From: Perkinsela sp. CCAP 1560/9
Lineage: Eukaryota > Protista > Euglenozoa: Kinetoplastea
Direction: 5' to 3'
DNA: 64,000 nucleotides
Assembly (NCBI GenBank): GCA_965644495.1
Contig: CBFFSA010000001.1
Location: forward strand, 3,720,001-3,784,000
Shown here: in pieces, positions 1-64,000 of the stretch
How positions within the stretch are numbered: position 1 is the first letter of the stretch
How the letters are laid out: every line of letters begins with the position of its first letter
Position numbers and translations under genes: made by a program
The notes under the pieces: generated by a model
Told to the model about the DNA's origin: nothing
Databases searched by the model: none
The model's input: the letters and a program-made list of their open reading frames with translations, nothing else

Positions 1-1139
1 TTGCCTTTGCATTTCTGGACCCTCATAGCGTGTTACGGATTCCGGCTGCAGATGTCTCAGAGAAGGAGGAAGAGAATGACAGGGATAAAATCTTTTTGAA
101 ACTTCTTGAACACGTTTCTAAAGAACAATTTTTGTTAGTCTATCATGAAAAATTGGCCTCTCAGCTCTTAAAATCTGACAAGTCGAACATAGATAACGAA
201 TCTAGCAGTATCGATCGCCTCGAGAGACTGCTGGGAGAAAATAGCGTAAACTCGTTTCGAATTATGCTTAGTGACGTTGTGGCTTCGCACCGACTTGAGC
301 AAAGTATCCAAAAGAAGCCGCGATCCAGGATAGCTCGCGATACTTCTTCAGTTCAGGTGGCATTTACCATACTTTCAGAAAGTTTTTGGCCGAAGTTTCC
401 TACAGAAAGCGCCGTTGGCATTCGCTGGCACCCTAAAATTGATGAGCACTTAAAAACAATTTCTCGTGTATACGAGACGAAGTACTCTAGACGCACTTTG
501 AGTTGGCATATAGCCCATAGCGAGGTGGAGATAGAGCTTGAGCAAATCAATGACAAAAGAACAAAAGAACACGCTCACATCTTGACGGTAAACGTAGTAC
601 AAGCAAGTGCTCTACTTTATATAGTTGAAACATTGCCCGTACTGTCGGCATCTTTAGGGATTCCTGGAAATGATTTCGTACAAGGGATGAAAACATCAAT
701 CATTTCGAAGAAATTGGGAATCTCGGTATCGATGTTATCCGGATATTTACATGATCTTGTACCGACTACACTAAAATATTATCCCGGGAACGAACCGGTT
801 TATGTACTTTCAACAAATAGATCGTTTCCATCAGAATTCTTGAGTAATACAAAGGAAGCTACAAGCAACAAAGATAAGGGAGCGGGCGAGCATGACCGTG
901 AAGACGAATCAAAAGAGGTAAACGACATTCAACCGATGATAGATTCAGTGTGCCACTCTATTCTTTCATATTTGCAAAGCAGTGCTGTCCCCAAAGCGCA
1001 GTCACAAATTGAAAGTTCTTTACGGATTTTCGGTCAGTTACCAAGGGGTGCTCCAATAAACCTCATAGGGAACTGCATTTCAACATTAGAAATAGATGAC
1101 AAGGTCTTGCGCAGGAATAACAAGTTTACATTGAAGTAA
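1..1139 (+). CDS. APC2: Anaphase-promoting complex subunit 2 (cullin-homology C-terminal part), 5'-partial
   Basis: Frame is open from the window edge. Cullin/APC2 motifs: KEQFLLVYHEKLASQLL, RIMLSDVVASHRL, ILSESFWP, RTLSWHIAHSEVEIEL, plus a C-terminal winged-helix-like region. Confidence 0.75.
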   Translation, partial: AFAFLDPHSVLRIPAADVSEKEEENDRDKIFLKLLEHVSKEQFLLVYHEKLASQLLKSDKSNIDNESSSIDRLERLLGENSVNSFRIMLSDVVASHRLEQSIQKKPRSRIARDTSSVQVAFTILSESFWPKFPTESAVGIRWHPKIDEHLKTISRVYETKYSRRTLSWHIAHSEVEIELEQINDKRTKEHAHILTVNVVQASALLYIVETLPVLSASLGIPGNDFVQGMKTSIISKKLGISVSMLSGYLHDLVPTTLKYYPGNEPVYVLSTNRSFPSEFLSNTKEATSNKDKGAGEHDREDESKEVNDIQPMIDSVCHSILSYLQSSAVPKAQSQIESSLRIFGQLPRGAPINLIGNCISTLEIDDKVLRRNNKFTLK

Positions 1140-1321
1140 AAAAGCATGATTATTTATTGCGTTAGTTGCACCAACATTGCTTTCCTTGAAGGCTACAAAA
1201 CAGTGACGCATGGCCTTTAGCACATTCCACACGTTGTTACACAAGCCTGTGATCCGCTAACCAATAGAAAGTGTCCCTCTCCCTTGTTAATGCTAAAAAT
1301 GTGTATTACCAATTTTCAGTA

Positions 1322-1881
1322 CAGAGCGGAACTTAATTACGGGGCACCATAGTTAAGGGACACCCCCTTTGGGGTCAAAAGTGTCCCTTAGCTTTCAGCT
1401 GTCTTATGGAAAAGGGCGATATTACATACACCATTATTGTGTTTTAACAATTTTTTTTCTTGCAAATACTGTCCCCCCCCTTAAGAGCACCCGGTCAGAC
1501 CCCCCCGTTTAAGCGCACATAGAGTTGAGATGCGGACTCCGGCGCCACGAAGCGGCGCCAAATTTGTTTTTACGTACTGATTCAGACCCCCCCGTTTAAG
1601 CGCACTTTTCACGGAAAACGAGGTGCGCTTAAACGGGGGGGACAGTATATCTTCTCATGGAGCCGCACCAAGTCCAAGTTTCAGCAAGATCAATTTCAAC
1701 CAGTGTCCCTGTGGTCGGCGAACTTGCGCTTGAGGAACGTGGAAAGGCTGAAAATGGGACCCACAACACTTTGTTACGGGCAGTGGGAGCGAAACTCCCA
1801 AGGCCCAAGTGCCCCTTCATTAAGTGTCCCGTAATTAAGTTGTCCCGTAATTAACGTGTCCCGCAATTAAATCCCGCTCTG
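1322..1881. mobile_element. Non-autonomous Tc1/mariner-type MITE (560 bp)
   Basis: Imperfect ~26-bp TIRs (CAGAGCGGAACTTAATTACGGGGCAC ... GTGTCCCGCAATTAAATCCCGCTCTG) with TA on both sides (1320-21, 1882-83). Subterminal GTGTCCCGTAATTAA repeats. Confidence 0.8.
1469..1645. mobile_element. 177-bp MITE nested inside the 1322-1881 MITE
   Basis: TIRs CTGTCCCCCCCCTTAAGAGCAC / GTGCGCTTAAACGGGGGGGACAG, TA-flanked. Internal direct repeats TCAGACCCCCCCGTTTAAGCGCAC. Confidence 0.7.
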
Positions 1882-1984
1882 TACATGATATCAGCGCAAT
1901 GGCGCAAATTCATGTACTATATCCCCCCCTGCTTATGAGTTCCCCCAATTGAGGTACGCTTAAGAGTTCCTTGTTCTAAAGTGA

Positions 1985-2980
1985 ATGGCTTTGTACCCAC
2001 TTTTCGCTACGGAATCGCTCACTAAGTGGGTACCCATAATTAGCACATTTTGTTCTTTATTTTTTACAATGCAGAGTGTCATATTCCAAATACATTATTT
2101 CCTTTCTGCGGCAGAAGATCAACCCCCCCGCTCCTCGTGTCTGAGACGTGGAAAAGTCGATGTCTCGTTGCTCTCCCACCTGGAGCTACTCGATCAGTTT
2201 GTCCAGCACGTACGAAACCGTCCCAAAAGTTGGACTGTCGGGAAGCATTCTCACGCATGCCATTGGAGAGGCATTACATGTGACTCTAACCGGCAGGTGG
2301 TACGACTTCTGTGGGATAATCTCGAGCTGCGGGGAAACCTCACCTTTGGGTTACTCCCCGTAACGCTGCGGTCGCTGCGGGTGTCAGAAAACGGGTGTGC
2401 TGGTAGTGTCGCCGAGCACAATTGGCCCCCCAATCTTGAGCTCGTGAAAATGGGTCGAAATCAGTTCTCCGGCGACGTGCCTTGGGAACTTTTTCCGAAG
2501 GGCACTGAGCATATTGATTTCCATAATAACCGCTTTGAAGGTCCGTTACAGGCAGAGAAGTTGCCCCAGACACTGGTAACACTGAACGTGGCTTACAACA
2601 AATTCCAGGGCCACTTGGATCTCACCTCGCTCCCCCGTTCGTTAAGGATTTTGGACTTGGAAAACAATCAGTTCACAGGAAAAATTGCTCTTCACACGCT
2701 TCCTAACGGAATGCGTAGATTATTTTTAAATGGGAACCACCTAGAGGGTTCAGTAGCTATTGGGGTGCTTCCCAAAGGCATGCAACAGATTTCGCTGGCT
2801 TCAAACTCATTTAAAGGGGAATTACGCTTGGAAGTGGAGGAAGCGCAACTTCCTCGGGGTTTATTCTTCATTGATATATCACACAATTCCTTCGTGTTGT
2901 TACCTGAGTGGTTGCCATCTATCTTCATCTTAAGCGAATCACAAAAACGAATACGCGACGGTTTAGCTAACGCACGTTAG
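1985..2980 (+). CDS. LRR protein (22-aa repeats, plant-like LRRNT cap); start may be ATG 2069
   Basis: RRGKV motif, W...C.W.G..C cap, then repeats of LPxxLxxLxLxxNxFxGxLxL. Confidence 0.9.
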   Translation: MALYPLFATESLTKWVPIISTFCSLFFTMQSVIFQIHYFLSAAEDQPPRSSCLRRGKVDVSLLSHLELLDQFVQHVRNRPKSWTVGKHSHACHWRGITCDSNRQVVRLLWDNLELRGNLTFGLLPVTLRSLRVSENGCAGSVAEHNWPPNLELVKMGRNQFSGDVPWELFPKGTEHIDFHNNRFEGPLQAEKLPQTLVTLNVAYNKFQGHLDLTSLPRSLRILDLENNQFTGKIALHTLPNGMRRLFLNGNHLEGSVAIGVLPKGMQQISLASNSFKGELRLEVEEAQLPRGLFFIDISHNSFVLLPEWLPSIFILSESQKRIRDGLANAR

Positions 2981-3242
2981 CTAAATCATAAAAGAACACG
3001 AAATAAAGATTCTTTCAAAAACAAAAGACTTTTTAAAACAGAAGCGTGTATATTAATTTTGAGTCAAGTGACCTGAAAAGTGTACCCGAAAGATACATTC
3101 TTTTAAACTGTTGATTTCAAGATTGTACGTATTCCCTTAGTCTCCTTCATCCATTAATTTTATTACATTTCGTCATGATATTTTAAATTTAAGGCGCAAG
3201 CTTGGTGCCGCCGCGGGGTACGGTAGCTGGGCGAAGGGTGTA

Positions 3243-3626
3243 CAGAGGGGACGATATATAAAATTTATCATCTGAAAAAAGAATGATTTATTGACCCCCT
3301 TTATACTTCGCCCATTTTGAGCAGTAACGAAGTATAAAGGGGGGTCTGAATTTTTTCTCCGCTGTAAAAAAAAGGCAGCGCCGCTTCGCGACGCGGCTCT
3401 TCCAGTTTTCCTGCCTCTCCTTTTATATCACCTTCCATTTCTAGAAGAGAAGACTTAGAACGTTCTTGTTTTTTTCTAAAGTTTTAAGAAAAATTACGTA
3501 ATTTTTAAAAAACAATCGTCCCCCCTCCGGGGGGCACACGAAGAACGAAGTATAAAGGGGTGGGGTCTGACCAGCGAAGTATAAAGGGGGGGGGTCACAG
3601 TACATTAATTTCAAGGGGGGTCACAG
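3243..3626. mobile_element. Degenerate MITE remnant(s) with subterminal repeats
   Basis: CGAAGTATAAAGGGGG repeated at ~3328, 3547 and 3575, inverted at ~3293. Ends GGGGTCACAG-TA twice. TA-CAGAGGGGACGAT (3241) is mirrored by ATCGTCCCCCCTC (~3515). Confidence 0.5.
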
Positions 3627-3760
3627 TACTAAAAAAGGTCCACACAAAGGATCTTGTTACTGTGTCAAGTCTTTGTCCAGCATAACCAACTCATCCTTTA
3701 TTTCTCCTTCTTCCTCCACCCTTTTCTACCTTCTCCCCCCTCTTATTTCTTCTCCTTTCC

Positions 3761-4843
3761 ATGTCTTCCACCTCCGCCGAATCTCCCCCCTCCCCCCACT
3801 GGGGTTTTGACATTGCCTCCACGTTTGCCGCGGGCCTTGTTGCGGGGTGCTGCTCCCGGACCCTCACCGCGCCCCTGGACCGCATCAAGCTCCTGATGCA
3901 GGAGGGCCGCATCCTGCAGCACACGATGCCCCACCCCACGGTGCACATCCTGGCGCGTGACCTGCAGCGTCCCCGGTACAACCTCCCGGAGGTCGTGCGC
4001 GTGGTGATGCGGGAGGGGGGGCTCAGCTCCTTCTGGCGCGGCAACGGCATCAACTGCCTGAAAGCGGGGCCGGAGTTCGCGACGATGTTCACCGCGCGCC
4101 ACTTCTTTGAGTCCCAGTTCGGGTCCTCCCCGGGGGAGGGGACCCGCGCCGAAGGGGAGCGTACGAACGTGTTGGAGAACTTTGTGCTGGCGGGGGCTGC
4201 CGGGGCGACGGCACAGATTCTGATCTACCCAATGGAGCTGATTAAGGCCCGTATGGCGGTGGCCAGTGCGGGGGAGTTTCGTGGCCTGGGGGATTGTGTC
4301 GTGCAGTGCTGGCGACGGGGTGGGGCGCGAGAGTTCTACAAGGGACTGGGAGCTAACCTTTCGGGGATTGTCCCGAATCGTGGTATCGAGATGGGATTGT
4401 TTTTCACCTTAGAGGACCTGTGGAGAAGCAGCACGGGGGAAGCCCCGCCGGTGAAGGCGCTGACAGTGATGGGGGCGGTGTCCTCGACCATCGCACAAAT
4501 TGCGACCTACCCGTTGAATTTAGTGCGGCTGAAAATGCAAATTCAAGGGGTGAACGGACGCCCGGTTATCTACTCCTCCATGTTTCACTGCATCACCCAT
4601 ATTTTTCGCAATGAGGGATACAGAGGTTTGTTTCGTGGGATCCTTCCCAATCTAATGAAAGGGGTACCTGCTTCCACTTCTATGTACGTTATCTTTCGAG
4701 GTACGAAGAATGCGATAGATTCGCAATTAGATCCATTGAAAGGTATAAAAAAGGAGAGCACGAAGCCTGAAGTCCAAAACTTGCCAGTCACTACATCCCC
4801 AGAGAGTGTTGCCATTGCAACGCCGGATACAGTGGCTGAGTAG
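3761..4843 (+). CDS. Mitochondrial carrier (SLC25), ATP-Mg/Pi-carrier-like without EF hands
   Basis: Three Px[DE]xx[KR]-type signatures (PLDRIK, PMELIKAR, PLNLVRLK) and WRGNGINCLK. Confidence 0.9.
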   Translation: MSSTSAESPPSPHWGFDIASTFAAGLVAGCCSRTLTAPLDRIKLLMQEGRILQHTMPHPTVHILARDLQRPRYNLPEVVRVVMREGGLSSFWRGNGINCLKAGPEFATMFTARHFFESQFGSSPGEGTRAEGERTNVLENFVLAGAAGATAQILIYPMELIKARMAVASAGEFRGLGDCVVQCWRRGGAREFYKGLGANLSGIVPNRGIEMGLFFTLEDLWRSSTGEAPPVKALTVMGAVSSTIAQIATYPLNLVRLKMQIQGVNGRPVIYSSMFHCITHIFRNEGYRGLFRGILPNLMKGVPASTSMYVIFRGTKNAIDSQLDPLKGIKKESTKPEVQNLPVTTSPESVAIATPDTVAE

Positions 4844-5176
4844 TGGTTACAAATCCAATACACCGTATCCTGACAAACCAGTTCTTTGTAGTTTTGAGGT
4901 CGCGCAAAATTCTAGTCCAGATCCACTTACAGCGACTTATATTTTCCGAATTGTAATTCGGAGCCTATGTTTATCTTGACCATACTCACGTTATGTCCCT
5001 CTGCTTGTTGTCACGCGTATACTTTTAAATGGGCGGTAGAATTATGAGGTGTAGTCCCACAGCGCATGTGTTTTTCGTGAGTAATCGTCAACGTATCCCG
5101 ATCATCTCATTTTTCTTACATGACTAGATTTTTTTCTTTCCCCATTTGATCTATACAGACTTCTTACGCAAACGCC

Positions 5177-6685
5177 ATGTGGCGAAAAACCCTTGCGCGG
5201 CATTTCCAAGCCAAAATGGGTGACCTCCCGGACGTCCGCCCCGTCTCCTTTCACATGCTCTACAACAGCTGCACCCAACACAAACACGCCACCGTCACCA
5301 TTGACTGCCTCTACCGCTCCATCCCCATGTCCGCTGCCGCCTACCTCCTCTGGAGTACCCCCCACGGCACTGACCCCTCCACCCCCCTCCACGCCGCCCT
5401 CATCGACAACAACACCACCCACGCCCTCCCCGCGATCGAGGCCGAGTTCGCCAACGTGGAAAAGAACTCCGGGCTGCGCTACGACCACATCCGCTATCTC
5501 ATTGTCACCCACATCCATCCCGACCACGCAGGCGCCACCGGGGCGTTGCTCCAGAAATGTCCCAATGCCACAGTGCTGTGTCACCCGAGCGCCGTGCGCC
5601 ATCTCGTGGACCCGAGCTACCTGACCGCCGCAGTCACTAAGGTCTATGGAAAAGCAAAGTTCAAAGAGCTCTACGGGGAACTGCTGCCGTGTGAGCCCTC
5701 ACGCGTACGCGCGGTGGGGGATAACGAAACCGTGGAGCTCGGGCCGGAGCGCACACTTCGGTTTTACCATGTCAGCGGCCACGCGAGGCATCACATGGTG
5801 GTGTGGGACGGCCTGACGCGGAGTGTGTTCACCGGGGACGCGTTCGGGGTGCGCTACCCCTGGCTGGAGCTCTACAACGTCCGGGAGTCGTTCTACTTCC
5901 CCTCCACCCCCCCGAGTGAGTTCAGCGCGGCGGAGCAACGGGAGGGGGTGGAGCGGATTCTCGCGCTCAAGCCGCGGCGGGCGTATTTGACGCATTATGG
6001 GATGGCGGAGGATTTGGAGAAGGGGGCGCGGCAGCTGAGGGATGCGCTGGATTTTCACGAGGTCGTGCAACGTGGGATGGAGAAAAAGCTGATACAGGAA
6101 ATGGAAAAAGAAGACTCGAGGGAAGGGGATCTCGAGGCGAGTCTTATGGAGAACGGCAAATCGGAGATACGCCGGTGGTTGGAAGATGCTTTACGAGAAA
6201 AGGGTTTGTCCTCGGATGATGGGGATTTTTGGGGCTTTTTTAACGCTGAGGTAGATCTCAATGCCCAAGGATTGCTGTGCGCCGCGAAAAAGAGAATCAA
6301 AGATAACCCTTCAGGTGTTCGTGAAGATTTATTAAAGGAAAGGAAGCCGGAGCGCGTAAAAGATCAATCCCCACAAGAGCCAGTGGGTGAGGTGGACGAC
6401 GAAGAGCCCACTCTTGTGGCACCAGAAAACACATCTCCTATCACGCCCAAGACATTGTCGGTACAAACACCAATCTCACAGATGACCAAAGATGAACTCG
6501 AAATTAGTTTTAGAGAGTTAGGACTTGAACGATATTGCAACTTGATTCGAGAGCAAGAGCTTGACGGATTCGTCTTTTCTCACATGTTGGATGCGGACAT
6601 GAGAAAGATATTTCCTAATCTTTCTTATGGCGCTTTTACGAGATTACGCTTGCTTCGAGATCGTGACGCATCTTTAGAAAAATAG
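5177..6685 (+). CDS. Metallo-beta-lactamase-fold hydrolase with C-terminal SAM domain
   Basis: THIHPDHAG (HxHxDH), GHARHH, FTGDAFG and LTHYG motifs. C-terminal SAM-like segment ELGLERYCNLIREQELDG...LDADMRKI...LSYG. Basic N-terminus resembles a mitochondrial presequence. Confidence 0.85.
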   Translation: MWRKTLARHFQAKMGDLPDVRPVSFHMLYNSCTQHKHATVTIDCLYRSIPMSAAAYLLWSTPHGTDPSTPLHAALIDNNTTHALPAIEAEFANVEKNSGLRYDHIRYLIVTHIHPDHAGATGALLQKCPNATVLCHPSAVRHLVDPSYLTAAVTKVYGKAKFKELYGELLPCEPSRVRAVGDNETVELGPERTLRFYHVSGHARHHMVVWDGLTRSVFTGDAFGVRYPWLELYNVRESFYFPSTPPSEFSAAEQREGVERILALKPRRAYLTHYGMAEDLEKGARQLRDALDFHEVVQRGMEKKLIQEMEKEDSREGDLEASLMENGKSEIRRWLEDALREKGLSSDDGDFWGFFNAEVDLNAQGLLCAAKKRIKDNPSGVREDLLKERKPERVKDQSPQEPVGEVDDEEPTLVAPENTSPITPKTLSVQTPISQMTKDELEISFRELGLERYCNLIREQELDGFVFSHMLDADMRKIFPNLSYGAFTRLRLLRDRDASLEK

Positions 6686-7015
6686 AGTGTTAAGGTGAAT
6701 GTACGTGCTCGTGGACCGTATCTGTAAGTAAGAAAATACTTACGTAATTTGCTCGGGTTGTACATTTAGCTGGATGCAGTGTAGTGTAGCTTTGATACGC
6801 CACAGCGTCGTACGAAACCGTACACGCTGATTCACTATACTGAGCCTTACGGTGTATTTATACCTTTGTACTACCTTTGTATTCCCTCCTTCGCAGCTGG
6901 TAATGGACGAAATCTTCCGAACATTTTTTCAATCATGATCTACCACTAGATTTAAATTATTAAAAAGTGTTTCAACGGAAGCACAAGTACCTTTAGTAAA
7001 TTACCTTGAGATCGC

Positions 7016-7132
7016 ATGGTGAGCTCAGCACTTCATTTTTCTTGCATCGACGCATCCATTCCTCCAAGTGAACGACCTCGTCTGGGTCGGGTGCGAGGTG
7101 CCGAGCTCTCTCAAGAAATTCGCAGTAATTAG
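7016..7132 (+). pseudogene. Truncated 5' stub of an LRR-family gene
   Basis: Translates MVSSALHFSCIDASIPPSERPRLGRVRGAELSQEIRSN*, i.e. the family N-terminal motif with no LRRs following. Confidence 0.7.
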
Positions 7133-7370
7133 TGTGCTGAAAATTTTGCGCTTGACGAATGAAGTGTTGTCTCCGTGGAGGGATTCAGAATATTACTGAA
7201 TTTTGGTTTTCTATTTACATGTACTTTATTCTGTCGAGCTCAGGGTCTAGAGGTTTTCCTGTTACACTCAGGTAATCTGAGAGATAATCTGATTACATAA
7301 TCTGATATTATGTAATCGTGTTCCCTATGCTCATGAACTAGCAACATTTTTTCAAAAGCAAGACTATACA

Positions 7371-8198
7371 ATGTATAGAGTTTTACAAATGTTATTTTTT
7401 ACCAGTATTAATGGTTACCAGTATTTTTTACCAGTTAGTTATCCGTGCGAAAACTTTTGTATGCTTTGCGAACCCAGTGGACGCGTTTTTGCTGATGTAA
7501 GGACAGCCAGGAGAGAAGTATTTTTACCCCTCCCGACCACTCTTCCTTCACATTGTTTCGGTGACGACGCATCTGGATCAAATACGCGCATTTTAGCTTT
7601 GAATTTTCAACAAAAGAGGCTTCTACTTACTCCTCTGCGAACGGACTTGGTGTGTATTTTATGGATTCCATTTGAAATGGGAATCAACGTAAAAGGGGGA
7701 GTACGCATTCCTGCTGGAGTTAGCATTGAAATCAGAACCAATGACAAAATAGTTATTGTTCCCGCTACTGTACCCCTCGATAGAGATTCCCATAATGTGC
7801 ATGTTGAAACGTTTAAATCTGAGGCTGCGCATTGTACATTTGTCGTATACGTCCCTGATAGACACAGTGTAGAAGATTCATTGCCCTTAAAAGGTTCGAA
7901 ATACGCACACACAAAAAAGTCTATGTATTCTGTATCCCATGGTAAACATAGAAGAATATCGAAAATGAGAGTCCATTGCCCTGTTGAACGTCAACCATCA
8001 AAATTGCCTGAAATGCATGAAGGCTTCTCCAATAAAATAGAGAATCAAGAAGAAGAAAACACTTTTTGTAAGGAAGAACAAGATGAAGTTTCCGTGCAAA
8101 AACCATTTTGCCGATACGGCAAACACTGTTATCAAAAAAATGATCACCATCTTAACACTTTTCGACACGATTTTGAGAATAGTGTAGATGTGGTTTGA
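7371..8198 (+). CDS. Hypothetical protein with C-terminal PBZ (poly(ADP-ribose)-binding, APLF-type CCHH) zinc finger
   Basis: KPFCRYGKHCYQKNDHHLNTFRH matches the PBZ pattern CxYGxxCYxKNxxHxxxFxH. Confidence 0.75.
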   Translation: MYRVLQMLFFTSINGYQYFLPVSYPCENFCMLCEPSGRVFADVRTARREVFLPLPTTLPSHCFGDDASGSNTRILALNFQQKRLLLTPLRTDLVCILWIPFEMGINVKGGVRIPAGVSIEIRTNDKIVIVPATVPLDRDSHNVHVETFKSEAAHCTFVVYVPDRHSVEDSLPLKGSKYAHTKKSMYSVSHGKHRRISKMRVHCPVERQPSKLPEMHEGFSNKIENQEEENTFCKEEQDEVSVQKPFCRYGKHCYQKNDHHLNTFRHDFENSVDVV

Positions 8199-8417
8199 GT
8201 GAACTACACCTTGCTTTCCTAGAGAAATTGCTAAACAGATTAGCAATATTACCTAAATACCGAGTATAAAGTATGTACCTACTATATTGTACTATATCTA
8301 TCATTCATCCTCTTGTATACTGCCCCCCCCCTTGTTTGTACGATAATTATATTAAAAAATCTTTTAGAGAATTTTTATTTTGTCGGACTACTTTCTTTGG
8401 CATACATATTTATTCTC

Positions 8418-9014
8418 ATGAATTGCAAACTCGGGTTATTCGCCGCGGACACGAGTTACACCGCTACTCGGTTGGGTCGCGTAAGTGCTGCGCTGTCGCA
8501 AGAATATCGGCTTTTAATGTTTCTTCAGAATGTGTCTAATCTAAGTCCCTCGTGGGACTCACACACTCCTGCATGTCAGTGGGATGGTGTAAACTGCAAT
8601 CAAGACGGAGAAGTAACAGACATCAACTGGGCGGGGAAAAAATTGGAAGGAACACTTGATTGGAAAAGTCTACCGGAAAGTCTTCTTGAGTTGCGGCTCT
8701 ATTCAAACAGGTTGTCAGGTAGCATTGTTCTCGGAGACTTACCTCGCAATTTGAGGTACTTCAGCGTGGGATCGAATAAATTTTCCGGGAGCATTAACCT
8801 CCAGAAAGCACCAAAAGCAATGGAACGACTTCTTGCTGGTGATAATAAGCTTTCGGGTCCTGTGTATTTTGATAATTTGCCGCCGAACTTAAGCTTTCTT
8901 TACTTGTCTAGGAATGCAAAGCTTTCAGGTAGCGTGGACGAGTCGATATTGCCCTGTAGATTGAAAAACGGAAGTCTTTATATTGATGGATCGTACATAG
9001 TGTACTCCCCTTAG
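8418..9014 (+). CDS. LRR protein
   Basis: RLGRVSAALSQEY motif, WDSHTPACQWDGVNC cap, ~4 LRRs. Confidence 0.9.
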   Translation: MNCKLGLFAADTSYTATRLGRVSAALSQEYRLLMFLQNVSNLSPSWDSHTPACQWDGVNCNQDGEVTDINWAGKKLEGTLDWKSLPESLLELRLYSNRLSGSIVLGDLPRNLRYFSVGSNKFSGSINLQKAPKAMERLLAGDNKLSGPVYFDNLPPNLSFLYLSRNAKLSGSVDESILPCRLKNGSLYIDGSYIVYSP

Positions 9015-9397
9015 CTATCTGCCGTATCTGCACCCTCTAGTCAGCTGTTTTTTTTCGCTTTTCGAAAAAGTGTGACAGATAACTAGGAAGATTCAGTAAG
9101 ATGAAATGTATAGATTTTATACTGTAAAGAACAACGTACAACGTGCAATACCTTGTATTGCGGAATATCAGTAACGTCAAGAAAAGATCTTTACTTCTGT
9201 TTATGTGTGTATAGCAGTTGTGTATGCGTGGTATCAACCAAACTCGATTTGATGCATTGACGTCAGGAGTCACTGATTTTTGAACCGAAAAGTTCTCTTT
9301 TCCTTTCAAAAGCAGTTTGTTGCATCCACTTTTGAGTAGATCGTGTCGCATCCAAAAAACTGTGTTTACTTTTCTAATACATGTCATTTGTCGTAAC

Positions 9398-10195
9398 ATG
9401 ATCGAGTGCCATTCCTTGATCAGGGCAGCAACTGTTGATGATGAAAATTTCGGCCGTTCACGAACCAGCAAAGTTCGTGGCGCAGAATTTTCACCGGAGA
9501 TCCTTTTACCTCTTTTTATGCAATTTGTTATTAATCGGCGATCAACTTGGAATCAGGATATGTCCGTGTGCCATTGGACTGGAGTATATTGTAGTTCCAT
9601 TCTTCCTCCAGTTGTTAGTCGAATTATAGTCCCAACAGCAAGATTACGGGGAAATATTACATGGAAGTATTTGCCTCAATCCGTCGAAGTTCTCCGCTTT
9701 CCACAAAACTTATTAAGCGGTGAGATTCAGCTTGCGTACCTCACGAGGCATCGCGGTTTGCGTATTTTATCTTTGGAGTGTAACTTGTTTTCCGGTAGTA
9801 TATCACTTGATGCTTTACCTTATCGGTTGACAGAATTTAATGTCTCGCAAAATGATCTTTCAGGAAATCTTGATTTTAAACATCTGCCGCAGACCTTGGT
9901 AAATCTCCGATTGCAACATAATAGATTTTCAGGGGGGATTGAGCTGCGCTCTTTGCCCAAAGGACTTAGAGAACTAGATGTAAGTCACAATCATTTGTAT
10001 GGTTCATTAGATTTCTCTTCGTTAGCAACCGCCGAATGTGCCCACGGACTAACCTTAAAATTGTATAAAAATCAATTTAGCGGAGTCGCAGATTGTAGCC
10101 CAGTGCCGCAGAGTTGCATCGTTCAACTTTGGTCGAACCGTGTCACTGAATATCATCCTATGGATCTCCCGATGAACATACAGATAGATCCCTAA
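9398..10195 (+). CDS. LRR protein
   Basis: SKVRGAEFSPE motif, CHWTGVYC cap, ~6 LRRs. Confidence 0.9.
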   Translation: MIECHSLIRAATVDDENFGRSRTSKVRGAEFSPEILLPLFMQFVINRRSTWNQDMSVCHWTGVYCSSILPPVVSRIIVPTARLRGNITWKYLPQSVEVLRFPQNLLSGEIQLAYLTRHRGLRILSLECNLFSGSISLDALPYRLTEFNVSQNDLSGNLDFKHLPQTLVNLRLQHNRFSGGIELRSLPKGLRELDVSHNHLYGSLDFSSLATAECAHGLTLKLYKNQFSGVADCSPVPQSCIVQLWSNRVTEYHPMDLPMNIQIDP

Positions 10196-10395
10196 ATTAT
10201 TTGTGAACTTTAAGTACTCCAGCACGTGGTCGCATGTACTCGGCAAATCGTACGCCGTACTCGGTAAGGTATGTAAATAGTAAATAAACTTCGCCCAGTT
10301 TCAATGAAAACGAAATGTAAAGGGAGATAATAATTAAAAAAATTAACGTTCTTAAATTTCTCCCTTTCAAAAAATAAACACACCCCAACGAGATA

Positions 10396-11781
10396 CAGTC
10401 AGCAAAAAAACCGTTCGAATGTTTCGGTTTTTTTTCTTTTGTATAGAGCTATTGATTAAATATCACCGTTGCGCTGGTAATGTGTGCTAGTAGTGTAGGC
10501 ATGAGTGTCACCTAATAGTACCCGTAGATAGTTCACCTCAGTTCGTTCTACCAAAGAAGTAAGAATGAATATAAAAAAGTTTAGCATTCGAAAGGTTTTT
10601 TTGCTACCTATTATAGAGAAAATCTTGTCCCGAAAAATAGATGAAACGTAATCGCCCAAGAGAGATTATGCCCGTAAAATTGGTATTTAGTATTCCCCCC
10701 ACGAGCCTTCAGCACTGCCTTCATACGGGCAGGCATACTGTCCACCTGGGCACGACATACTGAGGGTGGTATGTTCGCCCATTCCATTTTTACCCTCTCC
10801 CACAACTCTCGGACCCCGCTTGGTGGATCATCGTGCGCTGCAAGGCGCCGCTTGAGTTCCCCCCAAAACGTTTTCGATTGGATTTAAGTCAGGGGACTGC
10901 GGGGGCCACCGCATGACTTCAAACCCGGTACCCCGGAGGTGCCGTTGCGCACAATGGCTTGTGTGCTTGGGGTCATTATCTTGTTGGAAGATGACCATTG
11001 GGGGGTCTAGACCCAAAGTTTCGATGGAGGGGGCAAGATTCTCTTCAAGAATCTCGACGTACTGTGTGGCGTTCAGGTTCCCTTGAACTAGACGCACATG
11101 CCCCACACCGCTTCGGGACATGCACGCCCAAATCATGATGTGCCCCCCTCCGTACTTTACCGTGGGAATTACCCCTTTTTCACCCAGTTCCTCCCCCGGG
11201 GTCCCCCATGTCCAAAGACTTCCCCCCGTTTCAAAGCGCGAGATCTTCGTCTCGTCCGACCATACAACTGGAGCCCAGTCGTGCACTGTCCAGTGCTCAT
11301 GGGCCGTGGCAAAGTCCATCCGAAGCTTGCGATGGCGCTTGGACAGGTAGGGCTTGCGGACACGCTTTCTACCTTTTTGTCCGAAGCGGTGCATCGAAAC
11401 TCGGATAGACTGAGGAACAACATCAGCAACGCCCTCGCGGCGCAGCTGAGATGATACTTCTCGCGCAGAATTGCCGGAGAACACAAGTCGTCGCACACGG
11501 CGTGTGCACGGCTCGGAAAGCTTTCGAGGGCGTCCACCCTGCATCCTGAGAGTATCAGGCCATTCTTTTTTTAATATCATAGAAATTGTTGAGATGCTTA
11601 AATTTACTGTATCAGAGATGGACCTCATAGACACACCGCTGTCGTAGAGCTCTGCAATTTGTTTCTTTACGTAACGTGGTGTGGGCCTCATATAGAGTGC
11701 AAAATGTAACAGTGTAAGATAAACAATGTAATAGTGTAAGATAAACTCTATAACCTACTACCAAGGGGTAATTCCTGACTG
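10396..11781 (-). mobile_element. Tc1 (DD34E) DNA transposon, near full length, frameshifted transposase
   Basis: ORF 10828-11691 has an HTH, WSDETK and QQDNDPKH-...-SPDLNPIE with exactly 34 residues between D and E. One extra A at ~10865 (vs the copy at 51303) shifts the C-terminus. Termini TA-CAGTCAG...CTGACTG-TA; the terminal match is only 7 bp, so the 11781 boundary is tentative. Confidence 0.9.
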
Positions 11782-11879
11782 TACATATGCGGGGCCTGGC
11801 GTGTTACTCGTGAAAGAGAGTGGCAACTTCCCAAAGGCGGTGAAAACCCCTGAGGGAGCCAGTGACCAACCGGGGCAAC

Positions 11880-12006
11880 TCGTGTCCATCATTTTCAACG
11901 AGTGAAGAGAATCGTGTATTCGGAACAATTGGGTCGAAAAACTGTGCCTTGCAAAATATTTCCAAAATTGAATAAAATACAAGACCCGCACCTTTGTACA
12001 CCCCTG
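11880..12006. mobile_element. Diverged right end of a CAGGGGTG-type MITE
   Basis: ...TTTCCAAAATTGAA...CACCCCTG-TA resembles the ends at 42018 and 59234. Confidence 0.35.
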
Positions 12007-12179
12007 TATTTGAACGAATTTGTGTGTTCCTACTCTAAAGCACTCCCATTGCGTTCGCATAGCACTGCCTCGCCACATTTCACGATTTTTTATGACCCAA
12101 ATACTTCAACTCTCATTAGCTTTTTCTTTTTTTACGGTTCACAATTTTACAATTCGTATTGCGATTTTCAGTTCCAAGC

Positions 12180-14465
12180 ATGGAGAACTCTTGTACTGCA
12201 TCTGAAGACAAGGAATTCGTGCTGCTGCAGATGGAGGAATTGCGACAAACGGAATCTCAACTTCTTTTGCCTTCTGCTGTTCATCGATTGCTATATCCTC
12301 TTGTAGATCGCATTCTATCTCTCCCCATTGAAGCGAAAGCGTGCGATACCCCAATGAGCACTGCTAAAGATCACGACTACGAAGATGGATTCGTACGCGA
12401 AAATTACGGACATGAATCTGACATTCTACGCGATTTAGCCATAAAGCACAGTGACTTTTGCAATGTTCTTCTGGAGTCCGTCATCGAGATTCTTGTTCCG
12501 GGATTTGAGAAATACGAAAGCCATACCCGGAGAGTAATGCTTCTTAACGCTATTTCCCTTATGTATGACGTGAAAATAGCTTCGTCGGGAACCTTATTTT
12601 TTGAGTGTAACACCACTATTTCTACGCAAACTCAGAATGCAGAAACCAACTTACCCACCGGTACAGATTTCACGGCGTCCTCCCGGCGCAACTTTACCAA
12701 ATTCTGGCTCTTTTGCCTGCAACATTTAGACACGGAACTACACTCTCTCCCCTGCCCCCATTGTGTCCCCCCCTCACCCACCACCCCCCTCCTACGCCAC
12801 ACCCGTCTCCGCCTCCTCCGCTCCCTCACAGACCATATCCTCCCACTTCTCACCTCCCCCCTCATCCTCCTGGACTACCTGATCGCTAAACTTCAACTGG
12901 CACGACAACAACAACAACTACTCAAGGTTACCCCATCCGACGACTCCTCCTCTAAGGCTTCTACCTCTCATCCCGATCACAACAACAACAACAACAATAA
13001 CAATACTAACAATAACAATATTGATCCTCATAACGATACCATCAAAACATCCAAACCTCATCCTGTCCTTCCCCCCTCAGATCCTGTCCCACCCCCACCC
13101 CTTCTATCTCCCCACCACGCCGACCCCCTCACGCCATTGAACCCGACGACGACTACTCCTACTCCTTACAAACCCCTTACGTCATTGAACCCGACGACGA
13201 CTACTCCTACTCCTTACAAACCCCTTACGTCATTGAACCCGACGACGACTACTCCTACTCCTTACAAACCTCTTACGTCATTGAACCCGCAGACGACTAC
13301 TCCTACTCCTTACAAACCCCTTACGTCATTGAACCTGACGACGACTTCTCCTACTCCTTACAAACCCCTTACGTCATTGAACCCGACGACGACTACTCCT
13401 ACTCCTTACAAACCCCTCACGCCATTGAACCCGACGACGACTTCTCCTACTCCTTACAAACCCCTTACGTCATTGAACCCGCAGACGACTACTCCTACTC
13501 CTTACAAACCCCCTACGTCATTGAACCCGGCGACGACTACTCCTACTTCGCCTACGCCTACACCTACTACGCCTACTCCTACCCCCTTCGACCCCGACGC
13601 GCTCGCCCTCTCCTGCGCCGCCCTCCCCCCCCTCGCCGCCCTCCTCCTTCTCTCCCCCCACCCCGTCGAGGCCCCCTCCTTCCTCCCCGACCTCCTCGGC
13701 CTCCTCCGGCACCCCGGCTTCCCCCACATGGGCGGACCCACGGCCGCGGGGCTCCACCTGGTCGGGGAGATCCTCAAAGGGGGCCATCTCCCCGACGCCC
13801 TGGTCCACGTGTTCTGTGGCACACTGGGGGCGGTGGCACGGGAGAGGGCCCCGGCGCCCGTGGCGCAGAGGGTGCTGGAGGTGGTGAGGGGGGTGGTGGG
13901 GGGACGGCAGGGGGGGGTGGGGGTGGGGGTGGGGGGGAGTAAGGGGGGAAAGAGGGGGGAGAGAGGAAAGAGGGGAAAGTCGCAAGAAGGGGTAGTGGTG
14001 TACGAACGGGTGGGGAGGCTGCCGGGGGGGTTGGGGAGGGAGGGGGGAGAGGGGACGGGGACGGGGGGGAAAGCAAGGGGGGGAGGGGGAAAAAGGGAGA
14101 GGGGGGAGGTGGAGGAGGAGGGAGGGGAAGGAGGAGGAGGGGAGGAGGAGGATCAGGGGTTGCTGTTAAAGACGTTGGTGGCGTTAGCCCAGCATCCGAG
14201 TCAAGGGGTACGGTCTGCTGCGCTGTCGTTTCGGTCGTTGCTGGGGAGGAACCCGGGCCGTACGTTTGTTGAGGTGGGGGAGAGGGAGGATGTGGGCGGA
14301 AAGGGTGGGCACGCCAAGGATTGCATAAAGGATGCCTATGGTTTGCTCCTTCAACGCGAGTTGAGTGCGAAACCCCGATTTCCGTCTGGGATATCTGGAT
14401 TTCAGGATGAGGTGTTCGACAACGCAATGGAACAGTTGTGGGTTTCAACGGATACGCAGCCTTGA
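12180..14465 (+). CDS. NOC4: Nucleolar complex protein 4-like (CBF/Mak21 domain) with large low-complexity insertions
   Basis: HILPLLTSPLILLDYL, ALPPLAALL...EAPSFLPDLLGLL, ILKGGHLPDALVHVF and LVALAQHPSQGV follow the order of Noc4 motifs. Confidence 0.6.
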   Translation: MENSCTASEDKEFVLLQMEELRQTESQLLLPSAVHRLLYPLVDRILSLPIEAKACDTPMSTAKDHDYEDGFVRENYGHESDILRDLAIKHSDFCNVLLESVIEILVPGFEKYESHTRRVMLLNAISLMYDVKIASSGTLFFECNTTISTQTQNAETNLPTGTDFTASSRRNFTKFWLFCLQHLDTELHSLPCPHCVPPSPTTPLLRHTRLRLLRSLTDHILPLLTSPLILLDYLIAKLQLARQQQQLLKVTPSDDSSSKASTSHPDHNNNNNNNNTNNNNIDPHNDTIKTSKPHPVLPPSDPVPPPPLLSPHHADPLTPLNPTTTTPTPYKPLTSLNPTTTTPTPYKPLTSLNPTTTTPTPYKPLTSLNPQTTTPTPYKPLTSLNLTTTSPTPYKPLTSLNPTTTTPTPYKPLTPLNPTTTSPTPYKPLTSLNPQTTTPTPYKPPTSLNPATTTPTSPTPTPTTPTPTPFDPDALALSCAALPPLAALLLLSPHPVEAPSFLPDLLGLLRHPGFPHMGGPTAAGLHLVGEILKGGHLPDALVHVFCGTLGAVARERAPAPVAQRVLEVVRGVVGGRQGGVGVGVGGSKGGKRGERGKRGKSQEGVVVYERVGRLPGGLGREGGEGTGTGGKARGGGGKRERGEVEEEGGEGGGGEEEDQGLLLKTLVALAQHPSQGVRSAALSFRSLLGRNPGRTFVEVGEREDVGGKGGHAKDCIKDAYGLLLQRELSAKPRFPSGISGFQDEVFDNAMEQLWVSTDTQP
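13125..13547 (+). repeat. In-frame 48-bp minisatellite (~8.8 copies, PLTSLNPTTTTPTPYK)
   Basis: Unit CCCCTTACGTCATTGAACCCGACGACGACTACTCCTACTCCTTACAAA, period 48 (13125, 13173, ...). Confidence 0.95.
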
Positions 14466-14628
14466 GATAGTATTGAGCGAATAAGAAACAAATTGGCGTT
14501 ATAAGAGTATATCTTTACTTTACTTTAGGAGTTTATAAAATTTTAGTGAAACTACATGTATTCTTAATGATATTGTTTTTAAGTATCAGGTCGCGCGTAT
14601 TGGTTTTGCTAAGTTATGTTTGTCATGA

Positions 14629-16374
14629 ATGGCTTCTGATGCAAGTACAACCCGAACGGGATCCTCCGAGGGATGGGGAGCTGATGCTCTGCAGCGATTT
14701 ACAAACCACTATGTCCCTCAAAATTTAGTTGTTAGACAACTTGAAATGGGGGCACTTCTTGGGTTCGCCCAAATGAGCTGTTGCAAGATTTGTCACTCAA
14801 AAGAGAAATGTTCCGTAGGGAAAAGTAAGAAATCCCGAAATGTTAAGAATAAAGATGAAGGTTTGTGTGCTCCGTGCACAGAGGCCCGAAAGCACCTCTT
14901 TTCTGTCTGCGGCAAAGACTCTGTAGAAGGTGCCGACGTACACAAAAATACTTTAAAAGCGCAATGTCGAGTTCTTCATCTTGCGGCTTTTCCAGGCAGT
15001 GGAAAAACAATGCTACTACAAAAACTGGAAGACTATAAACGTGCTTATCGCTCCCACGAAAGAAAATGTGTAGAAGAAAAGAAAAAACATGCTCAGATTG
15101 ATCTCGAGACGTCATCGTTGCGAGACGCAGACCATATAGAAATTATGTCTTGTGCAGCGAAATCTTGGTCATGTGTGCTGCAAACTTTACTTCAAAAAAT
15201 TGATATTCAAGCCGAGTCACATCGTGGAAAACTTTCAGCGAAGCTCCAGGGAGATAAACTACGTGACGCTATAGTAGATAAATTAGAAGAATATAGTGGA
15301 CTTATCATACTTGATGAAATTGATACCGTTCTTACTATGGGATCTCACATAGGTTACTCTCATCCCACACGAAAACGTAGCAGCAGCCAAAGTCAAGCTG
15401 AGTCCTGTCACAATCATTTTGAGTTTCTTATCAGTGCCTTGAGTCGATTTAAGAGCTGGACGCGCGTGGGGGTTGTACTCATATCCAACAATGTAAACAT
15501 CCACCCCAGTGCTGTGATCCGTCCCTCAATTCGCACGAGCGTATACACTATGCTGCTACGTGCGTACGAAAAGGAGGAAATTCAAAAAATTATTTTAGAA
15601 CGCTGTGCGGGTGAGGCCATTTTCGAAGAATCCGCTCTTGCCTACGTCACCTCGCTGGGTAACGACATTCGCAGGCTACTCACCATTATTCTAAACGCCA
15701 TGCTGCGTGTACGGGATGCCCAATCCGTGGTGTGTCCATCGAATACGGATGTCACAAATCACAAAAAATCGAAATCCCCTCCCTACTTACGCAAACTTAA
15801 GATTACGGACATTGTGGAGTCGTGTTCCGGGCAAGGGGACATTACGCTACGACAAGTTCGTACCGCGTTGCGTGCACTGAGTCCAGAGTTACAACTTTTG
15901 TTGGTCGGGATGATTGCACTTCAACAGGGGTGTGAATGCCCCACGGTCACGGCTGCACAACTCTATGGGTGGGTATCCACACAGGGCACCGCAGCCACCC
16001 AACTTACGGAACTCACCAATGTGACACAATTTTGTAACGCGTTACATTCGTTGTGTGACTTAAGCTTGTTACGTAGCAGTGGGCTACGGGGGAATGGAAG
16101 TCAAATGTTTATGGCCTCCCTAAATAAAAAAGGAGCGGCCCCCGGAAAGGGTATTATGGGAACGAGTGGGCATCACTGTCGACTTCACCTCTCGTTTGAT
16201 CTCCGTGTGTTGACCACCGCGATGCGACACCTGATGATGGGAAGTGGAATCCCGGAGAGTGTGGCGGGTGGCGAACCCGTGCTTCGATCAGCCGGTTCTG
16301 ATTTTGTGGTGTTCCGCGCCACAGAGGGGTATTGGGGGAGTAAAGAGAGTAAAAAAGGGGGTAGGGGGTTATAG
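14629..16374 (+). CDS. ORC1/CDC6-family AAA+ replication initiator (possibly ORC1B-like)
   Basis: Walker A FPGSGKT, Walker B IILDEID, sensor ISNN, AYEKEEIQKIILER, GNDIRR, C-terminal winged helix. Confidence 0.8.
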   Translation: MASDASTTRTGSSEGWGADALQRFTNHYVPQNLVVRQLEMGALLGFAQMSCCKICHSKEKCSVGKSKKSRNVKNKDEGLCAPCTEARKHLFSVCGKDSVEGADVHKNTLKAQCRVLHLAAFPGSGKTMLLQKLEDYKRAYRSHERKCVEEKKKHAQIDLETSSLRDADHIEIMSCAAKSWSCVLQTLLQKIDIQAESHRGKLSAKLQGDKLRDAIVDKLEEYSGLIILDEIDTVLTMGSHIGYSHPTRKRSSSQSQAESCHNHFEFLISALSRFKSWTRVGVVLISNNVNIHPSAVIRPSIRTSVYTMLLRAYEKEEIQKIILERCAGEAIFEESALAYVTSLGNDIRRLLTIILNAMLRVRDAQSVVCPSNTDVTNHKKSKSPPYLRKLKITDIVESCSGQGDITLRQVRTALRALSPELQLLLVGMIALQQGCECPTVTAAQLYGWVSTQGTAATQLTELTNVTQFCNALHSLCDLSLLRSSGLRGNGSQMFMASLNKKGAAPGKGIMGTSGHHCRLHLSFDLRVLTTAMRHLMMGSGIPESVAGGEPVLRSAGSDFVVFRATEGYWGSKESKKGGRGL

Positions 16375-16635
16375 GGAATCCAGATGCTGATAATTATGAT
16401 GGCGTTTGGATGAGATGGTTTAGGGGACAAAATAAATCAAAGTTTTGTGCAACAAGGCGGTACATTGTTACAATCTACATTCCAAAATTGCTACTATTTG
16501 TAGCAATCTTTGGAATGTACGAATTGTGAGGTTTCCATTTTCTTTTGTTTTAAGGCAAAGACGTTTACCCAAATCTTTATTTCTTCATTTATCCTTCAGA
16601 CATCAATTTTAACACTCATTTCTAATCGAAACCAT

Positions 16636-17445
16636 ATGCTTCCTCTGACCCTTCTCCCTCTTCTTACCCGTGACGTGCAGGAGCCTCCCACCAAGCGGCA
16701 AAAGACCCAACCCTCCCCTTCCTACCGCCTTGAAATTGTAAACGCACCCCTCGAGGCGGGTCTGGGGGCTCAACTTGCGGCGGAGTCCATGCTGGAGAAA
16801 TTCCTCGAAAACGTGCAAGGCAAACACAAGTCATGGAATTCTAAATATGCAGCCTGCAAGTGGTCTGGGGTGAAGTGTGACAAGTACGGCAATGTGCGCA
16901 ACATTGACTGGGGCAAATACCCCCTCGAAGGGACCAACCTGACCTGGGGGTATCTGCCCTCTACGCTCACCCACCTGGACATGGACGGGAAGAAACGTAA
17001 AAAGTACGTCCCTGCCCCGATGTTGCGTGGGGAGGTTCCCTCTGCGGCACTCCCTCGGTCGTTGGTCAAGCTTCGCATCGGGCACAATGCGTTCAGCGGG
17101 GTGTTTGATCTGACCAATCTCCCGGTGGGGTTAAAAAAGCTAACTTTGCGGAACAACGCGTTTGAAGGTCCGTGTGATTTTACGCAGCTTCCTGTGGCAA
17201 TGAAAAAGCTGTACTTGTCGCATAATTTGTTTTCGGGGCCTGTTGATGTGACTAAATTGCCACAGAACATGAAGAAATTGGATTTGGAGCATAATTTGTT
17301 TGTTGGGGAGGTAGACGTAAAAACTCTTCCCAAAGGGCTGAAGCTGCTTAATTTGTTGCAGAATAATTTCACTTCGATCTCGCGGCCTATTCCAAGTGTT
17401 GTGAAAGTTGATATCGATTTAAAGGAGAAAGACCGTTTGCCGTGA
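16636..17445 (+). CDS. LRR protein, basic, with NLS-like EPPTKRQK and KKRKK
   Basis: ACKWSGVKC cap and 5-6 LRRs. Confidence 0.9.
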   Translation: MLPLTLLPLLTRDVQEPPTKRQKTQPSPSYRLEIVNAPLEAGLGAQLAAESMLEKFLENVQGKHKSWNSKYAACKWSGVKCDKYGNVRNIDWGKYPLEGTNLTWGYLPSTLTHLDMDGKKRKKYVPAPMLRGEVPSAALPRSLVKLRIGHNAFSGVFDLTNLPVGLKKLTLRNNAFEGPCDFTQLPVAMKKLYLSHNLFSGPVDVTKLPQNMKKLDLEHNLFVGEVDVKTLPKGLKLLNLLQNNFTSISRPIPSVVKVDIDLKEKDRLP

Positions 17446-17950
17446 TTAAATAGAGCGGCAATGGATATCCATGGAGCTAGCTTTTAAATTATTTTTTTAA
17501 ATATTTTTACTGCTTTCTACTGCTGATTTATTGATTTGATAGTGGACACAATTAAAACAATACAAAGTTAAACCACACTACTATACTTTTTTTTCACTAA
17601 ACATGTTTTTCGACACGATATTTCCTCTCAATTAGTCCTACCCAATGTACAATGCAAAATATCTTTGATACCAACGTTATTGGACAATAGCCATGCTCAT
17701 ATAGACCGATTTGTGTGTGCATCTCTCTTATCTTTTTATTTTTGTGCAGTAACTCGCAGGTTTTTATGGTATTTGAAACGCAATTTAATGTACGATGGTT
17801 AGTTTTCCAAAAACGTTGCATACGAACCTAGCCCGTACGGGGGACTACAGTAAAATTGTACAGTAGATTCTACAAAACTACTGTATAAAATTTATACTTT
17901 AGCGGTTGTAAATATTTTATCTAGATCATTTGCCCAAAGCTGCTACCGAG

Positions 17951-18658
17951 ATGATTATTTCCAACATGCTAACCACGTGGGAATCTCCGGATTCATCTTC
18001 CGTCTCTCGCCTCGGTAGAATAAATAGAATTACGTTTTCTCCCGAACTTCAGCTTTATAAGTTTTTGCAAAACGTGACTCACCCAGAGTACAATTGGAAC
18101 CTGACAACTCCCATAGACAAATGAGAAGGAGTCGCCTGTGATCAATCGGGGCAAGTCAAAGAAATTGTGTGGACAGCAAAGCGCTTGAAAGGCGCACTCT
18201 CATGGAGATTCTTGCCATGCCAGCTCACAATGCTCAAGATTTCAGAGAACCAATTTAGTCAAGCAATGGAGTACACGGCGCTGCCTGATTCCTTGCAGAC
18301 TTTGTACGGTAGTGAATGCGGCTTTCATGGAGAGCTTCCCCTTAATCTTCTTCCGCGAACCCTGGATACTCTGTCCTTATTTGACAACGAACTAAACGGG
18401 ACCCTTGTGTTGCAGGACTTACCACCACAAATTCGCAATGTGTGGCTTCACGAGAATAAGCTCTCTGGTGAGATATTTTTTCATAATTTACCTCATCCTT
18501 TGGAAATGCTCTACCTGCACTACAATAAGTTTGATGCAGAAGTTGATGTATCAATTTTACCTCAGAGAACGAACGAGGTTTTTTTGCATGGCGATGAACT
18601 TTTTATTCGAGGTTTCCATCTAGCACAGTCGTGGATGGCCCTGTTTGAGAGACCCTGA
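17951..18658 (+). pseudogene. LRR gene with a single in-frame TGA at the conserved cap Trp
   Basis: ORFs 17930-18124 and 18167-18658 share a frame. PIDK*EGVAC corresponds to the family C/xWxGVxC (TGA at 18122-24). Confidence 0.8.
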
Positions 18659-18955
18659 TTGAAATGTTCTAGTCTAATAATAAAGCAAATAATATTCCCA
18701 GTCGCGTGGTAATCCTTGCGATGTCCACAACCGTGATATGATATTGAAATGTTCTAGCCTAATAAAATATACTCTCTAAAAAATTCATTTTTATCCACTT
18801 CCTCTCCTTTGTTTGCCAGCCATCTTCGATCGTTAGATTAAGCACGACGATTATTCTCAATTTTTAAGAAGTCATGACTTTAAGGTCTACTCTTTTGTAA
18901 ATTAACTGTTCTTATACCATTACTGCATCCTCAATTTCATAGGCTCCGGGACGGA

Positions 18956-20215
18956 ATGGAGACTCCCTTTCCTATGTCGGAGCATCTGTTACATGCAGCC
19001 CCTTTTCTTGTCATTGTCGCCATGGCACTGTGCGTGATTTATGTGGGCGCGTGGCGTAGTGTTGAAAGCGCTTCTCATCCCGATACAGAGCAAATGGATC
19101 ACAACTCTGCACTTCGTTTTCCCGTCGTTGGTAGTGTCGTTCTACTCTCACTGTACGTGGCCTATCGCTACCTACCGAAATATTATCTAAATCTACTTCT
19201 CTCCGGGTACTTTTGTTTTCTGGGCGTTTTTGCTGTTACCGAGACGTGTCGTCCATGGCTCGGAGAAAATAAAGGTCCCGAAATTATTGCCGTCCTGCTC
19301 TGCGGGTATCATTTTCTGTACCCCCACTGGTTGCTCAACAATGGCCTGGGCCTGTGTTTCTCCCTAACGGCTCTAGAGGTGATTACAGTGGGAAGTACCC
19401 AAATAGGAGTTCTGCTGCTTTCCTTGTTGTTTTTTTACGATATCTTTTGGGTGTTCGGCACAGAGGTGATGGTGTCTGTGGCCACGCAGGTGGAGGGTCC
19501 AATAAAGCTAATGGTACCAAAGTCGCTTTCCCCGGAGGCTACTGCCGCATTTCACATGCTTGGGTTAGGGGACATAGTTCTCCCTGGGCTGTTTATCTCT
19601 CTAATGCTCCGTTTCGATCGGAGCTTGGCCCATGTGGATGCAAATGAAACAAAGACAGTTAAAAAGTCCTCGCGAGCTGGGCGCAAACTTCAGAAAACGT
19701 CACCGCCTCACAATTCGTACTTTACGACCGCAATGGTGTGTTACGTCGGCGGGCTGATTCACACCATCTGCTCCATGTTTCTTCATGAAAGAGCCCAACC
19801 CGCTCTTCTGTACTTAGTACCTTGGACAGTAGGCGGCGTATGTGCACTTGCAATGCTTCGTGGAGAATTATCCGAGTGGTGGAGTTATACAGAAATGGAG
19901 GTCGAAGATGAAGGTTTGAAAAAAACAAACTATGATCGTTTGAAACAGTTTCTGGGTGTGGAACCCACGAAAACGGGAAACAAGAAATCTACGTCTTCTG
20001 AAGTTGATATGGACGATGCGAGAATTGATTCCAGGCAGACGAGTTCCGAGAAAGAGCTGCAAAAACCGAAAAAAACAACGACTGGCAGCTCCTCTGTTAC
20101 GCGTACAAAAACATTGAAAAGGTCGAGTTCTACGACTCGTAAGAGCTCACGTCGAAGCGCAAGCAAGGCTTCAAGAACGTCATCTGTCGCTCGCAAAAAA
20201 ACTACGCTTACGTGA
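18956..20215 (+). CDS. SPP: Signal peptide peptidase (A22B presenilin-type aspartyl protease)
   Basis: FFYDIFWVFGT, LGLGDIV and QPALLYL motifs; multi-pass hydrophobic segments; basic C-tail. Confidence 0.95.
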   Translation: METPFPMSEHLLHAAPFLVIVAMALCVIYVGAWRSVESASHPDTEQMDHNSALRFPVVGSVVLLSLYVAYRYLPKYYLNLLLSGYFCFLGVFAVTETCRPWLGENKGPEIIAVLLCGYHFLYPHWLLNNGLGLCFSLTALEVITVGSTQIGVLLLSLLFFYDIFWVFGTEVMVSVATQVEGPIKLMVPKSLSPEATAAFHMLGLGDIVLPGLFISLMLRFDRSLAHVDANETKTVKKSSRAGRKLQKTSPPHNSYFTTAMVCYVGGLIHTICSMFLHERAQPALLYLVPWTVGGVCALAMLRGELSEWWSYTEMEVEDEGLKKTNYDRLKQFLGVEPTKTGNKKSTSSEVDMDDARIDSRQTSSEKELQKPKKTTTGSSSVTRTKTLKRSSSTTRKSSRRSASKASRTSSVARKKTTLT

Positions 20216-20537
20216 CCTCACCACTCGTGAAAACACAGCTGATACAGTAATTTATCGTTGAATTATTAGCTGTAACGAAAAAATAATGGATCGTAGCAAA
20301 AGAGAGCTGCTGGCAGCTGTGAGGACATTTCGGTATTGAGATTTTTATCGAAATATTAATAGGTTATTAGCAGGCTATTAATAGGTAGGTTATTTATGGT
20401 GTTTTTATTTTGCCTTCCAAGTAGCCAGAGAAGGAACATTCAATTAATTACTTCGCAAAACAACATATTTACATAGGTTCGCTATAGTTTTCTTTTACGC
20501 TCTTAATCCGAAAAATACATCGCCTGCTACAACGAGT

Positions 20538-21365
20538 ATGTCATCCTTCAAAATAGTTTGCTTGTCTTTTCTTATGCGAAGTCTTATAGCACCAGACTAC
20601 ACCTCAAGTGCTCGTCGCGGGAAACTTACCAACGTCGAGCTACCTGACGAGTTGCTTATGGAAAGACTTATTGTCGATGTGGACAACGCCCCGACTTCTT
20701 GGTCCCTTCAAGGAAGAACTTTCTTTGGATGCACGTACTCCGTATCCATATGTTCCTGGGAGGGGGTGCAGTGTAATTCTCATCACCAGGTGGAGTCAGT
20801 GCGATGGAGTCGTTTTGACCTGCGAAGGTATCTTGCTGGAACGATGCGTCTGAGTACACTTCCGTCGACGGTGGTTTACTTCAGCGTTGTCGGTCATTTA
20901 GCACTTCAGGGAACGGTACGGACCTCGACCTTGCCAAATAACGTTACAAGACTGTTTTTGGGTGATAATGCCTTCAATAGCTCATTCGATTTATCAACTC
21001 TTCCACTGAAATTACAGCATTTAAAAGTGCAAGGAAACGCTTTTTCAGGGAGTATTGATCTTTGCCACATGCCAACCAGACTAGTGCAACTATTCCTGCA
21101 TAATAATGCGTTCACCGGCGGATTATTGTTCGAGTCTCTACCACTTAGCCTTCGACGTCTAAATTTGAGTGGAAATTATTTTGAAGGGGTAGTGGACTTA
21201 ACGCCTTTAATGAATCGTGCACAACAAAACTCCACCATACATGTTTACCTTCAAAATAATTTTCTTAAAGCCAACAAAGTCATAAGCTCATTACCCAATT
21301 CGGTATATTTTTTTCCTCAGAGAAAAGCAGTTGAACTAACAAACGAAAGGTGTGAGAAATACTAA
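20538..21365 (+). CDS. LRR protein
   Basis: RRGKL..ELPDE motif, CSWEGVQC cap, ~5 LRRs. Confidence 0.9.
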   Translation: MSSFKIVCLSFLMRSLIAPDYTSSARRGKLTNVELPDELLMERLIVDVDNAPTSWSLQGRTFFGCTYSVSICSWEGVQCNSHHQVESVRWSRFDLRRYLAGTMRLSTLPSTVVYFSVVGHLALQGTVRTSTLPNNVTRLFLGDNAFNSSFDLSTLPLKLQHLKVQGNAFSGSIDLCHMPTRLVQLFLHNNAFTGGLLFESLPLSLRRLNLSGNYFEGVVDLTPLMNRAQQNSTIHVYLQNNFLKANKVISSLPNSVYFFPQRKAVELTNERCEKY

Positions 21366-21842
21366 GCATACAGTTCTTCTTAAGCGCTCAAGTGCTTTTT
21401 TTCCTCACCCCAGGGAAAGAGGCATCTAATTTAAAGTAACTCAATGCCAACGAATTCCAAAGAAAATCAAAGCTATGCGCACAAGGCGATCCCGTAATGA
21501 ACCATTACGGTCCAACCACAGTTCATTTCGGGATATTCGTAACAAAACCCTCCATCAAAATCATTGGTCATGATTTCACTCGTACCTGAGAATGTCAAAA
21601 GGTGAAAATGTTAAAAAAGACTCTAAAGTATCATACTTCAAATACATACTTTAAGTATGCATTTCGCAAGAAGCGGAAACGAAAAAGAATGAAAACAACT
21701 ATTACTTATTAGTAGTACTTATTTATTATTTAAAAAGTGCGCAAACTTCGCTCAGTTTCGCTCAATTCCACCTGCAAGAGTGTTTTACGCTTTTTACGTG
21801 GGCGCCAGTTAGCAGCTATTAATTTCCTTTATTACTCTTCCT

Positions 21843-22173
21843 ATGGACACACCAATAAGCATAAAAGCTCATCGGATTCGCGGCGCAGTCCTACCCATAG
21901 AATACGAGTTGCAGACTTTTCTCTCTCTTACTACGAATCCACCCCCGAGTTGGAATGTCTCCAATCCGTTGGCCTCCTGGAAGGGAATTCAGAAATATCA
22001 ATCGAATCCTATCTCAGATGAGATCTTCGGTCTAAATTCGTATAAATTTAAGCTCTCTGGAAAATTAAACTGGAGCGCTCCTCCTCGAGGGCTTCATTAT
22101 CTTAATATGTCTGACAATGGCCTTACGGGACCTGTAGATTTCGCGTATCTCCCTGGGTGTCTTAAGGAATTGT
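21843..22173 (+). pseudogene. LRR gene, 5' part, interrupted by the retrotransposon
   Basis: HRIRGAVLPIEYEL motif. LRRs stop at LPGCLKEL at the element junction. Confidence 0.85.
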
Positions 22174-22203
22174 TAATAAAGATACAGTTTCTGTACCTTG
22201 TTG
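22174..22203 (+). other. Spliced-leader (mini-exon) relic, SL nt ~10-39
   Basis: ACAGTTTCTGTAC core followed by 7 nt ending in TTG, in exact register with the 39-nt trypanosomatid SL. Not followed by a GT donor. Confidence 0.85.
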
Positions 22204-22243
22204 AATTATTTTTCAATTTTGTACTAAACGTATCTTCCGGAGC

Positions 22244-25200
22244 ATGGCCTCCAATGACCCCTTACCTGCTCCTGTCGCGCACGACGACCTCCCTCGAGGA
22301 TCTGTCAGCGCGAGGCGACACAGTCAAGCGTTTCACTTTAGCAGAAGTCGCGCAGTATCTATGAAGCTGCGCTTATCAGAAAGCACACTCTGGTCTTACT
22401 TTCCTGACACACATGCAGCAGCTGTTTTCCTTACCGAAAAGAGTTTATTCTCGAGCGTACACACGGCTGAAGCTTCCCTCGGTAAGACCCTCCGAACAGG
22501 AGCCAAAAGAGATGATGGCTTAGTCATCGAGAAATGCAACCTGCAAGAAGTTATCGATCATGAAGCATGTGACTACGTGGAGTACCGAGAAATACAGGAC
22601 CCCCATCGAATCTTCCGGCACGCGAGCTGGGCCTCAGCGTACAGCGACGAACACTTGGATCTTTGTTCTCACTATGCCTCCGCTCAGACATTTGGAAAGG
22701 CAGTTCTGAAGAAACTAAATGGGTGCAACGTACCCGGTCTATCCCATCTTTCAGTACGACATATAGCCCCTGTTAACCAGACGGAGAACCAGTCTTGGAA
22801 CCGATGTTCAATCACATTCGACGCCCCTTACAAAATCAGAGCCGGTGATCACTCCCTACCACTCCTCAACAAACCCGACAAAACTCCCATGCCCTGTGCC
22901 CATCGATGCCGCAATAAAGCAACATGCCTACATCCATGCTGCAAAATTATCGACACGACACCTGCCACCGCAGACCCAACCTTAACAGACGATGTACCTT
23001 TCACCCAACCAATGACGACAGTCAACCCAAGCACTCCTGTCATGAATCCTGAAAGACGTCCCTGTCGGCACACATGTCGAGACAAACAGGCATGTGGACA
23101 TATATGCTGCAAAGTGGGAGTACTCGTTGAACAGAGTACGTCTACGCACACACATCATGAGGCGCCATCCAGAGCGGGAGTTCCTCATAACCACTTCCCT
23201 CCTCCCTTAGTTAACACCCGTAACCACCCCGCTACGCCGTCTGCAGGAATAGAGAGCCCGGGGTCCGGCGATTCTCGTGCACCCCCATCACCAATACCAA
23301 CCAATCCTGAGCACGTGAACCTGCGCAACTCGACATCCAACATCCAGTACCGTCCGTGCCTGCACCAGTGTAGTGACAAAACGATGTGTAAACATCAATG
23401 TTGCAAAACTGGGGTTCGTGTCTCCCCAGAGGAGGCAACGAACGCGAGATGGTCACTAAGGGGTCTTCTTCCCTGGCCTAACCAAAGTTCCAATGCCCCG
23501 ATAACGACGAGGGCCTCGTCAACGGAGAGAAATATCACAGCTGAGACCCTTCGAGACGACGGAAATAGGCAAAGACAAATCCAGCAAATGGAACACCCAA
23601 CAAGTAATACAGGACGCGAAACCGGGCTCCCAGAAAGCACACCTCAAAGTACCAGTAGCGGAGTACTGCAAGGAGAACGACGCCGTCCATGTGCGCATAA
23701 ATGCAATGACAAGACACAATGCAAGCACGATTGTTGTAAAAAGGGGGTGCTTCTTAAAGCTGGAGAGATGGTCTGCTCTGCGCTACTATGGACAGCGCGT
23801 GGACTCGCTGGTATCCCAGACAACCCTCCGATAGCGCGCGATGCTCCCGTGACGCAGTCAACTGTTCGAACCGAATCAACAGAGTCCACGAGAAGGATAA
23901 ATCACACTCGGGTGAATCCCGGTGAATTCCCAGTGTATGTAATTCCTAAGTCTCCCGAACAGCAACAGGTGCAGGAAACCACGGAAGTTCCCCTTCCATT
24001 ACCTCTATCAGCCCCCGATACCTCCCTAGCAACACTGCTCCCAGAAACAGTCCTCCGAGCAACGGCTCCCGATACGACACCTGCGCAAGAATACCAAACA
24101 ATACTTCAGAGAGTCGCACGAGCTCATGAAGCTACCGAGAGTTCTACACCTACGCCCTCTGAGCTTGACATTCTGTTGCGGACATCACGCACTATTGCGG
24201 GGGGCCGCGCACTGGTGCGCTTCAATGACCAGCAGTGGAGCCAGGTATTATCAAAGATTGAGGTGCGCTGTAGGGAGTTCCTGCGACCTGCAACGAACGC
24301 GGACGATGCACTGCTTAAAGCGGATATACTATCGGCCATACTGTCGGTGTCTGTCTTCGAAATCGCTCAAGAGATTGACCCTAGGCGAGGTTTCATGCTC
24401 CGTACAAACATGGGCCACGCAAAACGCGGATTGCGCCCACTGGCCATAGACAGAACACAAAAACAGCTTGTTGCACACATTCGCCAACTAAAACGTTCAC
24501 TTGCCTTCATGCATGGCGCAGAGCGCAACAAGCAGAGAGGGATGATCAAGCAAGCAGAAAAGGCGCTGAAGTTCTACGAAGAAGAAGCCACTCTTCAGAA
24601 ACAAGAAATCGAACGCAGATGGGCCCTCACCCGTTTCCAGCGAAATCCCTGGACAGCCGCTGGTATGTGTCTGGATAGCCATGAGGAAGAGGCGCGTGAA
24701 CACGGTACAACCTTCCCAACAGCGTCCATGAGTGAAATCGAAACCTTCTTTGCGGAGTCTATGTCTAAACCCGAGACCAACTATACCATTCCATCCGACG
24801 AGTTCCTTGGCCCACGCCCGCTAGAATCCATGAATTGGACAGAAATTGATGCCGGTACTATTGCTGCTGCATTGGTCTCGAAACGGGCAGGCGCCGCTCC
24901 GGGATCAGACACCGTGACGAATGCACTTCTGAAACGTTGCTCAAGCATCTACATCTATATCGCACAAATTTTTAATGATGTCCTTCAATTCGGTATCTGC
25001 CCACTTACGTGGAAAACTGCTGTAACCCGACTGATACATAAAGGTGGCGATCCTAAGCGCATCGAAAATTGGAGGCCAATTAGCCTCACCAGCTGCCTTG
25101 GAAAGCTCTTTCACTCCATTATTGGACACCGAATCCTTCAACACGCCCTGGAGACGAATGCGATCGACACAACTATCCAGAAAGGCTTTCTTCCTGGTAT

Positions 25201-27118
25201 GAATGGAACGGTAGAGCACACTCAAGCCCTATGTGAACTCATTGAGCACCAACGAAGCCATAAACGGCAATACTGTCTTTCCCAGTTCGACATTAAGAAC
25301 GCATTCGGATCGATCCCTCATAATATTCTCTTCCAGTCTCTCCGTTGGGCCCGCGTCCCCTCACCCATCATCCAATACATTGAAAACCTTTACCATAAGG
25401 CCTCTCTCCAAATCAAATGCAGTGAAGGACTCACCAAACCAATCGAAGTCGGACGGGGCGTACTACAAGGTGACACTCTCTCCCCAGTACTATTCAACCT
25501 CTCAATGGAGTTGGTGCTGCGTTTTGTCCGGTCTAGCTGTCCAAAATACGGTATTACATGGAACGACGACGAGGTGTTCCTCAAGGCTTTCGCCGACGAC
25601 CTTACCATTCTCACGAACACTCCCAAAGAAATGCAAAACGCGACCCATGTTTTGGTGAAAGCTTTATCCCGTGTAGGAATGAGGCTCAATGTGCAGAAAT
25701 GCAGGATGCAACATATGGCAATGACTACAGACTCAGGTTACATGACTCGCCGCCCGCAGATATTGGTCGATGGCGCCCAAATCCCCCACATTTGCGACCA
25801 AGGCAGCACATTCTTAGGAATGACACTCGCCCCGGGAGCCCAACAAGGGAACATTCTCTTCCAAAAGTTGCGGGCCCGCATACGCACGTGGTTACGAAAT
25901 ATATCTAGCAGCGCCCACGAACTACCGGCCCGTTTATGGATCTACAACAATGGTATTATCTCCCGTCTTCGATACTGCTTTGTTGTGCACGCGTGTCTTA
26001 GTTTTAATCACGTCCTGCGCCTTCAAAGGTATGCAACGAATGCGATTCGGAAATGGCTAAATCTCGCAAAAACGGCTACCAGCGAGCTCTTATACTCCCA
26101 ACACGGTTGGAACCTCACCAGCCTATCCAAACTTTGGCTCCTCTGTGCAGCAGAAACGGCGAAACAGATGGAAAAATCCCGCGACCCCGCGGTTCTGCAT
26201 GCATTGCGCGTCAGGATACGGAGGGAAGAAAACAAACGGTCATCTGGACATGTACGCCCACCTTCCGAAATCTACAGCACAGATAGAAGTGAAGTACGAA
26301 GAATGATTGGCGAGGAATATGAGAGACACCTCTGCCAAGCAGTACAGCGCCGTACCTCTGTTGCCGGTCAATGGTTCCGCATAGCAACCGAAGAAGACTT
26401 AGCTAAGGACTTTGCCGCAGCACTTTGTGATTTGAAAAGCGAGAGCCTCTCGCGTTTCACAGCCTCCGTCCTGACACAAACTCCCTTGCCGACACGAGTA
26501 GCACTCCGCAAATGGGGAATGTCGAGCCACGTAAACGACGAATGTCCCATATGTGAAACAGAGCGGCAAAGCACCCGGCACGTTCTCTCTGGCTGCGCGA
26601 AATCCTTAGAGCAAGGGAGATACACCCTGCGACACAATATGATCTTACTAGCCCTCGCAAACGCTGTAGCGACCTCTCCGTCGACGAATGCGTTCCATTT
26701 CGATCTTCCACAGTTTTCCACTGTCCCGACTTGGCTCACGGAATTAGATACAGAGCTCAGACCGGACGGGTGGGTAAGGCTGCATAATGGTGAGGAATAC
26801 ATAATAGAGCTAACTTCTCCATGGGAAGAGAACTTTTCACACGCCCACGACCGCAAAGTTGCGAAATACTCCAGGTTGTATCATACAAGGAAACTGCAAC
26901 ACCCACGCACGTTTCTCTTGGTGTTCGAGGTGGGTGCCAGGGGGAAACTTGCTAGCTCCATTCGACTGCTCAACTCTCTTTTTATGGGAGAAAAACATAT
27001 TGTTTCTGAGTGTCGGAAGGAAATGACGAGAAGTGCCCTGCGTGGCAGCTTCATCATATTCCAAAAACGCGACTCAAAGACCTGGAACAATGAAACACAG
27101 TTTGCTGAGGTCGCCTAA
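22244..27118 (+). CDS. Retrotransposon polyprotein: 4 zinc fingers, reverse transcriptase, CCHC knuckle, restriction-like endonuclease
   Basis: RT motifs APGSD, NWRPISL, QKGF, DIKNAFGSI, GVLQGDTLSPVLF, AFADDL. Then CPIC...HVLSGC, GRYTLRHN, RPDG..IIELTSPWE, K..KY, FEVGARG. Confidence 0.95.
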   Translation: MASNDPLPAPVAHDDLPRGSVSARRHSQAFHFSRSRAVSMKLRLSESTLWSYFPDTHAAAVFLTEKSLFSSVHTAEASLGKTLRTGAKRDDGLVIEKCNLQEVIDHEACDYVEYREIQDPHRIFRHASWASAYSDEHLDLCSHYASAQTFGKAVLKKLNGCNVPGLSHLSVRHIAPVNQTENQSWNRCSITFDAPYKIRAGDHSLPLLNKPDKTPMPCAHRCRNKATCLHPCCKIIDTTPATADPTLTDDVPFTQPMTTVNPSTPVMNPERRPCRHTCRDKQACGHICCKVGVLVEQSTSTHTHHEAPSRAGVPHNHFPPPLVNTRNHPATPSAGIESPGSGDSRAPPSPIPTNPEHVNLRNSTSNIQYRPCLHQCSDKTMCKHQCCKTGVRVSPEEATNARWSLRGLLPWPNQSSNAPITTRASSTERNITAETLRDDGNRQRQIQQMEHPTSNTGRETGLPESTPQSTSSGVLQGERRRPCAHKCNDKTQCKHDCCKKGVLLKAGEMVCSALLWTARGLAGIPDNPPIARDAPVTQSTVRTESTESTRRINHTRVNPGEFPVYVIPKSPEQQQVQETTEVPLPLPLSAPDTSLATLLPETVLRATAPDTTPAQEYQTILQRVARAHEATESSTPTPSELDILLRTSRTIAGGRALVRFNDQQWSQVLSKIEVRCREFLRPATNADDALLKADILSAILSVSVFEIAQEIDPRRGFMLRTNMGHAKRGLRPLAIDRTQKQLVAHIRQLKRSLAFMHGAERNKQRGMIKQAEKALKFYEEEATLQKQEIERRWALTRFQRNPWTAAGMCLDSHEEEAREHGTTFPTASMSEIETFFAESMSKPETNYTIPSDEFLGPRPLESMNWTEIDAGTIAAALVSKRAGAAPGSDTVTNALLKRCSSIYIYIAQIFNDVLQFGICPLTWKTAVTRLIHKGGDPKRIENWRPISLTSCLGKLFHSIIGHRILQHALETNAIDTTIQKGFLPGMNGTVEHTQALCELIEHQRSHKRQYCLSQFDIKNAFGSIPHNILFQSLRWARVPSPIIQYIENLYHKASLQIKCSEGLTKPIEVGRGVLQGDTLSPVLFNLSMELVLRFVRSSCPKYGITWNDDEVFLKAFADDLTILTNTPKEMQNATHVLVKALSRVGMRLNVQKCRMQHMAMTTDSGYMTRRPQILVDGAQIPHICDQGSTFLGMTLAPGAQQGNILFQKLRARIRTWLRNISSSAHELPARLWIYNNGIISRLRYCFVVHACLSFNHVLRLQRYATNAIRKWLNLAKTATSELLYSQHGWNLTSLSKLWLLCAAETAKQMEKSRDPAVLHALRVRIRREENKRSSGHVRPPSEIYSTDRSEVRRMIGEEYERHLCQAVQRRTSVAGQWFRIATEEDLAKDFAAALCDLKSESLSRFTASVLTQTPLPTRVALRKWGMSSHVNDECPICETERQSTRHVLSGCAKSLEQGRYTLRHNMILLALANAVATSPSTNAFHFDLPQFSTVPTWLTELDTELRPDGWVRLHNGEEYIIELTSPWEENFSHAHDRKVAKYSRLYHTRKLQHPRTFLLVFEVGARGKLASSIRLLNSLFMGEKHIVSECRKEMTRSALRGSFIIFQKRDSKTWNNETQFAEVA

Positions 27119-27230
27119 AGGTGAATGGATACCACACGTTCTGTGCGTGTGTTCTGGACATTTTATTTTCCTGTATCCATTCATAACCAATCTCTGCACT
27201 ATAAGTGTATGACAAATAAATAAATAAATA

Positions 27231-27622
27231 AATTGTATATGAATCGTTTCCACGGACGCCTTGATGTAAGCCTTCTTCCGGCGGGCATAGAGGTCATCAG
27301 TTTCGGTTCGAACAGTTTTGAAGGAAAGTTTGATTTTTCTACTTTACCTACAGCGTTGACGTCGGTCATGATTGGTAGGAACCAATTAAGCGGTTGCTTG
27401 AACGTTTTAGTGCTACCTTCTGAATTACAGACTTTATGGATAGAAGAAAATTTCTTTGACGGAATAGTGAAGCTTGATTTATTGCGGCTTCAATGCGCGA
27501 ATTTGATTGCATTTAAAATACATGATAACTATTTTACTATAGAAGGAAACTCGACCAAGCACGCTTGGATTCTGCACCCGCAAAAAGTAGGTAAAAGAAG
27601 TAGTAAAAAAAAGATTCAGTAA
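27231..27622 (+). pseudogene. LRR gene, 3' part, resuming after the retrotransposon
   Basis: LYMNRFHGRLDVSLLP continues the LRR broken at 22173. Confidence 0.85.
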
Positions 27623-28015
27623 GACGGACCGCAATGTGTATAGGAATGGGAGCAATCGAAATAATACTACTGTAACTACATACTCAATACTACTGTGACT
27701 ACTGTGTGTACGGGCCGTTTGGCCGAAATCCGCGGCACTAGTGGGGGGCACAGAGTGTATTGTAATCTTGCATGGGAGTACGTACTTTTACAACAATATA
27801 TGGCTTTTAATTAATAGATGATTCATACTATGTACTATACGTATGTAGGGTTCCATTGCGGTGGTTGTAAAACTACCGCTCTACACTCGATTATTGAAAA
27901 AAAAGTGAACAAAAACAGTGAAAATATAAAGAGGAACACAGTAATATAATAGAAGAAAAAAATATAAAAGGGGGCTCCGGTGGTCCAAAACTGAAAATTT
28001 TTTTTGAAAAAAATA

Positions 28016-28088
28016 GGGGGTCCATGGGGGGGGTCCATGGGGGGGGTCCAGGGGGGGGGTCCAGGGGGGGGGGTCCAGGGGGGGGGGG
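28016..28088 (+). repeat. G-tract tandem repeat (G7-10 TCCA)n, potential G-quadruplex
   Basis: Six G runs separated by TCCA(T), set within palindromic A/T tracts of a probable TE relic (~27846-28680). Confidence 0.8.
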
Positions 28089-28680
28089 CATGGTCGAGCA
28101 AATTTTTTCGAAAAAATTAGTTTTCGAAAAAAAACCGCAGAAAGGGTAGCCGGGGTCTTGGCGCGCATTTTCCACCCCCCTACCCGGGGGTGACCCCCCC
28201 GCGTATCCGCAGGACGGGTCCGCCAAGTTCGGAATTTTTCGGAAAAATTTTTTTGAAAAAAATTTCAACTTGGCGAAAAAAATGACAAAAAAAATATTTT
28301 TCCAAAATCGTTTCCCCTATTGTATTTTGATAGTTTGGGACCTACACTAGCTTTCTACGCAGTTGTTTTCGCAAGGTATCACTTCTTCGAACTGTGGTGC
28401 GCCCCTCAAAATGACCCATTTTTGACTAAAAAAGGTGAAAAAGTATTTTTCGGACCTAAAGGGGCATTTTTGTGTCGAAAGAATGGTATGGTTGGAGTCG
28501 CATTCTCTACCCAATACGTTCAGTAGGCTTTCATTCATGCCTGCGAGTGATTTCCCACGCGCAAATGTCGGATTTAGTGCTCTGAGAGCAAAAATATGCG
28601 AAAATGACCCCATTTGTACCCGAAATTCGGCTATTTTTGGCTATAATCTTTCCGTTTTCCCGGCTAAATTTTCTTTTTTA

Positions 28681-28775
28681 GGCTCTTCGTTAAACGCGGC
28701 GGTAGTTTTCAACGCGAAGCGCGCAGCACGAGTGACTTCTAAGTTGAAAGCAACCACCGCGTTTAACGAAGAGCC
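28681..28775. mobile_element. 95-bp fold-back MITE
   Basis: Perfect 19-bp TIR GGCTCTTCGTTAAACGCGG / CCGCGTTTAACGAAGAGCC, extending imperfectly to ~33 bp; TA-flanked. Confidence 0.8.
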
Positions 28776-28972
28776 TATATTATTCCGTGTGCGTGCATCT
28801 ACGGACACGTAGTGGAACTAGATGTCGTAGTTATGCAGTCAGGTAAACATACCTCAATCCATTCTTCGGTTAAAATACTACGAAAATAGTTGCTTGTCTT
28901 ACTTACAATAGTATAATTATCTTCTTAATTGTCTTGTATAATTATCTTCTCATAATTGTATAAGAAGACCCT

Positions 28973-29914
28973 ATGTCCACTCCAGAAATTTTACTTGCAG
29001 CCTACTCCAGTCAATTCCTCTCCACCGTGTTGTTCTACCCGTGGCGCGATCTCATGAATCTACCTGGGCGACTCGAATGGCGCAGACCAAAAGACTTACA
29101 CGCGAGTACCCCTCGAAACACGGCCACGGACCCTACGTTTTACACCCGTCGGTGGAAAGGAATGATAAGAAATCCGCAGCAGCCTGCCCTTATTGCCCTG
29201 TTTCCCACTGCGCTCTACTACTGTGTAATATCCGGAAGCTCCGTGACTCCCGAGCACACAACCGCACTCGTCGCATGGCTCGTCACAGGCACCGTGACGC
29301 ATGCCATTGGCACCACAACACTGCCCATCCTCTCCCACCGTATGGCGGATACCGACCACAAAGGTCGGTTTATGTACGGCTCCCTCTCGCACTGTATAAC
29401 GCAAAGCACCGCGCGCCTGGGGTACTGCAGCTGGCTCTCCGGGCTCTCCTTCCAGGTTCCCATCTCGTTTCTTGCGCACACCGTGCCGCTGTATCTGCTG
29501 TGTGCCTCCGAGAATGCCAAAGGAAGGGTGAAAACGCAAAAACGACAAAGGCGCGGTAGCAACGTGTGGTGCACAACCGCGTGTTTCTTGAAAGACTGGT
29601 GTACGGGCACACTTTACAGCGTCTATGGTGTCCTAGGGGCTGCCCTGTTTAGGGTGATGCGCAACAGCACGACGAGAGGGCAGTACAATGTGATTCTGCC
29701 GCTCCCGGGGCATTGGGTGCGGTATGAGGCCCAGGCCTGGCGAGAGGCCACCCGCACGTTTCAGAGCTGTTGCCACCGCGATGGGGTGATTTCGTATTTG
29801 GTCCAACCTGGGGGGCCGAATTCGGTGCTGCGGGTGATGAGCAAGACGTCCCTCCCGTTTGGGTTCTCATGGGCCGTGTACCGAACACTTGGAGGACCCA
29901 CGAGTGTGTGGTGA
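28973..29914 (+). CDS. Hypothetical membrane protein, possibly a divergent mitochondrial-carrier fold
   Basis: 313 aa with a tripartite look. FYPWRDL and YGSLSHCITQSTARLG...WLSGL resemble carrier motifs, but the canonical signatures are degenerate. Confidence 0.5.
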   Translation: MSTPEILLAAYSSQFLSTVLFYPWRDLMNLPGRLEWRRPKDLHASTPRNTATDPTFYTRRWKGMIRNPQQPALIALFPTALYYCVISGSSVTPEHTTALVAWLVTGTVTHAIGTTTLPILSHRMADTDHKGRFMYGSLSHCITQSTARLGYCSWLSGLSFQVPISFLAHTVPLYLLCASENAKGRVKTQKRQRRGSNVWCTTACFLKDWCTGTLYSVYGVLGAALFRVMRNSTTRGQYNVILPLPGHWVRYEAQAWREATRTFQSCCHRDGVISYLVQPGGPNSVLRVMSKTSLPFGFSWAVYRTLGGPTSVW

Positions 29915-30095
29915 AAACGAAGTTGTGGGTTCCCCTTTCAAAGTAACGTGCTCTTACCGTAACTGTGGAAGGTTATGGTGCTCTTGTGAGTTGTGTTTTG
30001 ATTATAAAACAATAATTTGTGATTGCATGATTTGGTAGTCGAGTTTCTATTGTATTTGCGAAAAAATATCCTTCTATATTCGCATTCTTTTGCCG

Positions 30096-31010
30096 ATGTT
30101 TTCGCTGATGACTTCTGGAATGTATACGGAAGACATCAGCATTTCGGAAATTTCTCGTGATTCATCCTCAAAGACACGTTCTGGAAGAGTCCAAGGTGCT
30201 GAGTTGCCTCCGGAATACGATCTGCAGCGGCTTGTACAATTTTTTGATAACGCTCAAGATTTGTGGGATATGGATGCACCAGCAAACGAGTGGTATGGAG
30301 TGACATGTACAAATACGGGGAAAATCTCTGTCATTGACTGGAAGTCATATGAATTGGGGGGAGTGTTGCGGAGTAAGTTCTTGCCTCGTTCCCTGGAGTT
30401 CCTCCATCTGACGGGAAACAGTTTTTCAGGAGAACTGGATTTGTCTGTACTTCCACCGTTAATTCAAGTGGTTTACCTTTCAGACAACGCATTTACTGGG
30501 GGCCTAGACTTGGATCACTTACCAGCTTCGGTAGAATATTTAGATGTTCATGACAATCTCTTTCAAGGACGAATAAATCTCATGTCTCTTCCGCATTCCC
30601 TCATTTCTTTAAATTTGTCACACAATAAACTGTCAGGAGCTGTATCTCTTACCAGTCTTCCGCGTAAGCTAACTGATCTTGACCTTTCACGAAACTGGTT
30701 TTCTGACGAAATCGATCTAACGAATTTGCCAGCGGGATTAAGATGCCTGAGTCTTCACCATAATCGCTTTTCAGGTCGTCTTGAAATGACGAAGTTAGCC
30801 CCTCGACTGGACAGAATGCTCTTGGGCAGTAATTTATTCGAAGGATACACTGAGTTGACTAGTTTGCCGAAGAGTTTGGTAGAACTTGATCTTAGCGACA
30901 ATGAAGGATTAACGGGAGAGATTGATCAGAGACGAGTAGCCACGTTTTATTTAGGTTTAAGAATATCAGGCACGAAAGTAGCTGTTCGGGGGTATCAGTC
31001 ACGAAGGTAG
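30096..31010 (+). CDS. LRR protein
   Basis: SGRVQGAELPPEYDL motif, EWYGVTC cap, 8 LRRs. Confidence 0.92.
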   Translation: MFSLMTSGMYTEDISISEISRDSSSKTRSGRVQGAELPPEYDLQRLVQFFDNAQDLWDMDAPANEWYGVTCTNTGKISVIDWKSYELGGVLRSKFLPRSLEFLHLTGNSFSGELDLSVLPPLIQVVYLSDNAFTGGLDLDHLPASVEYLDVHDNLFQGRINLMSLPHSLISLNLSHNKLSGAVSLTSLPRKLTDLDLSRNWFSDEIDLTNLPAGLRCLSLHHNRFSGRLEMTKLAPRLDRMLLGSNLFEGYTELTSLPKSLVELDLSDNEGLTGEIDQRRVATFYLGLRISGTKVAVRGYQSRR

Positions 31011-31536
31011 GCACACCCCCTTTCATCAATAATGACCATTGAAACAAGATTTTCAGCTCGGGCTGTGAAAATTACTCAAAAATTATCGAAAACAAATCAT
31101 ACTATCTTTTTGACGCGGGAGTTTTCCCGTGATCTCTTTAATCTTGTCTTGTTTTCCCCTTCGTAGACAAAGTATCATACACAGATGTAAGCTTATTTCA
31201 GCTCTTCCCTTATTGCGTTCATAAATTGTCGCTGTGGTAGCTGTTTTGTCAAAAAGCGGTAATCGCGTTGTGTAAGTGCACGTAAGCTCGGTTTCGCAAA
31301 TTGCTTCCCACTACCGATTCCGCGTATGGCTCAGGCCCTCTCACGCGGGCCCTCGCCATGCCCCACTCCGGCTTCGTAAATTGTTTCCCACTAACGACTC
31401 CTTTTTGGCAAAACGGACAGTGGGTTCGAACCAGCAACCAACGCACATTCTAATGTGTGGTATGTGCCACTGGACCAATCCGGCCAGACATCGTGGACCC
31501 ATGCTTCTCGGCTCCTCCCTACGTAGCCGTACGAAA

Positions 31537-31617
31537 ATACCGTTAGTGGGAATCGAACCCAACCACCTTAGATATACATGTAGAGTCACTGGGCCTAACG
31601 ACTAGGCTAATAACACC
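31537..31617 (-). pseudogene. tRNA-like sequence (A/B boxes, D and T arms; no anticodon stem)
   Basis: Minus strand reads TAGCCTAGTCGTTAGGC (A box, GCCT/AGGC D stem) ... GGGTTCGATTCCC (B box, T arm), with a partial acceptor stem GTTA/TAAC. Confidence 0.55.
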
Positions 31618-31678
31618 GTAAAGAAAGAAGCAGAGGTTGTAAATAAATCTGGTTGTAATTAAATCTCAGAAAAAAAAA

Positions 31679-32344
31679 TCATTATCATTATTGTTAGAGA
31701 GTGTGTATTGCATCATCCATCAATCTTGAATGCGAACATTTGTACTTTGATATACACAGGGCGAAAACCTGTAGAGATACTGGGCTCAGCAGAGGTTGAC
31801 GCAAAGGGCGCTCCCTGCTGAACCTGTCGCCTTCCTCTGCTACACCGAGAAAAGTACGGAATGTCCGCCGAGGGGGAACGAAAAGAACGGCTTCATCGGG
31901 TTAAGATGTCCCGATACGGGAAGAGAGCGTAGTCCTGCCATACGAATTCGTAGGACGCGGATGGTACTCCCATCGTACATGCTACAAATGACTTACATGG
32001 TTCATGATACAACATGGTCAAGGCCATGGATACATGCTGGCAAATGGAATGCCACGGTTCATGATGCATCATGGTCATCGGGGTCCCACCGAGTTCGCCT
32101 CGGCTGGTGAGCAAGGGAGGTGTCATAGAGCATCCTCTGCACGCATAGTGCGTAGAATACGCATACGACGTGTTCGCTAGCCGTGTGGGAATGAGACAAG
32201 GGAAGCGCACACCTACTTTATGATAAGAGGGACAGTTTCGATTCCAGCACCGTCCGGAAACGGGCACGTAAAAGTGTTCCCGTTTCTGGGAGAGAAAAGA
32301 CGATCTAGAAAAATGTATCAACATGGTACAGAAACTGTATCCTT
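31679..32344 (-). mobile_element. Putative SL-headed non-autonomous retroposon or retrocopy of a structured RNA
   Basis: Minus strand starts AAGGATACAGTTTCTGTACCATGTTG (32344-32319). Hairpin-rich body with no convincing ORF. Ends in AATAATGATAATGAT; the 3' boundary is tentative. Confidence 0.6.
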
Positions 32345-32711
32345 GAGTATTCACGGGGATACTTTCTCAAAATTACTTTACTGCACTGTACCCTCAGAAT
32401 AGTGTAACTCAGAGTCTCTGAGTTTCATAGTGCACAGTTCTTCTACGCTACGTATTACACTGACCCCTCTTAATAGTACGATGAGTAACCCCTATTTGAA
32501 AGTTCTTTTTCATCATCGACTCTTTTTTTGAGCCGCAAGTATTGCTGTGTAAGTCCGCCGGGTCACCAAAACTGACAGTGTCCGCATTTTGCCTCCCCAC
32601 TTTCCCTCTGTATAGAGCGGCGGGTTTACCAAACGGCGCTATATGAGAAAGTATACATTTTCTACGAAATATCTTTTTTACATTTTATCAAGAGTTCAAA
32701 ATACCGACGCG

Positions 32712-33302
32712 ATGTACGTGACATTGAATTTTGCAACTGAAGACTCCAGTTCAAAGCCTAGTAAAGTACGAGGTACGGCCCTACCGCAAGAATACGAACT
32801 TGAAGCTTTTACTAGAAATATGGCACCTCATCATGTAACGTGGAACACCCACATCCCCGCATGTCAGTGGAAAGGAGTAAAATGCGACGATGACACAGAA
32901 AGTATAGTGACGCATATATCATGGATTTATTATTCGCTAGTAGGTAACCCTCGATGGGAGCACATGCCAATAACCCTGACAGCGATCTCTCTTCTAGCGA
33001 ATCAACTTCAAGGATTGGTCTGTCTTCACCAGCTGCCTCTAGTGATGGCAAACTATAGTGTTTCATACAACTTATTTAATGGACCACTCGACTTTTCCCA
33101 ACTTCCATCTTCTCTCTATCGATTACAACTTGAGAATAATCAATTCTCGGGAAATATTGACCTTTCTTGTTTGCCGTTTGATCTTGTATCGCTGGGCTTA
33201 GCAGGCAATCCTATGCTTGTTGGAACAGTTCGAAAAAATAGTTTCCCCAAGAATTTGATGTACTTTACTTACAGTGAAACTAACATAACGGTAATAGCAT
33301 AG
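32712..33302 (+). CDS. LRR protein (in-frame upstream ATG at 32643)
   Basis: SKVRGTALPQEYEL motif, ACQWKGVKC cap, 4 LRRs. Confidence 0.9.
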   Translation: MYVTLNFATEDSSSKPSKVRGTALPQEYELEAFTRNMAPHHVTWNTHIPACQWKGVKCDDDTESIVTHISWIYYSLVGNPRWEHMPITLTAISLLANQLQGLVCLHQLPLVMANYSVSYNLFNGPLDFSQLPSSLYRLQLENNQFSGNIDLSCLPFDLVSLGLAGNPMLVGTVRKNSFPKNLMYFTYSETNITVIA

Positions 33303-33955
33303 TCTAAAGATTTCAAAAACTGAAACAATAATCTTGTTAAAGTTTTCTTACTTCTGAAGAGAAAGGCCGAGTTCCGGAATTTTAAGTCGCTACTTCGAAC
33401 TTCCTTCGAGAATTTTGCTTCATCCGAAGTTTCTCTCCGAGGACACCAAGCTGTGAACAGAAGACATAAAGCTGTGAGCTCACAAGCACTCTCAAGGACC
33501 ACACAGCAACGAGTATGTATATGATAAATATTTTATTAAATATACGAGTATGAATATAACCACATAGCGACGAGTATAAATATGATAAGTTATGATAAAA
33601 AAGCCAAAGTAGTTTTAAAAATATTCTTTTTACTTCAATGTTCAAATCAGTTGACCCCAATAAATATTGGTCCGACTTTTTTTCGAACTCGAAGGACCAA
33701 ATTAAAAAAAGACAAATTTTCTGCTCGACCAATACCAAACAAAGGCAGATGTTTCAAAGAAAATGCAGAAATGAGCAAAAGTGCGGAAATTGATTCAGTT
33801 TCAACAAAGTTTATAAGAAAGGGATTCTCTCAATATTTTAGCTTATCGGGGGAAAGGAGGAGTTGACTCTAAGTTGCTTTTTTAACAGCTGCACAAAAGT
33901 TCTTGCAGATTCCTTTGTTATTTTTATCATATTATTATTTTTGTATTATGAATTA

Positions 33956-34831
33956 ATGAGTTTTCGAACCTTCGTCGAAACGGGATCCTCTTATGTAGAA
34001 CTTTCGGTGCCTCAACCTTATCGAATACTGAGTGCAGGAGTAACATTACATGGGTACGCCGTGCTGACTGCATCATATCCACGCAGTACCACTACCTGGG
34101 TAGCAAAAACCACACCTCTTCATCGTGATGCACAGATATCACTACAAGTGATTGCTATAAAAGAATCTCATTTTTCTTTGTCTACACACGTAGTAGAGAA
34201 AAAGGGCAAAGGTAACGTGATGTTGACCCTCCAGGAGGCGTCCGAAAAAGTTTGGCCTTCGACGGGTGAGGTACAAACCGGAAAAACAGACTCTTCGCCA
34301 GGGTTGCATGGCGCAGACATCCAAAGTGCTCATTCAGAATTCACTGAGTCTCCAACTGTTTCATCTTTGGTTGCACTCTGTGGAGGGTTTCAGATTACCC
34401 ATTCCTGTGTCACGTCCTCCAGTGCTGTGTTCGACAACGCGAGTCTTACTCCCACGTCTGACTTCACACCCATGACCGGGTGGTGTGTCGATGCGGAGCA
34501 CCCGGAGGCGGAGGTGAATTGTTATCTGCTCGTCGCGGAGGACTGCCCCTCCCACTCTATCAACGTAGGGGTAACCCCGCGAGGGGTGTGGCGGATACAC
34601 ATCGAGGGTGTCGGGGAGAGCGTGTCGTACTTTGGCTCCTGTAAGGGTCAAAACCCAATTGCCCGCAGCACGTTGCTCACCCCACCGAGTGCGTATTCGG
34701 TTTCACACCCACGTAAAGCCACGCCGGCGTTGTGGAAGCTACACCGGCAGCCCCCACCTGTAGAAAAAATACGTGACATGTCGCTTGCGTACTGTAAAAT
34801 GACGAAGCGAATGCCTGGGAGGTCCTCGTAG
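33956..34831 (+). CDS. Hypothetical protein
   Basis: Long + strand ORF after a pyrimidine-rich tract; no motif recognised. Confidence 0.65.
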   Translation: MSFRTFVETGSSYVELSVPQPYRILSAGVTLHGYAVLTASYPRSTTTWVAKTTPLHRDAQISLQVIAIKESHFSLSTHVVEKKGKGNVMLTLQEASEKVWPSTGEVQTGKTDSSPGLHGADIQSAHSEFTESPTVSSLVALCGGFQITHSCVTSSSAVFDNASLTPTSDFTPMTGWCVDAEHPEAEVNCYLLVAEDCPSHSINVGVTPRGVWRIHIEGVGESVSYFGSCKGQNPIARSTLLTPPSAYSVSHPRKATPALWKLHRQPPPVEKIRDMSLAYCKMTKRMPGRSS

Positions 34832-35153
34832 ACGGCCCCACTAGGACACTTGCTGCGACTTAAAAATTCATATAGTACTATCAATGTATACATTAAACTA
34901 TATTCAGTAGTGCATATGGATCGCTGTACGTTCGTGGAAAGAGGGAAACTTGTAAAAATGTGGCAAAAATAGATGTGCATGGGAATAAGAATCTTACTAA
35001 ATCCTCCAAAAAACTAGAATTTCACATAACTCCATATGTTTAGTCTCATTTGTTTGAACAATGGAACACTCACAATGAATAAGCTTCGACGAATGTGCCT
35101 GTATTTTTCCTGAGTATCAAGGTTTGTATTTATAAAACGTATCCTTTGTTTGA

Positions 35154-36347
35154 ATGTTTGACGCCTTGTGGAAAAGGAAAAAAAGAACGCATTCCCCAGA
35201 TAGAAGTCATGTGGGAGTCCTTTCGGAATATACCAAACCACACTTTGCATTGCCACAATCGCTGAATACAAGTGATAGTACTGCAACGCAACCCCTTTGG
35301 CAGACTCTGCGTCCGTCAGCACAATCATTCATGTCTGATACTACAGATATTTCACATCATGAGCGACTATACCGGCCTTCGGTGGTAAGAAATGGTGTTA
35401 CACCACCTACGCCTAATATTGCTGGCATTGAAATTGACCCACCGACTCGTGGGAGTTCTCATTCGACGCAAGCAAGCAACATCCCGATGACACGGGAACA
35501 GACTTTTTCGCCATTACATCCTCATCATCGAATTACAGAGAAATCTTCAACCGCTAGACATGAAACAGTCCCATTTTTCAAAACCACGTATGGAGAAGAT
35601 TCGAAGACAGCTATGCGCACTTCCTCTGTTTTAGTTGATCGAGCGGACCCCTCGGCCTGTAACTATTGTATCGATCCTCCATTAGTGGGTACCGATACTT
35701 CTACTATGAATCCTAACCAGGAAGGTGAACAGATAACGCCTATTACGTCAATGGGGGGAGAAATTCTTCATGCTTCATACCCAAGAGATCAGGAACCCGA
35801 ACCATGTCCGTTGACTCCAGTATCACTTTCAGAAAGATACTTTCGATCGAATTTGTATCACAGGACCTCCCTTCGAAATTCTGTGCGTCAAAACGATGAA
35901 ATGCCATCTCAGGAAGGATTCCATGATTGCTTTGATGCAGTCGAAGCTCTTCCCACTCCAGATTCTACTTCTATAGATTCTAGTACTTTAGCCTCTTTAA
36001 ACCAAGAATTTCACAAGGTTACCTCATCCATACATTCCGCGGTTCAGACAACGTTGAGCGTATATCTTCCCTATACGGAGGCGCTGGATCACCTGCAGAA
36101 AATACTTTTTGATATGCAAAAATCCGACACTGGTCAAGAGTACCTTGCTCACCAGCGTAGTCGCGTTCGAGAATTACTTCGAGTTGTGGAACACCCCCCA
36201 TCTGCTAGTACACTACTAACGGCACTACGTACTGCAACAGAGCAGGTTGAGGAGACGTTGCTACAAACACAGCAATCGCTTGCACGCCAAAGAGCACTTT
36301 GTTTTCAAGAGGCTAATGCCGTGTTTTACGATCAGGACTTGGGATGA
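35154..36347 (+). CDS. Hypothetical protein, disordered N-half and coiled-coil C-terminus
   Basis: 397-aa ORF, S/T/P-rich then heptad-like. Confidence 0.7.
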   Translation: MFDALWKRKKRTHSPDRSHVGVLSEYTKPHFALPQSLNTSDSTATQPLWQTLRPSAQSFMSDTTDISHHERLYRPSVVRNGVTPPTPNIAGIEIDPPTRGSSHSTQASNIPMTREQTFSPLHPHHRITEKSSTARHETVPFFKTTYGEDSKTAMRTSSVLVDRADPSACNYCIDPPLVGTDTSTMNPNQEGEQITPITSMGGEILHASYPRDQEPEPCPLTPVSLSERYFRSNLYHRTSLRNSVRQNDEMPSQEGFHDCFDAVEALPTPDSTSIDSSTLASLNQEFHKVTSSIHSAVQTTLSVYLPYTEALDHLQKILFDMQKSDTGQEYLAHQRSRVRELLRVVEHPPSASTLLTALRTATEQVEETLLQTQQSLARQRALCFQEANAVFYDQDLG

Positions 36348-36719
36348 CTCTCGGTTAATCGAAACATAATATACCGTATCTCATTTTACACCGTAAACGA
36401 CACCCGATATTGACATCCGACTTGACAACACAACAAATTTACCTTTTTATTGCTGTGGGCATACATACTGAGTTTCATTTTTTTCTTTTACCATAAGTAA
36501 TCTCGAAACCATCATCTCAAATTCCATCTTTAGCCATTTTCAATAAATTTTATTAAAACGTTCTTGTTTCTTCTCCTTCTCACCTCTTTCCAAAAAGAAA
36601 AAGGCGCAAAATCAAGGACACCATAATTGTATCCAAAAACCATTTGAGCACAACCTTTTACCCCAATCACCCTCCATTTACCCCCTTTACCCCACTTTTT
36701 CACACCACCCCCACCCTCC

Positions 36720-37496
36720 ATGTCCCTCTACCCCTCTCTCCCCCCCACCTCCGCCCTGGACGACCCCCTCCCCCCTCCCCCCCGCCTCGGCAAGATCCGC
36801 GGCGCCGCCCTCCCCCCGGAGTTCGACCTCGCCCACTTCACCCACGCCCTCACCAACCCCCACCCCAGCTGGACCACCCACACCCCCGCCTGCGACTGGG
36901 CCGGGGTCAAGTGCACCGAGGCCCGCGTCCTCTACTGGATCTGCTGGGAGCGCCGCGCCCTCCGCGGCCCCCTCCGATGGTCCCACCTCCCCGCCCCCAC
37001 CCAGCGTCTCGACCTCGATGTCAACCGCCTGCACGGCCCCCTCGACACCGCAGCCCTCCCCGCCCCCCTCCAGGCCTTCAGCACCCACGAGAACCAACTC
37101 ACCGGGGCACTCGCCCTCGAGGCCCTCCCCCCCGCGGTCACGGAGGTCTACCTCTCGGTGAACGGCTTCACCCACGGGGTCGACCTCACGCGGCTGCCGG
37201 GAGGGCTCCAGCGGCTCTACCTCTGGGGGAACCGACTCACCGGGACCCCGGCGCTCGGGGCGCTCCCGTGGGGGCTGCAGGAGCTGCTGCTGAACGACAA
37301 CGCGTTCAGCGGGTGGCTCGGGGCGCTGGGGCGGGCGGGGGGGCTGCGGGAGGGGCTGTGGGGGCTGGACGTGAGTCGGAACCCCGGGCTGCGGGGGGAG
37401 GTGGTGGTGGGGAGCTGGCCGCGGTCGCTGCGGAGGTGTGAGTGGGGGGGGACGGGGATGGTGGTGGGGCAGAAGGAGGAGGAGGGGGGAGGGTAG
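36720..37496 (+). CDS. LRR protein (extremely GC-rich copy)
   Basis: RLGKIRGAALPPEFDL motif, ACDWAGVKC cap, 6 LRRs. Confidence 0.92.
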   Translation: MSLYPSLPPTSALDDPLPPPPRLGKIRGAALPPEFDLAHFTHALTNPHPSWTTHTPACDWAGVKCTEARVLYWICWERRALRGPLRWSHLPAPTQRLDLDVNRLHGPLDTAALPAPLQAFSTHENQLTGALALEALPPAVTEVYLSVNGFTHGVDLTRLPGGLQRLYLWGNRLTGTPALGALPWGLQELLLNDNAFSGWLGALGRAGGLREGLWGLDVSRNPGLRGEVVVGSWPRSLRRCEWGGTGMVVGQKEEEGGG

Positions 37497-37798
37497 GGGG
37501 GGGGGTAGGATTGTAGTTAAAAAAAAACAAGGTGGAGAGGAGGGAGAGGGGTAGATGTGTGCGACACGGGGGGGGGGGGTAGATGTAGTGTTTTGTGTAG
37601 GTAGTAAGTATTTAGCTTTTTCTCATGCTTTAATAGAGGATGGTAAATCGAACACGTGTAGATACTCGAAAACGACGGTTCACACGTTTCTAATATTTTC
37701 AAAAAGAGTTCAGCTTCGCGTGCGGTTGCTCGTTTCTATAGAGTTAGCATTATACAAAAGACTGATTCAGAAAGAGATCATATCTTCTCCATTTCAAC

Positions 37799-38689
37799 AT
37801 GTTTCGGCTAGCGAGACTCGACGATGCCCAAGAGCCTCCGTTAAAAAGGCGTCGCAGTTCCAGCCCTACGCCCGATTCCTTTTCGTCGTTGCAACCGACA
37901 GGAGTGCAAGCCCGAAAATCCTATGGTGCTAAAGTACGTGGCACAGTGATGCCACAAGAATATGAGCTTGAAAAACTCTTGGAGAGGATCACTTCGAGGT
38001 ATGATTCATGGAACGTTTCAAATCACGCGTGTGACTGGTCAGGTATGAAATGTAACGAAGAAAGGGAAGTTACCGTAATCGATTGGACGTGCTGTGGGAT
38101 AAGAGGTCCTCTAAATTGGGCGCACCTTCCTTCAACTCTTAAAGAGATGTATGCATGCGGTGATGAAATACAAGGAGACCTTCCACTCGAAGATTTTCCA
38201 AACCATCTGGAGGTTCTTTCGCTTTTCGATAATTATCTGCGCGGAGAGCTAGATTTCAGCCAGCTACCAAAGACAATGAAACAGCTGTTTCTAAATCGCA
38301 ACGATTTTGAGGGTCATGTAGACTTGACGTGCTTACCTACGACTTTGCTATACTTAGAGCTCCAACAGAACACTTTATGTGGAGAGGTACGATTGGATAA
38401 ATTGCCAGAGGGGTTACAAGGTCTTAATCTCGGAGAAAACGAATTTTCTGGGACACTTGACCTCGAACACTTGCCAACCACATTAGAAGAGCTCCGTCTT
38501 GACCATAACGAATTTGAGGGAACCGTGGACTTGAGTGAACTGCCGGACACATTGTCGAAATTAGACCTTTCAGGAAATACTGATTTAACAGGATATGGTT
38601 ATGGTCCCCGTCTGCCCCGACGTCTGGGTCGTAAATCTTTTTCTACACGTGGCACAAAAATTGAGGTACAGGGTATGAGAAGATATTAA
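37799..38689 (+). CDS. LRR protein, acidic, NLS-like EPPLKRRR (copy 1)
   Basis: AKVRGTVMPQEYEL motif, ACDWSGMKC cap, 7 LRRs. Confidence 0.92.
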   Translation: MFRLARLDDAQEPPLKRRRSSSPTPDSFSSLQPTGVQARKSYGAKVRGTVMPQEYELEKLLERITSRYDSWNVSNHACDWSGMKCNEEREVTVIDWTCCGIRGPLNWAHLPSTLKEMYACGDEIQGDLPLEDFPNHLEVLSLFDNYLRGELDFSQLPKTMKQLFLNRNDFEGHVDLTCLPTTLLYLELQQNTLCGEVRLDKLPEGLQGLNLGENEFSGTLDLEHLPTTLEELRLDHNEFEGTVDLSELPDTLSKLDLSGNTDLTGYGYGPRLPRRLGRKSFSTRGTKIEVQGMRRY

Positions 38690-39004
38690 TAGTTAAAGGC
38701 TACTGTAGTTCCGCATACAAGGTCGGCGTATACGACTCATGCGCAGCGAAATTTATATTTAAAGAGAAAAATGTAGAATACTTCGTGTGTGTATAGAGCG
38801 AAATTCATACGAATTGTATCTGCAGGTACCTGCATCGAACACTCAACAAGGATGAATTTTTGGGTCTGCTATGATCAGAGGGAGCTCGTTGTCACTTGAG
38901 TTTCTTAGGTTTGTTTTCTTAGTCGTGTTGGGTTGTTTGTTTCCATGCCTTTTGAGTAACACAAAGACTGATTGAAACAGAAATCATATTTTCTCTATTT
39001 CAAC

Positions 39005-39895
39005 ATGTCTCGGCTAGCGAGACTCGACGATGCCCAAGAGCCTCCGTTAAAAAGACGTCGGAGTTCCAGCCCTACGCCCGATTCCTTTTCGTCGTTGCAA
39101 CCGACTGGAGTGCAAGCCCGAAAATCCTATGGTGCTAAAGTACGTGGCACAGTGATGCCACAAGAATATGAGCTTGAAAAACTCTTGGAGAGGATCACTT
39201 CGAGGAGTGATTCATGGAACGTTTCAAATCACGCGTGTGATTGGTCAGGTATGACATGTAACGAAGAAAGGGAAGTTACCGTAATCGATTGGACGTGCTG
39301 TGGGCTAGGAGGTCCTCTAAATTGGGCGCACCTTCCTTCAACTCTTAAAGAGATGTATGCATGCGGTGATGACATAGAAGGAGACCTTCCACTCGAAGAA
39401 CTTCCAAACCGCCTGGAGGTTCTTTCGCTTTTCGATAATTATCTGCGCGGAGAGCTAGATTTCAGCCAGCTACCAAAGACAATGAAACAGCTGTTTTTAA
39501 ATCGCAACGAATTTGAGGGTCATGTAGACTTGACGTGCTTGCCTACGACTTTGCTATACTTAGAGCTCCAACAGAACACTTTATGTGGAGAGGTACGATT
39601 GGACAAATTGCCAGAGGGGTTACAAGGTCTTAATCTCGGAGAAAACGAATTTTCTGGGACACTTGACCTCGAACACTTGCCAACCACATTAGAAGAGCTC
39701 CGTCTTGACCATAACGAATTTGAGGGAACCGTGGACTTGAGTGAACTGCCGGACACATTGTCGAAATTAGACCTTTCAGGAAATACTGATTTAACAGGAT
39801 ATGGTTATGGTCCCCGTCTGCCCCGACGTCTGGGTCGTAAATCTTTTTCTACACGTGGCACAAAAATTGAAATACAGGGTATGAGAAGATATTAA
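39005..39895 (+). CDS. LRR protein (tandem copy 2)
   Basis: About 12 amino-acid differences from copy 1. Confidence 0.92.
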   Translation: MSRLARLDDAQEPPLKRRRSSSPTPDSFSSLQPTGVQARKSYGAKVRGTVMPQEYELEKLLERITSRSDSWNVSNHACDWSGMTCNEEREVTVIDWTCCGLGGPLNWAHLPSTLKEMYACGDDIEGDLPLEELPNRLEVLSLFDNYLRGELDFSQLPKTMKQLFLNRNEFEGHVDLTCLPTTLLYLELQQNTLCGEVRLDKLPEGLQGLNLGENEFSGTLDLEHLPTTLEELRLDHNEFEGTVDLSELPDTLSKLDLSGNTDLTGYGYGPRLPRRLGRKSFSTRGTKIEIQGMRRY

Positions 39896-40461
39896 TAGTT
39901 AAAGGTTACTGTAGTTCCGCATACAAGGTCGGCGTATACGACTCATGTGCAGCGAAATTTATATCTAAAGTGAAAAATGTAGAATACTTCGTGTGTGTAT
40001 AGAGCGAAATTCATACGAATTGTATCTGCAGGTCCCTCCCTGCATCGAATAATCAACAAGGATCTGTCCTTGCTGCTGTTTGTGTACTACTTCTGTGTAT
40101 TGAAATTTCTATGTCAAGGAAAGTAATCATTACGAAAATAAATGTTTATATCGGAGTGGCTGGGTACTGCTTCTTGACAGTGATTTTGAAGTTTTGTTGA
40201 AATGTTGCACTAAAGGGGTATTGTAATTGTGTTTCGGACGTAAATCTAGATTGGGGTTATTTTGACACCGCAATCTATTTTCATATTGATATGCAGAAGA
40301 GAAGATGACGTAATATAAGTAAACCACGATTCCTGATCACGGGTTTACGACATGTATATTAGGTCGTATCATGTTCATCACTGATAACACGGTCACTTGT
40401 AATAACACAACATTCACTTTGTTGAAATTAGAAGCTCTAAGAATGCTCACTTCGCCTTGAG

Positions 40462-41127
40462 ATGATAAACTTTGTTTTCCTTATAGCCAAAGACACTTCC
40501 TCTTTGGTTCGAGCTTCTAAAGTACGAGGAAGCGCGCTGCCAGGTGAGTTTTATTTATTGCGCTTTATTCGAGAAGTTGAAAATCCTCATCCCACATGGA
40601 ATGCAAATACACCATCTGGAAAATGGGATGGTGTGAGCGAAAAAGATTGTGAGATTGAAAATATTCTTTGGGGGTGGCGTCAACTACGAGGAACGCTTTG
40701 CTGGTCACATCTTCCGCAAAGTTTAGTTCAGCTATCTGTCTGGAACAATCGGTTAACTGGAACTGTAGAATTTCATCTTTTACCTCCACACCTCGTTTAT
40801 CTCAACTTATCGGAAAACGAGTTTAAGGGAATATTACACTTAGAAACATTGCCAAGAACGTTGCGAGATATTTGGTTAGGTGGAAATTTATTCACAGGGA
40901 CTTTAAATTTTGCATTACTGCCTCCGGAAGCCCAAGAATTGCGACTGGAGAATAATGACTTTCAAGGAAACGTTGAGTCCATCCTCTCACCATCTAAACT
41001 CCGTAGACTTATTTTAAATGGAAACGAAGGTCTTAAAGGAAAGATCAATCCACTTTCTTTGCCATGCTATGTGGAACTGCGCCATACGGGAACTCAAATT
41101 GAGGTAGTCAACGCAAAGATTATATGA
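40462..41127 (+). CDS. LRR protein
   Basis: SKVRGSALPGEFYL motif, KWDGV cap, 5 LRRs. Confidence 0.9.
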   Translation: MINFVFLIAKDTSSLVRASKVRGSALPGEFYLLRFIREVENPHPTWNANTPSGKWDGVSEKDCEIENILWGWRQLRGTLCWSHLPQSLVQLSVWNNRLTGTVEFHLLPPHLVYLNLSENEFKGILHLETLPRTLRDIWLGGNLFTGTLNFALLPPEAQELRLENNDFQGNVESILSPSKLRRLILNGNEGLKGKINPLSLPCYVELRHTGTQIEVVNAKII

Positions 41128-41258
41128 CGCTACTAGCATTGTTTCAATTTTAGCAAGCATACTTTATGTGCATAAACGTAAGTGGAATTATGAAATCTGT
41201 AACCCTGTAAAGGCAAAGCCCCGCGCTACTTGTATGGGTATCTTCTCGTATGGGAACG

Positions 41259-41367
41259 AGACAGGCAAATCTTTTCGTGTTTCGTGTGGTTTCTTCTTAA
41301 AAAAATCTTAAAAAAGACAGGCAAATGTTTTCGTGTTTCGTGTGGTTTCTTCTTAAAAAAAATCTTT
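41259..41367. repeat. 56-bp direct duplication
   Basis: AGACAGGCAAAT(C/G)TTTTCGTGTTTCGTGTGGTTTCTTCTTAAAAAAA at 41259 and 41315. Confidence 0.85.
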
Positions 41368-41399
41368 TCCATACCCAAGGGTCTCAGAGAAGGGAATTA

Positions 41400-42018
41400 C
41401 AAATGCCGAATAGACCAAAAGAGAGAATTACCACTTAAAGAAATGATATAAAATCTCAGATATTTTCAAGAAACATTATTTCAAAACCCGTGTAGCATCC
41501 ATAACATGCACCTTTTCTACGATGATTCTGCAACGTTTTCTAAAGTTTTTTAACGTATTTTCATACGTTTTTGTTTCTCATCTTTTTGTTTTGCCTGAAG
41601 TGTATCGTAAAAAAACATGAATCGTTCCACTCAGGGTTTCACAGTTCCCTCGTGGACCCAAACACTTTGGTAAGTCCGGAAATAAGACTCTCTTTTCTCG
41701 AAGTCTACCACAAGAAGCGTCCTTTGGTGCTCTTTAATCTTCTCTGGCAAAGCATAGGAACGGGCGTCCTTGAACACGGGAGTCCTTGATCAAACTCGCT
41801 TTTGGGGCATAAAATCGGGGAAAAATGAAAAATTGCCGTATTTTCATATGAAAAAAATCTATACTTTTTTCTCATCGGACTAAATCTTTCAAGTCGAACG
41901 TTCCGATTACGCCAAAGACATACAAATCTGCGAGAGCTCTCCAATGCGCTAGTATTTTCCAAAATTGAACAACTTTTGCAAACTTTTGACCTCCCCCAGA
42001 TGGAAGTTTTCACCCCTG
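41400..42018. mobile_element. Left-truncated copy of the CAGGGGTG MITE family
   Basis: Colinear with 58620-59234; ends GGAAGTTTTCACCCCTG-TA. Confidence 0.85.
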
Positions 42019-42172
42019 TAAGTTTCCATAATATTCCATAATAGAATGTTTGTGCCCTTATCGTGTTCGCACGATTACGTATGATAACGGTAAATTCCAC
42101 TATAATCTATACTGGTTCTTATCGTCTTTTTGTATAAATATCTTAGCACTTGTTTAGTCATGTATTTTTCTA

Positions 42173-42463
42173 ATGAATGACTATATTGGACTAAGAGTTA
42201 GCGTGCTGACCAACACAGGTAAACACTACTGTGGTGTTTTGGAGGGTTGCGACCAGGCGACCAATATTCTTCTTTCTGACACTGTCGAAATGATACATAC
42301 TTCGGGAAAGCCCTCCAAGGATGTTCCTGTTGGGTGTTTGTTGCTTCGTGGGGATAGCATTGCTGTGCTTGGAGGTGTGCAAAATGACAGCCCTCCAAGG
42401 AACGTGACAGAAACGACTCACAAGGCACATCAAAGCTTCCTTCCTTTTACAAATGCATCTTGA
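42173..42463 (+). CDS. LSM8: U6 snRNA-associated Sm-like protein LSm8
   Basis: Sm1 VSVLTNTG...GVLEGCDQATNILL; Sm2 GCLLLRGDSIAVLG. Confidence 0.8.
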   Translation: MNDYIGLRVSVLTNTGKHYCGVLEGCDQATNILLSDTVEMIHTSGKPSKDVPVGCLLLRGDSIAVLGGVQNDSPPRNVTETTHKAHQSFLPFTNAS

Positions 42464-42686
42464 TCACTACATGCGAAAGATTATGACAGGTTTTGGGCAA
42501 CTAGAATAAGCCCGAACAACAATAACAGAATAGTAATAATGGAAAACAGGTGAACAGTATAGTTTAACTATTCATGTGCATGATTTTGCACGTAAATAAA
42601 TGTATAGAAAATATAAGGCTGGAGATTTTATCCGAACTCTAAAACAAAGTAGTTTTTAAACTGAACAAATTTTACATTGCGAAAAG

Positions 42687-42992
42687 ATGAGAAGAGCTCC
42701 CATTTCTGAATTGGAATTTCTGCAGCAATTCCACTATATGCTCAAAGAATCTAGAAGAACCCGCAAGCATACAGTTTGGCTGACTATTAAGCGAATTTTT
42801 GAAAAGGGAAAGAAGAAAAACGTTGGAAATAGAGACGAGTACATCGGTTCTTGTCTTTTGCGAGCGAAATTCGAACGGAAGTCATTGACTGTAGTCCTCA
42901 ATATTAACAGGATATTTTTGTTTCACCACGCATTGCAAAAATTGGTAGCCAATCACCTAAAAATAGTGGAGGATGCTAGAAGTATTGAATAG
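42687..42992 (+). CDS. SRP14: Signal recognition particle 14-kDa subunit-like
   Basis: EFL...TVWLTIKR...CLLRA...KSLTVV...F pattern and length match SRP14. Confidence 0.65.
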   Translation: MRRAPISELEFLQQFHYMLKESRRTRKHTVWLTIKRIFEKGKKKNVGNRDEYIGSCLLRAKFERKSLTVVLNINRIFLFHHALQKLVANHLKIVEDARSIE

Positions 42993-43310
42993 AAACACAG
43001 CATAGTAACGCAATTAATAGTAACGAATTAATCTAATAGATTAATTCCGTCGTTACTAATATCGTCGTTACTGATAGTAACGAATTAATCGTACAGGACT
43101 TTTGGATAAGCTGGATTGGTTTCGCTTGACACAAAAAAATAATCTTTTTCCTGCCACGTATTCTGCAACGACGTACGCAACATAGCCCAAAAGAATGTGT
43201 TGAAATCGTATTCTCAATGTTTTCAATATTGCTCAATATTACAGATAGAAAAACCTATTAGCAAATGAAATCAAGTTTCTTTTCTACCAACCTATCGCAC
43301 GCAAATCCTC

Positions 43311-45446
43311 ATGTCGTCCTCCGCTGCAGAGCTCCGTGCCTTCAAAGAGTCCGTAGAGAAGGCCAAATCTCACGCAGCTGAGGAAATCCCTTCCTGGGCT
43401 CTCCCAAACGAGTCCCCCGAAGATGCCATCCCTTCACCCCTTCTTCCCTCCCCTCCCCGTGAGGACAAGCCCATGACGGCCACCCCCCACGAGGAGTTCG
43501 GCACAACCTGGGACCCCCATCTACCCATCCCCCCCACTACCCCCCACCACCCCGAGCCCTCGTTGGGTTTCTTACCCGCCCTGCACGACACCCACCCCCC
43601 TGTGTTCGCTCTCCGCGTACGTCGCGGTGCCGCGGAACGGTTAGTGAAACAAATACTCCTTCGTGCGATCCAGGCCGTGCTGCGGGGCTCTGCCACCGCC
43701 GGTGAGAGTCTTCTTCTCACCGACCCCAGCGCGCTTACCCAGGAGGTCGGGCTGTACTCCGTATTTACCCCCACCCCTAATGCCCAATACGTCTACGTGG
43801 AATGCGGCAGTAAACGACAACTGCTGGCGCTGCTCTCCGGTCTGCGTGAGGTCTACCCCCACCGCCTCACCACCGTGGCCACACAGGAACGGCGACCCCT
43901 CCTGGTGTCCTGTCTCCGTCGCCGGGTACTCTACCCCGGGGACTATGCCCGGATTACACGAGGAACCTACAAAGGGGATTTATGCCAAGTCCTCGCCACC
44001 GGCGAGACGGCCGTGAAAGTACGGGTCATCCCCCGCATGGACTACTCCGCCGTCACGGAGCCCGTAGGCTCCCACGACGCCCCCCAACGTGGTTCCAACC
44101 GTGTTTCAAAAAAACCGAACCCCCCAAGTTCAACCCCAACCCCAGGAAGCCATCCTCGGGAATTATCCAAACTGAAAACCAAGCCCCCTCTCCCCCCCCA
44201 CCCCTTCCGTCGTCCCCAGCGCTTCTTCTCCCCCGCGCTCGTGCTCCCCGGGGGCTCCGGGGGCACGGCAGTGGAGCGCCTCCCCGAGGGCACCTGGGGC
44301 TGGGGCCCGCATGAGTTCGACCCCAGCGGGTATCTCCTGCTCCCCCTTCGCCCCTCCGCCCTCTCCCACGGCCCCTCCATGCCCCCCCCGGGCCCCGAGG
44401 AGCTCTCCCGGTTTCTTCGGGACGCCTCCAGCGTGAGAGCGGGAGGGGGGAGTCCTGGGGGGGGTGTACCCGACGGATGGGGGGAGCAGCACGCGGGAGG
44501 GAGGGGGGTGGACGCAGGGACGCTGCAGCCCACGGCCCCGCTGCCCTCTTACCACCCCGGGGAACAGGTCGTGGTGATCCATGGGCGTTCGGCTGGAGTC
44601 ACGGGAACGCTTGTGGATGTGAACCACAGGACCACAGAGGCAGTGGTGCGGGTCTCGGGGAAGGTGGATCCCCAGGGGGGGTATGGGGGCGCGGGAGGGG
44701 TTCAGGGGGGGTATGGGGGCTCGGGAGGGGTCGCGGGATCGGCTCCCGTAGTCCCCGGGTCCCTCCTCCATGTCGAGACCGCCCACCTTCGTCACCACTT
44801 CCCGGTGAACACGGTGGTGGTGGTCACGGCGGGTCCCCATGAGGGGGTGTGGGGGAGTGTGGAGTGGGAGACCCCCACCGGGGGGGCGGTGGTGCGTAGT
44901 GAGGACCACCCCGAGCAGCTCGTGGAGGTGCTGCTGGGGGAGCTGGAGAGTGCCAACCGGTATGTCCCGGTGGGAGGGGCGGGGGAGAAGGGGAGGATGG
45001 GGAAAGGGGTGGAACAGGGGGAGTTGGTGTATGTACGCGTGCGTGGGGATGGGGGGATGGCGGAAGGGGTGGTTTTTGTGGTACAACGTACCGCAAGACA
45101 TGTGTTAGGGTTAAGGTGTGATAATACGCTTGTGCGAGTGACTCCGCGTGAGGTGTTGGGGCGAGTGACCCATGCCCCGCAGAGTTTTCGGGACCGCAGG
45201 AACCAGGTGGTGAAGAGGGGGGAGGATGTGAAGCTGGAGGTGAGGAGTGGGGTGCAGGAGGGGGAGTTGGTGGCGACGGTGCGGCAGATTTATTTGGATA
45301 CTGTGTTTTTGCAAAGTCCGGAGAAAAAGTCGAATTCTGGGTATTTTGCGGATAGTCGGCTTCAGGTCGCTGGGGTGGGACATAAAAGGGAGCGAACGGA
45401 TCGATCCGGAAAAGGTGACCTCAAGAAGTTAGCACGACGAGAATAA
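43311..45446 (+). CDS. SPT5: Transcription elongation factor SPT5 (NGN + KOW domains)
   Basis: VFALRVRRG..., YVYVE, PGDYARITRGTYKGDLCQV, plus further KOW motifs (PGEQVVVIHG..AGVTG, VVVTAGPHEG). Confidence 0.85.
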   Translation: MSSSAAELRAFKESVEKAKSHAAEEIPSWALPNESPEDAIPSPLLPSPPREDKPMTATPHEEFGTTWDPHLPIPPTTPHHPEPSLGFLPALHDTHPPVFALRVRRGAAERLVKQILLRAIQAVLRGSATAGESLLLTDPSALTQEVGLYSVFTPTPNAQYVYVECGSKRQLLALLSGLREVYPHRLTTVATQERRPLLVSCLRRRVLYPGDYARITRGTYKGDLCQVLATGETAVKVRVIPRMDYSAVTEPVGSHDAPQRGSNRVSKKPNPPSSTPTPGSHPRELSKLKTKPPLPPHPFRRPQRFFSPALVLPGGSGGTAVERLPEGTWGWGPHEFDPSGYLLLPLRPSALSHGPSMPPPGPEELSRFLRDASSVRAGGGSPGGGVPDGWGEQHAGGRGVDAGTLQPTAPLPSYHPGEQVVVIHGRSAGVTGTLVDVNHRTTEAVVRVSGKVDPQGGYGGAGGVQGGYGGSGGVAGSAPVVPGSLLHVETAHLRHHFPVNTVVVVTAGPHEGVWGSVEWETPTGGAVVRSEDHPEQLVEVLLGELESANRYVPVGGAGEKGRMGKGVEQGELVYVRVRGDGGMAEGVVFVVQRTARHVLGLRCDNTLVRVTPREVLGRVTHAPQSFRDRRNQVVKRGEDVKLEVRSGVQEGELVATVRQIYLDTVFLQSPEKKSNSGYFADSRLQVAGVGHKRERTDRSGKGDLKKLARRE

Positions 45447-45592
45447 TTTTAGTATGTTTGTCGGTAATCATGACCTTAGACCCTTTTTGGTTTTCCTTGT
45501 ACGGCTACGTGAATCAGAATGTAGAAACGTTTTCTAAGTTTGTTGTTTAATCCATTTCGGTCATATATTTTTTTACGTTTTTGTTTTCACTC

Positions 45593-45973
45593 ATGGAGAC
45601 CTTTGAGCAGGTCGGCAAGGGTTATACGAATCAGTACTATCAAACCTTTCAAAGCAACCGCGGGGCACTCGCGGGTTGTTATCGAGAAAGCAGTCTGATG
45701 ACATACAATGGTGAGAGGATCTCCGGTGGGGCAAACATTACACAGAAACTTTCATCTCTCCCCCTTGGTAACTGTCAGTTTCAGATTCAAGTCCAGGACT
45801 GTCACCCTTCACCAGGAGGTGGAGTGCTAGTGTTCGTTGATGGGGAGCTTAAAGCAGAGGGTGAGGAACACAGTCTGCGATTTGCCGAGGTATTTCATCT
45901 CTCGACCGAGGCCAATCACAATTGGTACATCAGCAACCAAATCTTTCGTATTATCGGAGGAGGCTCTCAGTAG
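45593..45973 (+). CDS. NTF2: Nuclear transport factor 2
   Basis: YYQTF..NR..L...Y...SLMTYNG, DCHPS, VDGELK, WYISNQIFR. Confidence 0.92.
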   Translation: METFEQVGKGYTNQYYQTFQSNRGALAGCYRESSLMTYNGERISGGANITQKLSSLPLGNCQFQIQVQDCHPSPGGGVLVFVDGELKAEGEEHSLRFAEVFHLSTEANHNWYISNQIFRIIGGGSQ

Positions 45974-46432
45974 GCGGCTACGTGGACATTTTTATGGGGT
46001 TCTTTCCACGTTTTCGACGAAATGTACAGCGATGTACGGAATGTATACTTCATCGGATTACGTGGGCGTGGCTGTATTGCGGTAGTATTTTTAGTTGAGC
46101 AATGGTTTTTATTAGTTTTCATTAGCAATATTTACACACCTCAAAAAATACATCATTAAGAAATATTAAATTTCTTGTTGGTTTATTATGCAATGCTTTC
46201 TATGATGCATTAGGATTTTTCTATTCTAGGAAGTATAGGGAAGATCTAACTTACGCCATTAGTATCGAAGACCAGTAAGAAAGAAAAGAAGCTATCTCTC
46301 CATACTTGAAGCGTACTCTCTACTGCGCATTGTGCAAACATATTTTTTTATCTCATACACATTTCTTGTGCGATTAATCTCTCTTTTTAACTGAATCGTT
46401 AAACGCCTCCGGGGATTATCCTGCACATCAAA

Positions 46433-47779
46433 ATGATGGGTTTGCTTCTACTTTCACTTCTTTGCTTCTTTTATCCGGAGTGCACCCCAGGAGTAAGCTG
46501 TGACTTTGTATCATCCAAAACCTCCGCGTTAGGCAAGGACCTCTCTTCCGAATCACCGAAACGAAGAAAGCAGAAGGCTTCTCCTCCCGTCAAACGTTCA
46601 CTCTTCAATCGTATTGCAACACCAATGCAGGAGTACTGGAAGGACAGTGAAGGAAATAAAAACGAAGTAACTGAACGTACTCCAAACAGTGCCTCAAAGG
46701 AAAATGACACTGATCCCTTGATGACACCTTACTGGGAACAACCTGAGAAGCCGTCGCCCACAACCGTGCAATTTTCCATGAATGCCTCCATCGATACTTC
46801 AGACGTTTTTCCTCACGGGCAAATCAACGCCTCAGTCTCAATTAACGAGCAGAAGCCGGAGGAAATCGAGTTCAGTTTCTTACGTCGAGTAGGTCACGCG
46901 ATTTCTGGCTTCTTCACATCATCGGAAGAGACAGAAGAGAACATTCTCGCTACCTCAGACTCAAAAATTGAGGAATCGCTCGCTCCGAATGATGAACTCA
47001 GTCAAGTCCATTTGGGACACAGTGAATGCGGCTGTGGTTGTGGGTCTGATGAAAAGAATGAAGCCAAGCCAAAGAAAGGGAAAATTCGCTCGTTCTTTTC
47101 CAACGTGTATACAAAGGTTGCCAACTTCTTTCGTTCCGAGAAAACGGAAGACTCGGAGGACGACGGGAAGAACTCACAGAAATCATGTGATGCGACCGCA
47201 TGTAAAAGAAAGGGAAGATGCCCCTTTGGGTTTGACAAAGGCGTCTCTGCTGAAGCGAAACCACATGAGGAGCAAAATAAGAAACCGAACGAACAAGAAA
47301 CTTCCCAAGAGCCATCGCTTACTGATGTCGCTGACGCCGCAGAGGAGATTGTAAAAAAAGGTAAGGACAATCTCCCAAAGATGGATCCCATCGCTAATTT
47401 CACAGACAAGCTTCCCGAACTTCCGTTGGCAAATACACAAGCAGCCCAGTTGGACAAAAACACAAGTTTCGAATTCTCAAAAAAAGCGAATGCAGACGTA
47501 GCAAAACAAGATTCGACGCTGAGCTCGTCCTTAAGAGAAGACGAAAATTTGCTACCTAAGCAAGAGCGCCGCCGAACCCCAGCCTGGGTTGGTATCGCAG
47601 CTACCGTAGGAGTGCTTGCGTGCCTTGTGCTCTTCGTCTGCGTTGGATTTGCGATTCGGATGCGAACGACAAGTCGTGCGAAGCCAGAATTTGCAATCTT
47701 CCCTTCATCTCTACATGTCCCGCTACGTCGGGATAGCTCGCTTCAGCTTGGAAGTTTGAGGGAGGAGTCGATGGTTTAA
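46433..47779 (+). CDS. Type I membrane protein, unknown function
   Basis: N-terminal signal peptide, low-complexity ectodomain, single TM segment (WVGIAATVGVLACLVLFVCVGF). Confidence 0.8.
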   Translation: MMGLLLLSLLCFFYPECTPGVSCDFVSSKTSALGKDLSSESPKRRKQKASPPVKRSLFNRIATPMQEYWKDSEGNKNEVTERTPNSASKENDTDPLMTPYWEQPEKPSPTTVQFSMNASIDTSDVFPHGQINASVSINEQKPEEIEFSFLRRVGHAISGFFTSSEETEENILATSDSKIEESLAPNDELSQVHLGHSECGCGCGSDEKNEAKPKKGKIRSFFSNVYTKVANFFRSEKTEDSEDDGKNSQKSCDATACKRKGRCPFGFDKGVSAEAKPHEEQNKKPNEQETSQEPSLTDVADAAEEIVKKGKDNLPKMDPIANFTDKLPELPLANTQAAQLDKNTSFEFSKKANADVAKQDSTLSSSLREDENLLPKQERRRTPAWVGIAATVGVLACLVLFVCVGFAIRMRTTSRAKPEFAIFPSSLHVPLRRDSSLQLGSLREESMV

Positions 47780-48244
47780 AAATGCGTCTGCTTTTCTGAT
47801 TGCTTTCTTCGTATTCCGGGTTTAAATTTTAGAATGTGATGTTTTTTAGAGCACAGTTTATTTCATATTTGCTATTTCAGTTGGTATGAAGAAAGGCTTT
47901 GAATTAAGAAACACATTTTAATAAGACCTACTTTTATGTTTATGAGATTTTCGGCTTAATTCATTGAGTTTATCTTATGTTAAAATTGATCAATACGTAC
48001 ATAGTTCGATGCTACTAAAGTCCATTTTGTATTTTTGTTCTGCCAATCCTAACAAATACTGTATCTCGCACCCTTCTATTAGATTGCACGAAAACATTTA
48101 CGTAACACCATTTCACTCCTTCTTATCACCAAAGAAAACAAATATGGTATCTCACGTACACCAAACAGGTGACCACAAAACCAAAACTCCTTTGCAATTA
48201 TCCCTACAACCCTTTTTCTTCCATTTCTCACCTCTCCCTCCCCC

Positions 48245-50014
48245 ATGCCCTCCCCCCACACCATCCCCGTACCCCCCAACGCCCCCCTCTCCGAGGGTCT
48301 CCGCGCCATCTCCCTCGTCGTCGCGGCCAGCCCCGAAGGCGGGATTGGAAAAAACAACAACCTCCCCTGGGACCTCCCCTCCGACCTCAAACACTTCCGT
48401 ACCCTCACCTCCACCCTCTCCTCGAAATCCCTCGAGGGGATCAAACAAAACGCCGTCATCATGGGACGTAAGACCTGGGAGTCCATCCCGGAGAAATACC
48501 GACCCCTTCCCCATCGGGTTAATATTGTCATTAGCTCCACGCTGACCCCCACGACCCCCTCACCGAATAACGAAGAGAATACAAAACAAAATGGAATAAA
48601 GTCCAACGAAAGGGAATTTAAGAATAGTGAAATGCAACAAAATCAAAAGGAACCGACAAGTTTAATGGAAAGCGAAGGCAAGCTGAAGAGCCCTACAGAA
48701 AATACACAAGACCAAAAGGCAGGAGTGAAAGGGGATGGGGGAGTAAAGGAGGATGGGGAAGTGAAAGAGGGCAAGGGATCGATAGATCAGAAGGATTCGA
48801 AAGCGCCCAATAAATCCCTCTACATTGTCCCTACTCTCCACGATGCCCTACGCCTCACCATCTCCCCGGATCTCCGGGCCTCCATCGACCACGTCTTCAT
48901 CATCGGCGGGGCCTCGCTCTACAACGAGGTGTTGGACCCGCGAGGGGCGTTCTTCCCCTATCTCTCCTGTGTGCATCTCACCCGTGTAGGGGACGAACTG
49001 CCCTGTGACATTACCGTCCCGCGGCTGTGTGAGCAGAGCTGGGAGGGGGAGGCCGGAGCTAACGGGTTCGTGCTGCAGCAACCCGTGCCGGAGGTCACCG
49101 AGCCCCACAACGGGATTGTGGTGAAATTCCAAAAATGGGTGAAATCGAATCCTCAGGAAAGTCAGTACTTAGCTCTGATTCGGGAGATTTTGGAAAAGGG
49201 GGTGGATAAGGGGGACCGGACGGGGACGGGGACCCGGAGTGTGTTTGGGGCTCAAATGCGGTTTGATTTGGGGAATGGGAGGCTGCCGCTGCTGACGACG
49301 AAGCGGGTGTTCTGGCGTGGGGTCGCGGAGGAACTGCTGTGGTTTATTCGAGGGGACACCGACGCGAGACACCTCGCGGAGAAGAAGATTCATATTTGGG
49401 ATGGGAACGGCTCCCGGGCGTATTTGGACTCCATTGGGTTAAGTTCCCGGGCGGAGATGGATTTAGGTCCGGTTTATGGGTTTCAGTGGCGACACTTTGG
49501 GGCAGAGTACGAGACCTGTGGGAGTGATTACGCCGGGAAAGGGGTGGACCAGTTAAAGGGGCTAGTGGAGAAAATCAAACAAAACCCCAATGACCGGCGA
49601 TTGTTGATGTCGGCGTGGAATCCGGTCGCGATTCCCGAGATGGCACTTCCCCCATGTCATGTGTTGTGTCAGTTTTATGTCGCCAACGATGCGTTGAGTT
49701 GTCAGCTCTACCAACGGAGCTGTGACATGGGGCTCGGGGTGCCGTTTAATATTGCCTCCTACGCTTTGTTGACCATATTACTGGCGAAGGCTACGGGACT
49801 TCGCTGTGGGGAGCTCATCCATACTCTAGGCGATGCCCATGTGTATCGGAATCACATAGAGCCCCTGGAGGAACAGCTGCGTCGAACCCCTCGGTCGTTT
49901 CCCTATCTTCACTTCAAGAGACACCACGAGACGTTGGAGGACTACGCATTTGAGGATTTCGAGCTCGTAGATTACAACCCCTATGGGATGATCAAAATGG
50001 AAATGGCAGTGTAG
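48245..50014 (+). CDS. DHFR-TS: Bifunctional dihydrofolate reductase-thymidylate synthase
   Basis: DHFR: [27 protein letters not shown]: [41 protein letters not shown]. Confidence 0.97.
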
Positions 50015-51100
50015 GGAATGAAAGGGGAGGATTAGGCGAAACGTGGGGATTTGTAAATTTTCTTCTTTGTACATCAATTGCATTGAATTAATAGAGATTT
50101 CCGTACATGCGTTTTATGTTTTGCCACCATGTATGTGGTGGGTTGTGTATATCTAGAATTTGTACAGTATTCTATTTTGGATTGTCCCCGGTGACTGCGA
50201 CGTACATGAGTTGCGCATTTCTTATTTTAGAGAGTTCTTCTTTTGAAAACATTAGCACAAATACTGCGCACAATACTGTGTAAAGGAAGGTCTGTCCCTT
50301 TATAATATTTCGGAGCAGATTCTTATGCATGTATGTTCGTTTAAACTGGTTTACTTCTAAGAGGCTGTATAAGCTGAATCATAGGCTGATTAATGTCCTC
50401 AGAAATACATTGTTTGATCAGAATGGTTTGATTTGAAACACATATTGGATGGACCTCACACAAAGTGATGTCTTTTACTGATACCTCCCTTTGGTTAAAA
50501 GAAATATTTTGTTTAGAAAACTGGGGTATATGCAACTTCGCTTGATTGTTGAGAGCCATCACATTACATAACGAAACCTCTTACCGAAATACAGAAATTT
50601 TTTGATATCTGACATAGTACTGTTCATACGTTTTTTACTTTTCAAAAGTTTTTTGTTATCCAAAATTTGTTTTTCCATTTCAGGATGCTTAGTGATGTAG
50701 TTTACGATCATAAGTTTGCTCCCCACTGAAACGCGATTGCAGACGAACTCCAAAGCGTAAACTTTTAGAAAGGGCTCATTCCTCCCTAAAATACCCTTGG
50801 GGATGTGATGTCAAGTTGGCTAATCCTTCTGGTTACTAATTACAAAGAAGCAAAGTCAATATCCTTCGCTACGTTCGATTTTCAGGCTCAAGAAGTGAAT
50901 GAGCTGGAAATCGAAGGAATCGAGCTGGAATCGATCGTGTAAATTTACGCACCGCCATCGAACTGGACTTCTAAAAACTTTTCAAACGACACGCGTCATA
51001 GAAAATGCGAAGAAGAGTTTTCGAAAGCGATACAGTGTTGGAATCCAAGAAAATCGGTGGGGATTAAGTTTTGCAAAAAGTCGTAATGACTTTCTTATCA

Positions 51101-51302
51101 CTGTAACCCCTAGTTATCTGTCACACGTCACCCCCCCCTAGTTACTCCCCCTAGTATCTGTCACTTTTTGGCACTTCGATTTTTTTCGTCGACTACCCCT
51201 CCCCCTAGTTATCAGTCACTTTCTCACGAAAAGTAGTGACAGATCAGAAGAGAATCTAGGTGAAGAGACAGTTCATCTTTTCACGAAAAGTAGTGACAGA
51301 TA
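51101..51302. mobile_element. MITE remnant with CCCCTAGTTATCTGTCAC repeats, target of the Tc1 copy
   Basis: Direct repeats at ~51107, 51147 and 51203; inverted GTGACAGAT(A) at 51236 and 51294. A related motif occurs at ~9073. Confidence 0.5.
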
Positions 51303-52256
51303 CAGTCAGCAAAAAAACCGTTCGAATGTTTCGGTTTTTTTTCTTTTGTATAGAGCTATTGATTAAATATCATCGTTGCGCTGGTAATGTGTGCTAGTAG
51401 TGTAGGCATGAGTGTCACCTAATAGTACCCGTAGATAGTTCACCTCAGTTCGTTCTACCAAAGAAATAAGAATGAATATAAAAAAGTTTAGCATTCGAAA
51501 GGTTTTTTTGCTACCTATTATAGAGAAAATCTTGTCCCGAAAAATAGATGAAACGTAATGGCCCAAGAGAGATTATGCCCGTAAAATTAGTATTTAGTAT
51601 TCCCCACACGAGCCTTCAGCACTGCCTTCATACGGGCAGGCATACTGTCCACCTGGGCACGGCATACTGAAGGTGGTATGTTCGCCCATTCCATTTTTAC
51701 CCTCTCCCACAACTCTCGGACCCCGCTTGGTGGATCATCGTGCGCTGCAAGGCGCCGCTTGAGTTCCCCCCAAACGTTTTCGATTGGATTTAAGTCAGGG
51801 GACTGCGGGGGCCACCGCATGACTTCAAACCCGGTACCCCGGAGGTGCCGCTGCGCACAATGGTTTGTGTGCTTGGGGTCATTATCTTGTTGGAAGATGA
51901 CCATTGGGGGGTCTAGACCCATAGTTTCGTTGGAGGGGGCAAGATTCTCTTCAAGAATCTCGACGTACTGTGTGGCGTTCAGGTTCCCTTGAACTAGACG
52001 CACATGCCCCACACCGCTTCGGGGCATGCACGCCCGAATTATGATGTGCCCCCCTCCGTACTTTACCGTGGGCATTACTCCTTTTTCACCCAGTTCCTCC
52101 CCCGGGGTCCCCCATGTCCAAAGACTTCCCCCCGTTTCAAAGCGCGAGATCTTTGTCTCGTCCGACCATACAACTGGAGCCCAGTCGTGCACTGTCCAGT
52201 GCTCATGGGCCGTGGCAAAGTCCATCCGAAGCTTGCGATGGCGCTTGGACAGGTAG
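51303..52256 (-). mobile_element. 5'-truncated second copy of the Tc1 DD34E element
   Basis: Near-identical to 10396-11350. Intact catalytic ORF 51587-52225 but no HTH. Confidence 0.92.
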
Positions 52257-52544
52257 TATGTAAGGGGGGATAGTATTTAGGAAACTTGCGGATCGCGTTT
52301 CAGAGCACTTTGATAAAAGGATAAGGCCCCCCTTGTGCTAATTTTGGCCATGCTGCATTCACGAGCCCTGTTCGAAAGCTCTGGAATGCACTATTTGTAT
52401 CGAAAACAAATGTATTGTAAACAAATAAATTTTACGAATTTTAGACCCCTCACGTTAAAAAAGGTTTCCCCCCTGCATTTGTTCAGATTATGCTACTTAT
52501 TTTTTGAGTTTCCTTATTACTTTAGTTCAGCTCTCACTTACAGA

Positions 52545-53148
52545 ATGTGTGACGTTCCGGCTTCAAGGCCGCGCCTGGCTAAGATTCGAGGCACAGCTCT
52601 TCCGCAAGAGTACGATCTAGAGAGACTCGTTGCCGGTATTCCCGATCCACATAGCTCCTGGACGGCAGACACTCCGGTTTGTGAGTGGGATGGCGTAATA
52701 TGCATGTCGCGCGGCACACCCACATCACTCCGTTGGTCATCGCATGCCTCGCGTATGAAAGGTGGAACTGTGTATTTGCAGTTTATGCCGGTTTCCATTC
52801 AAACGTTTTCTGTACCGAGCTGTGGGCTTTTCGGGGGAAGTTACATTCGGATTACTTCCTCGGCATCTTAATTATCTTTATCTCCAAGAAAATAAGTTTA
52901 CTGGAGAATTACAAGTTAGCGACCTTCCGGACATGATTATTGAGCTCAATATTGTAAAAAACCAATTTCATGGCAAGGTTGACCTCGTTTCAGATTTAAA
53001 TGAAATTGTACCGAAAAGTTTGATCGCCATGCAAGTAGGCCAAAATGTGGATCTTTTTGGTACAATCAATGTTGCTTTGCTTCGAAGATGGAAATCATCC
53101 TTTATGTACGATGTCAGTGGGACAAGCATTAGACGAGTAACGAAATGA
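52545..53148 (+). pseudogene. LRR gene with +1 frameshift at ~52829-52837 (could be a homopolymer error)
   Basis: RLAKIRGTALPQEYDL motif and cap in one frame; GEVTFGLLP LRRs continue in the next frame. Confidence 0.75.
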
Positions 53149-53549
53149 CAATCCAGCTCTAAATTCACAGTGATTCATACACTGTAGTATTGTTATTTAC
53201 ATTGAGATGACAATATTTTTATGTACATTGAGGCGATCTTTATTTTTTGTTTATGATTCAACCATTCTTGTGGTAATACTGTCCCCTCTATTTAGCGTAT
53301 TTTATTCCACTATTTAGTGTTGTTTTTTAGCTTTGTGAGCATTGGTGCCGGAAAGGCGTCGAATGTCCTTACCCCCTATCTAGTGTTGAATTTCGATTAA
53401 TTTCTTTAAACATTAAATTATTTAAATAATATTTAAAATATGAGAGATAGTCATTTATACGCTGTCAGGTATTTTGTTTGTGTCCGAAATGAAAGCATAT
53501 GTAAAAATTGTTTTTTTATTTCTGTCTTCTTCTGACAATTATTCGTCTA

Positions 53550-53831
53550 ATGAGTGCTCAGGAAGAACCCAAAAAACCTGTCATTAAAAATGTTGACATG
53601 ACAGAAGAGATGCAAGGAGATGCGATTGCTACTGCTAATGAAGCATTGGATAAATTCAACATTGAAAAGGACATAGCAGCACACATTAAGAAAGAATTTG
53701 ATCGAAAACACAACCCAACTTGGCATTGTGTAGTCGGACGCAATTTCGGTTCTTTTGTTACACATGAGACGCAACATTTTATTTACTTTTACGTAGGGCA
53801 GATTGCAGTGCTGTTGTGGAGATCAGGTTGA
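53550..53831 (+). CDS. DYNLL1: Dynein light chain LC8
   Basis: [41 protein letters not shown]. Confidence 0.97.
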
Positions 53832-54297
53832 ACAGCATGTATTTTTATCATTTGATAGTGTAAATTGCATGCTTGGATAAAAGGAATGCTCTTGTCGTTT
53901 TTCGATTTATTATCTAGGATATTGGCCTAAGAAATTTAGCACGCGATTTTTAGTCATACTTTCTTAGCGTTATTGCATTGTTCTCAAGCAGAATGGTTTA
54001 TTTTCTTAATTATTTTTTTTCGTGTATTGTTCACATAATAAACTACTCGGTTGTTACGACTTTGGCAACTCGTGTTTATTTGCACGCGAGTAAAAAGTAT
54101 AACGCGATGATAGCGTCAACTATAAAGTAGCAGCATCCTCAATGCATTTCATGGATTAATTTTGAGAATGTGTACTGTTCACTGTAGTAATTTGTGTATG
54201 ATATTTTTGCACCAAAATATTTGCCTTTCTTATGAGGTAGTGCATGTGAAAAATATCTTTACTCTTGCGCAATTATTTGTAGCGAATACCACCCCTT

Positions 54298-54690
54298 ATG
54301 CTATTGTCCAGAATTTGTTTGCCACCGACACTCTCCAGGTCGCAAACTGTGCGAAATCATTCATCGAAGGCGTTGCCTTGTGTTCTGTATAGTTCATCCG
54401 TCCGTCAAATTCAAACACGCGATCCAAACTATGAAGATGATCGATGGCTGGAGGCTGAACTTGCAAACAAAGAAATGTCTGCAGAAGAACGCTATGCATT
54501 CTTAAAGCAACGTGAAGTTATTAAGCAAATGATGTCCAAAGTAGCAGATCATGCTAAAGAAAAGGCGAATGCAGAAAATAACGTGTCCAAATCTGAAGTG
54601 GACTTGTCACGCAATGACTTAGAAAAGAAAATTACCGCACTAGAGGCCGAAGTGGCAAGGCTAAAGCTTGAAGAAAAGAAGCCACTATAA
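54298..54690 (+). CDS. IF1: Mitochondrial F1-ATPase inhibitor IF1 (kinetoplastid type)
   Basis: Presequence-like N-terminus, DDRWLEAEL...EERYA...QRE, C-terminal coiled coil. Confidence 0.7.
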   Translation: MLLSRICLPPTLSRSQTVRNHSSKALPCVLYSSSVRQIQTRDPNYEDDRWLEAELANKEMSAEERYAFLKQREVIKQMMSKVADHAKEKANAENNVSKSEVDLSRNDLEKKITALEAEVARLKLEEKKPL

Positions 54691-55238
54691 GCGCAAATAT
54701 TACTTTAAACCTTTACCGCGCTGAAAATTGTTGAAATCGTAATTCTTTAATCCAAATGTGTGGCTCAGCATGGCATACATCATTCTACGGTAACTTTCTA
54801 GTGTCCAAAATAATAATTTTTGCCTTTCCCCTGTATATTTGTAATTTCCTTATTCGTTTCTTTTATAATATGCTTAGTGTTTATTCCTTATTGCGTATTA
54901 TATCGTAAGCGCACATGTAGTATCGCGCACTAGATACATCATGAAATTACTGTCTATAAGTAAATCACCGTAACATTTCATGTTCGAAATATACAGTAGA
55001 TATCCCCAGACGTTTTTATTGATCCGTAAATCATTTGTTTGTTTTTTAGACCTCACCCTTTAAAAAAATATTAGTATTATACTATTTCGTACTATAGGCG
55101 GTTACATTTTTGTTGGGTGTCAGGCGTCACTTTCTTACCATAATGCATTGGCGGCGTGATACGTTCTGTTTGAATACAAAAAATATTCAAAACCGTATTT
55201 TAGAGAGAGCTATTTATTTAATAAGGAAGGACTCTTCC

Positions 55239-55841
55239 ATGAATGGTATTTTCGCGGCTGAATTAGCACCTGCTTGCGCAGCCAAAGTACGCGGCGCTGC
55301 AGTACCGCCGGAGTATAATTTAGTGAGACTCACGCAACGCATCGAAAATCCGAAAGAATCATGGCACACGAATACACCTGGATGTGAGTGGGATTTCGTT
55401 TCCTGTAATGAACAAGGCGATGTGATCAACATTACGTGGATTTTCATTGGCTTACAAGGATCACTTTGTTGGGAGTATTTACCAAAACAACTTATGATTC
55501 TTAGCCTTACGGGAAATCACCTTAAAGGGGAAATACCGCTCTCGGATATGCCTTATGACCTCGAGTTCATAAATATGGGAGAAAATGAGTTTGGCGGCAG
55601 CATCGAGTTACAGCATCTTCCGCCGACCTTGGAATATCTTTATTTGCATGACAATTTATTTGATTGTCAGATTAAGTTTACCTTATTGCCGAAAAGTCTC
55701 CTTGAACTCGTTTTGCACAAAAACGGTAAACTGCGAGGGGAGCTTGATGTTTCATTACTACCGGAGTCCTTAAAGTACAATATGCGCAATACAGGAATCA
55801 CCGCTTTGAACGGCCCTACTCGCCGAGGATTTTCTTTGTAG
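55239..55841 (+). CDS. LRR protein
   Basis: AKVRGAAVPPEYNL motif, CEWDFVSC cap, 4 LRRs. Confidence 0.9.
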   Translation: MNGIFAAELAPACAAKVRGAAVPPEYNLVRLTQRIENPKESWHTNTPGCEWDFVSCNEQGDVINITWIFIGLQGSLCWEYLPKQLMILSLTGNHLKGEIPLSDMPYDLEFINMGENEFGGSIELQHLPPTLEYLYLHDNLFDCQIKFTLLPKSLLELVLHKNGKLRGELDVSLLPESLKYNMRNTGITALNGPTRRGFSL

Positions 55842-55913
55842 CCTGCCTCAATGTCAAATTCTTTTTATGTCAATAAAGGCGCAGACTTCAGATCATATAT
55901 TTTTTATAGTGTA

Positions 55914-56195
55914 CAGGGGGGACATTTGTCTGTGTAATACTAATCTGGAGAACATTAATCTGTGTGATATTAATCTGTGTGATATTAATCTGTGTTAACT
56001 CGAAAATATTTGGTCCGGCAGAAATCTGTGCTAAAAAAACAAAAATGCGCCGCAGGCGAAATTTTCCTGTTTTAGTAAATGTTTTTTTTCTCTTTTCTTG
56101 ATTTTTAATTGTAAAAATGGACAAATTTGTGAAAAAAGATCATAGCCCCGGCATAGAGGGGGGGCGTTTATCCGTGTAAAATCTGTGAGATCATA
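55914..56195. mobile_element. MITE-like remnant with 15-bp subterminal repeats
   Basis: TA-CAGGGGGGAC start, then (ATTAATCTGTGTGAT)n. The right terminus is not clear. Confidence 0.4.
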
Positions 56196-56673
56196 GTACA
56201 TATTTTTATACGCCACATAGTACCTATTTTTATGCACTGTATAGTTCTTTCTATACTATTCAGGTATCATCCTCGATCAGAATAACTTAAGATGATGTTC
56301 CGATAGTTTACAACCGTCCATCCATAGTATTTCTCTCCTGCAAATAACAAACCGTTAGTCGTACAATCTGTTTTTCGGAGCAAAGAACTTCACAAAACAA
56401 CAGATCACTTTCGTCCGTCTTCCTCAAACCTCTCCAATTGCCAAAACTGAACATCGATATTTACATGCAACGGAACATCGCAGAACTCTCGGGATGTAAA
56501 CATGGAACATCACAAACCACCCCTTTGTAAATATTTTTGCAGCAAATCCTTTCACATTCCTAGACTACTCCAACTCTGAGCTTATCCGATCATGTCATCA
56601 TCTCCTTTCACTTTTATTATTCCTACAGTAAGTCCGTGTTGCATCCCTTTCAAAAATCCTTTTGACACATTCT

Positions 56674-57774
56674 CTCGTAACAACGCGAGGTCGTCAGTCC
56701 CGGGTAATAGGGTGGGTGGATCCAATGCAAGTACCGACTGTCATCAACACGATGTCAGTCACTCTCAGACGTCAAGCCATCTCCGTATGGTGAATGCGGA
56801 ATAAACGGATGAGTCTCCCGTGCCACACAAGGTGGTACATGTTCTCGCAACAATGCGAGGTCGTCAGTCCCGGGTAATAGGGTGGGTGGATCCAATGCAA
56901 GTACCGACTGTCATCAACACGATGTCAGTCACTCTCAGACGTCATGCCGTCTCCGTATGGTGAATGCGGAATAAACGGATGAGTCTCCCGTGCCACACAA
57001 GGTGGTGCGTGTTCTCGCAACAACGCGAGGTCGTCAGTCCCGGGTAATAGGGTGGGTGGATCCAATGCAAGTACCGACTGTCATCAACACGATGTCAGTC
57101 ACTCTCAGACGTCAAGTCGTCTCCGTATGCTAAATGCGGAATAAACGGATGAGTCTCCCGTGCCACACAAGGTGGTGCATGTTCTCGCAACAACGCGAGG
57201 TCGTCAGTTCCGAGTAATAGGGTGGGTGGATCCAATGCAAGTACCGACTGTCATCAACACGATGTCAGTCACTCTCAGACGTCATGCCGTCTCCGTATGG
57301 TGAATGCGGAATAAACGGATGAGTCTCCCGTGCCACACAAGGTGGTGCGTGTTCTCGCAACAACGCGAGGTCGTCAGTCCCGGGTAATAGGGTGGGTGGA
57401 TCCAATGCAAGTACCGACTGTCATCAACACGATGTCAGTCACTCTCAGACGTCAAGTCGTCTCCGTATGCTAAATGCGGAATAAACGGATGAGTCTCCCG
57501 TGCCACACAAGGTGGTGCATGTTCTCGCAACAACGCGAGGTCGTCAGTTCCGAGTAATAGGGTGGGTGGATCCAATGCAAGTACCGACTGTCATCAACAC
57601 GATGTCAGTCACTCTCAGACGTCATGCCGTCTCCGTATGGTGAATGCGGAATAAACGTATGAGTCTCCCGTGCCACGCAAGGTGGTGCGTGTTCTCGCAA
57701 CAACGCAAGGTCGTCAGTCCCGGGTAATAGGGTGGGTGGATCCAATGCAAGTACCGACTGTCATCAACACGATG
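56674..57774. repeat. 170-bp tandem array, ~6.5 units, hairpin-rich
   Basis: GGATCC recurs at 56718, 56888, 57058, 57228, 57398, 57568 and 57738. Confidence 0.97.
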
Positions 57775-57776
57775 AT

Positions 57777-60187
57777 GTTTCTGTACCTTGTATTTGTTTT
57801 CTTAAACTGTATCAACAACATGTCCGTTAATCTCACTTCCCCGCGGAATGTTGACAATGCGTTGCCGGACCTCCCTCGAGCTTCCGCTGCGTACAGACGC
57901 AAACACTGCATTTCGTCCACAGCAGATCTCGACCCGTTAAGATACGACTTCTCACTGATCTGCGCTGGACATATTTCCCCGACATTAAGGCTGTCAGCCA
58001 ATGGTCCATAGTTAGAGAAAGAATCCCATCCGGGCAAGGTGCGGAAATAGCGATTACAAAACTATTAAATAAGCATCAGCACACGCCCTGGTAGCTGAAC
58101 ACGCCAGGTCACGAGGAAAGAACACCCCCACACCACCTCCCTGCACCCAAACTGGGTTTCGATGCATGCAGATCCGACCCTGAACCTAGGAAAGACGTAT
58201 TCCACCCCAAGCACGCTCAATAAAGCAGCCGTGAAGGCCTTATAGGGTAGAGAAATATGTGGATTGAAACACATAACAATAGAGCTCATAAGACAGAAGG
58301 AAAGATCACCAAGCGCTGAACCAACGGGATACGAAAAACCAAGCAGGACAGAAGAATCTCCGCACAAAATCGCTGCTCCACGAACGTCCCTGAAAGGTAA
58401 ACCTGATGAATACAAAGGACCATGCAAACACCGCTGCTTGAGAAAACTCTCCTGTGTGCACAAGTGCTGCAAAATACGTATACAGGGGTGAAAACTGCCA
58501 TCTGGGGGGGTCTAAAATTAGCAAAAACTTTTCAATTTCGGAAAATAATACCGCATTCGAGAGCTCTCGCAGAGTTGTATGTCTTTGCACTGGTAGCTGC
58601 TGACATATCAAATTAGAACTCCAAATACCGAATAGGCCAAAAAAGCAAATTGTCACTTAAAGAATAATAAAAAATCTCAGATATTTTTAGGAGGCATTAT
58701 TTTAAAACCCGTGTTGCATCCACAACATGCACCCTTCTTTTCTACGATGATTCTACAACGTATTCCGAAGTTTTTAAACTTATTATCAAACTTATCTTTG
58801 TCTTTTGCCTGAAGTTTATCGTAAAAAACATGAATCGTTCCACCCAGAGTTTCACAGTTCCCTAGTGGACCCAAACACTTTGGTAAGTCCGGGAATAAGA
58901 CTGTATTTTCTCGAAGTCGGCCACAAGAAGTAATCTTTGGTGTTCTTTAATCTTTCCTGGCAAAGTATAAGAACGGGCGTTCGAAACACCATGAGAATTC
59001 CTTGAGCGAACTCGCTTTTGGGGCGTAAAATGGGGCAAAAATGAAAAATTGCCATATTTTCACAAGAAAAAAAACATGTTTTTTTCTCATCGGGTTAAAT
59101 CTTTCAAGCCGAGCGTTCCGAATACGCCAAAGACATACAACTCTGCGAGATCTCTCCAATGCGCTATTATTTTCCAAAATTGGACAATTTTTACAAAATT
59201 TAGACCCCCCCCCAGATGGAAGTTTTCACCCCTGTACTTGTATGTACCGTTGCCAAGTGTGGACGCTCAGGACAACTTATCAACGAGAGCACCACCACCT
59301 GATGTCCAAGCAGGAACCGCAAACCCCACCATCCTCGGGTCATGTGAGAAGGAAGAGGAAGAAAGAGGAAGAAATCAATCTTGATCTTTCAAGATTAGAT
59401 TCACAAGAAGAATCAGAGATCCTCTTTCTTCCTCTTTCTTCCTCTTTCAAGACTAGATTCTTTCAGAATCTTGATCTCCTCATCATGTGCCACCCTCTGG
59501 CGCGACTCCTAGAAATGCAACACTTCACTCACTGAACACCGCACGAGTAGAACCATGCCGTCACCGATGCTCCGCCAAGTTATGCTGTCTGCACAACTGT
59601 TGCAAAATATATGGACCACTCAGGTGCAATGAACCCCTCGTCCGACCTTCTCCTCTCCCCCCTGTTTCGCACACTACGGAAGGTCGAGTTCCATCGTGGG
59701 ATGAAACAAACGAAAAGGAACGCCTTCGTCTGCTTGAACAACACAAATCCATAGCAGGAGGGAAAATGTGTCTAAAGCTTAACGACGACCAATGGAAAGC
59801 CGTCGAAAATAAGGCATACGATGCATGCCGAAGAATACTACATCCCATAGTAGACACCCCGGAAATCGCCGTCAAAAACGCAGAACTCTTGGGGGTCCTC
59901 TATGGCGGTGGCGGTCTATGAAATTGCACATGAAATAAATCCCACCAAAGGTTTCCTCACACGATCGAATCGCGGACACGCCCGATTTAAGCACCGACCT
60001 CTTTCCTCTGAAAATGCAGCTCATCAAATGGCAAAACACATACGCAGCCAAAAGAAATCACTACGCTACACGCACGGAACGGACCGCCAAGAGCTCCGTC
60101 GCTGCATTAAGGAAAGCGAGAAACTAGAGAAAGTATACTCAGAAGAGGCCAAAGCTCATAAAACACAGCTAGAGAGGCATTGGGCCC
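57777..60187 (+). mobile_element. Decayed, 3'-truncated relative of the RLE retrotransposon, SL-fragment-headed
   Basis: Starts GTTTCTGTACCTTGT, ATG at 57820. Homologous blocks: DLPRAS, PCKHRC..CVHKCCK, PCRHRC..CLHNCCK, IAGG...LNDDQW, YEIAHEINPTKGF, LERHWA. Contains stops and frameshifts. Confidence 0.85.
58483..59234. mobile_element. Complete 752-bp non-autonomous Tc1/mariner-type element (CAGGGGTG family)
   Basis: ~105-bp imperfect TIRs, TA duplication (58481-82, 59235-36); inserted into the decayed retroelement. Confidence 0.92.
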
Positions 60188-60201
60188 ATAGTCATAGTCT
60201 A

Positions 60202-60233
60202 ACTAGTATTTTAGTACGTACTAAAATACTAGT
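60202..60233. repeat. Perfect 32-bp palindrome
   Basis: ACTAGTATTTTAGTACGTACTAAAATACTAGT. Confidence 0.95.
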
Positions 60234-61074
60234 AATCGACTAGTACGTACTATGAGATACTACTTTTTTGGAATGGAAGGATTTTTTTTCTCAGGTATTG
60301 CGGCACTCCTATAAAAAATCGTTACTTTTGATCGAAACAGACGAGACAACCTATTTTGCATGGGCATAGTACAGTATAGAGAACTTTTGCGAGTATTTTC
60401 ACGGTCGACGTGGAGCTCTGCTTTTAGAGAGGGATGGGGATAACTTAAAGAGGAATGATAACTGCTGCTCGAGAATTGCTGATGGGGGATTATAACTGCT
60501 GATGATGAGGAACCATCGCAAGGTTGCGGGTGTTAAGAATAAGAAGCTGAGATACACAAGGGGTCATAAGAGGCACCATGAAAATAGTATTTCATAGAGG
60601 CGAAAAGAAAATTTTTGTAATACGAATAATAAAACTATGTGAAAAGTTTTACAAAAAAAATAGAAAGGGGGAATGACGTGTGAATCGTGCCAGTACCTCA
60701 TTGGTATGCGCGTATATATTACTTCCTCGTATATTCTACGTATATTGCTTTGATATACGTTGATGTATATGACGAACAAACGAATCAGGAAAACCATTGT
60801 TACCCGGATGGTGGTAAGATACGCCACCTAAAAGAAAAAATCGCCCAGCGGAGTAAACTACATTTCGGAGTAAACTACAATTACAAAACTACAATACAAA
60901 AAGAAACTACATTTCTACCAAATTGTATCAGGAACATCATTTTTAAGCTCACAATTTGATTAATTAAAAATAATTCGAACTGATATTAAAAAACTTAATA
61001 AATTTGCTCTGATATTAATTCAATTTGAGCCATACTTCTGCGCCACATTAATTATTTGTTTTATGATTTGTCAC

Positions 61075-63700
61075 TCTTCTTTCGAGAACTGCTCGCCCGG
61101 TAAGGTAAAGATCCTTCGTTTCCACGTAAAAACATTTGGGCCGCCACCACGTCTGTCCGGATACGAGCTTGACGGGAAGTGTACTTCCAGGAAAGCACAG
61201 AAAGAACTGAGTCGCACGCCGTTACGAGAGGGGGAGCCATAAATAATGCTGTGCCGCTTCATGAATCGTGGAGAAACGCTTGGACCCAACTTCGTGCCAC
61301 CACTGAACATCGCTCATACCACAAGTCCACTCGTAATCTTGGCAAGTCGTATATGCGTCCCACTCCTCTCGAGTAAAATCAAAAATGTAGGTGTTCCCGT
61401 TCCTAGTAAGTCGTTGGCCCGCTGAATTGATAATGGCTCTTTGCCACGAGGTCGGGCGGATAAAACTATCCACTCCGGAGAAAACCACATAATACCGGCC
61501 CAAATTTTTACATCGTATTCAGAAGCCACTCGTTTGACATGTTTGTTCACGGATTCCACTACTTTCGGCTCCGAAGAGTCTACTAGCTGACGCAAGGTTG
61601 GGTACACTAGGGCAGCCATAGGCTGATCATGCATGTCGGAAAAATTTTCCTGTGCGATGCGTAATGGCATGCACTCGTTTAGGAAATCTTTTGCTGCCTT
61701 CATTAGATCATTCAAAGGATGTTTGGCAAATATTTCAGCGAGGTCGTGAACAGATTGGGGAGCTCGGAGACCTTCTAGTTCACTCTTAATAAAGGATGCG
61801 ACAGTGGGCATCTGCTCTGATAGGAACTTTATACTCTCAAACTTGTCGGAGATCCAGCGTGTGACCCCACCGTGTTTGGGAGACGTCACAGCCCGTACTT
61901 TGTGGAAGTGAGCAATAGATTGTTTGAGCAATGTTTTCCCGGTCCGTGCTTCCTATAGGACGAATGCGTGAATATATTTCTTCTTCTGCAGAAACAAGGG
62001 AGTCGTGGATATTTGCCATGCTAGACTCTATTTCACGTCTTGCGACGTTGTTTACGGGAGCCCCATCCGCCATTATAAACCCCCGCTCACGAAAAGTGAC
62101 CCCCCTCTTTTTTTTCGTACAAATGTCCGTTTGAGCTGTTTTTTGTTGCATTTTGCAGATCTCAACACAAGGACTTTGCGCGTGCAGAAATGAGACAAAA
62201 AGAAACGAATACTCACAATTTAGAGAAGAATTACCATTTTGTCACTTTTTCGCCCTTCAATCTTATACACTCCTTAAGTCGAGAATCAAAACTTAATACT
62301 GTTTTGTCGATCACTTTTTGAGTTAAAGAAGACCATGCTTTACATACACATCGGATAAGTGAAGGTTTGTCCGATGGGGTTTGTTCGTCTACCGCCTCTT
62401 GGACCATAGACCAGACGTTTTCTATGGGGGAAAGGTCGGGCGAGTTGGGGGGCCAGTTTCTTAGAACATCACTCATTCAATTCTCAATATACTCTTTGGA
62501 GGCACGGGCAGTATGTGCCGTTGCCCCATCCTGTTGAAATACACTATTAGGGGGGAAATCTACCTGTTTTAATGTTTCTATGTACGTCTCACTTGTAATA
62601 GATGTGTCATTGTAGATGTCTCACTTGTAATAGATGGTCACAGGACTCAAAGTGTATTCCCCGCTAGATTTTTTTTCGTTCAGATATTTTTTGATTATCC
62701 TTCTAGAGACGTTAAAATCACGGGATAATTGTTTTATCGGAACACCTTCTGCCTGTCTCATCTTCAAAAGAACCTTACCACTATCCGTAAGCCCCCCTTT
62801 TGGGAGCCGATATGGTGATTTGGTAATTTTTGGAAAAAAAAGTTGAAAAACCAATTAAGTTTTTTGACTAAATTTTAAAATTTTAAAATGAGCTAAAAAC
62901 AGCGGGAACGTACAGATCTCGAAATTTTGAACGAAAAAGTGATATGATAACCCACCGACGCCCCCCTGTGCTAAAAATAAGGGGGGGTCACTTATTCGTG
63001 AGCGGGGGTTTATATCGAAGTTTGCAAAGACGAGCATCCGATAGGCAAGAGCGAAGAACTTCCATCGAGGATTGCGCCATTTCAACTCCATTGAATGACT
63101 TGTGTTTCGGATGGTAAATCGGAGGGAGAAGGAAGTTCCGGTCCACGACGTACAAGATTGCGATAAGTACGTGTTCATTTAAAACTTTGTCAACCCCCCC
63201 CGTCTACCGCCAACCCAAAGAATTTCGCTCCGTCAATGCTGCGCCGAATATCATCCCAAATCATATCGGCAATCCGACGCTCGCTAAGGTGAAACTCGCG
63301 AGGAGAAGGAAGAATGCAAGCAACTTCTGAAGGTGAGACATCAGCAGGGAACTCCTCAAACAGGAGTCGAACACAACCCAGGAACCCCTCGGTAGATAGA
63401 TTACTTTGTGCGGCAAAACATGGAAGGGCTTCGGAGATATACTCTTCTAAAGACTTTGGGTTCGTTGTCTCCGCAGAGTCTTCACTCAAGTCTTAAGATT
63501 TCGAGCAGCACTCCTTGTAGTGCTTGTAACACACATTTTCTCCCTTGCTGTGGGACAACCAGCCTCAAAGATTACATCGAATGTGCTGTGTGTGTCCCAT
63601 CGCATCGTTTCGGATGCCGGGGACGCTTTTGCGTGCCCAATCAAGGCACAACCGTTCCGAACTTAGGTTACACCTCTCGTACACCAAATGTCGTTGGCGA
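61075..63700 (-). pseudogene. hAT-like transposase relic, interrupted by a Tc1-like element
   Basis: Fragments in hAT order: degenerate N-terminal zinc finger, FFGLAVDGG, YIMADGAPVN, GVTRWIS, VYPTLRQL, and a C-terminal PLVTACDSVLS...RIRTDVVAAQMFLRGN dimerisation-like motif. Multiple frameshifts. Confidence 0.7.
62078..63010 (-). mobile_element. Internally deleted Tc1-like (DD35E) element
   Basis: TIRs AACCCCCGCTCACGAA(T)AAGTGACCCCCC, TA TSD. Contains an HTH fragment and FQQDGATAH...SPDLSPIE with 35 codons between D and E (one is a stop). Removing it restores LRYIMADG in the hAT frame. Confidence 0.85.
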
Positions 63701-64000
63701 CGAAGGCTCGCACAGGACTATGATTTTTAGCAGAGGCCCGTCGGCGCGTGTTTTCCGGAACGGGTGTGGAAACGTGTTCCGCTGTGTTATCTCTCATATG
63801 AAGGGAAAGTCGTGTTTAATAAAATGCAATATTCTAAGTAGACAAGAATGATATGATTTGTATACCACTGTAACCCAAAGATTAAATTAAATCAGCGTAT
63901 TATACAAAGCAAAAAGATTGGGGCAACTACGGCGAAACTTATTTTCCAAGAATATGCACTCACCAAAGTTGTGGATTTTCAATGTCAGTGCAACAATTTG

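What the first reader, a model, noticed from the sequence alone, without database searches (positions are those of the whole stretch)
22174..57791. SL-headed retroelements: three independent insertions begin with a spliced-leader mini-exon relic
Seen: 22174-22203 (+) reads TAATAAAGATACAGTTTCTGTACCTTGTTG, exactly at the 5' junction of the intact retrotransposon. 57777-57791 (+) reads GTTTCTGTACCTTGT at the 5' end of a diverged relative. 32344-32319 (-) reads AAGGATACAGTTTCTGTACCATGTTG, heading a non-coding element. None is followed by GT, so none is an SL RNA gene. Known: the 39-nt kinetoplastid SL has ACAGTTTCTGTAC followed by 7 nt ending TTG, the same register. CRE/SLACS/CZAR and NeSL elements are tied to SL genes by inserting into them. 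Inference: this dispersed family has its 5' end defined by trans-splicing, and the SL is reverse-transcribed into each new copy. That would let a promoterless element be cut out of polycistronic RNA without an ingi/L1Tc-type ribozyme-promoter. AG dinucleotides inside the relic could serve as acceptors in the next round, as described for dinoflagellate SL relics. Alternative: a formerly SL-targeted element that carries its 5' flank.
Basis: partly seen in the sequence, partly recalled or inferred. Interest (0 to 1): 0.92.

Follow-up and report, generated by a model that had tools for sequence, protein, structure and literature searches.

The report
Retrotransposons headed by spliced-leader relics
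In this kinetoplastid genome a whole superfamily of jumping genes, three of them in this window, begins with a copy of the cell's own spliced-leader mini-exon, which suggests they multiply through trans-spliced RNA, a signature so far documented mainly for dinoflagellate retrogenes.

Summary
The motif is nt 11-38 of this organism's own 38-nt spliced leader (SL). The SL RNA gene (G000:C1:661 kb) reads the same exon followed by GTATGAG.

- **Element 1 (22174-27230):** an intact 5.06-kb non-LTR retrotransposon with RT plus a CCHC/PD-(D/E)XK endonuclease (R2/CRE/NeSL type). It split an LRR gene and left a 6-bp target duplication.
- **Element 2 (57777-60195):** a decayed relative.
- **Element 3 (32344-~31745, minus):** a ~0.6-kb non-coding partner that shares the LINE's 3' end.

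All 36 related copies examined begin with the SL exon joined exactly at its donor end to the element's 5'UTR, mostly from SL nt 11. A second class of poly(A)-flanked units carries almost the whole SL, often with snap-back palindromes. Stacked relics (56) start mostly just after TG/AG dinucleotides of the SL.

Best reading: the transcripts are trans-spliced and the SL is reverse-transcribed into new copies. Direct RNA proof is lacking. The nt-11 boundary equals the CRE/SLACS/CZAR insertion site, so an SL-gene-ancestry rival stays alive. The Perkinsela genome paper noted SL fragments near retrotransposons without explaining them. First-stage readers flagged the same on other windows of this genome.

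The parts
21813..22173 (+). 5' part of the interrupted host LRR-protein gene (…LNMSDNGLTGPVDFAYLPGCLKEL), ending in the 5' copy of the target-site duplication AATTGT (22168-22173)
   Evidence: the open frame runs up to the insertion; the same hexamer recurs at 27231-27236
22174..22175 (+). two extra nucleotides (TA) between the target duplication and the relic
   Evidence: they match neither the SL (CG at these positions) nor the target
22176..22203 (+). SL relic of element 1: SL exon nt 11-38, 28/28 identical to the SL RNA gene exon
22204..22243 (+). 5'UTR of element 1 (AATTATTTTTCAATTTTGTACTAAAC…), conserved among subfamilies
22244..27118 (+). single intact ORF of 1624 aa: N-terminal Cys-rich repeats, RT domain (aa 937-1184), and a C-terminal CCHC + RHN…E…RPD…E restriction-like endonuclease motif (aa 1434-1522)
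   Evidence: best solved relatives are R2 proteins, E 1e-31
27119..27213 (+). 3'UTR ending in the family's conserved terminal motif ATCTCTGCACTATAAGTGTATGAC (27190-27213)
   Evidence: the motif is shared by all LINE subfamilies and by the SINE-like family
27214..27230 (+). (AAAT)n simple-repeat tail of element 1; there is no poly(A)
27231..27620 (+). 3' copy of the target duplication AATTGT (27231-27236), then the continuation of the host LRR gene (…Y MNRFHGRLDVSLLPAGIEV…)
57777..57793 (+). decayed SL relic of element 2 (SL nt 22-36, with 2 mismatches at the 3' end)
57794..60195 (+). element 2: a degenerate, 3'-truncated copy of a different LINE subfamily. It is 72-87% identical in pieces to protein P0005 aa 1-703. 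It has frameshifts, one stop and a ~1-kb internal gap (58476-59475). No RT domain is left.
32319..32344 (-). SL relic of element 3 (SL nt 16-38 with 1 mismatch; the AAG upstream may be nt 13-15 with a further change)
31745..32318 (-). body of element 3, a ~0.6-kb non-coding SINE-like retroposon ('family a', closest copy L025 at 77-80%). It ends in the LINE-type 3' motif ATCTCTACAGG…CCTGTGTATATCAAAG (from 31778 downward).
   Evidence: no protein homology

Best explanation
The motif is the 3' 28 nt of the organism's own 38-nt spliced leader. The organism is a kinetoplastid whose nearest named relatives are the prokinetoplastids Papus and Perkinsela.

The window holds three members of one retroelement system:
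- an intact autonomous non-LTR retrotransposon with RT and a restriction-like endonuclease;
- a decayed relative;
- a short non-coding partner that shares the LINE's 3' recognition end.

Proposed cycle:
1. A genomic copy is transcribed passively within a polycistronic unit.
2. Its RNA is cut out and capped by SL trans-splicing.
3. The element's RT copies this RNA by target-primed reverse transcription, from the 3' motif and simple-repeat tail through the 5'UTR into the SL.
4. Each new insertion therefore begins with SL sequence that ends exactly at the SL donor site.
5. In this endonuclease class the copy usually stops or is trimmed at SL nt 10/11, in the loop of the SL's 5' hairpin.
6. In the next round, splice acceptors inside or at the end of the relic (TG38, TG28, AG22, AG16) can be used. 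This either regenerates the same SL|UTR junction or stacks partial relics.

Shown:
- the identity of the relic with the SL;
- the exact exon-end junction in every copy;
- insertion-specific 5' extents;
- the TSD and restoration of the host reading frame;
- the shared 3' ends of LINE and SINE-like elements;
- the relic stacks.

Inferred:
- that the elements' transcripts are trans-spliced;
- use of TG acceptors in this species;
- the cause of the nt-11 boundary.
For: **The SL gene.** A 38-nt exon is followed by GTATGAG and a strong intron stem-loop, as a tandem pair with a 297-bp period.

**The junction.** The relic|UTR junction lies exactly at G38 in all 36 LINE/SINE copies, although the downstream 5'UTRs differ completely between subfamilies: AATTATTTTCAA…, TTTTCTTTTCCC…, ATTTATTTTCCCC…, T15GTAC…, GTACATTTTCC…. 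The relics are almost always mismatch-free, even in subfamilies only 32-54% identical in protein.

**Insertion-specific 5' extents.** Near-identical young SINE-like copies (98%) have different relic starts (nt 15, 11, and 11 plus duplications). A few copies reach nt 8 or further. So the template RNA extends beyond nt 11 and the boundary is set at each insertion.

**Shifted junctions.** In two pairs of sister subfamilies the intact SL is joined 9-12 nt further into the UTR (L049 against L048; L054 against L052), with no microhomology. This is what alternative acceptor use would produce.

**Unrelated SL-headed units.** Poly(A)-flanked units carry the SL from nt 1-3, often with templated snap-back extensions of the SL 5' hairpin, for example the 46-nt perfect palindrome at C1:3218555. 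This shows that SL-bearing RNAs are reverse-transcribed in this genome.

**Stacked relics.** There are 56 stacks and 0 controls; ~33 begin after TG28, ~10 after AG22 and 2 after AG16, and 17 sampled TG28 stacks have diverse downstream UTRs.

**Precedent in a relative.** In Perkinsela, TG is the acceptor 26% of the time and AG only 27%. An L1Tc-like transcript carried an SL. More than 500 SL fragments are dispersed, 24 of them next to retrotransposon sequences (PMC5601477).

**No alternative 5'-end signal.** No ribozyme or other Rfam family matches at the 5' ends.

**Probable RNA contigs.** X4 contigs carry SL+AATTATTTT… at their ends.

**Element 1 is a bona fide recent insertion.** It has the TSD AATTGT, the host LRR frame reads through (…KEL-Y-MNRFHG…), and a 98-99% identical copy lies on contig 51.
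Against: - There is no direct RNA evidence. The only probable RNA run has no contig on the element body. Because the genome already encodes relic+UTR, SL-UTR contigs do not prove splicing.
- Retro-copies have lost the canonical AG at the original junction. Regenerating SL|UTR needs a TG acceptor, which is known only from a relative.
- If the template carries the full SL, the sharp 5' boundary is not explained by trans-splicing. It falls at nt 11 in 21/36 copies, at nt 10-13 in 28/36, and never below nt 8. It coincides exactly with the CRE/SLACS/CZAR insertion site (nt 11/12 in T. brucei numbering; PMC5814959).
- The SINE-like family continues GTA(C/T) after the relic, matching 3-4 nt of the SL intron.
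- All subfamilies could have inherited one ancestral junction, so the many junctions are not independent events.
- No relic-less 'master' copy was found, so relic-bearing copies must themselves be the sources.
Confidence: 0.62

Rival explanations
1. The relic is an inherited 5' arm from an SL-gene-targeting ancestor. A CRE-like element that inserted at SL nt 10/11, with a target duplication running to the exon end, acquired SL nt 11-38 as its upstream flank. Its RNA has included that stretch ever since, much as R2 RNAs carry upstream 28S sequence. The family later retargeted to LRR genes. On this view the relic is transcribed as part of the element, is conserved because it is functional, and is not renewed by trans-splicing.
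For: The modal relic start (nt 11; 21/36 copies) aligns exactly with the CRE/SLACS/CZAR insertion site between nt 11 and 12 of the 39-nt SL. CRE elements always make target duplications, with the second nick downstream. The endonuclease has the CRE/SLACS-type CCHC…RHN…E…RPD…E motif. The SINE-like family continues with GTA(C/T), like the SL intron. At C1:1778 kb a LINE tail abuts nt 11 of a SINE relic, so the LINE is flanked on both sides by SL nt 11-38, as an insertion into an SL target would be. No relic-less master copies were found.
Against: - None of the 36 copies sits in an SL gene or has SL nt 1-10 as its flank, and the few SL genes are uninterrupted.
- Element 1 has a 6-bp LRR-gene duplication and no SL at its 3' side.
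- Some copies extend to nt 8, or to about nt 3-6.
- Junction shifts in L049 and L054 leave the SL intact.
- Stacks occur after TG/AG dinucleotides in many unrelated UTR contexts.
- Relics stay perfect while the UTRs diverge.
- It gives no mechanism for defining an RNA 5' end at nt 11 in dispersed, promoterless copies; no ribozyme was detected.
Confidence: 0.25
2. The SL is added at the reverse-transcription step rather than by splicing of the element RNA. R2-type RTs can jump end-to-end between templates. After reaching the 5' end of an unspliced or processed element RNA, the RT jumps onto the 3' end of a free SL exon (the trans-splicing intermediate) or of another SL-bearing RNA. That would fuse …TTG to whatever 5' end the RNA had.
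For: The best solved relatives are R2 proteins, whose template jumping is cited in PMC3636483. The commonest stack is SL+T29-G38, and T29 lies 2 nt inside the SL's second hairpin, a plausible RT stall point. 5' junction duplications of [flank + SL nt 11-19] occur in several copies.
Against: It requires the element RNA 5' end to be precisely and reproducibly defined by some other, unseen mechanism. It does not explain why stack boundaries fall after AG22 and AG16 as well as TG28. Trans-splicing of essentially all mRNAs is the established rule in kinetoplastids (general knowledge), and an SL-bearing retrotransposon transcript was found in Perkinsela.
Confidence: 0.06
3. Artefact: cDNA contamination or misassembly joined SL-bearing cDNA to genomic sequence.
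For: Short-read Logan contigs break at the SL and at the (AAAT)n tail, so the two junctions of element 1 are not independently bridged.
Against: There are 503 sites on chromosome-scale contigs, each with unique flanks. Element 1 has a target duplication and the host ORF is restored across the insertion. The same elements occur in a second public assembly. DNA runs cover element 1 at single-copy depth right up to both breaks.
Confidence: 0.01

Closest known systems
Dinoflagellate SL-relic retrogenes (retroposition of trans-spliced mRNAs, with stacked truncated SL relics)
   Same: Genomic copies begin with SL exon sequence that ends at the donor site. Stacked partial relics begin right after acceptor dinucleotides inside the previous relic. 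Poly(A)-flanked units occur in tandem (the phenomenon is reviewed in PMC5585692 and PMC12014239, seen).
   Different: Here the carriers include the autonomous retrotransposons themselves and their SINE-like partner, not only host genes. The host is a kinetoplastid. The commonest stacking acceptor is TG rather than AG. The LINE class shows a sharp truncation at SL nt 11 and has simple-repeat tails, not poly(A) tails.
CRE clade (SLACS, CZAR, CRE1/2), SL-gene-specific non-LTR retrotransposons of trypanosomatids
   Same: Kinetoplastid host; a single ORF with RT plus the CCHC/PD-(D/E)XK endonuclease motif (against the consensus in PMC12857005); an intimate link with the SL. The relic's first base corresponds to the base just 3' of the CRE insertion site (PMC5814959).
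   Different: CRE elements sit inside SL RNA genes and end in poly(A). These elements are dispersed, often in LRR genes; they carry the SL 3' part at their own 5' end, have 6-bp non-SL target duplications, and end in simple-repeat tails.
Perkinsela sp. 'SL RNA gene fragments' associated with retrotransposons (Tanifuji et al. 2017, PMC5601477, Suppl. Notes 1.2-1.4)
   Same: A related lineage with a 38-nt SL; more than 500 dispersed SL-like sequences against one or a few intact SL genes; 24 SL fragments adjacent to retrotransposon sequences; an SL on a retrotransposon transcript; hundreds of LRR genes; non-AG acceptors.
   Different: That report interpreted the fragments as decaying SL genes and stand-alone introns, found the neighbouring elements to be ingi-like, and left the link open ('worthy of further investigation'). 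Here the fragments are exon-only relics fused precisely to the 5'UTRs of RLE-type LINEs, their SINE-like partner and other units, with junction anatomy that points to a mechanism.
NeSL/Utopia and R2 (RLE non-LTR elements); R2 and L1Tc 5' ribozymes
   Same: RT plus a C-terminal RLE. The nearest named database relatives are animal R2/NeSL-like proteins, some with C2H2 fingers or a UCH protease. They depend on co-transcription with host sequence. The 5' junctions vary, with duplications.
   Different: There is no protease domain and no rDNA, SL-gene or U2 target. No HDV-like ribozyme was detected at the 5' end. The 5' end seems to be made by the host's trans-splicing instead.

Membership tests
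RLE-bearing non-LTR retrotransposons (R2 group: CRE, NeSL, R2, R4, Hero) | Single ORF with a reverse-transcriptase domain | tested here: met
   PF00078, E 6e-33, aa 937-1184 of the 1624-aa ORF; R2 proteins are the best solved relatives
RLE-bearing non-LTR retrotransposons (R2 group: CRE, NeSL, R2, R4, Hero) | C-terminal CCHC zinc knuckle followed by a PD-(D/E)XK restriction-like endonuclease motif (RHD/N…E…R/KPD…D/E), and no APE domain | tested here: met
   CPIC-x8-H-x4-C-x11-RHN…E…RPD…E at aa 1434-1522 (consensus from PMC12857005); no Exo_endo_phos hit
RLE-bearing non-LTR retrotransposons (R2 group: CRE, NeSL, R2, R4, Hero) | TPRT footprints: a defined 3' end with a tail, variable 5' junctions, and a short target duplication or deletion | tested here: met
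   Conserved 3' motif plus (AAAT)n/(AT)n tails; TSD AATTGT; 5' junction duplications and truncations
CRE clade (SLACS/CZAR/CRE1/CRE2) | Site-specific insertion into SL RNA genes between SL nt 11 and 12 | tested here: not met
   0 of 36 copies lie in an SL gene or have SL nt 1-10 upstream; the SL genes found are uninterrupted; element 1 is in an LRR gene
CRE clade (SLACS/CZAR/CRE1/CRE2) | 3' poly(A) tail | tested here: not met
   The tails are (AAAT)n, (AT)n, ATATGATA and similar
CRE clade (SLACS/CZAR/CRE1/CRE2) | RT-domain phylogeny groups with CRE references | not testable with these tools
   No CRE/SLACS reference sequences were returned by the protein search, and none may be typed in
NeSL/Utopia | Cysteine-protease (Ulp1/UCH-type) domain and an SL-exon or U2 gene target | tested here: not met
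   There is no protease domain in this ORF, although distant relatives at ~25% identity carry UCH; the targets are not SL or U2 genes
SL-relic retrocopies (retroposition of trans-spliced RNA, dinoflagellate type) | Genomic copy starts with SL exon sequence ending exactly at the donor site and not followed by the SL intron | tested here: met
   All 36 class-I copies and 11 class-II copies; the SL gene for comparison
SL-relic retrocopies (retroposition of trans-spliced RNA, dinoflagellate type) | Stacked truncated relics that begin after acceptor dinucleotides of the previous relic | tested here: met
   56 stacks genome-wide, about 45 starting after TG28, AG22 or AG16; none in the three window copies
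SL-relic retrocopies (retroposition of trans-spliced RNA, dinoflagellate type) | Transcripts of the source loci shown to be trans-spliced | tested here: inconclusive
   Only contigs were available. The probable RNA run X4 has SL-headed contigs but none on element 1.
SINE/LINE partnership (for element 3) | Short non-coding element sharing the 3' terminal sequence of an autonomous LINE in the same genome | tested here: met
   ~570-nt units, 98% identical among young copies, with no protein homology. Their 3' end AATCTCTGCACTATAAGTGCATGATAAA is almost identical to the element 1 3' end.

The most novel reading that the evidence does not exclude
SL-headed dispersed elements and SL-gene-specific CRE elements may be two states of one system built around the SL's 5' hairpin. 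The element's restriction-like endonuclease would recognise the SL sequence or hairpin and cut at nt 10/11. On chromosomal SL genes this gives CRE-type site-specific insertion. On the element's own SL-bearing cDNA it trims each new copy to start at nt 11. Because this lineage tolerates TG acceptors, the relic's terminal TG lets every copy be re-spliced at the same place. A promoterless retrotransposon would then use the host's trans-splicing both as its 'promoter/cap' and as a self-renewing 5' end.
Probability: 0.15. Interest if true: 0.85.

Novelty: new variant of a known kind. Interest (0 to 1): 0.72.

Why it matters
Kinetoplastid retrotransposons are thought to solve the 'no promoter in a polycistron' problem in one of two ways. 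Either they carry an internal promoter and ribozyme (Pr77/L1TcRz of ingi/L1Tc), or they live inside SL RNA genes (CRE/SLACS/CZAR).

This genome shows a third solution on a large scale. The element's 5' end coincides with a trans-splice junction, and the SL is written back into the DNA of every copy: autonomous LINEs, their SINE-like partner and other units.

- It offers an explanation for the unexplained 'hundreds of SL fragments' of Perkinsela.
- It extends the SL-relic phenomenon from dinoflagellates to Euglenozoa.
- It provides a natural tag for dating and counting retroposition events.
- The nt-11 boundary offers a testable bridge to the origin of SL-gene targeting by CRE elements.
- The stacked relics are an internal record of non-AG (TG) acceptor use.

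Tried and rejected
- **5' ribozyme or other structured RNA.** Rfam at gathering thresholds on the whole window, and at E≤5 on 22100-22600, gave nothing.
- **tRNA-derived SINE idea for element 3.** ARAGORN finds no tRNA in the window.
- **Element 3 as an SL RNA (exon+intron) retrocopy.** Its body does not resemble the SL intron beyond GTA.
- **Independent support for the junctions from reads.** Logan contigs of three DNA runs stop at the SL repeat (22174/22187) and at the (AAAT)n tail (27204/27242). This is uninformative rather than negative.
- **Expression of element 1.** The only probable RNA run (X4) has no contig on its body; no conclusion can be drawn.
- **Hairpin-opening origin of the nt-11 start.** A self-primed second strand opened in the loop would predict T before TAAAG. 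The copies have A, so this was rejected.
- **Master copies behind the SL promoter.** Only the two SL genes carry the promoter-proximal sequence exactly. Five 1-mismatch sites were not followed up.
- **TSD lengths of CRE1, SLACS and CZAR.** The original papers are not held. My recollection of ~29 bp for CRE1 and 49 bp for SLACS is unverified and is not used as evidence.
- **Paper searches** for the SL sequence, and for SL-headed retroelements in kinetoplastids, found no prior description other than the Perkinsela notes.
- **Limits of the session.** The two halves of the host LRR gene were translated separately and never joined.

Full report
**1. The observation**

The 11-mer GTTTCTGTACC occurs exactly three times in the window. 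With one mismatch allowed there are 5 matches against 1.13 expected, and no shuffle reaches 5. The two one-mismatch sites, at 19312 and 52806, are ordinary sequence.

**2. Is it the spliced leader?**

Yes. The window is G000:C1:3720001-3784000 of a 21-Mb, 110-contig assembly. ACAGTTTCTGTACC occurs 503 times in the genome and its reversed control never.

At C1:661 kb two tandem units (297-bp period) read …CCCTTGTT AACTTTAACGATAAAGATACAGTTTCTGTACCTTGTTG | GTATGAGAAGCTTCG…. The intron has a strong stem-loop, and the exon has a 5' hairpin (C3-A7 with U12-G16, loop A8-A11). So this is a 38-nt SL exon, the same length as in Perkinsela. Only two tandem and about three solitary copies continue with GTATGAG.

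In run X4, guessed to be RNA, contigs carry the SL within 3-30 nt of their ends, followed by diverse sequences.

The organism is a kinetoplastid. Its DHFR-TS is 61-63% identical to those of the prokinetoplastids Papus (PhM-4) and Perkinsela, which are the nearest named sequences. The same elements occur in an ENA metagenome assembly, ERZ24900291.

**3. Anatomy of the three window elements**

*Element 1* spans 22174-27230.
- It begins with two extra bases (TA), then SL nt 11-38 (22176-22203, 28/28 identical), then a 40-nt 5'UTR.
- One intact ORF of 1624 aa follows (22244-27118). It has an RT domain (PF00078, E 6e-33) and a C-terminal CCHC…RHN…E…RPD…E restriction-like endonuclease motif at aa 1434-1522 (consensus from PMC12857005).
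- There is no APE domain. R2 proteins are the closest solved relatives.
- The 3'UTR ends in ATCTCTGCACTATAAGTGTATGAC followed by (AAAT)4A.
- The element is flanked by AATTGT on both sides (22168-22173 and 27231-27236).
- The host LRR gene is open up to the insertion (…AYLPGCLKEL) and resumes in frame after it (Y-MNRFHGRLDVSLLPAG…). I translated the two flanks separately and did not join them.
- A 98-99% identical copy lies on contig 51. Element 1 is therefore a recent, genuine insertion.

*Element 2* (57777-60195) is a frameshifted, internally gapped, 3'-truncated copy of another subfamily. It is 72-87% identical in pieces to protein P0005, aa 1-703. It is headed by a decayed relic (SL nt 22-36).

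*Element 3* (32344 down to about 31745, minus strand) has no coding homology. It belongs to a family of ~0.6-kb units ('family a'). Young copies of that family are 98% identical over 570 nt and then diverge into unrelated flanks. The family's 3' end, AATCTCTGCACTATAAGTGCATGATAAA in one subfamily, is nearly identical to the 3' end of element 1. The window copy ends in the same motif type (ATCTCTACAGG…CCTGTGTATATCAAAG). It is therefore the SINE-like partner of these LINEs, not an unrelated element.

**4.

- A DNA search with the first 697 nt after the relic found 13 copies at 65-100% identity. All begin with the relic.
- A protein search with the N-terminal 300 aa found about 40 loci down to 32% identity, many with open frames of 1500-1860 aa.
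- Every further copy I could inspect also carries SL sequence fused at G38 to its own, different 5'UTR. These are the copies at C1:234 kb, C1:2443 kb, C10:385 kb, C11:217 kb and C1:3851 kb, and the two ENA contigs.

In a table of all SL-3'-end matches in the sequence held, 36 LINE or SINE-like copies have relics:
- starting at SL nt 11 in 21 copies;
- starting at nt 10-13 in 28 copies;
- starting at nt 14-28 in most of the rest (one at nt 8);
- never starting below nt 8.

Most relics have no mismatch. In the 100-site sample a few copies appear to reach nt 3-6, with an indel.

Near-identical young SINE-like copies have different starts (nt 15, nt 11, and nt 11 with duplicated [flank + nt 11-19]). 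So the boundary is set at each insertion.

**5. A second class of SL-headed units**

About 60 of the 100 sampled sites are unrelated units: gag-like zinc-knuckle ORFs, RNase H-like ORFs and unknown ORFs. They are often preceded by poly(A) of the upstream unit.

They carry the SL from nt 1-3 (8 of 11). Many have the SL 5' hairpin extended by templated snap-back:
- ATCTTTAACGATAAAGAT;
- CTGTATCTTTAACGATAAAGATACAG;
- a perfect 46-nt palindrome at C1:3218555.

This is what a first-strand cDNA folding back on the SL palindrome would produce. It shows that SL-bearing RNAs are reverse-transcribed into this genome.

**6. Stacked relics**

The pattern TACCTTGTTG…TACCTTGTTG within 22 nt occurs 56 times, against 0 for the control.

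| Stack type | Relic starts after | Count |
|---|---|---|
| SL + TACCTTGTTG | TG28 | ~33 |
| SL + TTTCTGTACCTTGTTG | AG22 | ~10 |
| SL + ATACAG… | AG16 | 2 |

In the 17 TG28-type stacks whose downstream sequence was listed, that sequence is diverse, so the stacks arose repeatedly.

I could not make sense of the TG boundary until I read that in Perkinsela AG is the acceptor only 27% of the time and TG 26% (PMC5601477). With TG acceptors, the relic's own terminal TG38 allows re-splicing at exactly the old junction. That removes the main objection that retro-copies have lost their AG. It also explains why relics remain perfect while UTRs diverge.

Two sister-subfamily pairs (L048/L049 and L052/L054) differ by an intact SL joined 12 or 9 nt further into the UTR, without microhomology. 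That looks like alternative acceptor use.

**7. What remains unexplained**

*The nt-11 boundary.* Aligned from the conserved 3' end, nt 10/11 of this SL is nt 11/12 of the 39-nt trypanosomatid SL. That is the insertion site of SLACS, CZAR and CRE (PMC5814959). It also lies in the loop of the SL 5' hairpin.

I give that about 0.25. Against it:
- no copy lies in an SL gene;
- element 1 has an LRR-gene duplication;
- some relics extend beyond nt 11;
- the junction shifts and stacks are better explained by splicing.

A synthesis is possible and testable: a CRE-type endonuclease that trims the SL-bearing cDNA at its ancestral recognition site.

*Target preference.* Nine of about 19 LINE copies, and several SINE-like copies, sit at the homologous position of an LRR repeat, 6-9 codons after its 'LP'. 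This indicates target preference.

*5' junction duplications.* Several 5' junctions show R2-like duplications.

**8. Comparison with what is known**

SL-relic retrogenes are well known in dinoflagellates (papers). The Perkinsela genome paper reported:
- more than 500 dispersed SL-like fragments;
- one intact SL gene;
- 24 fragments next to retrotransposon sequences;
- an SL on an L1Tc-like transcript;
- hundreds of LRR genes.

It left the link open. Searches found no description of kinetoplastid retrotransposons whose genomic copies are headed by the SL exon. A 2025 mobilome survey of 57 trypanosomatids lists only INGI, CRE, VIPER and TATE. I therefore rate this a new variant of a known kind.

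First-stage notes show that the same pattern was flagged on at least seven other stretches of this genome.

**9. Verdict**

The decisive RNA experiment is still missing. An SL-gene-ancestry component cannot be excluded and may in fact be complementary.

Noticed in passing
G000:C1:661301-661668 (L005/L006); C2:801591; C20:10933; C49:34375: Only two tandem SL RNA genes (297-bp period) and about three solitary SL+GTATGAG copies are in the assembly, against 503 SL 14-mers. Summed read depth over the SL is about 400 times the single-copy depth, so no large hidden SL array is evident. Perkinsela likewise has one intact SL gene.
   Followed up: partly
one search list, e.g. G000:C1:3218555-3218685, C4:410114, C1:1473629: Poly(A)-flanked SL-headed units occur in head-to-tail arrays. 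They have snap-back palindromes centred on the SL 5' hairpin and tandem partial SLs. They encode gag-like zinc-knuckle, RNase H-like and unknown ORFs, possibly separately retroposed cistrons of other retroelements.
   Followed up: partly
window 22120-22173 and flanks of L050-L055, L065, L067: The LINEs and the SINE-like family insert preferentially at one position of LRR-gene repeats, 6-9 codons after the 'LP' of a unit. Element 1 disrupts an otherwise open LRR gene (21813-22173 and 27237-27620).
   Followed up: partly
window 22870-23130 (ORF aa 210-296) and L061: The N-terminal part of the LINE protein contains repeated Cys/His motifs of the form C-x-H-x-C-x-N/D-K-x2-C-x-H-x-CCK, with no Pfam match. 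They repeat a variable number of times among subfamilies and may be the DNA-binding module.
   Followed up: no
window 27950-28300: An odd low-complexity block lies just downstream of the interrupted LRR gene. It holds tandem GGGGGGGTCCATGG / GGGGGGGGTCCAGG units flanked by A/T-rich 'TTTTTTGAAAAAAA' palindromic stretches.
   Followed up: no
window 31300-31620 (minus strand) and the 3' flank of L046: Sequences resembling tRNA T-arms (GGTTCGATTCCCAC, GGTTCGAACCCAC) lie next to retroelement insertions, but ARAGORN calls no tRNA. They may be tRNA-derived repeat fragments.
   Followed up: partly
window 38851 and 40061 (minus strand): Two copies of a small repeat begin with CCTTGTTG (SL nt 31-38) followed by (A)TT(A/G)TTCGATGCAGG…CCTGCAGATACAATTCG, in the spacers of tandemly duplicated genes. 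This could be a very short relic or chance.
   Followed up: no
L046 positions ~3728-4554 (G000:C51): The near-identical sister copy of element 1 is itself interrupted by a SINE-like family-a element, headed by its own SL nt 11-38 relic. This shows recent activity of both partners.
   Followed up: partly
G000:C1:2412728, C8:146578, C18:246029, C23:62592, C39:7440: Five sites read CCTTGTAAACTTTAACG, one mismatch from the sequence spanning the SL gene start. They could be SL 3' end + SL 5' end junctions (SL-to-SL joins) or variant SL genes.
   Followed up: no

Follow-up and report, generated by a model that had tools for sequence, protein, structure and literature searches.

An RLE-type non-LTR retrotransposon of Perkinsela with a spliced-leader-derived head and an N-terminal array of HFM1/Mer3-type finger motifs

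The window analyzed here (the whole stretch of 64 000 nt) contains a full-length RLE-type non-LTR retrotransposon of 5.06 kb on its forward strand (22175..27233). Its ends were mapped by a near-identical second copy on contig C51, which shows 98.8–99.5% identity and lies in unrelated flanks; the similarity runs from 22175 to 27233, and homology to other subfamilies starts at 22170–22176 as well. A single ORF of 1624 aa occupies 22244..27118 (+ strand, stop codon included) and translation confirmed that it is uninterrupted, as a preliminary description of this DNA had stated. The reverse transcriptase (RT) domain was found at 25052..25795 (+ strand, residues 937–1184; Pfam RVT_1, 6.4e-33), with the catalytic FADD at residues 1116–1119, of which D1118 and D1119 are invariant among 13 relatives. 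A CCHC finger at 26543..26596 (+ strand; C1434, C1437, H1446, C1451) precedes the endonuclease. All four of its residues are invariant in the same alignment, and the match to Pfam zf-RVT is weak. The predicted restriction-like endonuclease core lies at 26759..26857 (+ strand; R1506-P-D1508, E1522-L-T1524, K1538), and its residues R-P-D...E-x-T...K are invariant across the 13 relatives. Pfam searches of the ORF revealed no APE domain (no Exo_endo_phos) and neither a Myb nor a C2H2 domain, and no separate ORF1 was seen in the element. In a PDB sequence search the best matches were R2 proteins (2e-31), with LINE-1 ORF2 (~1e-28) only a little behind. The RVT_1 match, the CCHC finger, the invariant predicted RLE residues and the absence of an APE domain bear out the earlier assignment to the RLE retrotransposons, and judged by its sequence the element is an RLE-type non-LTR retrotransposon. 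The parts of the protein stand in the order conserved domain of ~170 aa, four finger-like motifs, RT, CCHC and RLE.

The first of these parts had been overlooked: the fingers were described as the N-terminal module, and four fingers are indeed present in the N-terminal part, but a conserved globular domain of ~170 aa stands before them (22325..22843, + strand, residues ~28–200). Across 16 subfamily members this domain shows 30–55% identity with 14 invariant columns, and its AF2 model reaches a pLDDT of ~90 over residues 40–175. A Foldseek search with the model gave no match. The best VIA matches were weak, namely the DNA-binding domains of I-HmuI and I-TevI as well as sCTP (Z 4.3–5.2), which is below the caution line of the tool, so that the modeled resemblance to DNA-binding domains may be taken as a lead only.

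The first 29 nt of the element (22175..22203, + strand) match the 3' portion of the spliced-leader (SL) exon exactly. This 29-nt block, standing before GT, was observed at 96 places in the genome, one tandem pair among them. The identical SL head opens copies of at least nine diverged subfamilies, and every readable full-length copy begins with a spliced-leader-derived block. Since the element RNA would carry an SL-derived head, the template that was copied was probably an SL-bearing RNA. At the other end, the 3' UTR (27119..27233, + strand) consists of hairpin-like conserved blocks and a (TAAA)n tail; blocks of the form ACGCGTTyTGTGCGCGT-like and ATCTCTGCA...TATGAyAA recur across diverged subfamilies. 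The contigs of four sequencing runs, all from one study and none recorded as RNA, break at the SL head and at the tail; no joint skipping the element, and hence no allele with an empty site, was found among them.

At least 30 dispersed copies of the family are present in the 21-Mb genome, distributed over several diverged subfamilies; they have defined ends and a 3' tail that is (TAAA)n or A/T-rich. The insertion sites vary by copy and include an LRR gene, a position beside tRNA-like sequence, a (TG)n tract and others. Each copy has 2–5 fingers, these counts being minima for subfamilies cut at the N-terminus, and in one subfamily five fingers lie ahead of the conserved N-terminal domain. The element in the window appears intact and has probably been active recently, since there is a 99% identical copy in other flanks and many subfamilies retain ORFs of 1480–1880 aa. 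The window also contains a decayed relative with frameshifts and stops (57894..60186, + strand), detected as tblastn pieces in alternating frames that correspond to ORF residues 26–794. Two more motifs had been reported in it (~58420 and ~59552), and both were recovered, with starts at 58423, where a stop follows seven codons on, and at 59556.

Profile searches for relatives returned domain-tagged proteins and 'R2' proteins that were named automatically, but no CRE, NeSL, R4 or HERO reference. In a quick RT tree, calculated from such sequences without curated references, all finger-bearing elements form one clade (SH-aLRT 99), which is separate from the group with named R2, Myb and Ulp1 proteins. 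Like R2 (R2Bm, R2Tg), the element has one ORF that runs from a region for nucleic-acid binding (predicted here) at the N-terminus through RT and CCHC to a PD-(D/E)xK-type endonuclease. However, the fingers of R2 are C2H2 and are accompanied by Myb, and its target is 28S rDNA, whereas the element has CHC-CHCC fingers without Myb, varied sites and an SL head. We therefore do not assign it to the R2 clade: C2H2 and Myb are lacking, the copies do not lie in rDNA and the RT falls into a separate clade of the quick tree. The CRE clade (SLACS, CZAR, CRE1/2) shares with the element the RLE type, the occurrence in kinetoplastid-type genomes and a link to the spliced leader. CRE elements insert into spliced-leader RNA genes between nt 11 and 12. 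In contrast to these elements, which are found inside such genes, the family studied here occupies other sites and has SL sequence as its own 5' head; site-specific insertion of the CRE type inside spliced-leader RNA genes was not observed. Utopia/NeSL elements are of the RLE type too, and their N-terminal module varies: it is described as one to three zinc-finger motifs or a Ulp1-like protease (PMC4640811). Their targets are U2 snRNA or SL genes. The sole Ulp1-bearing relative that we found groups away from the family in the RT tree. The nearest outgroup clade is the sister RLE lineage P0167, which has 31% identity over RT-CCHC-RLE and also possesses zinc fingers before the RT, but these are four ZAP-like fingers (Pfam zf-CCCH_10), with zero CHC-CHCC motifs. 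In further RLE relatives, C2H2 fingers or Myb were seen.

For the finger motif itself, a six-frame regex scan located four occurrences of the strict pattern C-x-H-x-C-x5-C-x-H-x-C-C within the 1624-aa ORF, all in the same frame. Given as 16-aa cores on the + strand, with scores from a profile built from helicases only (see below), the HFM1/Mer3-type finger 1 (CAHRCRNKATCLHPCC) lies at 22895..22942 (residues 218–233, 28.8 bits), finger 2 (CRHTCRDKQACGHICC) at 23063..23110 (residues 274–289, 44.2 bits), finger 3 (CLHQCSDKTMCKHQCC) at 23357..23404 (residues 372–387, 39.9 bits) and finger 4 (CAHKCNDKTQCKHDCC) at 23690..23737 (residues 483–498, 36.9 bits). From the window's own six-frame Cys/His frequencies the expected number of strict patterns is 4.7e-6, compared to six seen. 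Scan and translation agree with the preliminary description in the four dispersed copies and in the P/S/T linkers between them (T, P and S together make up 33%). The xGV tail reported after CCK is missing from finger 1, which ends CCKIID without K-x-G-V. Eight ligands had been assigned to the motif as well, and this number has to be corrected: in 49 distinct fingers, drawn from subfamilies with proteins 47–72% identical, seven Cys/His (C,H,C,C,H,C,C) and one Lys are invariant. Seven ligands fit neither a one-zinc nor a two-zinc stoichiometry in an obvious way. The net charge per finger is +4 to +5. A single finger modeled with AF2 forms a compact unit (core pLDDT ~86), but neither Foldseek nor VIA returned a fold match for it. 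No PDB sequence matched the finger profile, and a PDB sequence search with the finger region gave a chance match only (a viral glycoprotein, E 1.6). Pfam contains no family over single fingers, the N-terminal 785 aa or the HFM1 finger regions, and a search of the ESM Atlas by features yielded no usable match. A word-index protein search with residues 205–520 had zero matches, probably because this stretch is too disordered and the motifs are too short for the index.

A likeness to the finger of the meiotic helicase Mer3/HFM1 had been pointed out, and building a profile from the motifs had been proposed. When the profile of the 49 element fingers was compared with 1.84 billion proteins, 158 proteins were found. 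The 20 matches that were checked are single-cassette helicases with Pfam-verified DEAD, Helicase_C, wHTH and Sec63 domains, in which the motif follows just after Sec63, and one of them carries the NCBI name HFM1. In the reverse direction the helicase-only profile scores the four fingers of the window at 29–44 bits. As the two profiles find each other in both directions, this resemblance is supported, and the motifs of the element are the same sequence module as the post-Sec63 finger of HFM1/Mer3, with the same ligand pattern, spacing, invariant Lys, flanking Pro and K-x-G-[VIL] tail. The context differs: HFM1/Mer3 helicases have one or two fingers directly after Sec63, whereas the element family has 2–5 in the N-terminal part of the protein. 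With its fingers outside the position after Sec63 of a Ski2-like helicase, the element is no member of the helicase family and instead carries the HFM1/Mer3 module in a new protein context. In human HFM1, the variants C1157Y and Q1164X have been placed in the zinc finger motif (PMC8383409); the literature that we found defines no role for the finger in HFM1/Mer3. We found no Pfam model or solved structure for this finger in a retrotransposon, and a full-text literature search retrieved no paper on it in such an element. The absence of a Pfam family, of a PDB sequence match and of a paper in the full-text search supports the earlier view of an undescribed architecture, and we regard HFM1/Mer3-type fingers together with an RLE retrotransposon as a new domain combination.

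Taken together, we consider it fairly probable that this is a recently active RLE element whose HFM1/Mer3-type finger array serves as a nucleic-acid clamp. Each basic finger would bind zinc through seven Cys/His, and the array would act as a multivalent clamp during target-primed reverse transcription (TPRT), doing the job of the N-terminal zinc-finger and Myb modules in R2. Most likely it would hold the RNP on the target DNA, either with low specificity for sequence or through recognition of DNA structure. Both zinc binding and a nucleic-acid target are what we infer for the fingers. The nucleic-acid role is supported by analogy, because four CCCH fingers of the ZAP-like type occupy the corresponding N-terminal position in the sister RT lineage, because other RLE relatives have C2H2 fingers or Myb and because Utopia elements have one to three N-terminal zinc fingers (PMC4640811). 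That the ligand is DNA we propose only tentatively. Regarding the variable number and position of the fingers, a generic binding or interaction module fits equally well as target recognition. A more far-reaching idea is that the CHC-CHCC finger is a portable reader of DNA structure (ssDNA, branched DNA, nicks) which non-LTR retrotransposons recruited at least twice, once at the N-terminus of the RLE family and once at the C-terminus of the P0034 RT. P0034 groups with APE-type LINEs and has a CHC-CHCC finger at this position; an APE domain was looked for on its contig and not found. We regard this idea as unlikely, but if it were true, the use that the element makes of the finger in TPRT would reveal the role of the HFM1/Mer3 finger at recombination intermediates.

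Among the competing explanations, the one that survives best is that the fingers act on the RNA of the element itself, by binding or chaperoning it much as the knuckles of ORF1/Gag proteins do, and not on the target DNA. As in CCHC knuckle arrays, short basic fingers occur in varying number on disordered linkers, and the element has no separate ORF1. Its conserved structured 3' UTR blocks need to be recognized by some part of the protein. The Pfam family of the N-terminal CCCH fingers in the sister lineage is named for ZAP, an RNA-binding protein. In the RLE elements with known structures, however, target DNA is contacted by the N-terminal modules (PMC10499050). The RT together with its extensions holds the RNA in these elements, and HFM1/Mer3 is a DNA helicase. 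On balance, own-RNA binding in place of target binding seems rather unlikely to us, although it deserves to be kept in mind. Still less do we expect the array to be a protein–protein module that recruits a host factor of recombination, repair or ssDNA binding, as Mer3 tails do. The Mer3/HFM1 motif does lie in a largely unstructured C-terminal tail, where it adjoins the partner-binding Ig-like/Sec63 region (PMC10201424), and a variable copy number would suit avidity for an oligomeric partner. Nevertheless, the finger itself has no known partner, and a strong positive charge combined with a Cys/His knuckle, as seen in it, is found more typically in proteins that bind nucleic acids, which makes such a function decidedly unlikely.

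A short Cys/His-rich motif could also have converged on the form of the HFM1/Mer3 finger without common descent. Only ~20 positions of the motif are informative, Cys-rich repeats arise often, and the genome shows no finger-bearing donor gene. The Mer3-like helicase of the host, of the single-cassette Sec63 type, was considered as a donor and rejected, since its ORF of 1544 aa is without the motif, which leaves no visible donor in this genome. Against convergence stand the identical spacing and the features common to helicase and element fingers (Pro before the first Cys, [DN]-K in mid-motif and K-x-G-[VIL] after CC). In addition, the E-values of the 20 verified Sec63 helicases range from 1e-5 to 5e-4 in the library of 1.84 billion proteins, 150 of the 150 best matches keep the strict pattern, and the helicase matches all place it just after Sec63. 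Convergence is thus highly improbable, and the most economical reading is domain shuffling that involved a cellular protein and an ancestor of the element, which may have gone in either direction. We find it barely conceivable that the ORF is an inert relic or a host gene arisen by domestication, in view of the dispersed copies, each in flanks of its own and with a defined 5' end, a defined 3' end and an A/T-rich tail, of the nearly identical copy at an unrelated locus and of the LRR gene that one copy interrupts.

R2 and other RLE LINEs serve as models of target-primed reverse transcription and are being engineered to insert genes; where they engage DNA, and in what way, is decided by their N-terminal modules. 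The family described here adds a finger type that is absent from Pfam and the PDB and that is strictly conserved, in 2–5 copies, in deeply diverged subfamilies. The finger of HFM1/Mer3, a site of human infertility variants (PMC8383409), gains in this way a natural study system. A multicopy retrotransposon offers many natural variants for working out the zinc stoichiometry and the ligand of the finger; genome-wide, we counted at least 150 finger instances.

The element, at window positions 22175–27233 on the forward strand, is occupied by a single long ORF (22244–27118, +) whose translation runs for 1624 aa without an internal stop. Scanning the window in six frames for the pattern C-x-H-x-C-x5-C-x-H-x-C-C, we found four finger cores in this ORF (22895–22942, 23063–23110, 23357–23404 and 23690–23737, all on the + strand) and two distal motifs starting at 58423 and 59556, that is, six occurrences versus about 5e-6 expected, given how often Cys and His occur in the window itself. 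The distal motifs lie inside a fragment (57894–60186) that matches ORF residues 26–794 in alternating frames and with many stops. These observations bear out the preliminary description, which had placed four motifs in one uninterrupted ORF and two more in a decayed relative, and the P/S/T-rich linkers that it described were recovered as an enrichment of T, P and S between the fingers. Its eight-ligand pattern has to be corrected: in 49 distinct motif copies, seven Cys/His and one Lys are invariant.

These 49 instances constitute our finger set, across which P-C-x-H-x-C-x-x-K-x-x-C-x-H-x-C-C-K shows little or no variation, whereas the linkers are unalignable. The genome holds at least 150 finger instances, and every subfamily with a readable N-terminal part carries two to five copies; in one subfamily all five fingers stand ahead of a conserved N-terminal domain. 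Each finger together with five flanking residues has a net charge of +4 to +5. An AlphaFold model of one finger (100-row alignment) is compact, with a core pLDDT of about 86, a short helix that covers CCK, and a bridge that connects residues preceding the first Cys with residues following the Lys. It had no fold match in the PDB, which at 36 residues carries little weight; no Pfam model covers the finger in either the element or the helicases discussed below, and a sequence search returned no solved chain containing it.

The remainder of the ORF is that of an RLE retrotransposon. Pfam places the RT at residues 937–1184 (6.4e-33) and gives a weak zf-RVT match near residues 1404–1453; R2 proteins are the top solved-structure matches (2e-31), with LINE-1 ORF2 close behind. 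When the part from the RT to the C-terminus was aligned with twelve relatives, both catalytic Asp of the RT, a C-x2-C-x8-H-x4-C finger (C1434, C1437, H1446, C1451) and the endonuclease residues R-P-D (1506–1508), E-L-T (1522–1524) and K1538 were invariant, and the ORF lacks an apurinic-type endonuclease domain. The predicted architecture is thus that of an RLE non-LTR retrotransposon, as had been proposed. This backbone is ordinary; the finger module is previously unrecorded. The N-terminal modules described for RLE elements are one to three zinc fingers or a Ulp1 protease (PMC4640811), and full-text searches returned no relevant paper linking the HFM1/Mer3 finger to retrotransposons or non-LTR RTs.

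The likeness to the HFM1/Mer3 finger was examined with profiles in both directions. A profile of the 49 fingers, searched against 1.84 billion representative proteins at E ≤ 0.001, matched 158 proteins, and the strict pattern is kept in all 150 of the matches listed. Pfam was run on 27 matches, mostly from among the longer ones: 20 are single-cassette DEAD/Helicase_C/winged-helix/Sec63 helicases or their C-terminal pieces, and in all 20 the motif directly follows Sec63. One of them, P0130, belongs to a cluster named HFM1 of spotted gar by NCBI, with the motif starting at residue 1128. Conversely, a profile built from 22 helicase fingers and no element fingers scored window fingers 1–4 at 28.8, 44.2, 39.9 and 36.9 bits. 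Because the profiles match both ways and residues other than the ligands are shared, we take the finger of the element and that of the HFM1/Mer3 helicases, on their sequences, to be one module, in agreement with the earlier assignment. Convergence on the same ligands would be a very improbable explanation, since both sets also have in common the Pro before the first Cys, the central [DN]-K and K-x-G-[VIL] after CC. The finger module thereby ties an RLE retrotransposon to a meiotic helicase in which this finger is itself uncharacterised. The host genome encodes a single-cassette Sec63 helicase of 1544 aa (contig C1, 946337–950968; L042:338–4969), which is its likeliest Mer3-type gene, and the C-x-H-x-C motif occurs nowhere in this protein. 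In this genome the finger is thus carried by retrotransposons and not by the host Sec63 helicase.

A quick RT tree built from 63 sequences unites every one of the 17 finger-bearing elements, along with four fragments, in a single clade (SH-aLRT 99), separate from the group containing one automatically named R2 protein, one protein with Myb and one with Ulp1. Among the members of its sister group is the element P0167, in which four ZAP-like CCCH fingers precede the RT. RLE relatives at a greater distance have C2H2 fingers, a ubiquitin hydrolase, NADAR or an AlkB-like domain; the CHC-CHCC motif is absent from all of them. Accessory domains are swapped freely among these related elements. The modules of metagenomic relatives (P0167, P0178/P0179/P0182, P0180 and P0181) comprise four ZAP-like CCCH fingers, ubiquitin C-terminal hydrolase, NADAR and AlkB-like oxygenase; in P0178 the hydrolase follows the RLE. 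Several database proteins of the finger clade add no second host, because a single ENA assembly is their source and their RT regions match copies in this genome exactly or almost exactly. The transcriptome of strain PhF-6 of the kinetoplastid Apiculatamorpha spiralis, a strain cultured on bodonid prey (PMC7859406), contains an RT fragment with 50% identity. Outside the finger clade, the metagenomic RT P0034 (JGI; L043:1317–3524) groups on a long branch with APE-type LINEs, and two fingers that end in CCKRHL lie at the very C-terminus of the protein; its 4.4-kb contig shows no endonuclease domain. In P0034 the module may have been recruited independently a second time. The CCKRHL subtype occurs as two to five fingers in many short metagenomic ORFs and also in one deep branch of the element family.

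The N-terminal domain (residues ~28–200) is present in all subfamilies, with 30–55% identity and 14 invariant columns. Its model reaches a pLDDT of about 90 over residues 40–175 and had no Foldseek match. With VIA-align, the first half only resembled the I-HmuI DNA-binding domain (Z 5.2), Paulinella sCTP (5.1) and the I-TevI DNA-binding domain (4.3); since these values are under the program's reliable level, DNA binding by this domain is only a lead.

We propose that the fingers bind zinc and that the basic, multivalent array would contact nucleic acid in target-primed reverse transcription. Our tentative preference is that the array binds DNA, by analogy with the N-terminal modules of R2 and with the DNA helicase that also carries the finger. 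Together with the N-terminal domain it would keep the RNP on target DNA, either discriminating little between sequences or recognising DNA structure, and the diversity of insertion sites (an LRR gene, a position next to tRNA-like sequence, a (TG)n tract) fits this reading too. That the array binds or chaperones the RNA of the element itself is an alternative to be taken seriously, though a less likely one; it is favoured by a finger architecture like that of knuckle arrays, by the ZAP-type CCCH fingers of the sister lineage and by the lack of an ORF1. That the fingers recruit a host protein factor seems improbable.

Contig C51 carries another copy, 98.8–99.5% identical across 22175–27233 between unrelated flanks, which sets the element length at 5.06 kb. 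The 3' end is a (TAAA)n tail, and the copy in the window lies within an LRR-type gene that it interrupts. The C51 copy has ~0.84 kb of foreign sequence (L021:662–1503) in place of 122 bp of its RT-coding region (window 25578–25699), and its frame is broken. The foreign segment joins a spliced-leader head straight to sequence resembling the SL-RNA intron (TTCATCCTTTCTTTCCCCGGCAACGGGCAT), as would result from the excision of a short GT...AG piece, and looks like an SL-RNA-derived, SINE-like insert. The 21-Mb genome (110 contigs) contains at least 30 related copies with 47–72% protein identity, many with open ORFs of 1480–1880 aa. Recent activity is likely, given an intact ORF, a second copy that is nearly identical and many subfamilies that are still intact. 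No contig skips the element in the public runs that contain this sequence; these runs belong to one study, are stored as contigs and include none recorded as RNA.

The 3' flank of the C51 copy (L021:3060–3130), which adjoins the tail, includes a tRNA-like T-arm (GGTTCGATTCC). A deep-branching member with five CCKRHL-type fingers has (TG)n on both sides (L045:2400–2430 and 7180–7260), which suggests insertion into a microsatellite. In diverged subfamilies the 3' UTRs (window 27119–27215; L002, L003, L005, L008, L010, L012, L030) have in common an inverted-repeat block resembling ACGCGTTyTGTGCGCGT and a block ATCTCTGCAG-N-CTGCATGATAA directly ahead of the tail. Such shared blocks probably form an RNA handle recognised by the RT.

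The element's first 29 nt (22175–22203) equal a sequence that stands directly ahead of GT 96 times in the genome, a tandem pair among them. This sequence has the CAGTTTCTGTAC core of kinetoplastid and diplonemid spliced leaders. By sequence comparison, this head of 28–29 nt opens, unchanged, every readable full-length copy in at least nine subfamilies (window 22175–22203; L003, L005–L007, L009, L014, L022, L037, L045), whose proteins are ~50% identical and whose head-to-body junctions differ. A 26-nt core has 422 exact genome copies, followed by GT in 96 and preceded by TAACG in 296, from which the real leader is probably longer; the head probably lacks roughly the first ten nt of that leader. 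This point would lie close to the nt 11/12 insertion site of CRE/SLACS/CZAR. The copied template was probably a leader-bearing RNA, the leader having been joined by trans-splicing or by a template jump. In L037 (~2690–2740) the end of the head is partly repeated after the full head (GTACTTTGTTG followed by TACCTTGTTG), like dinoflagellate spliced-leader relics of repeated leader addition and retroposition. Two further spliced-leader cores lie in the window, at 19946 (+) and 32337 (−). The latter runs into SL-RNA-intron-like sequence and is a dispersed SL-RNA-like pseudogene or SINE, because its splice donor reads TTGATAC, not TTGGTAC.
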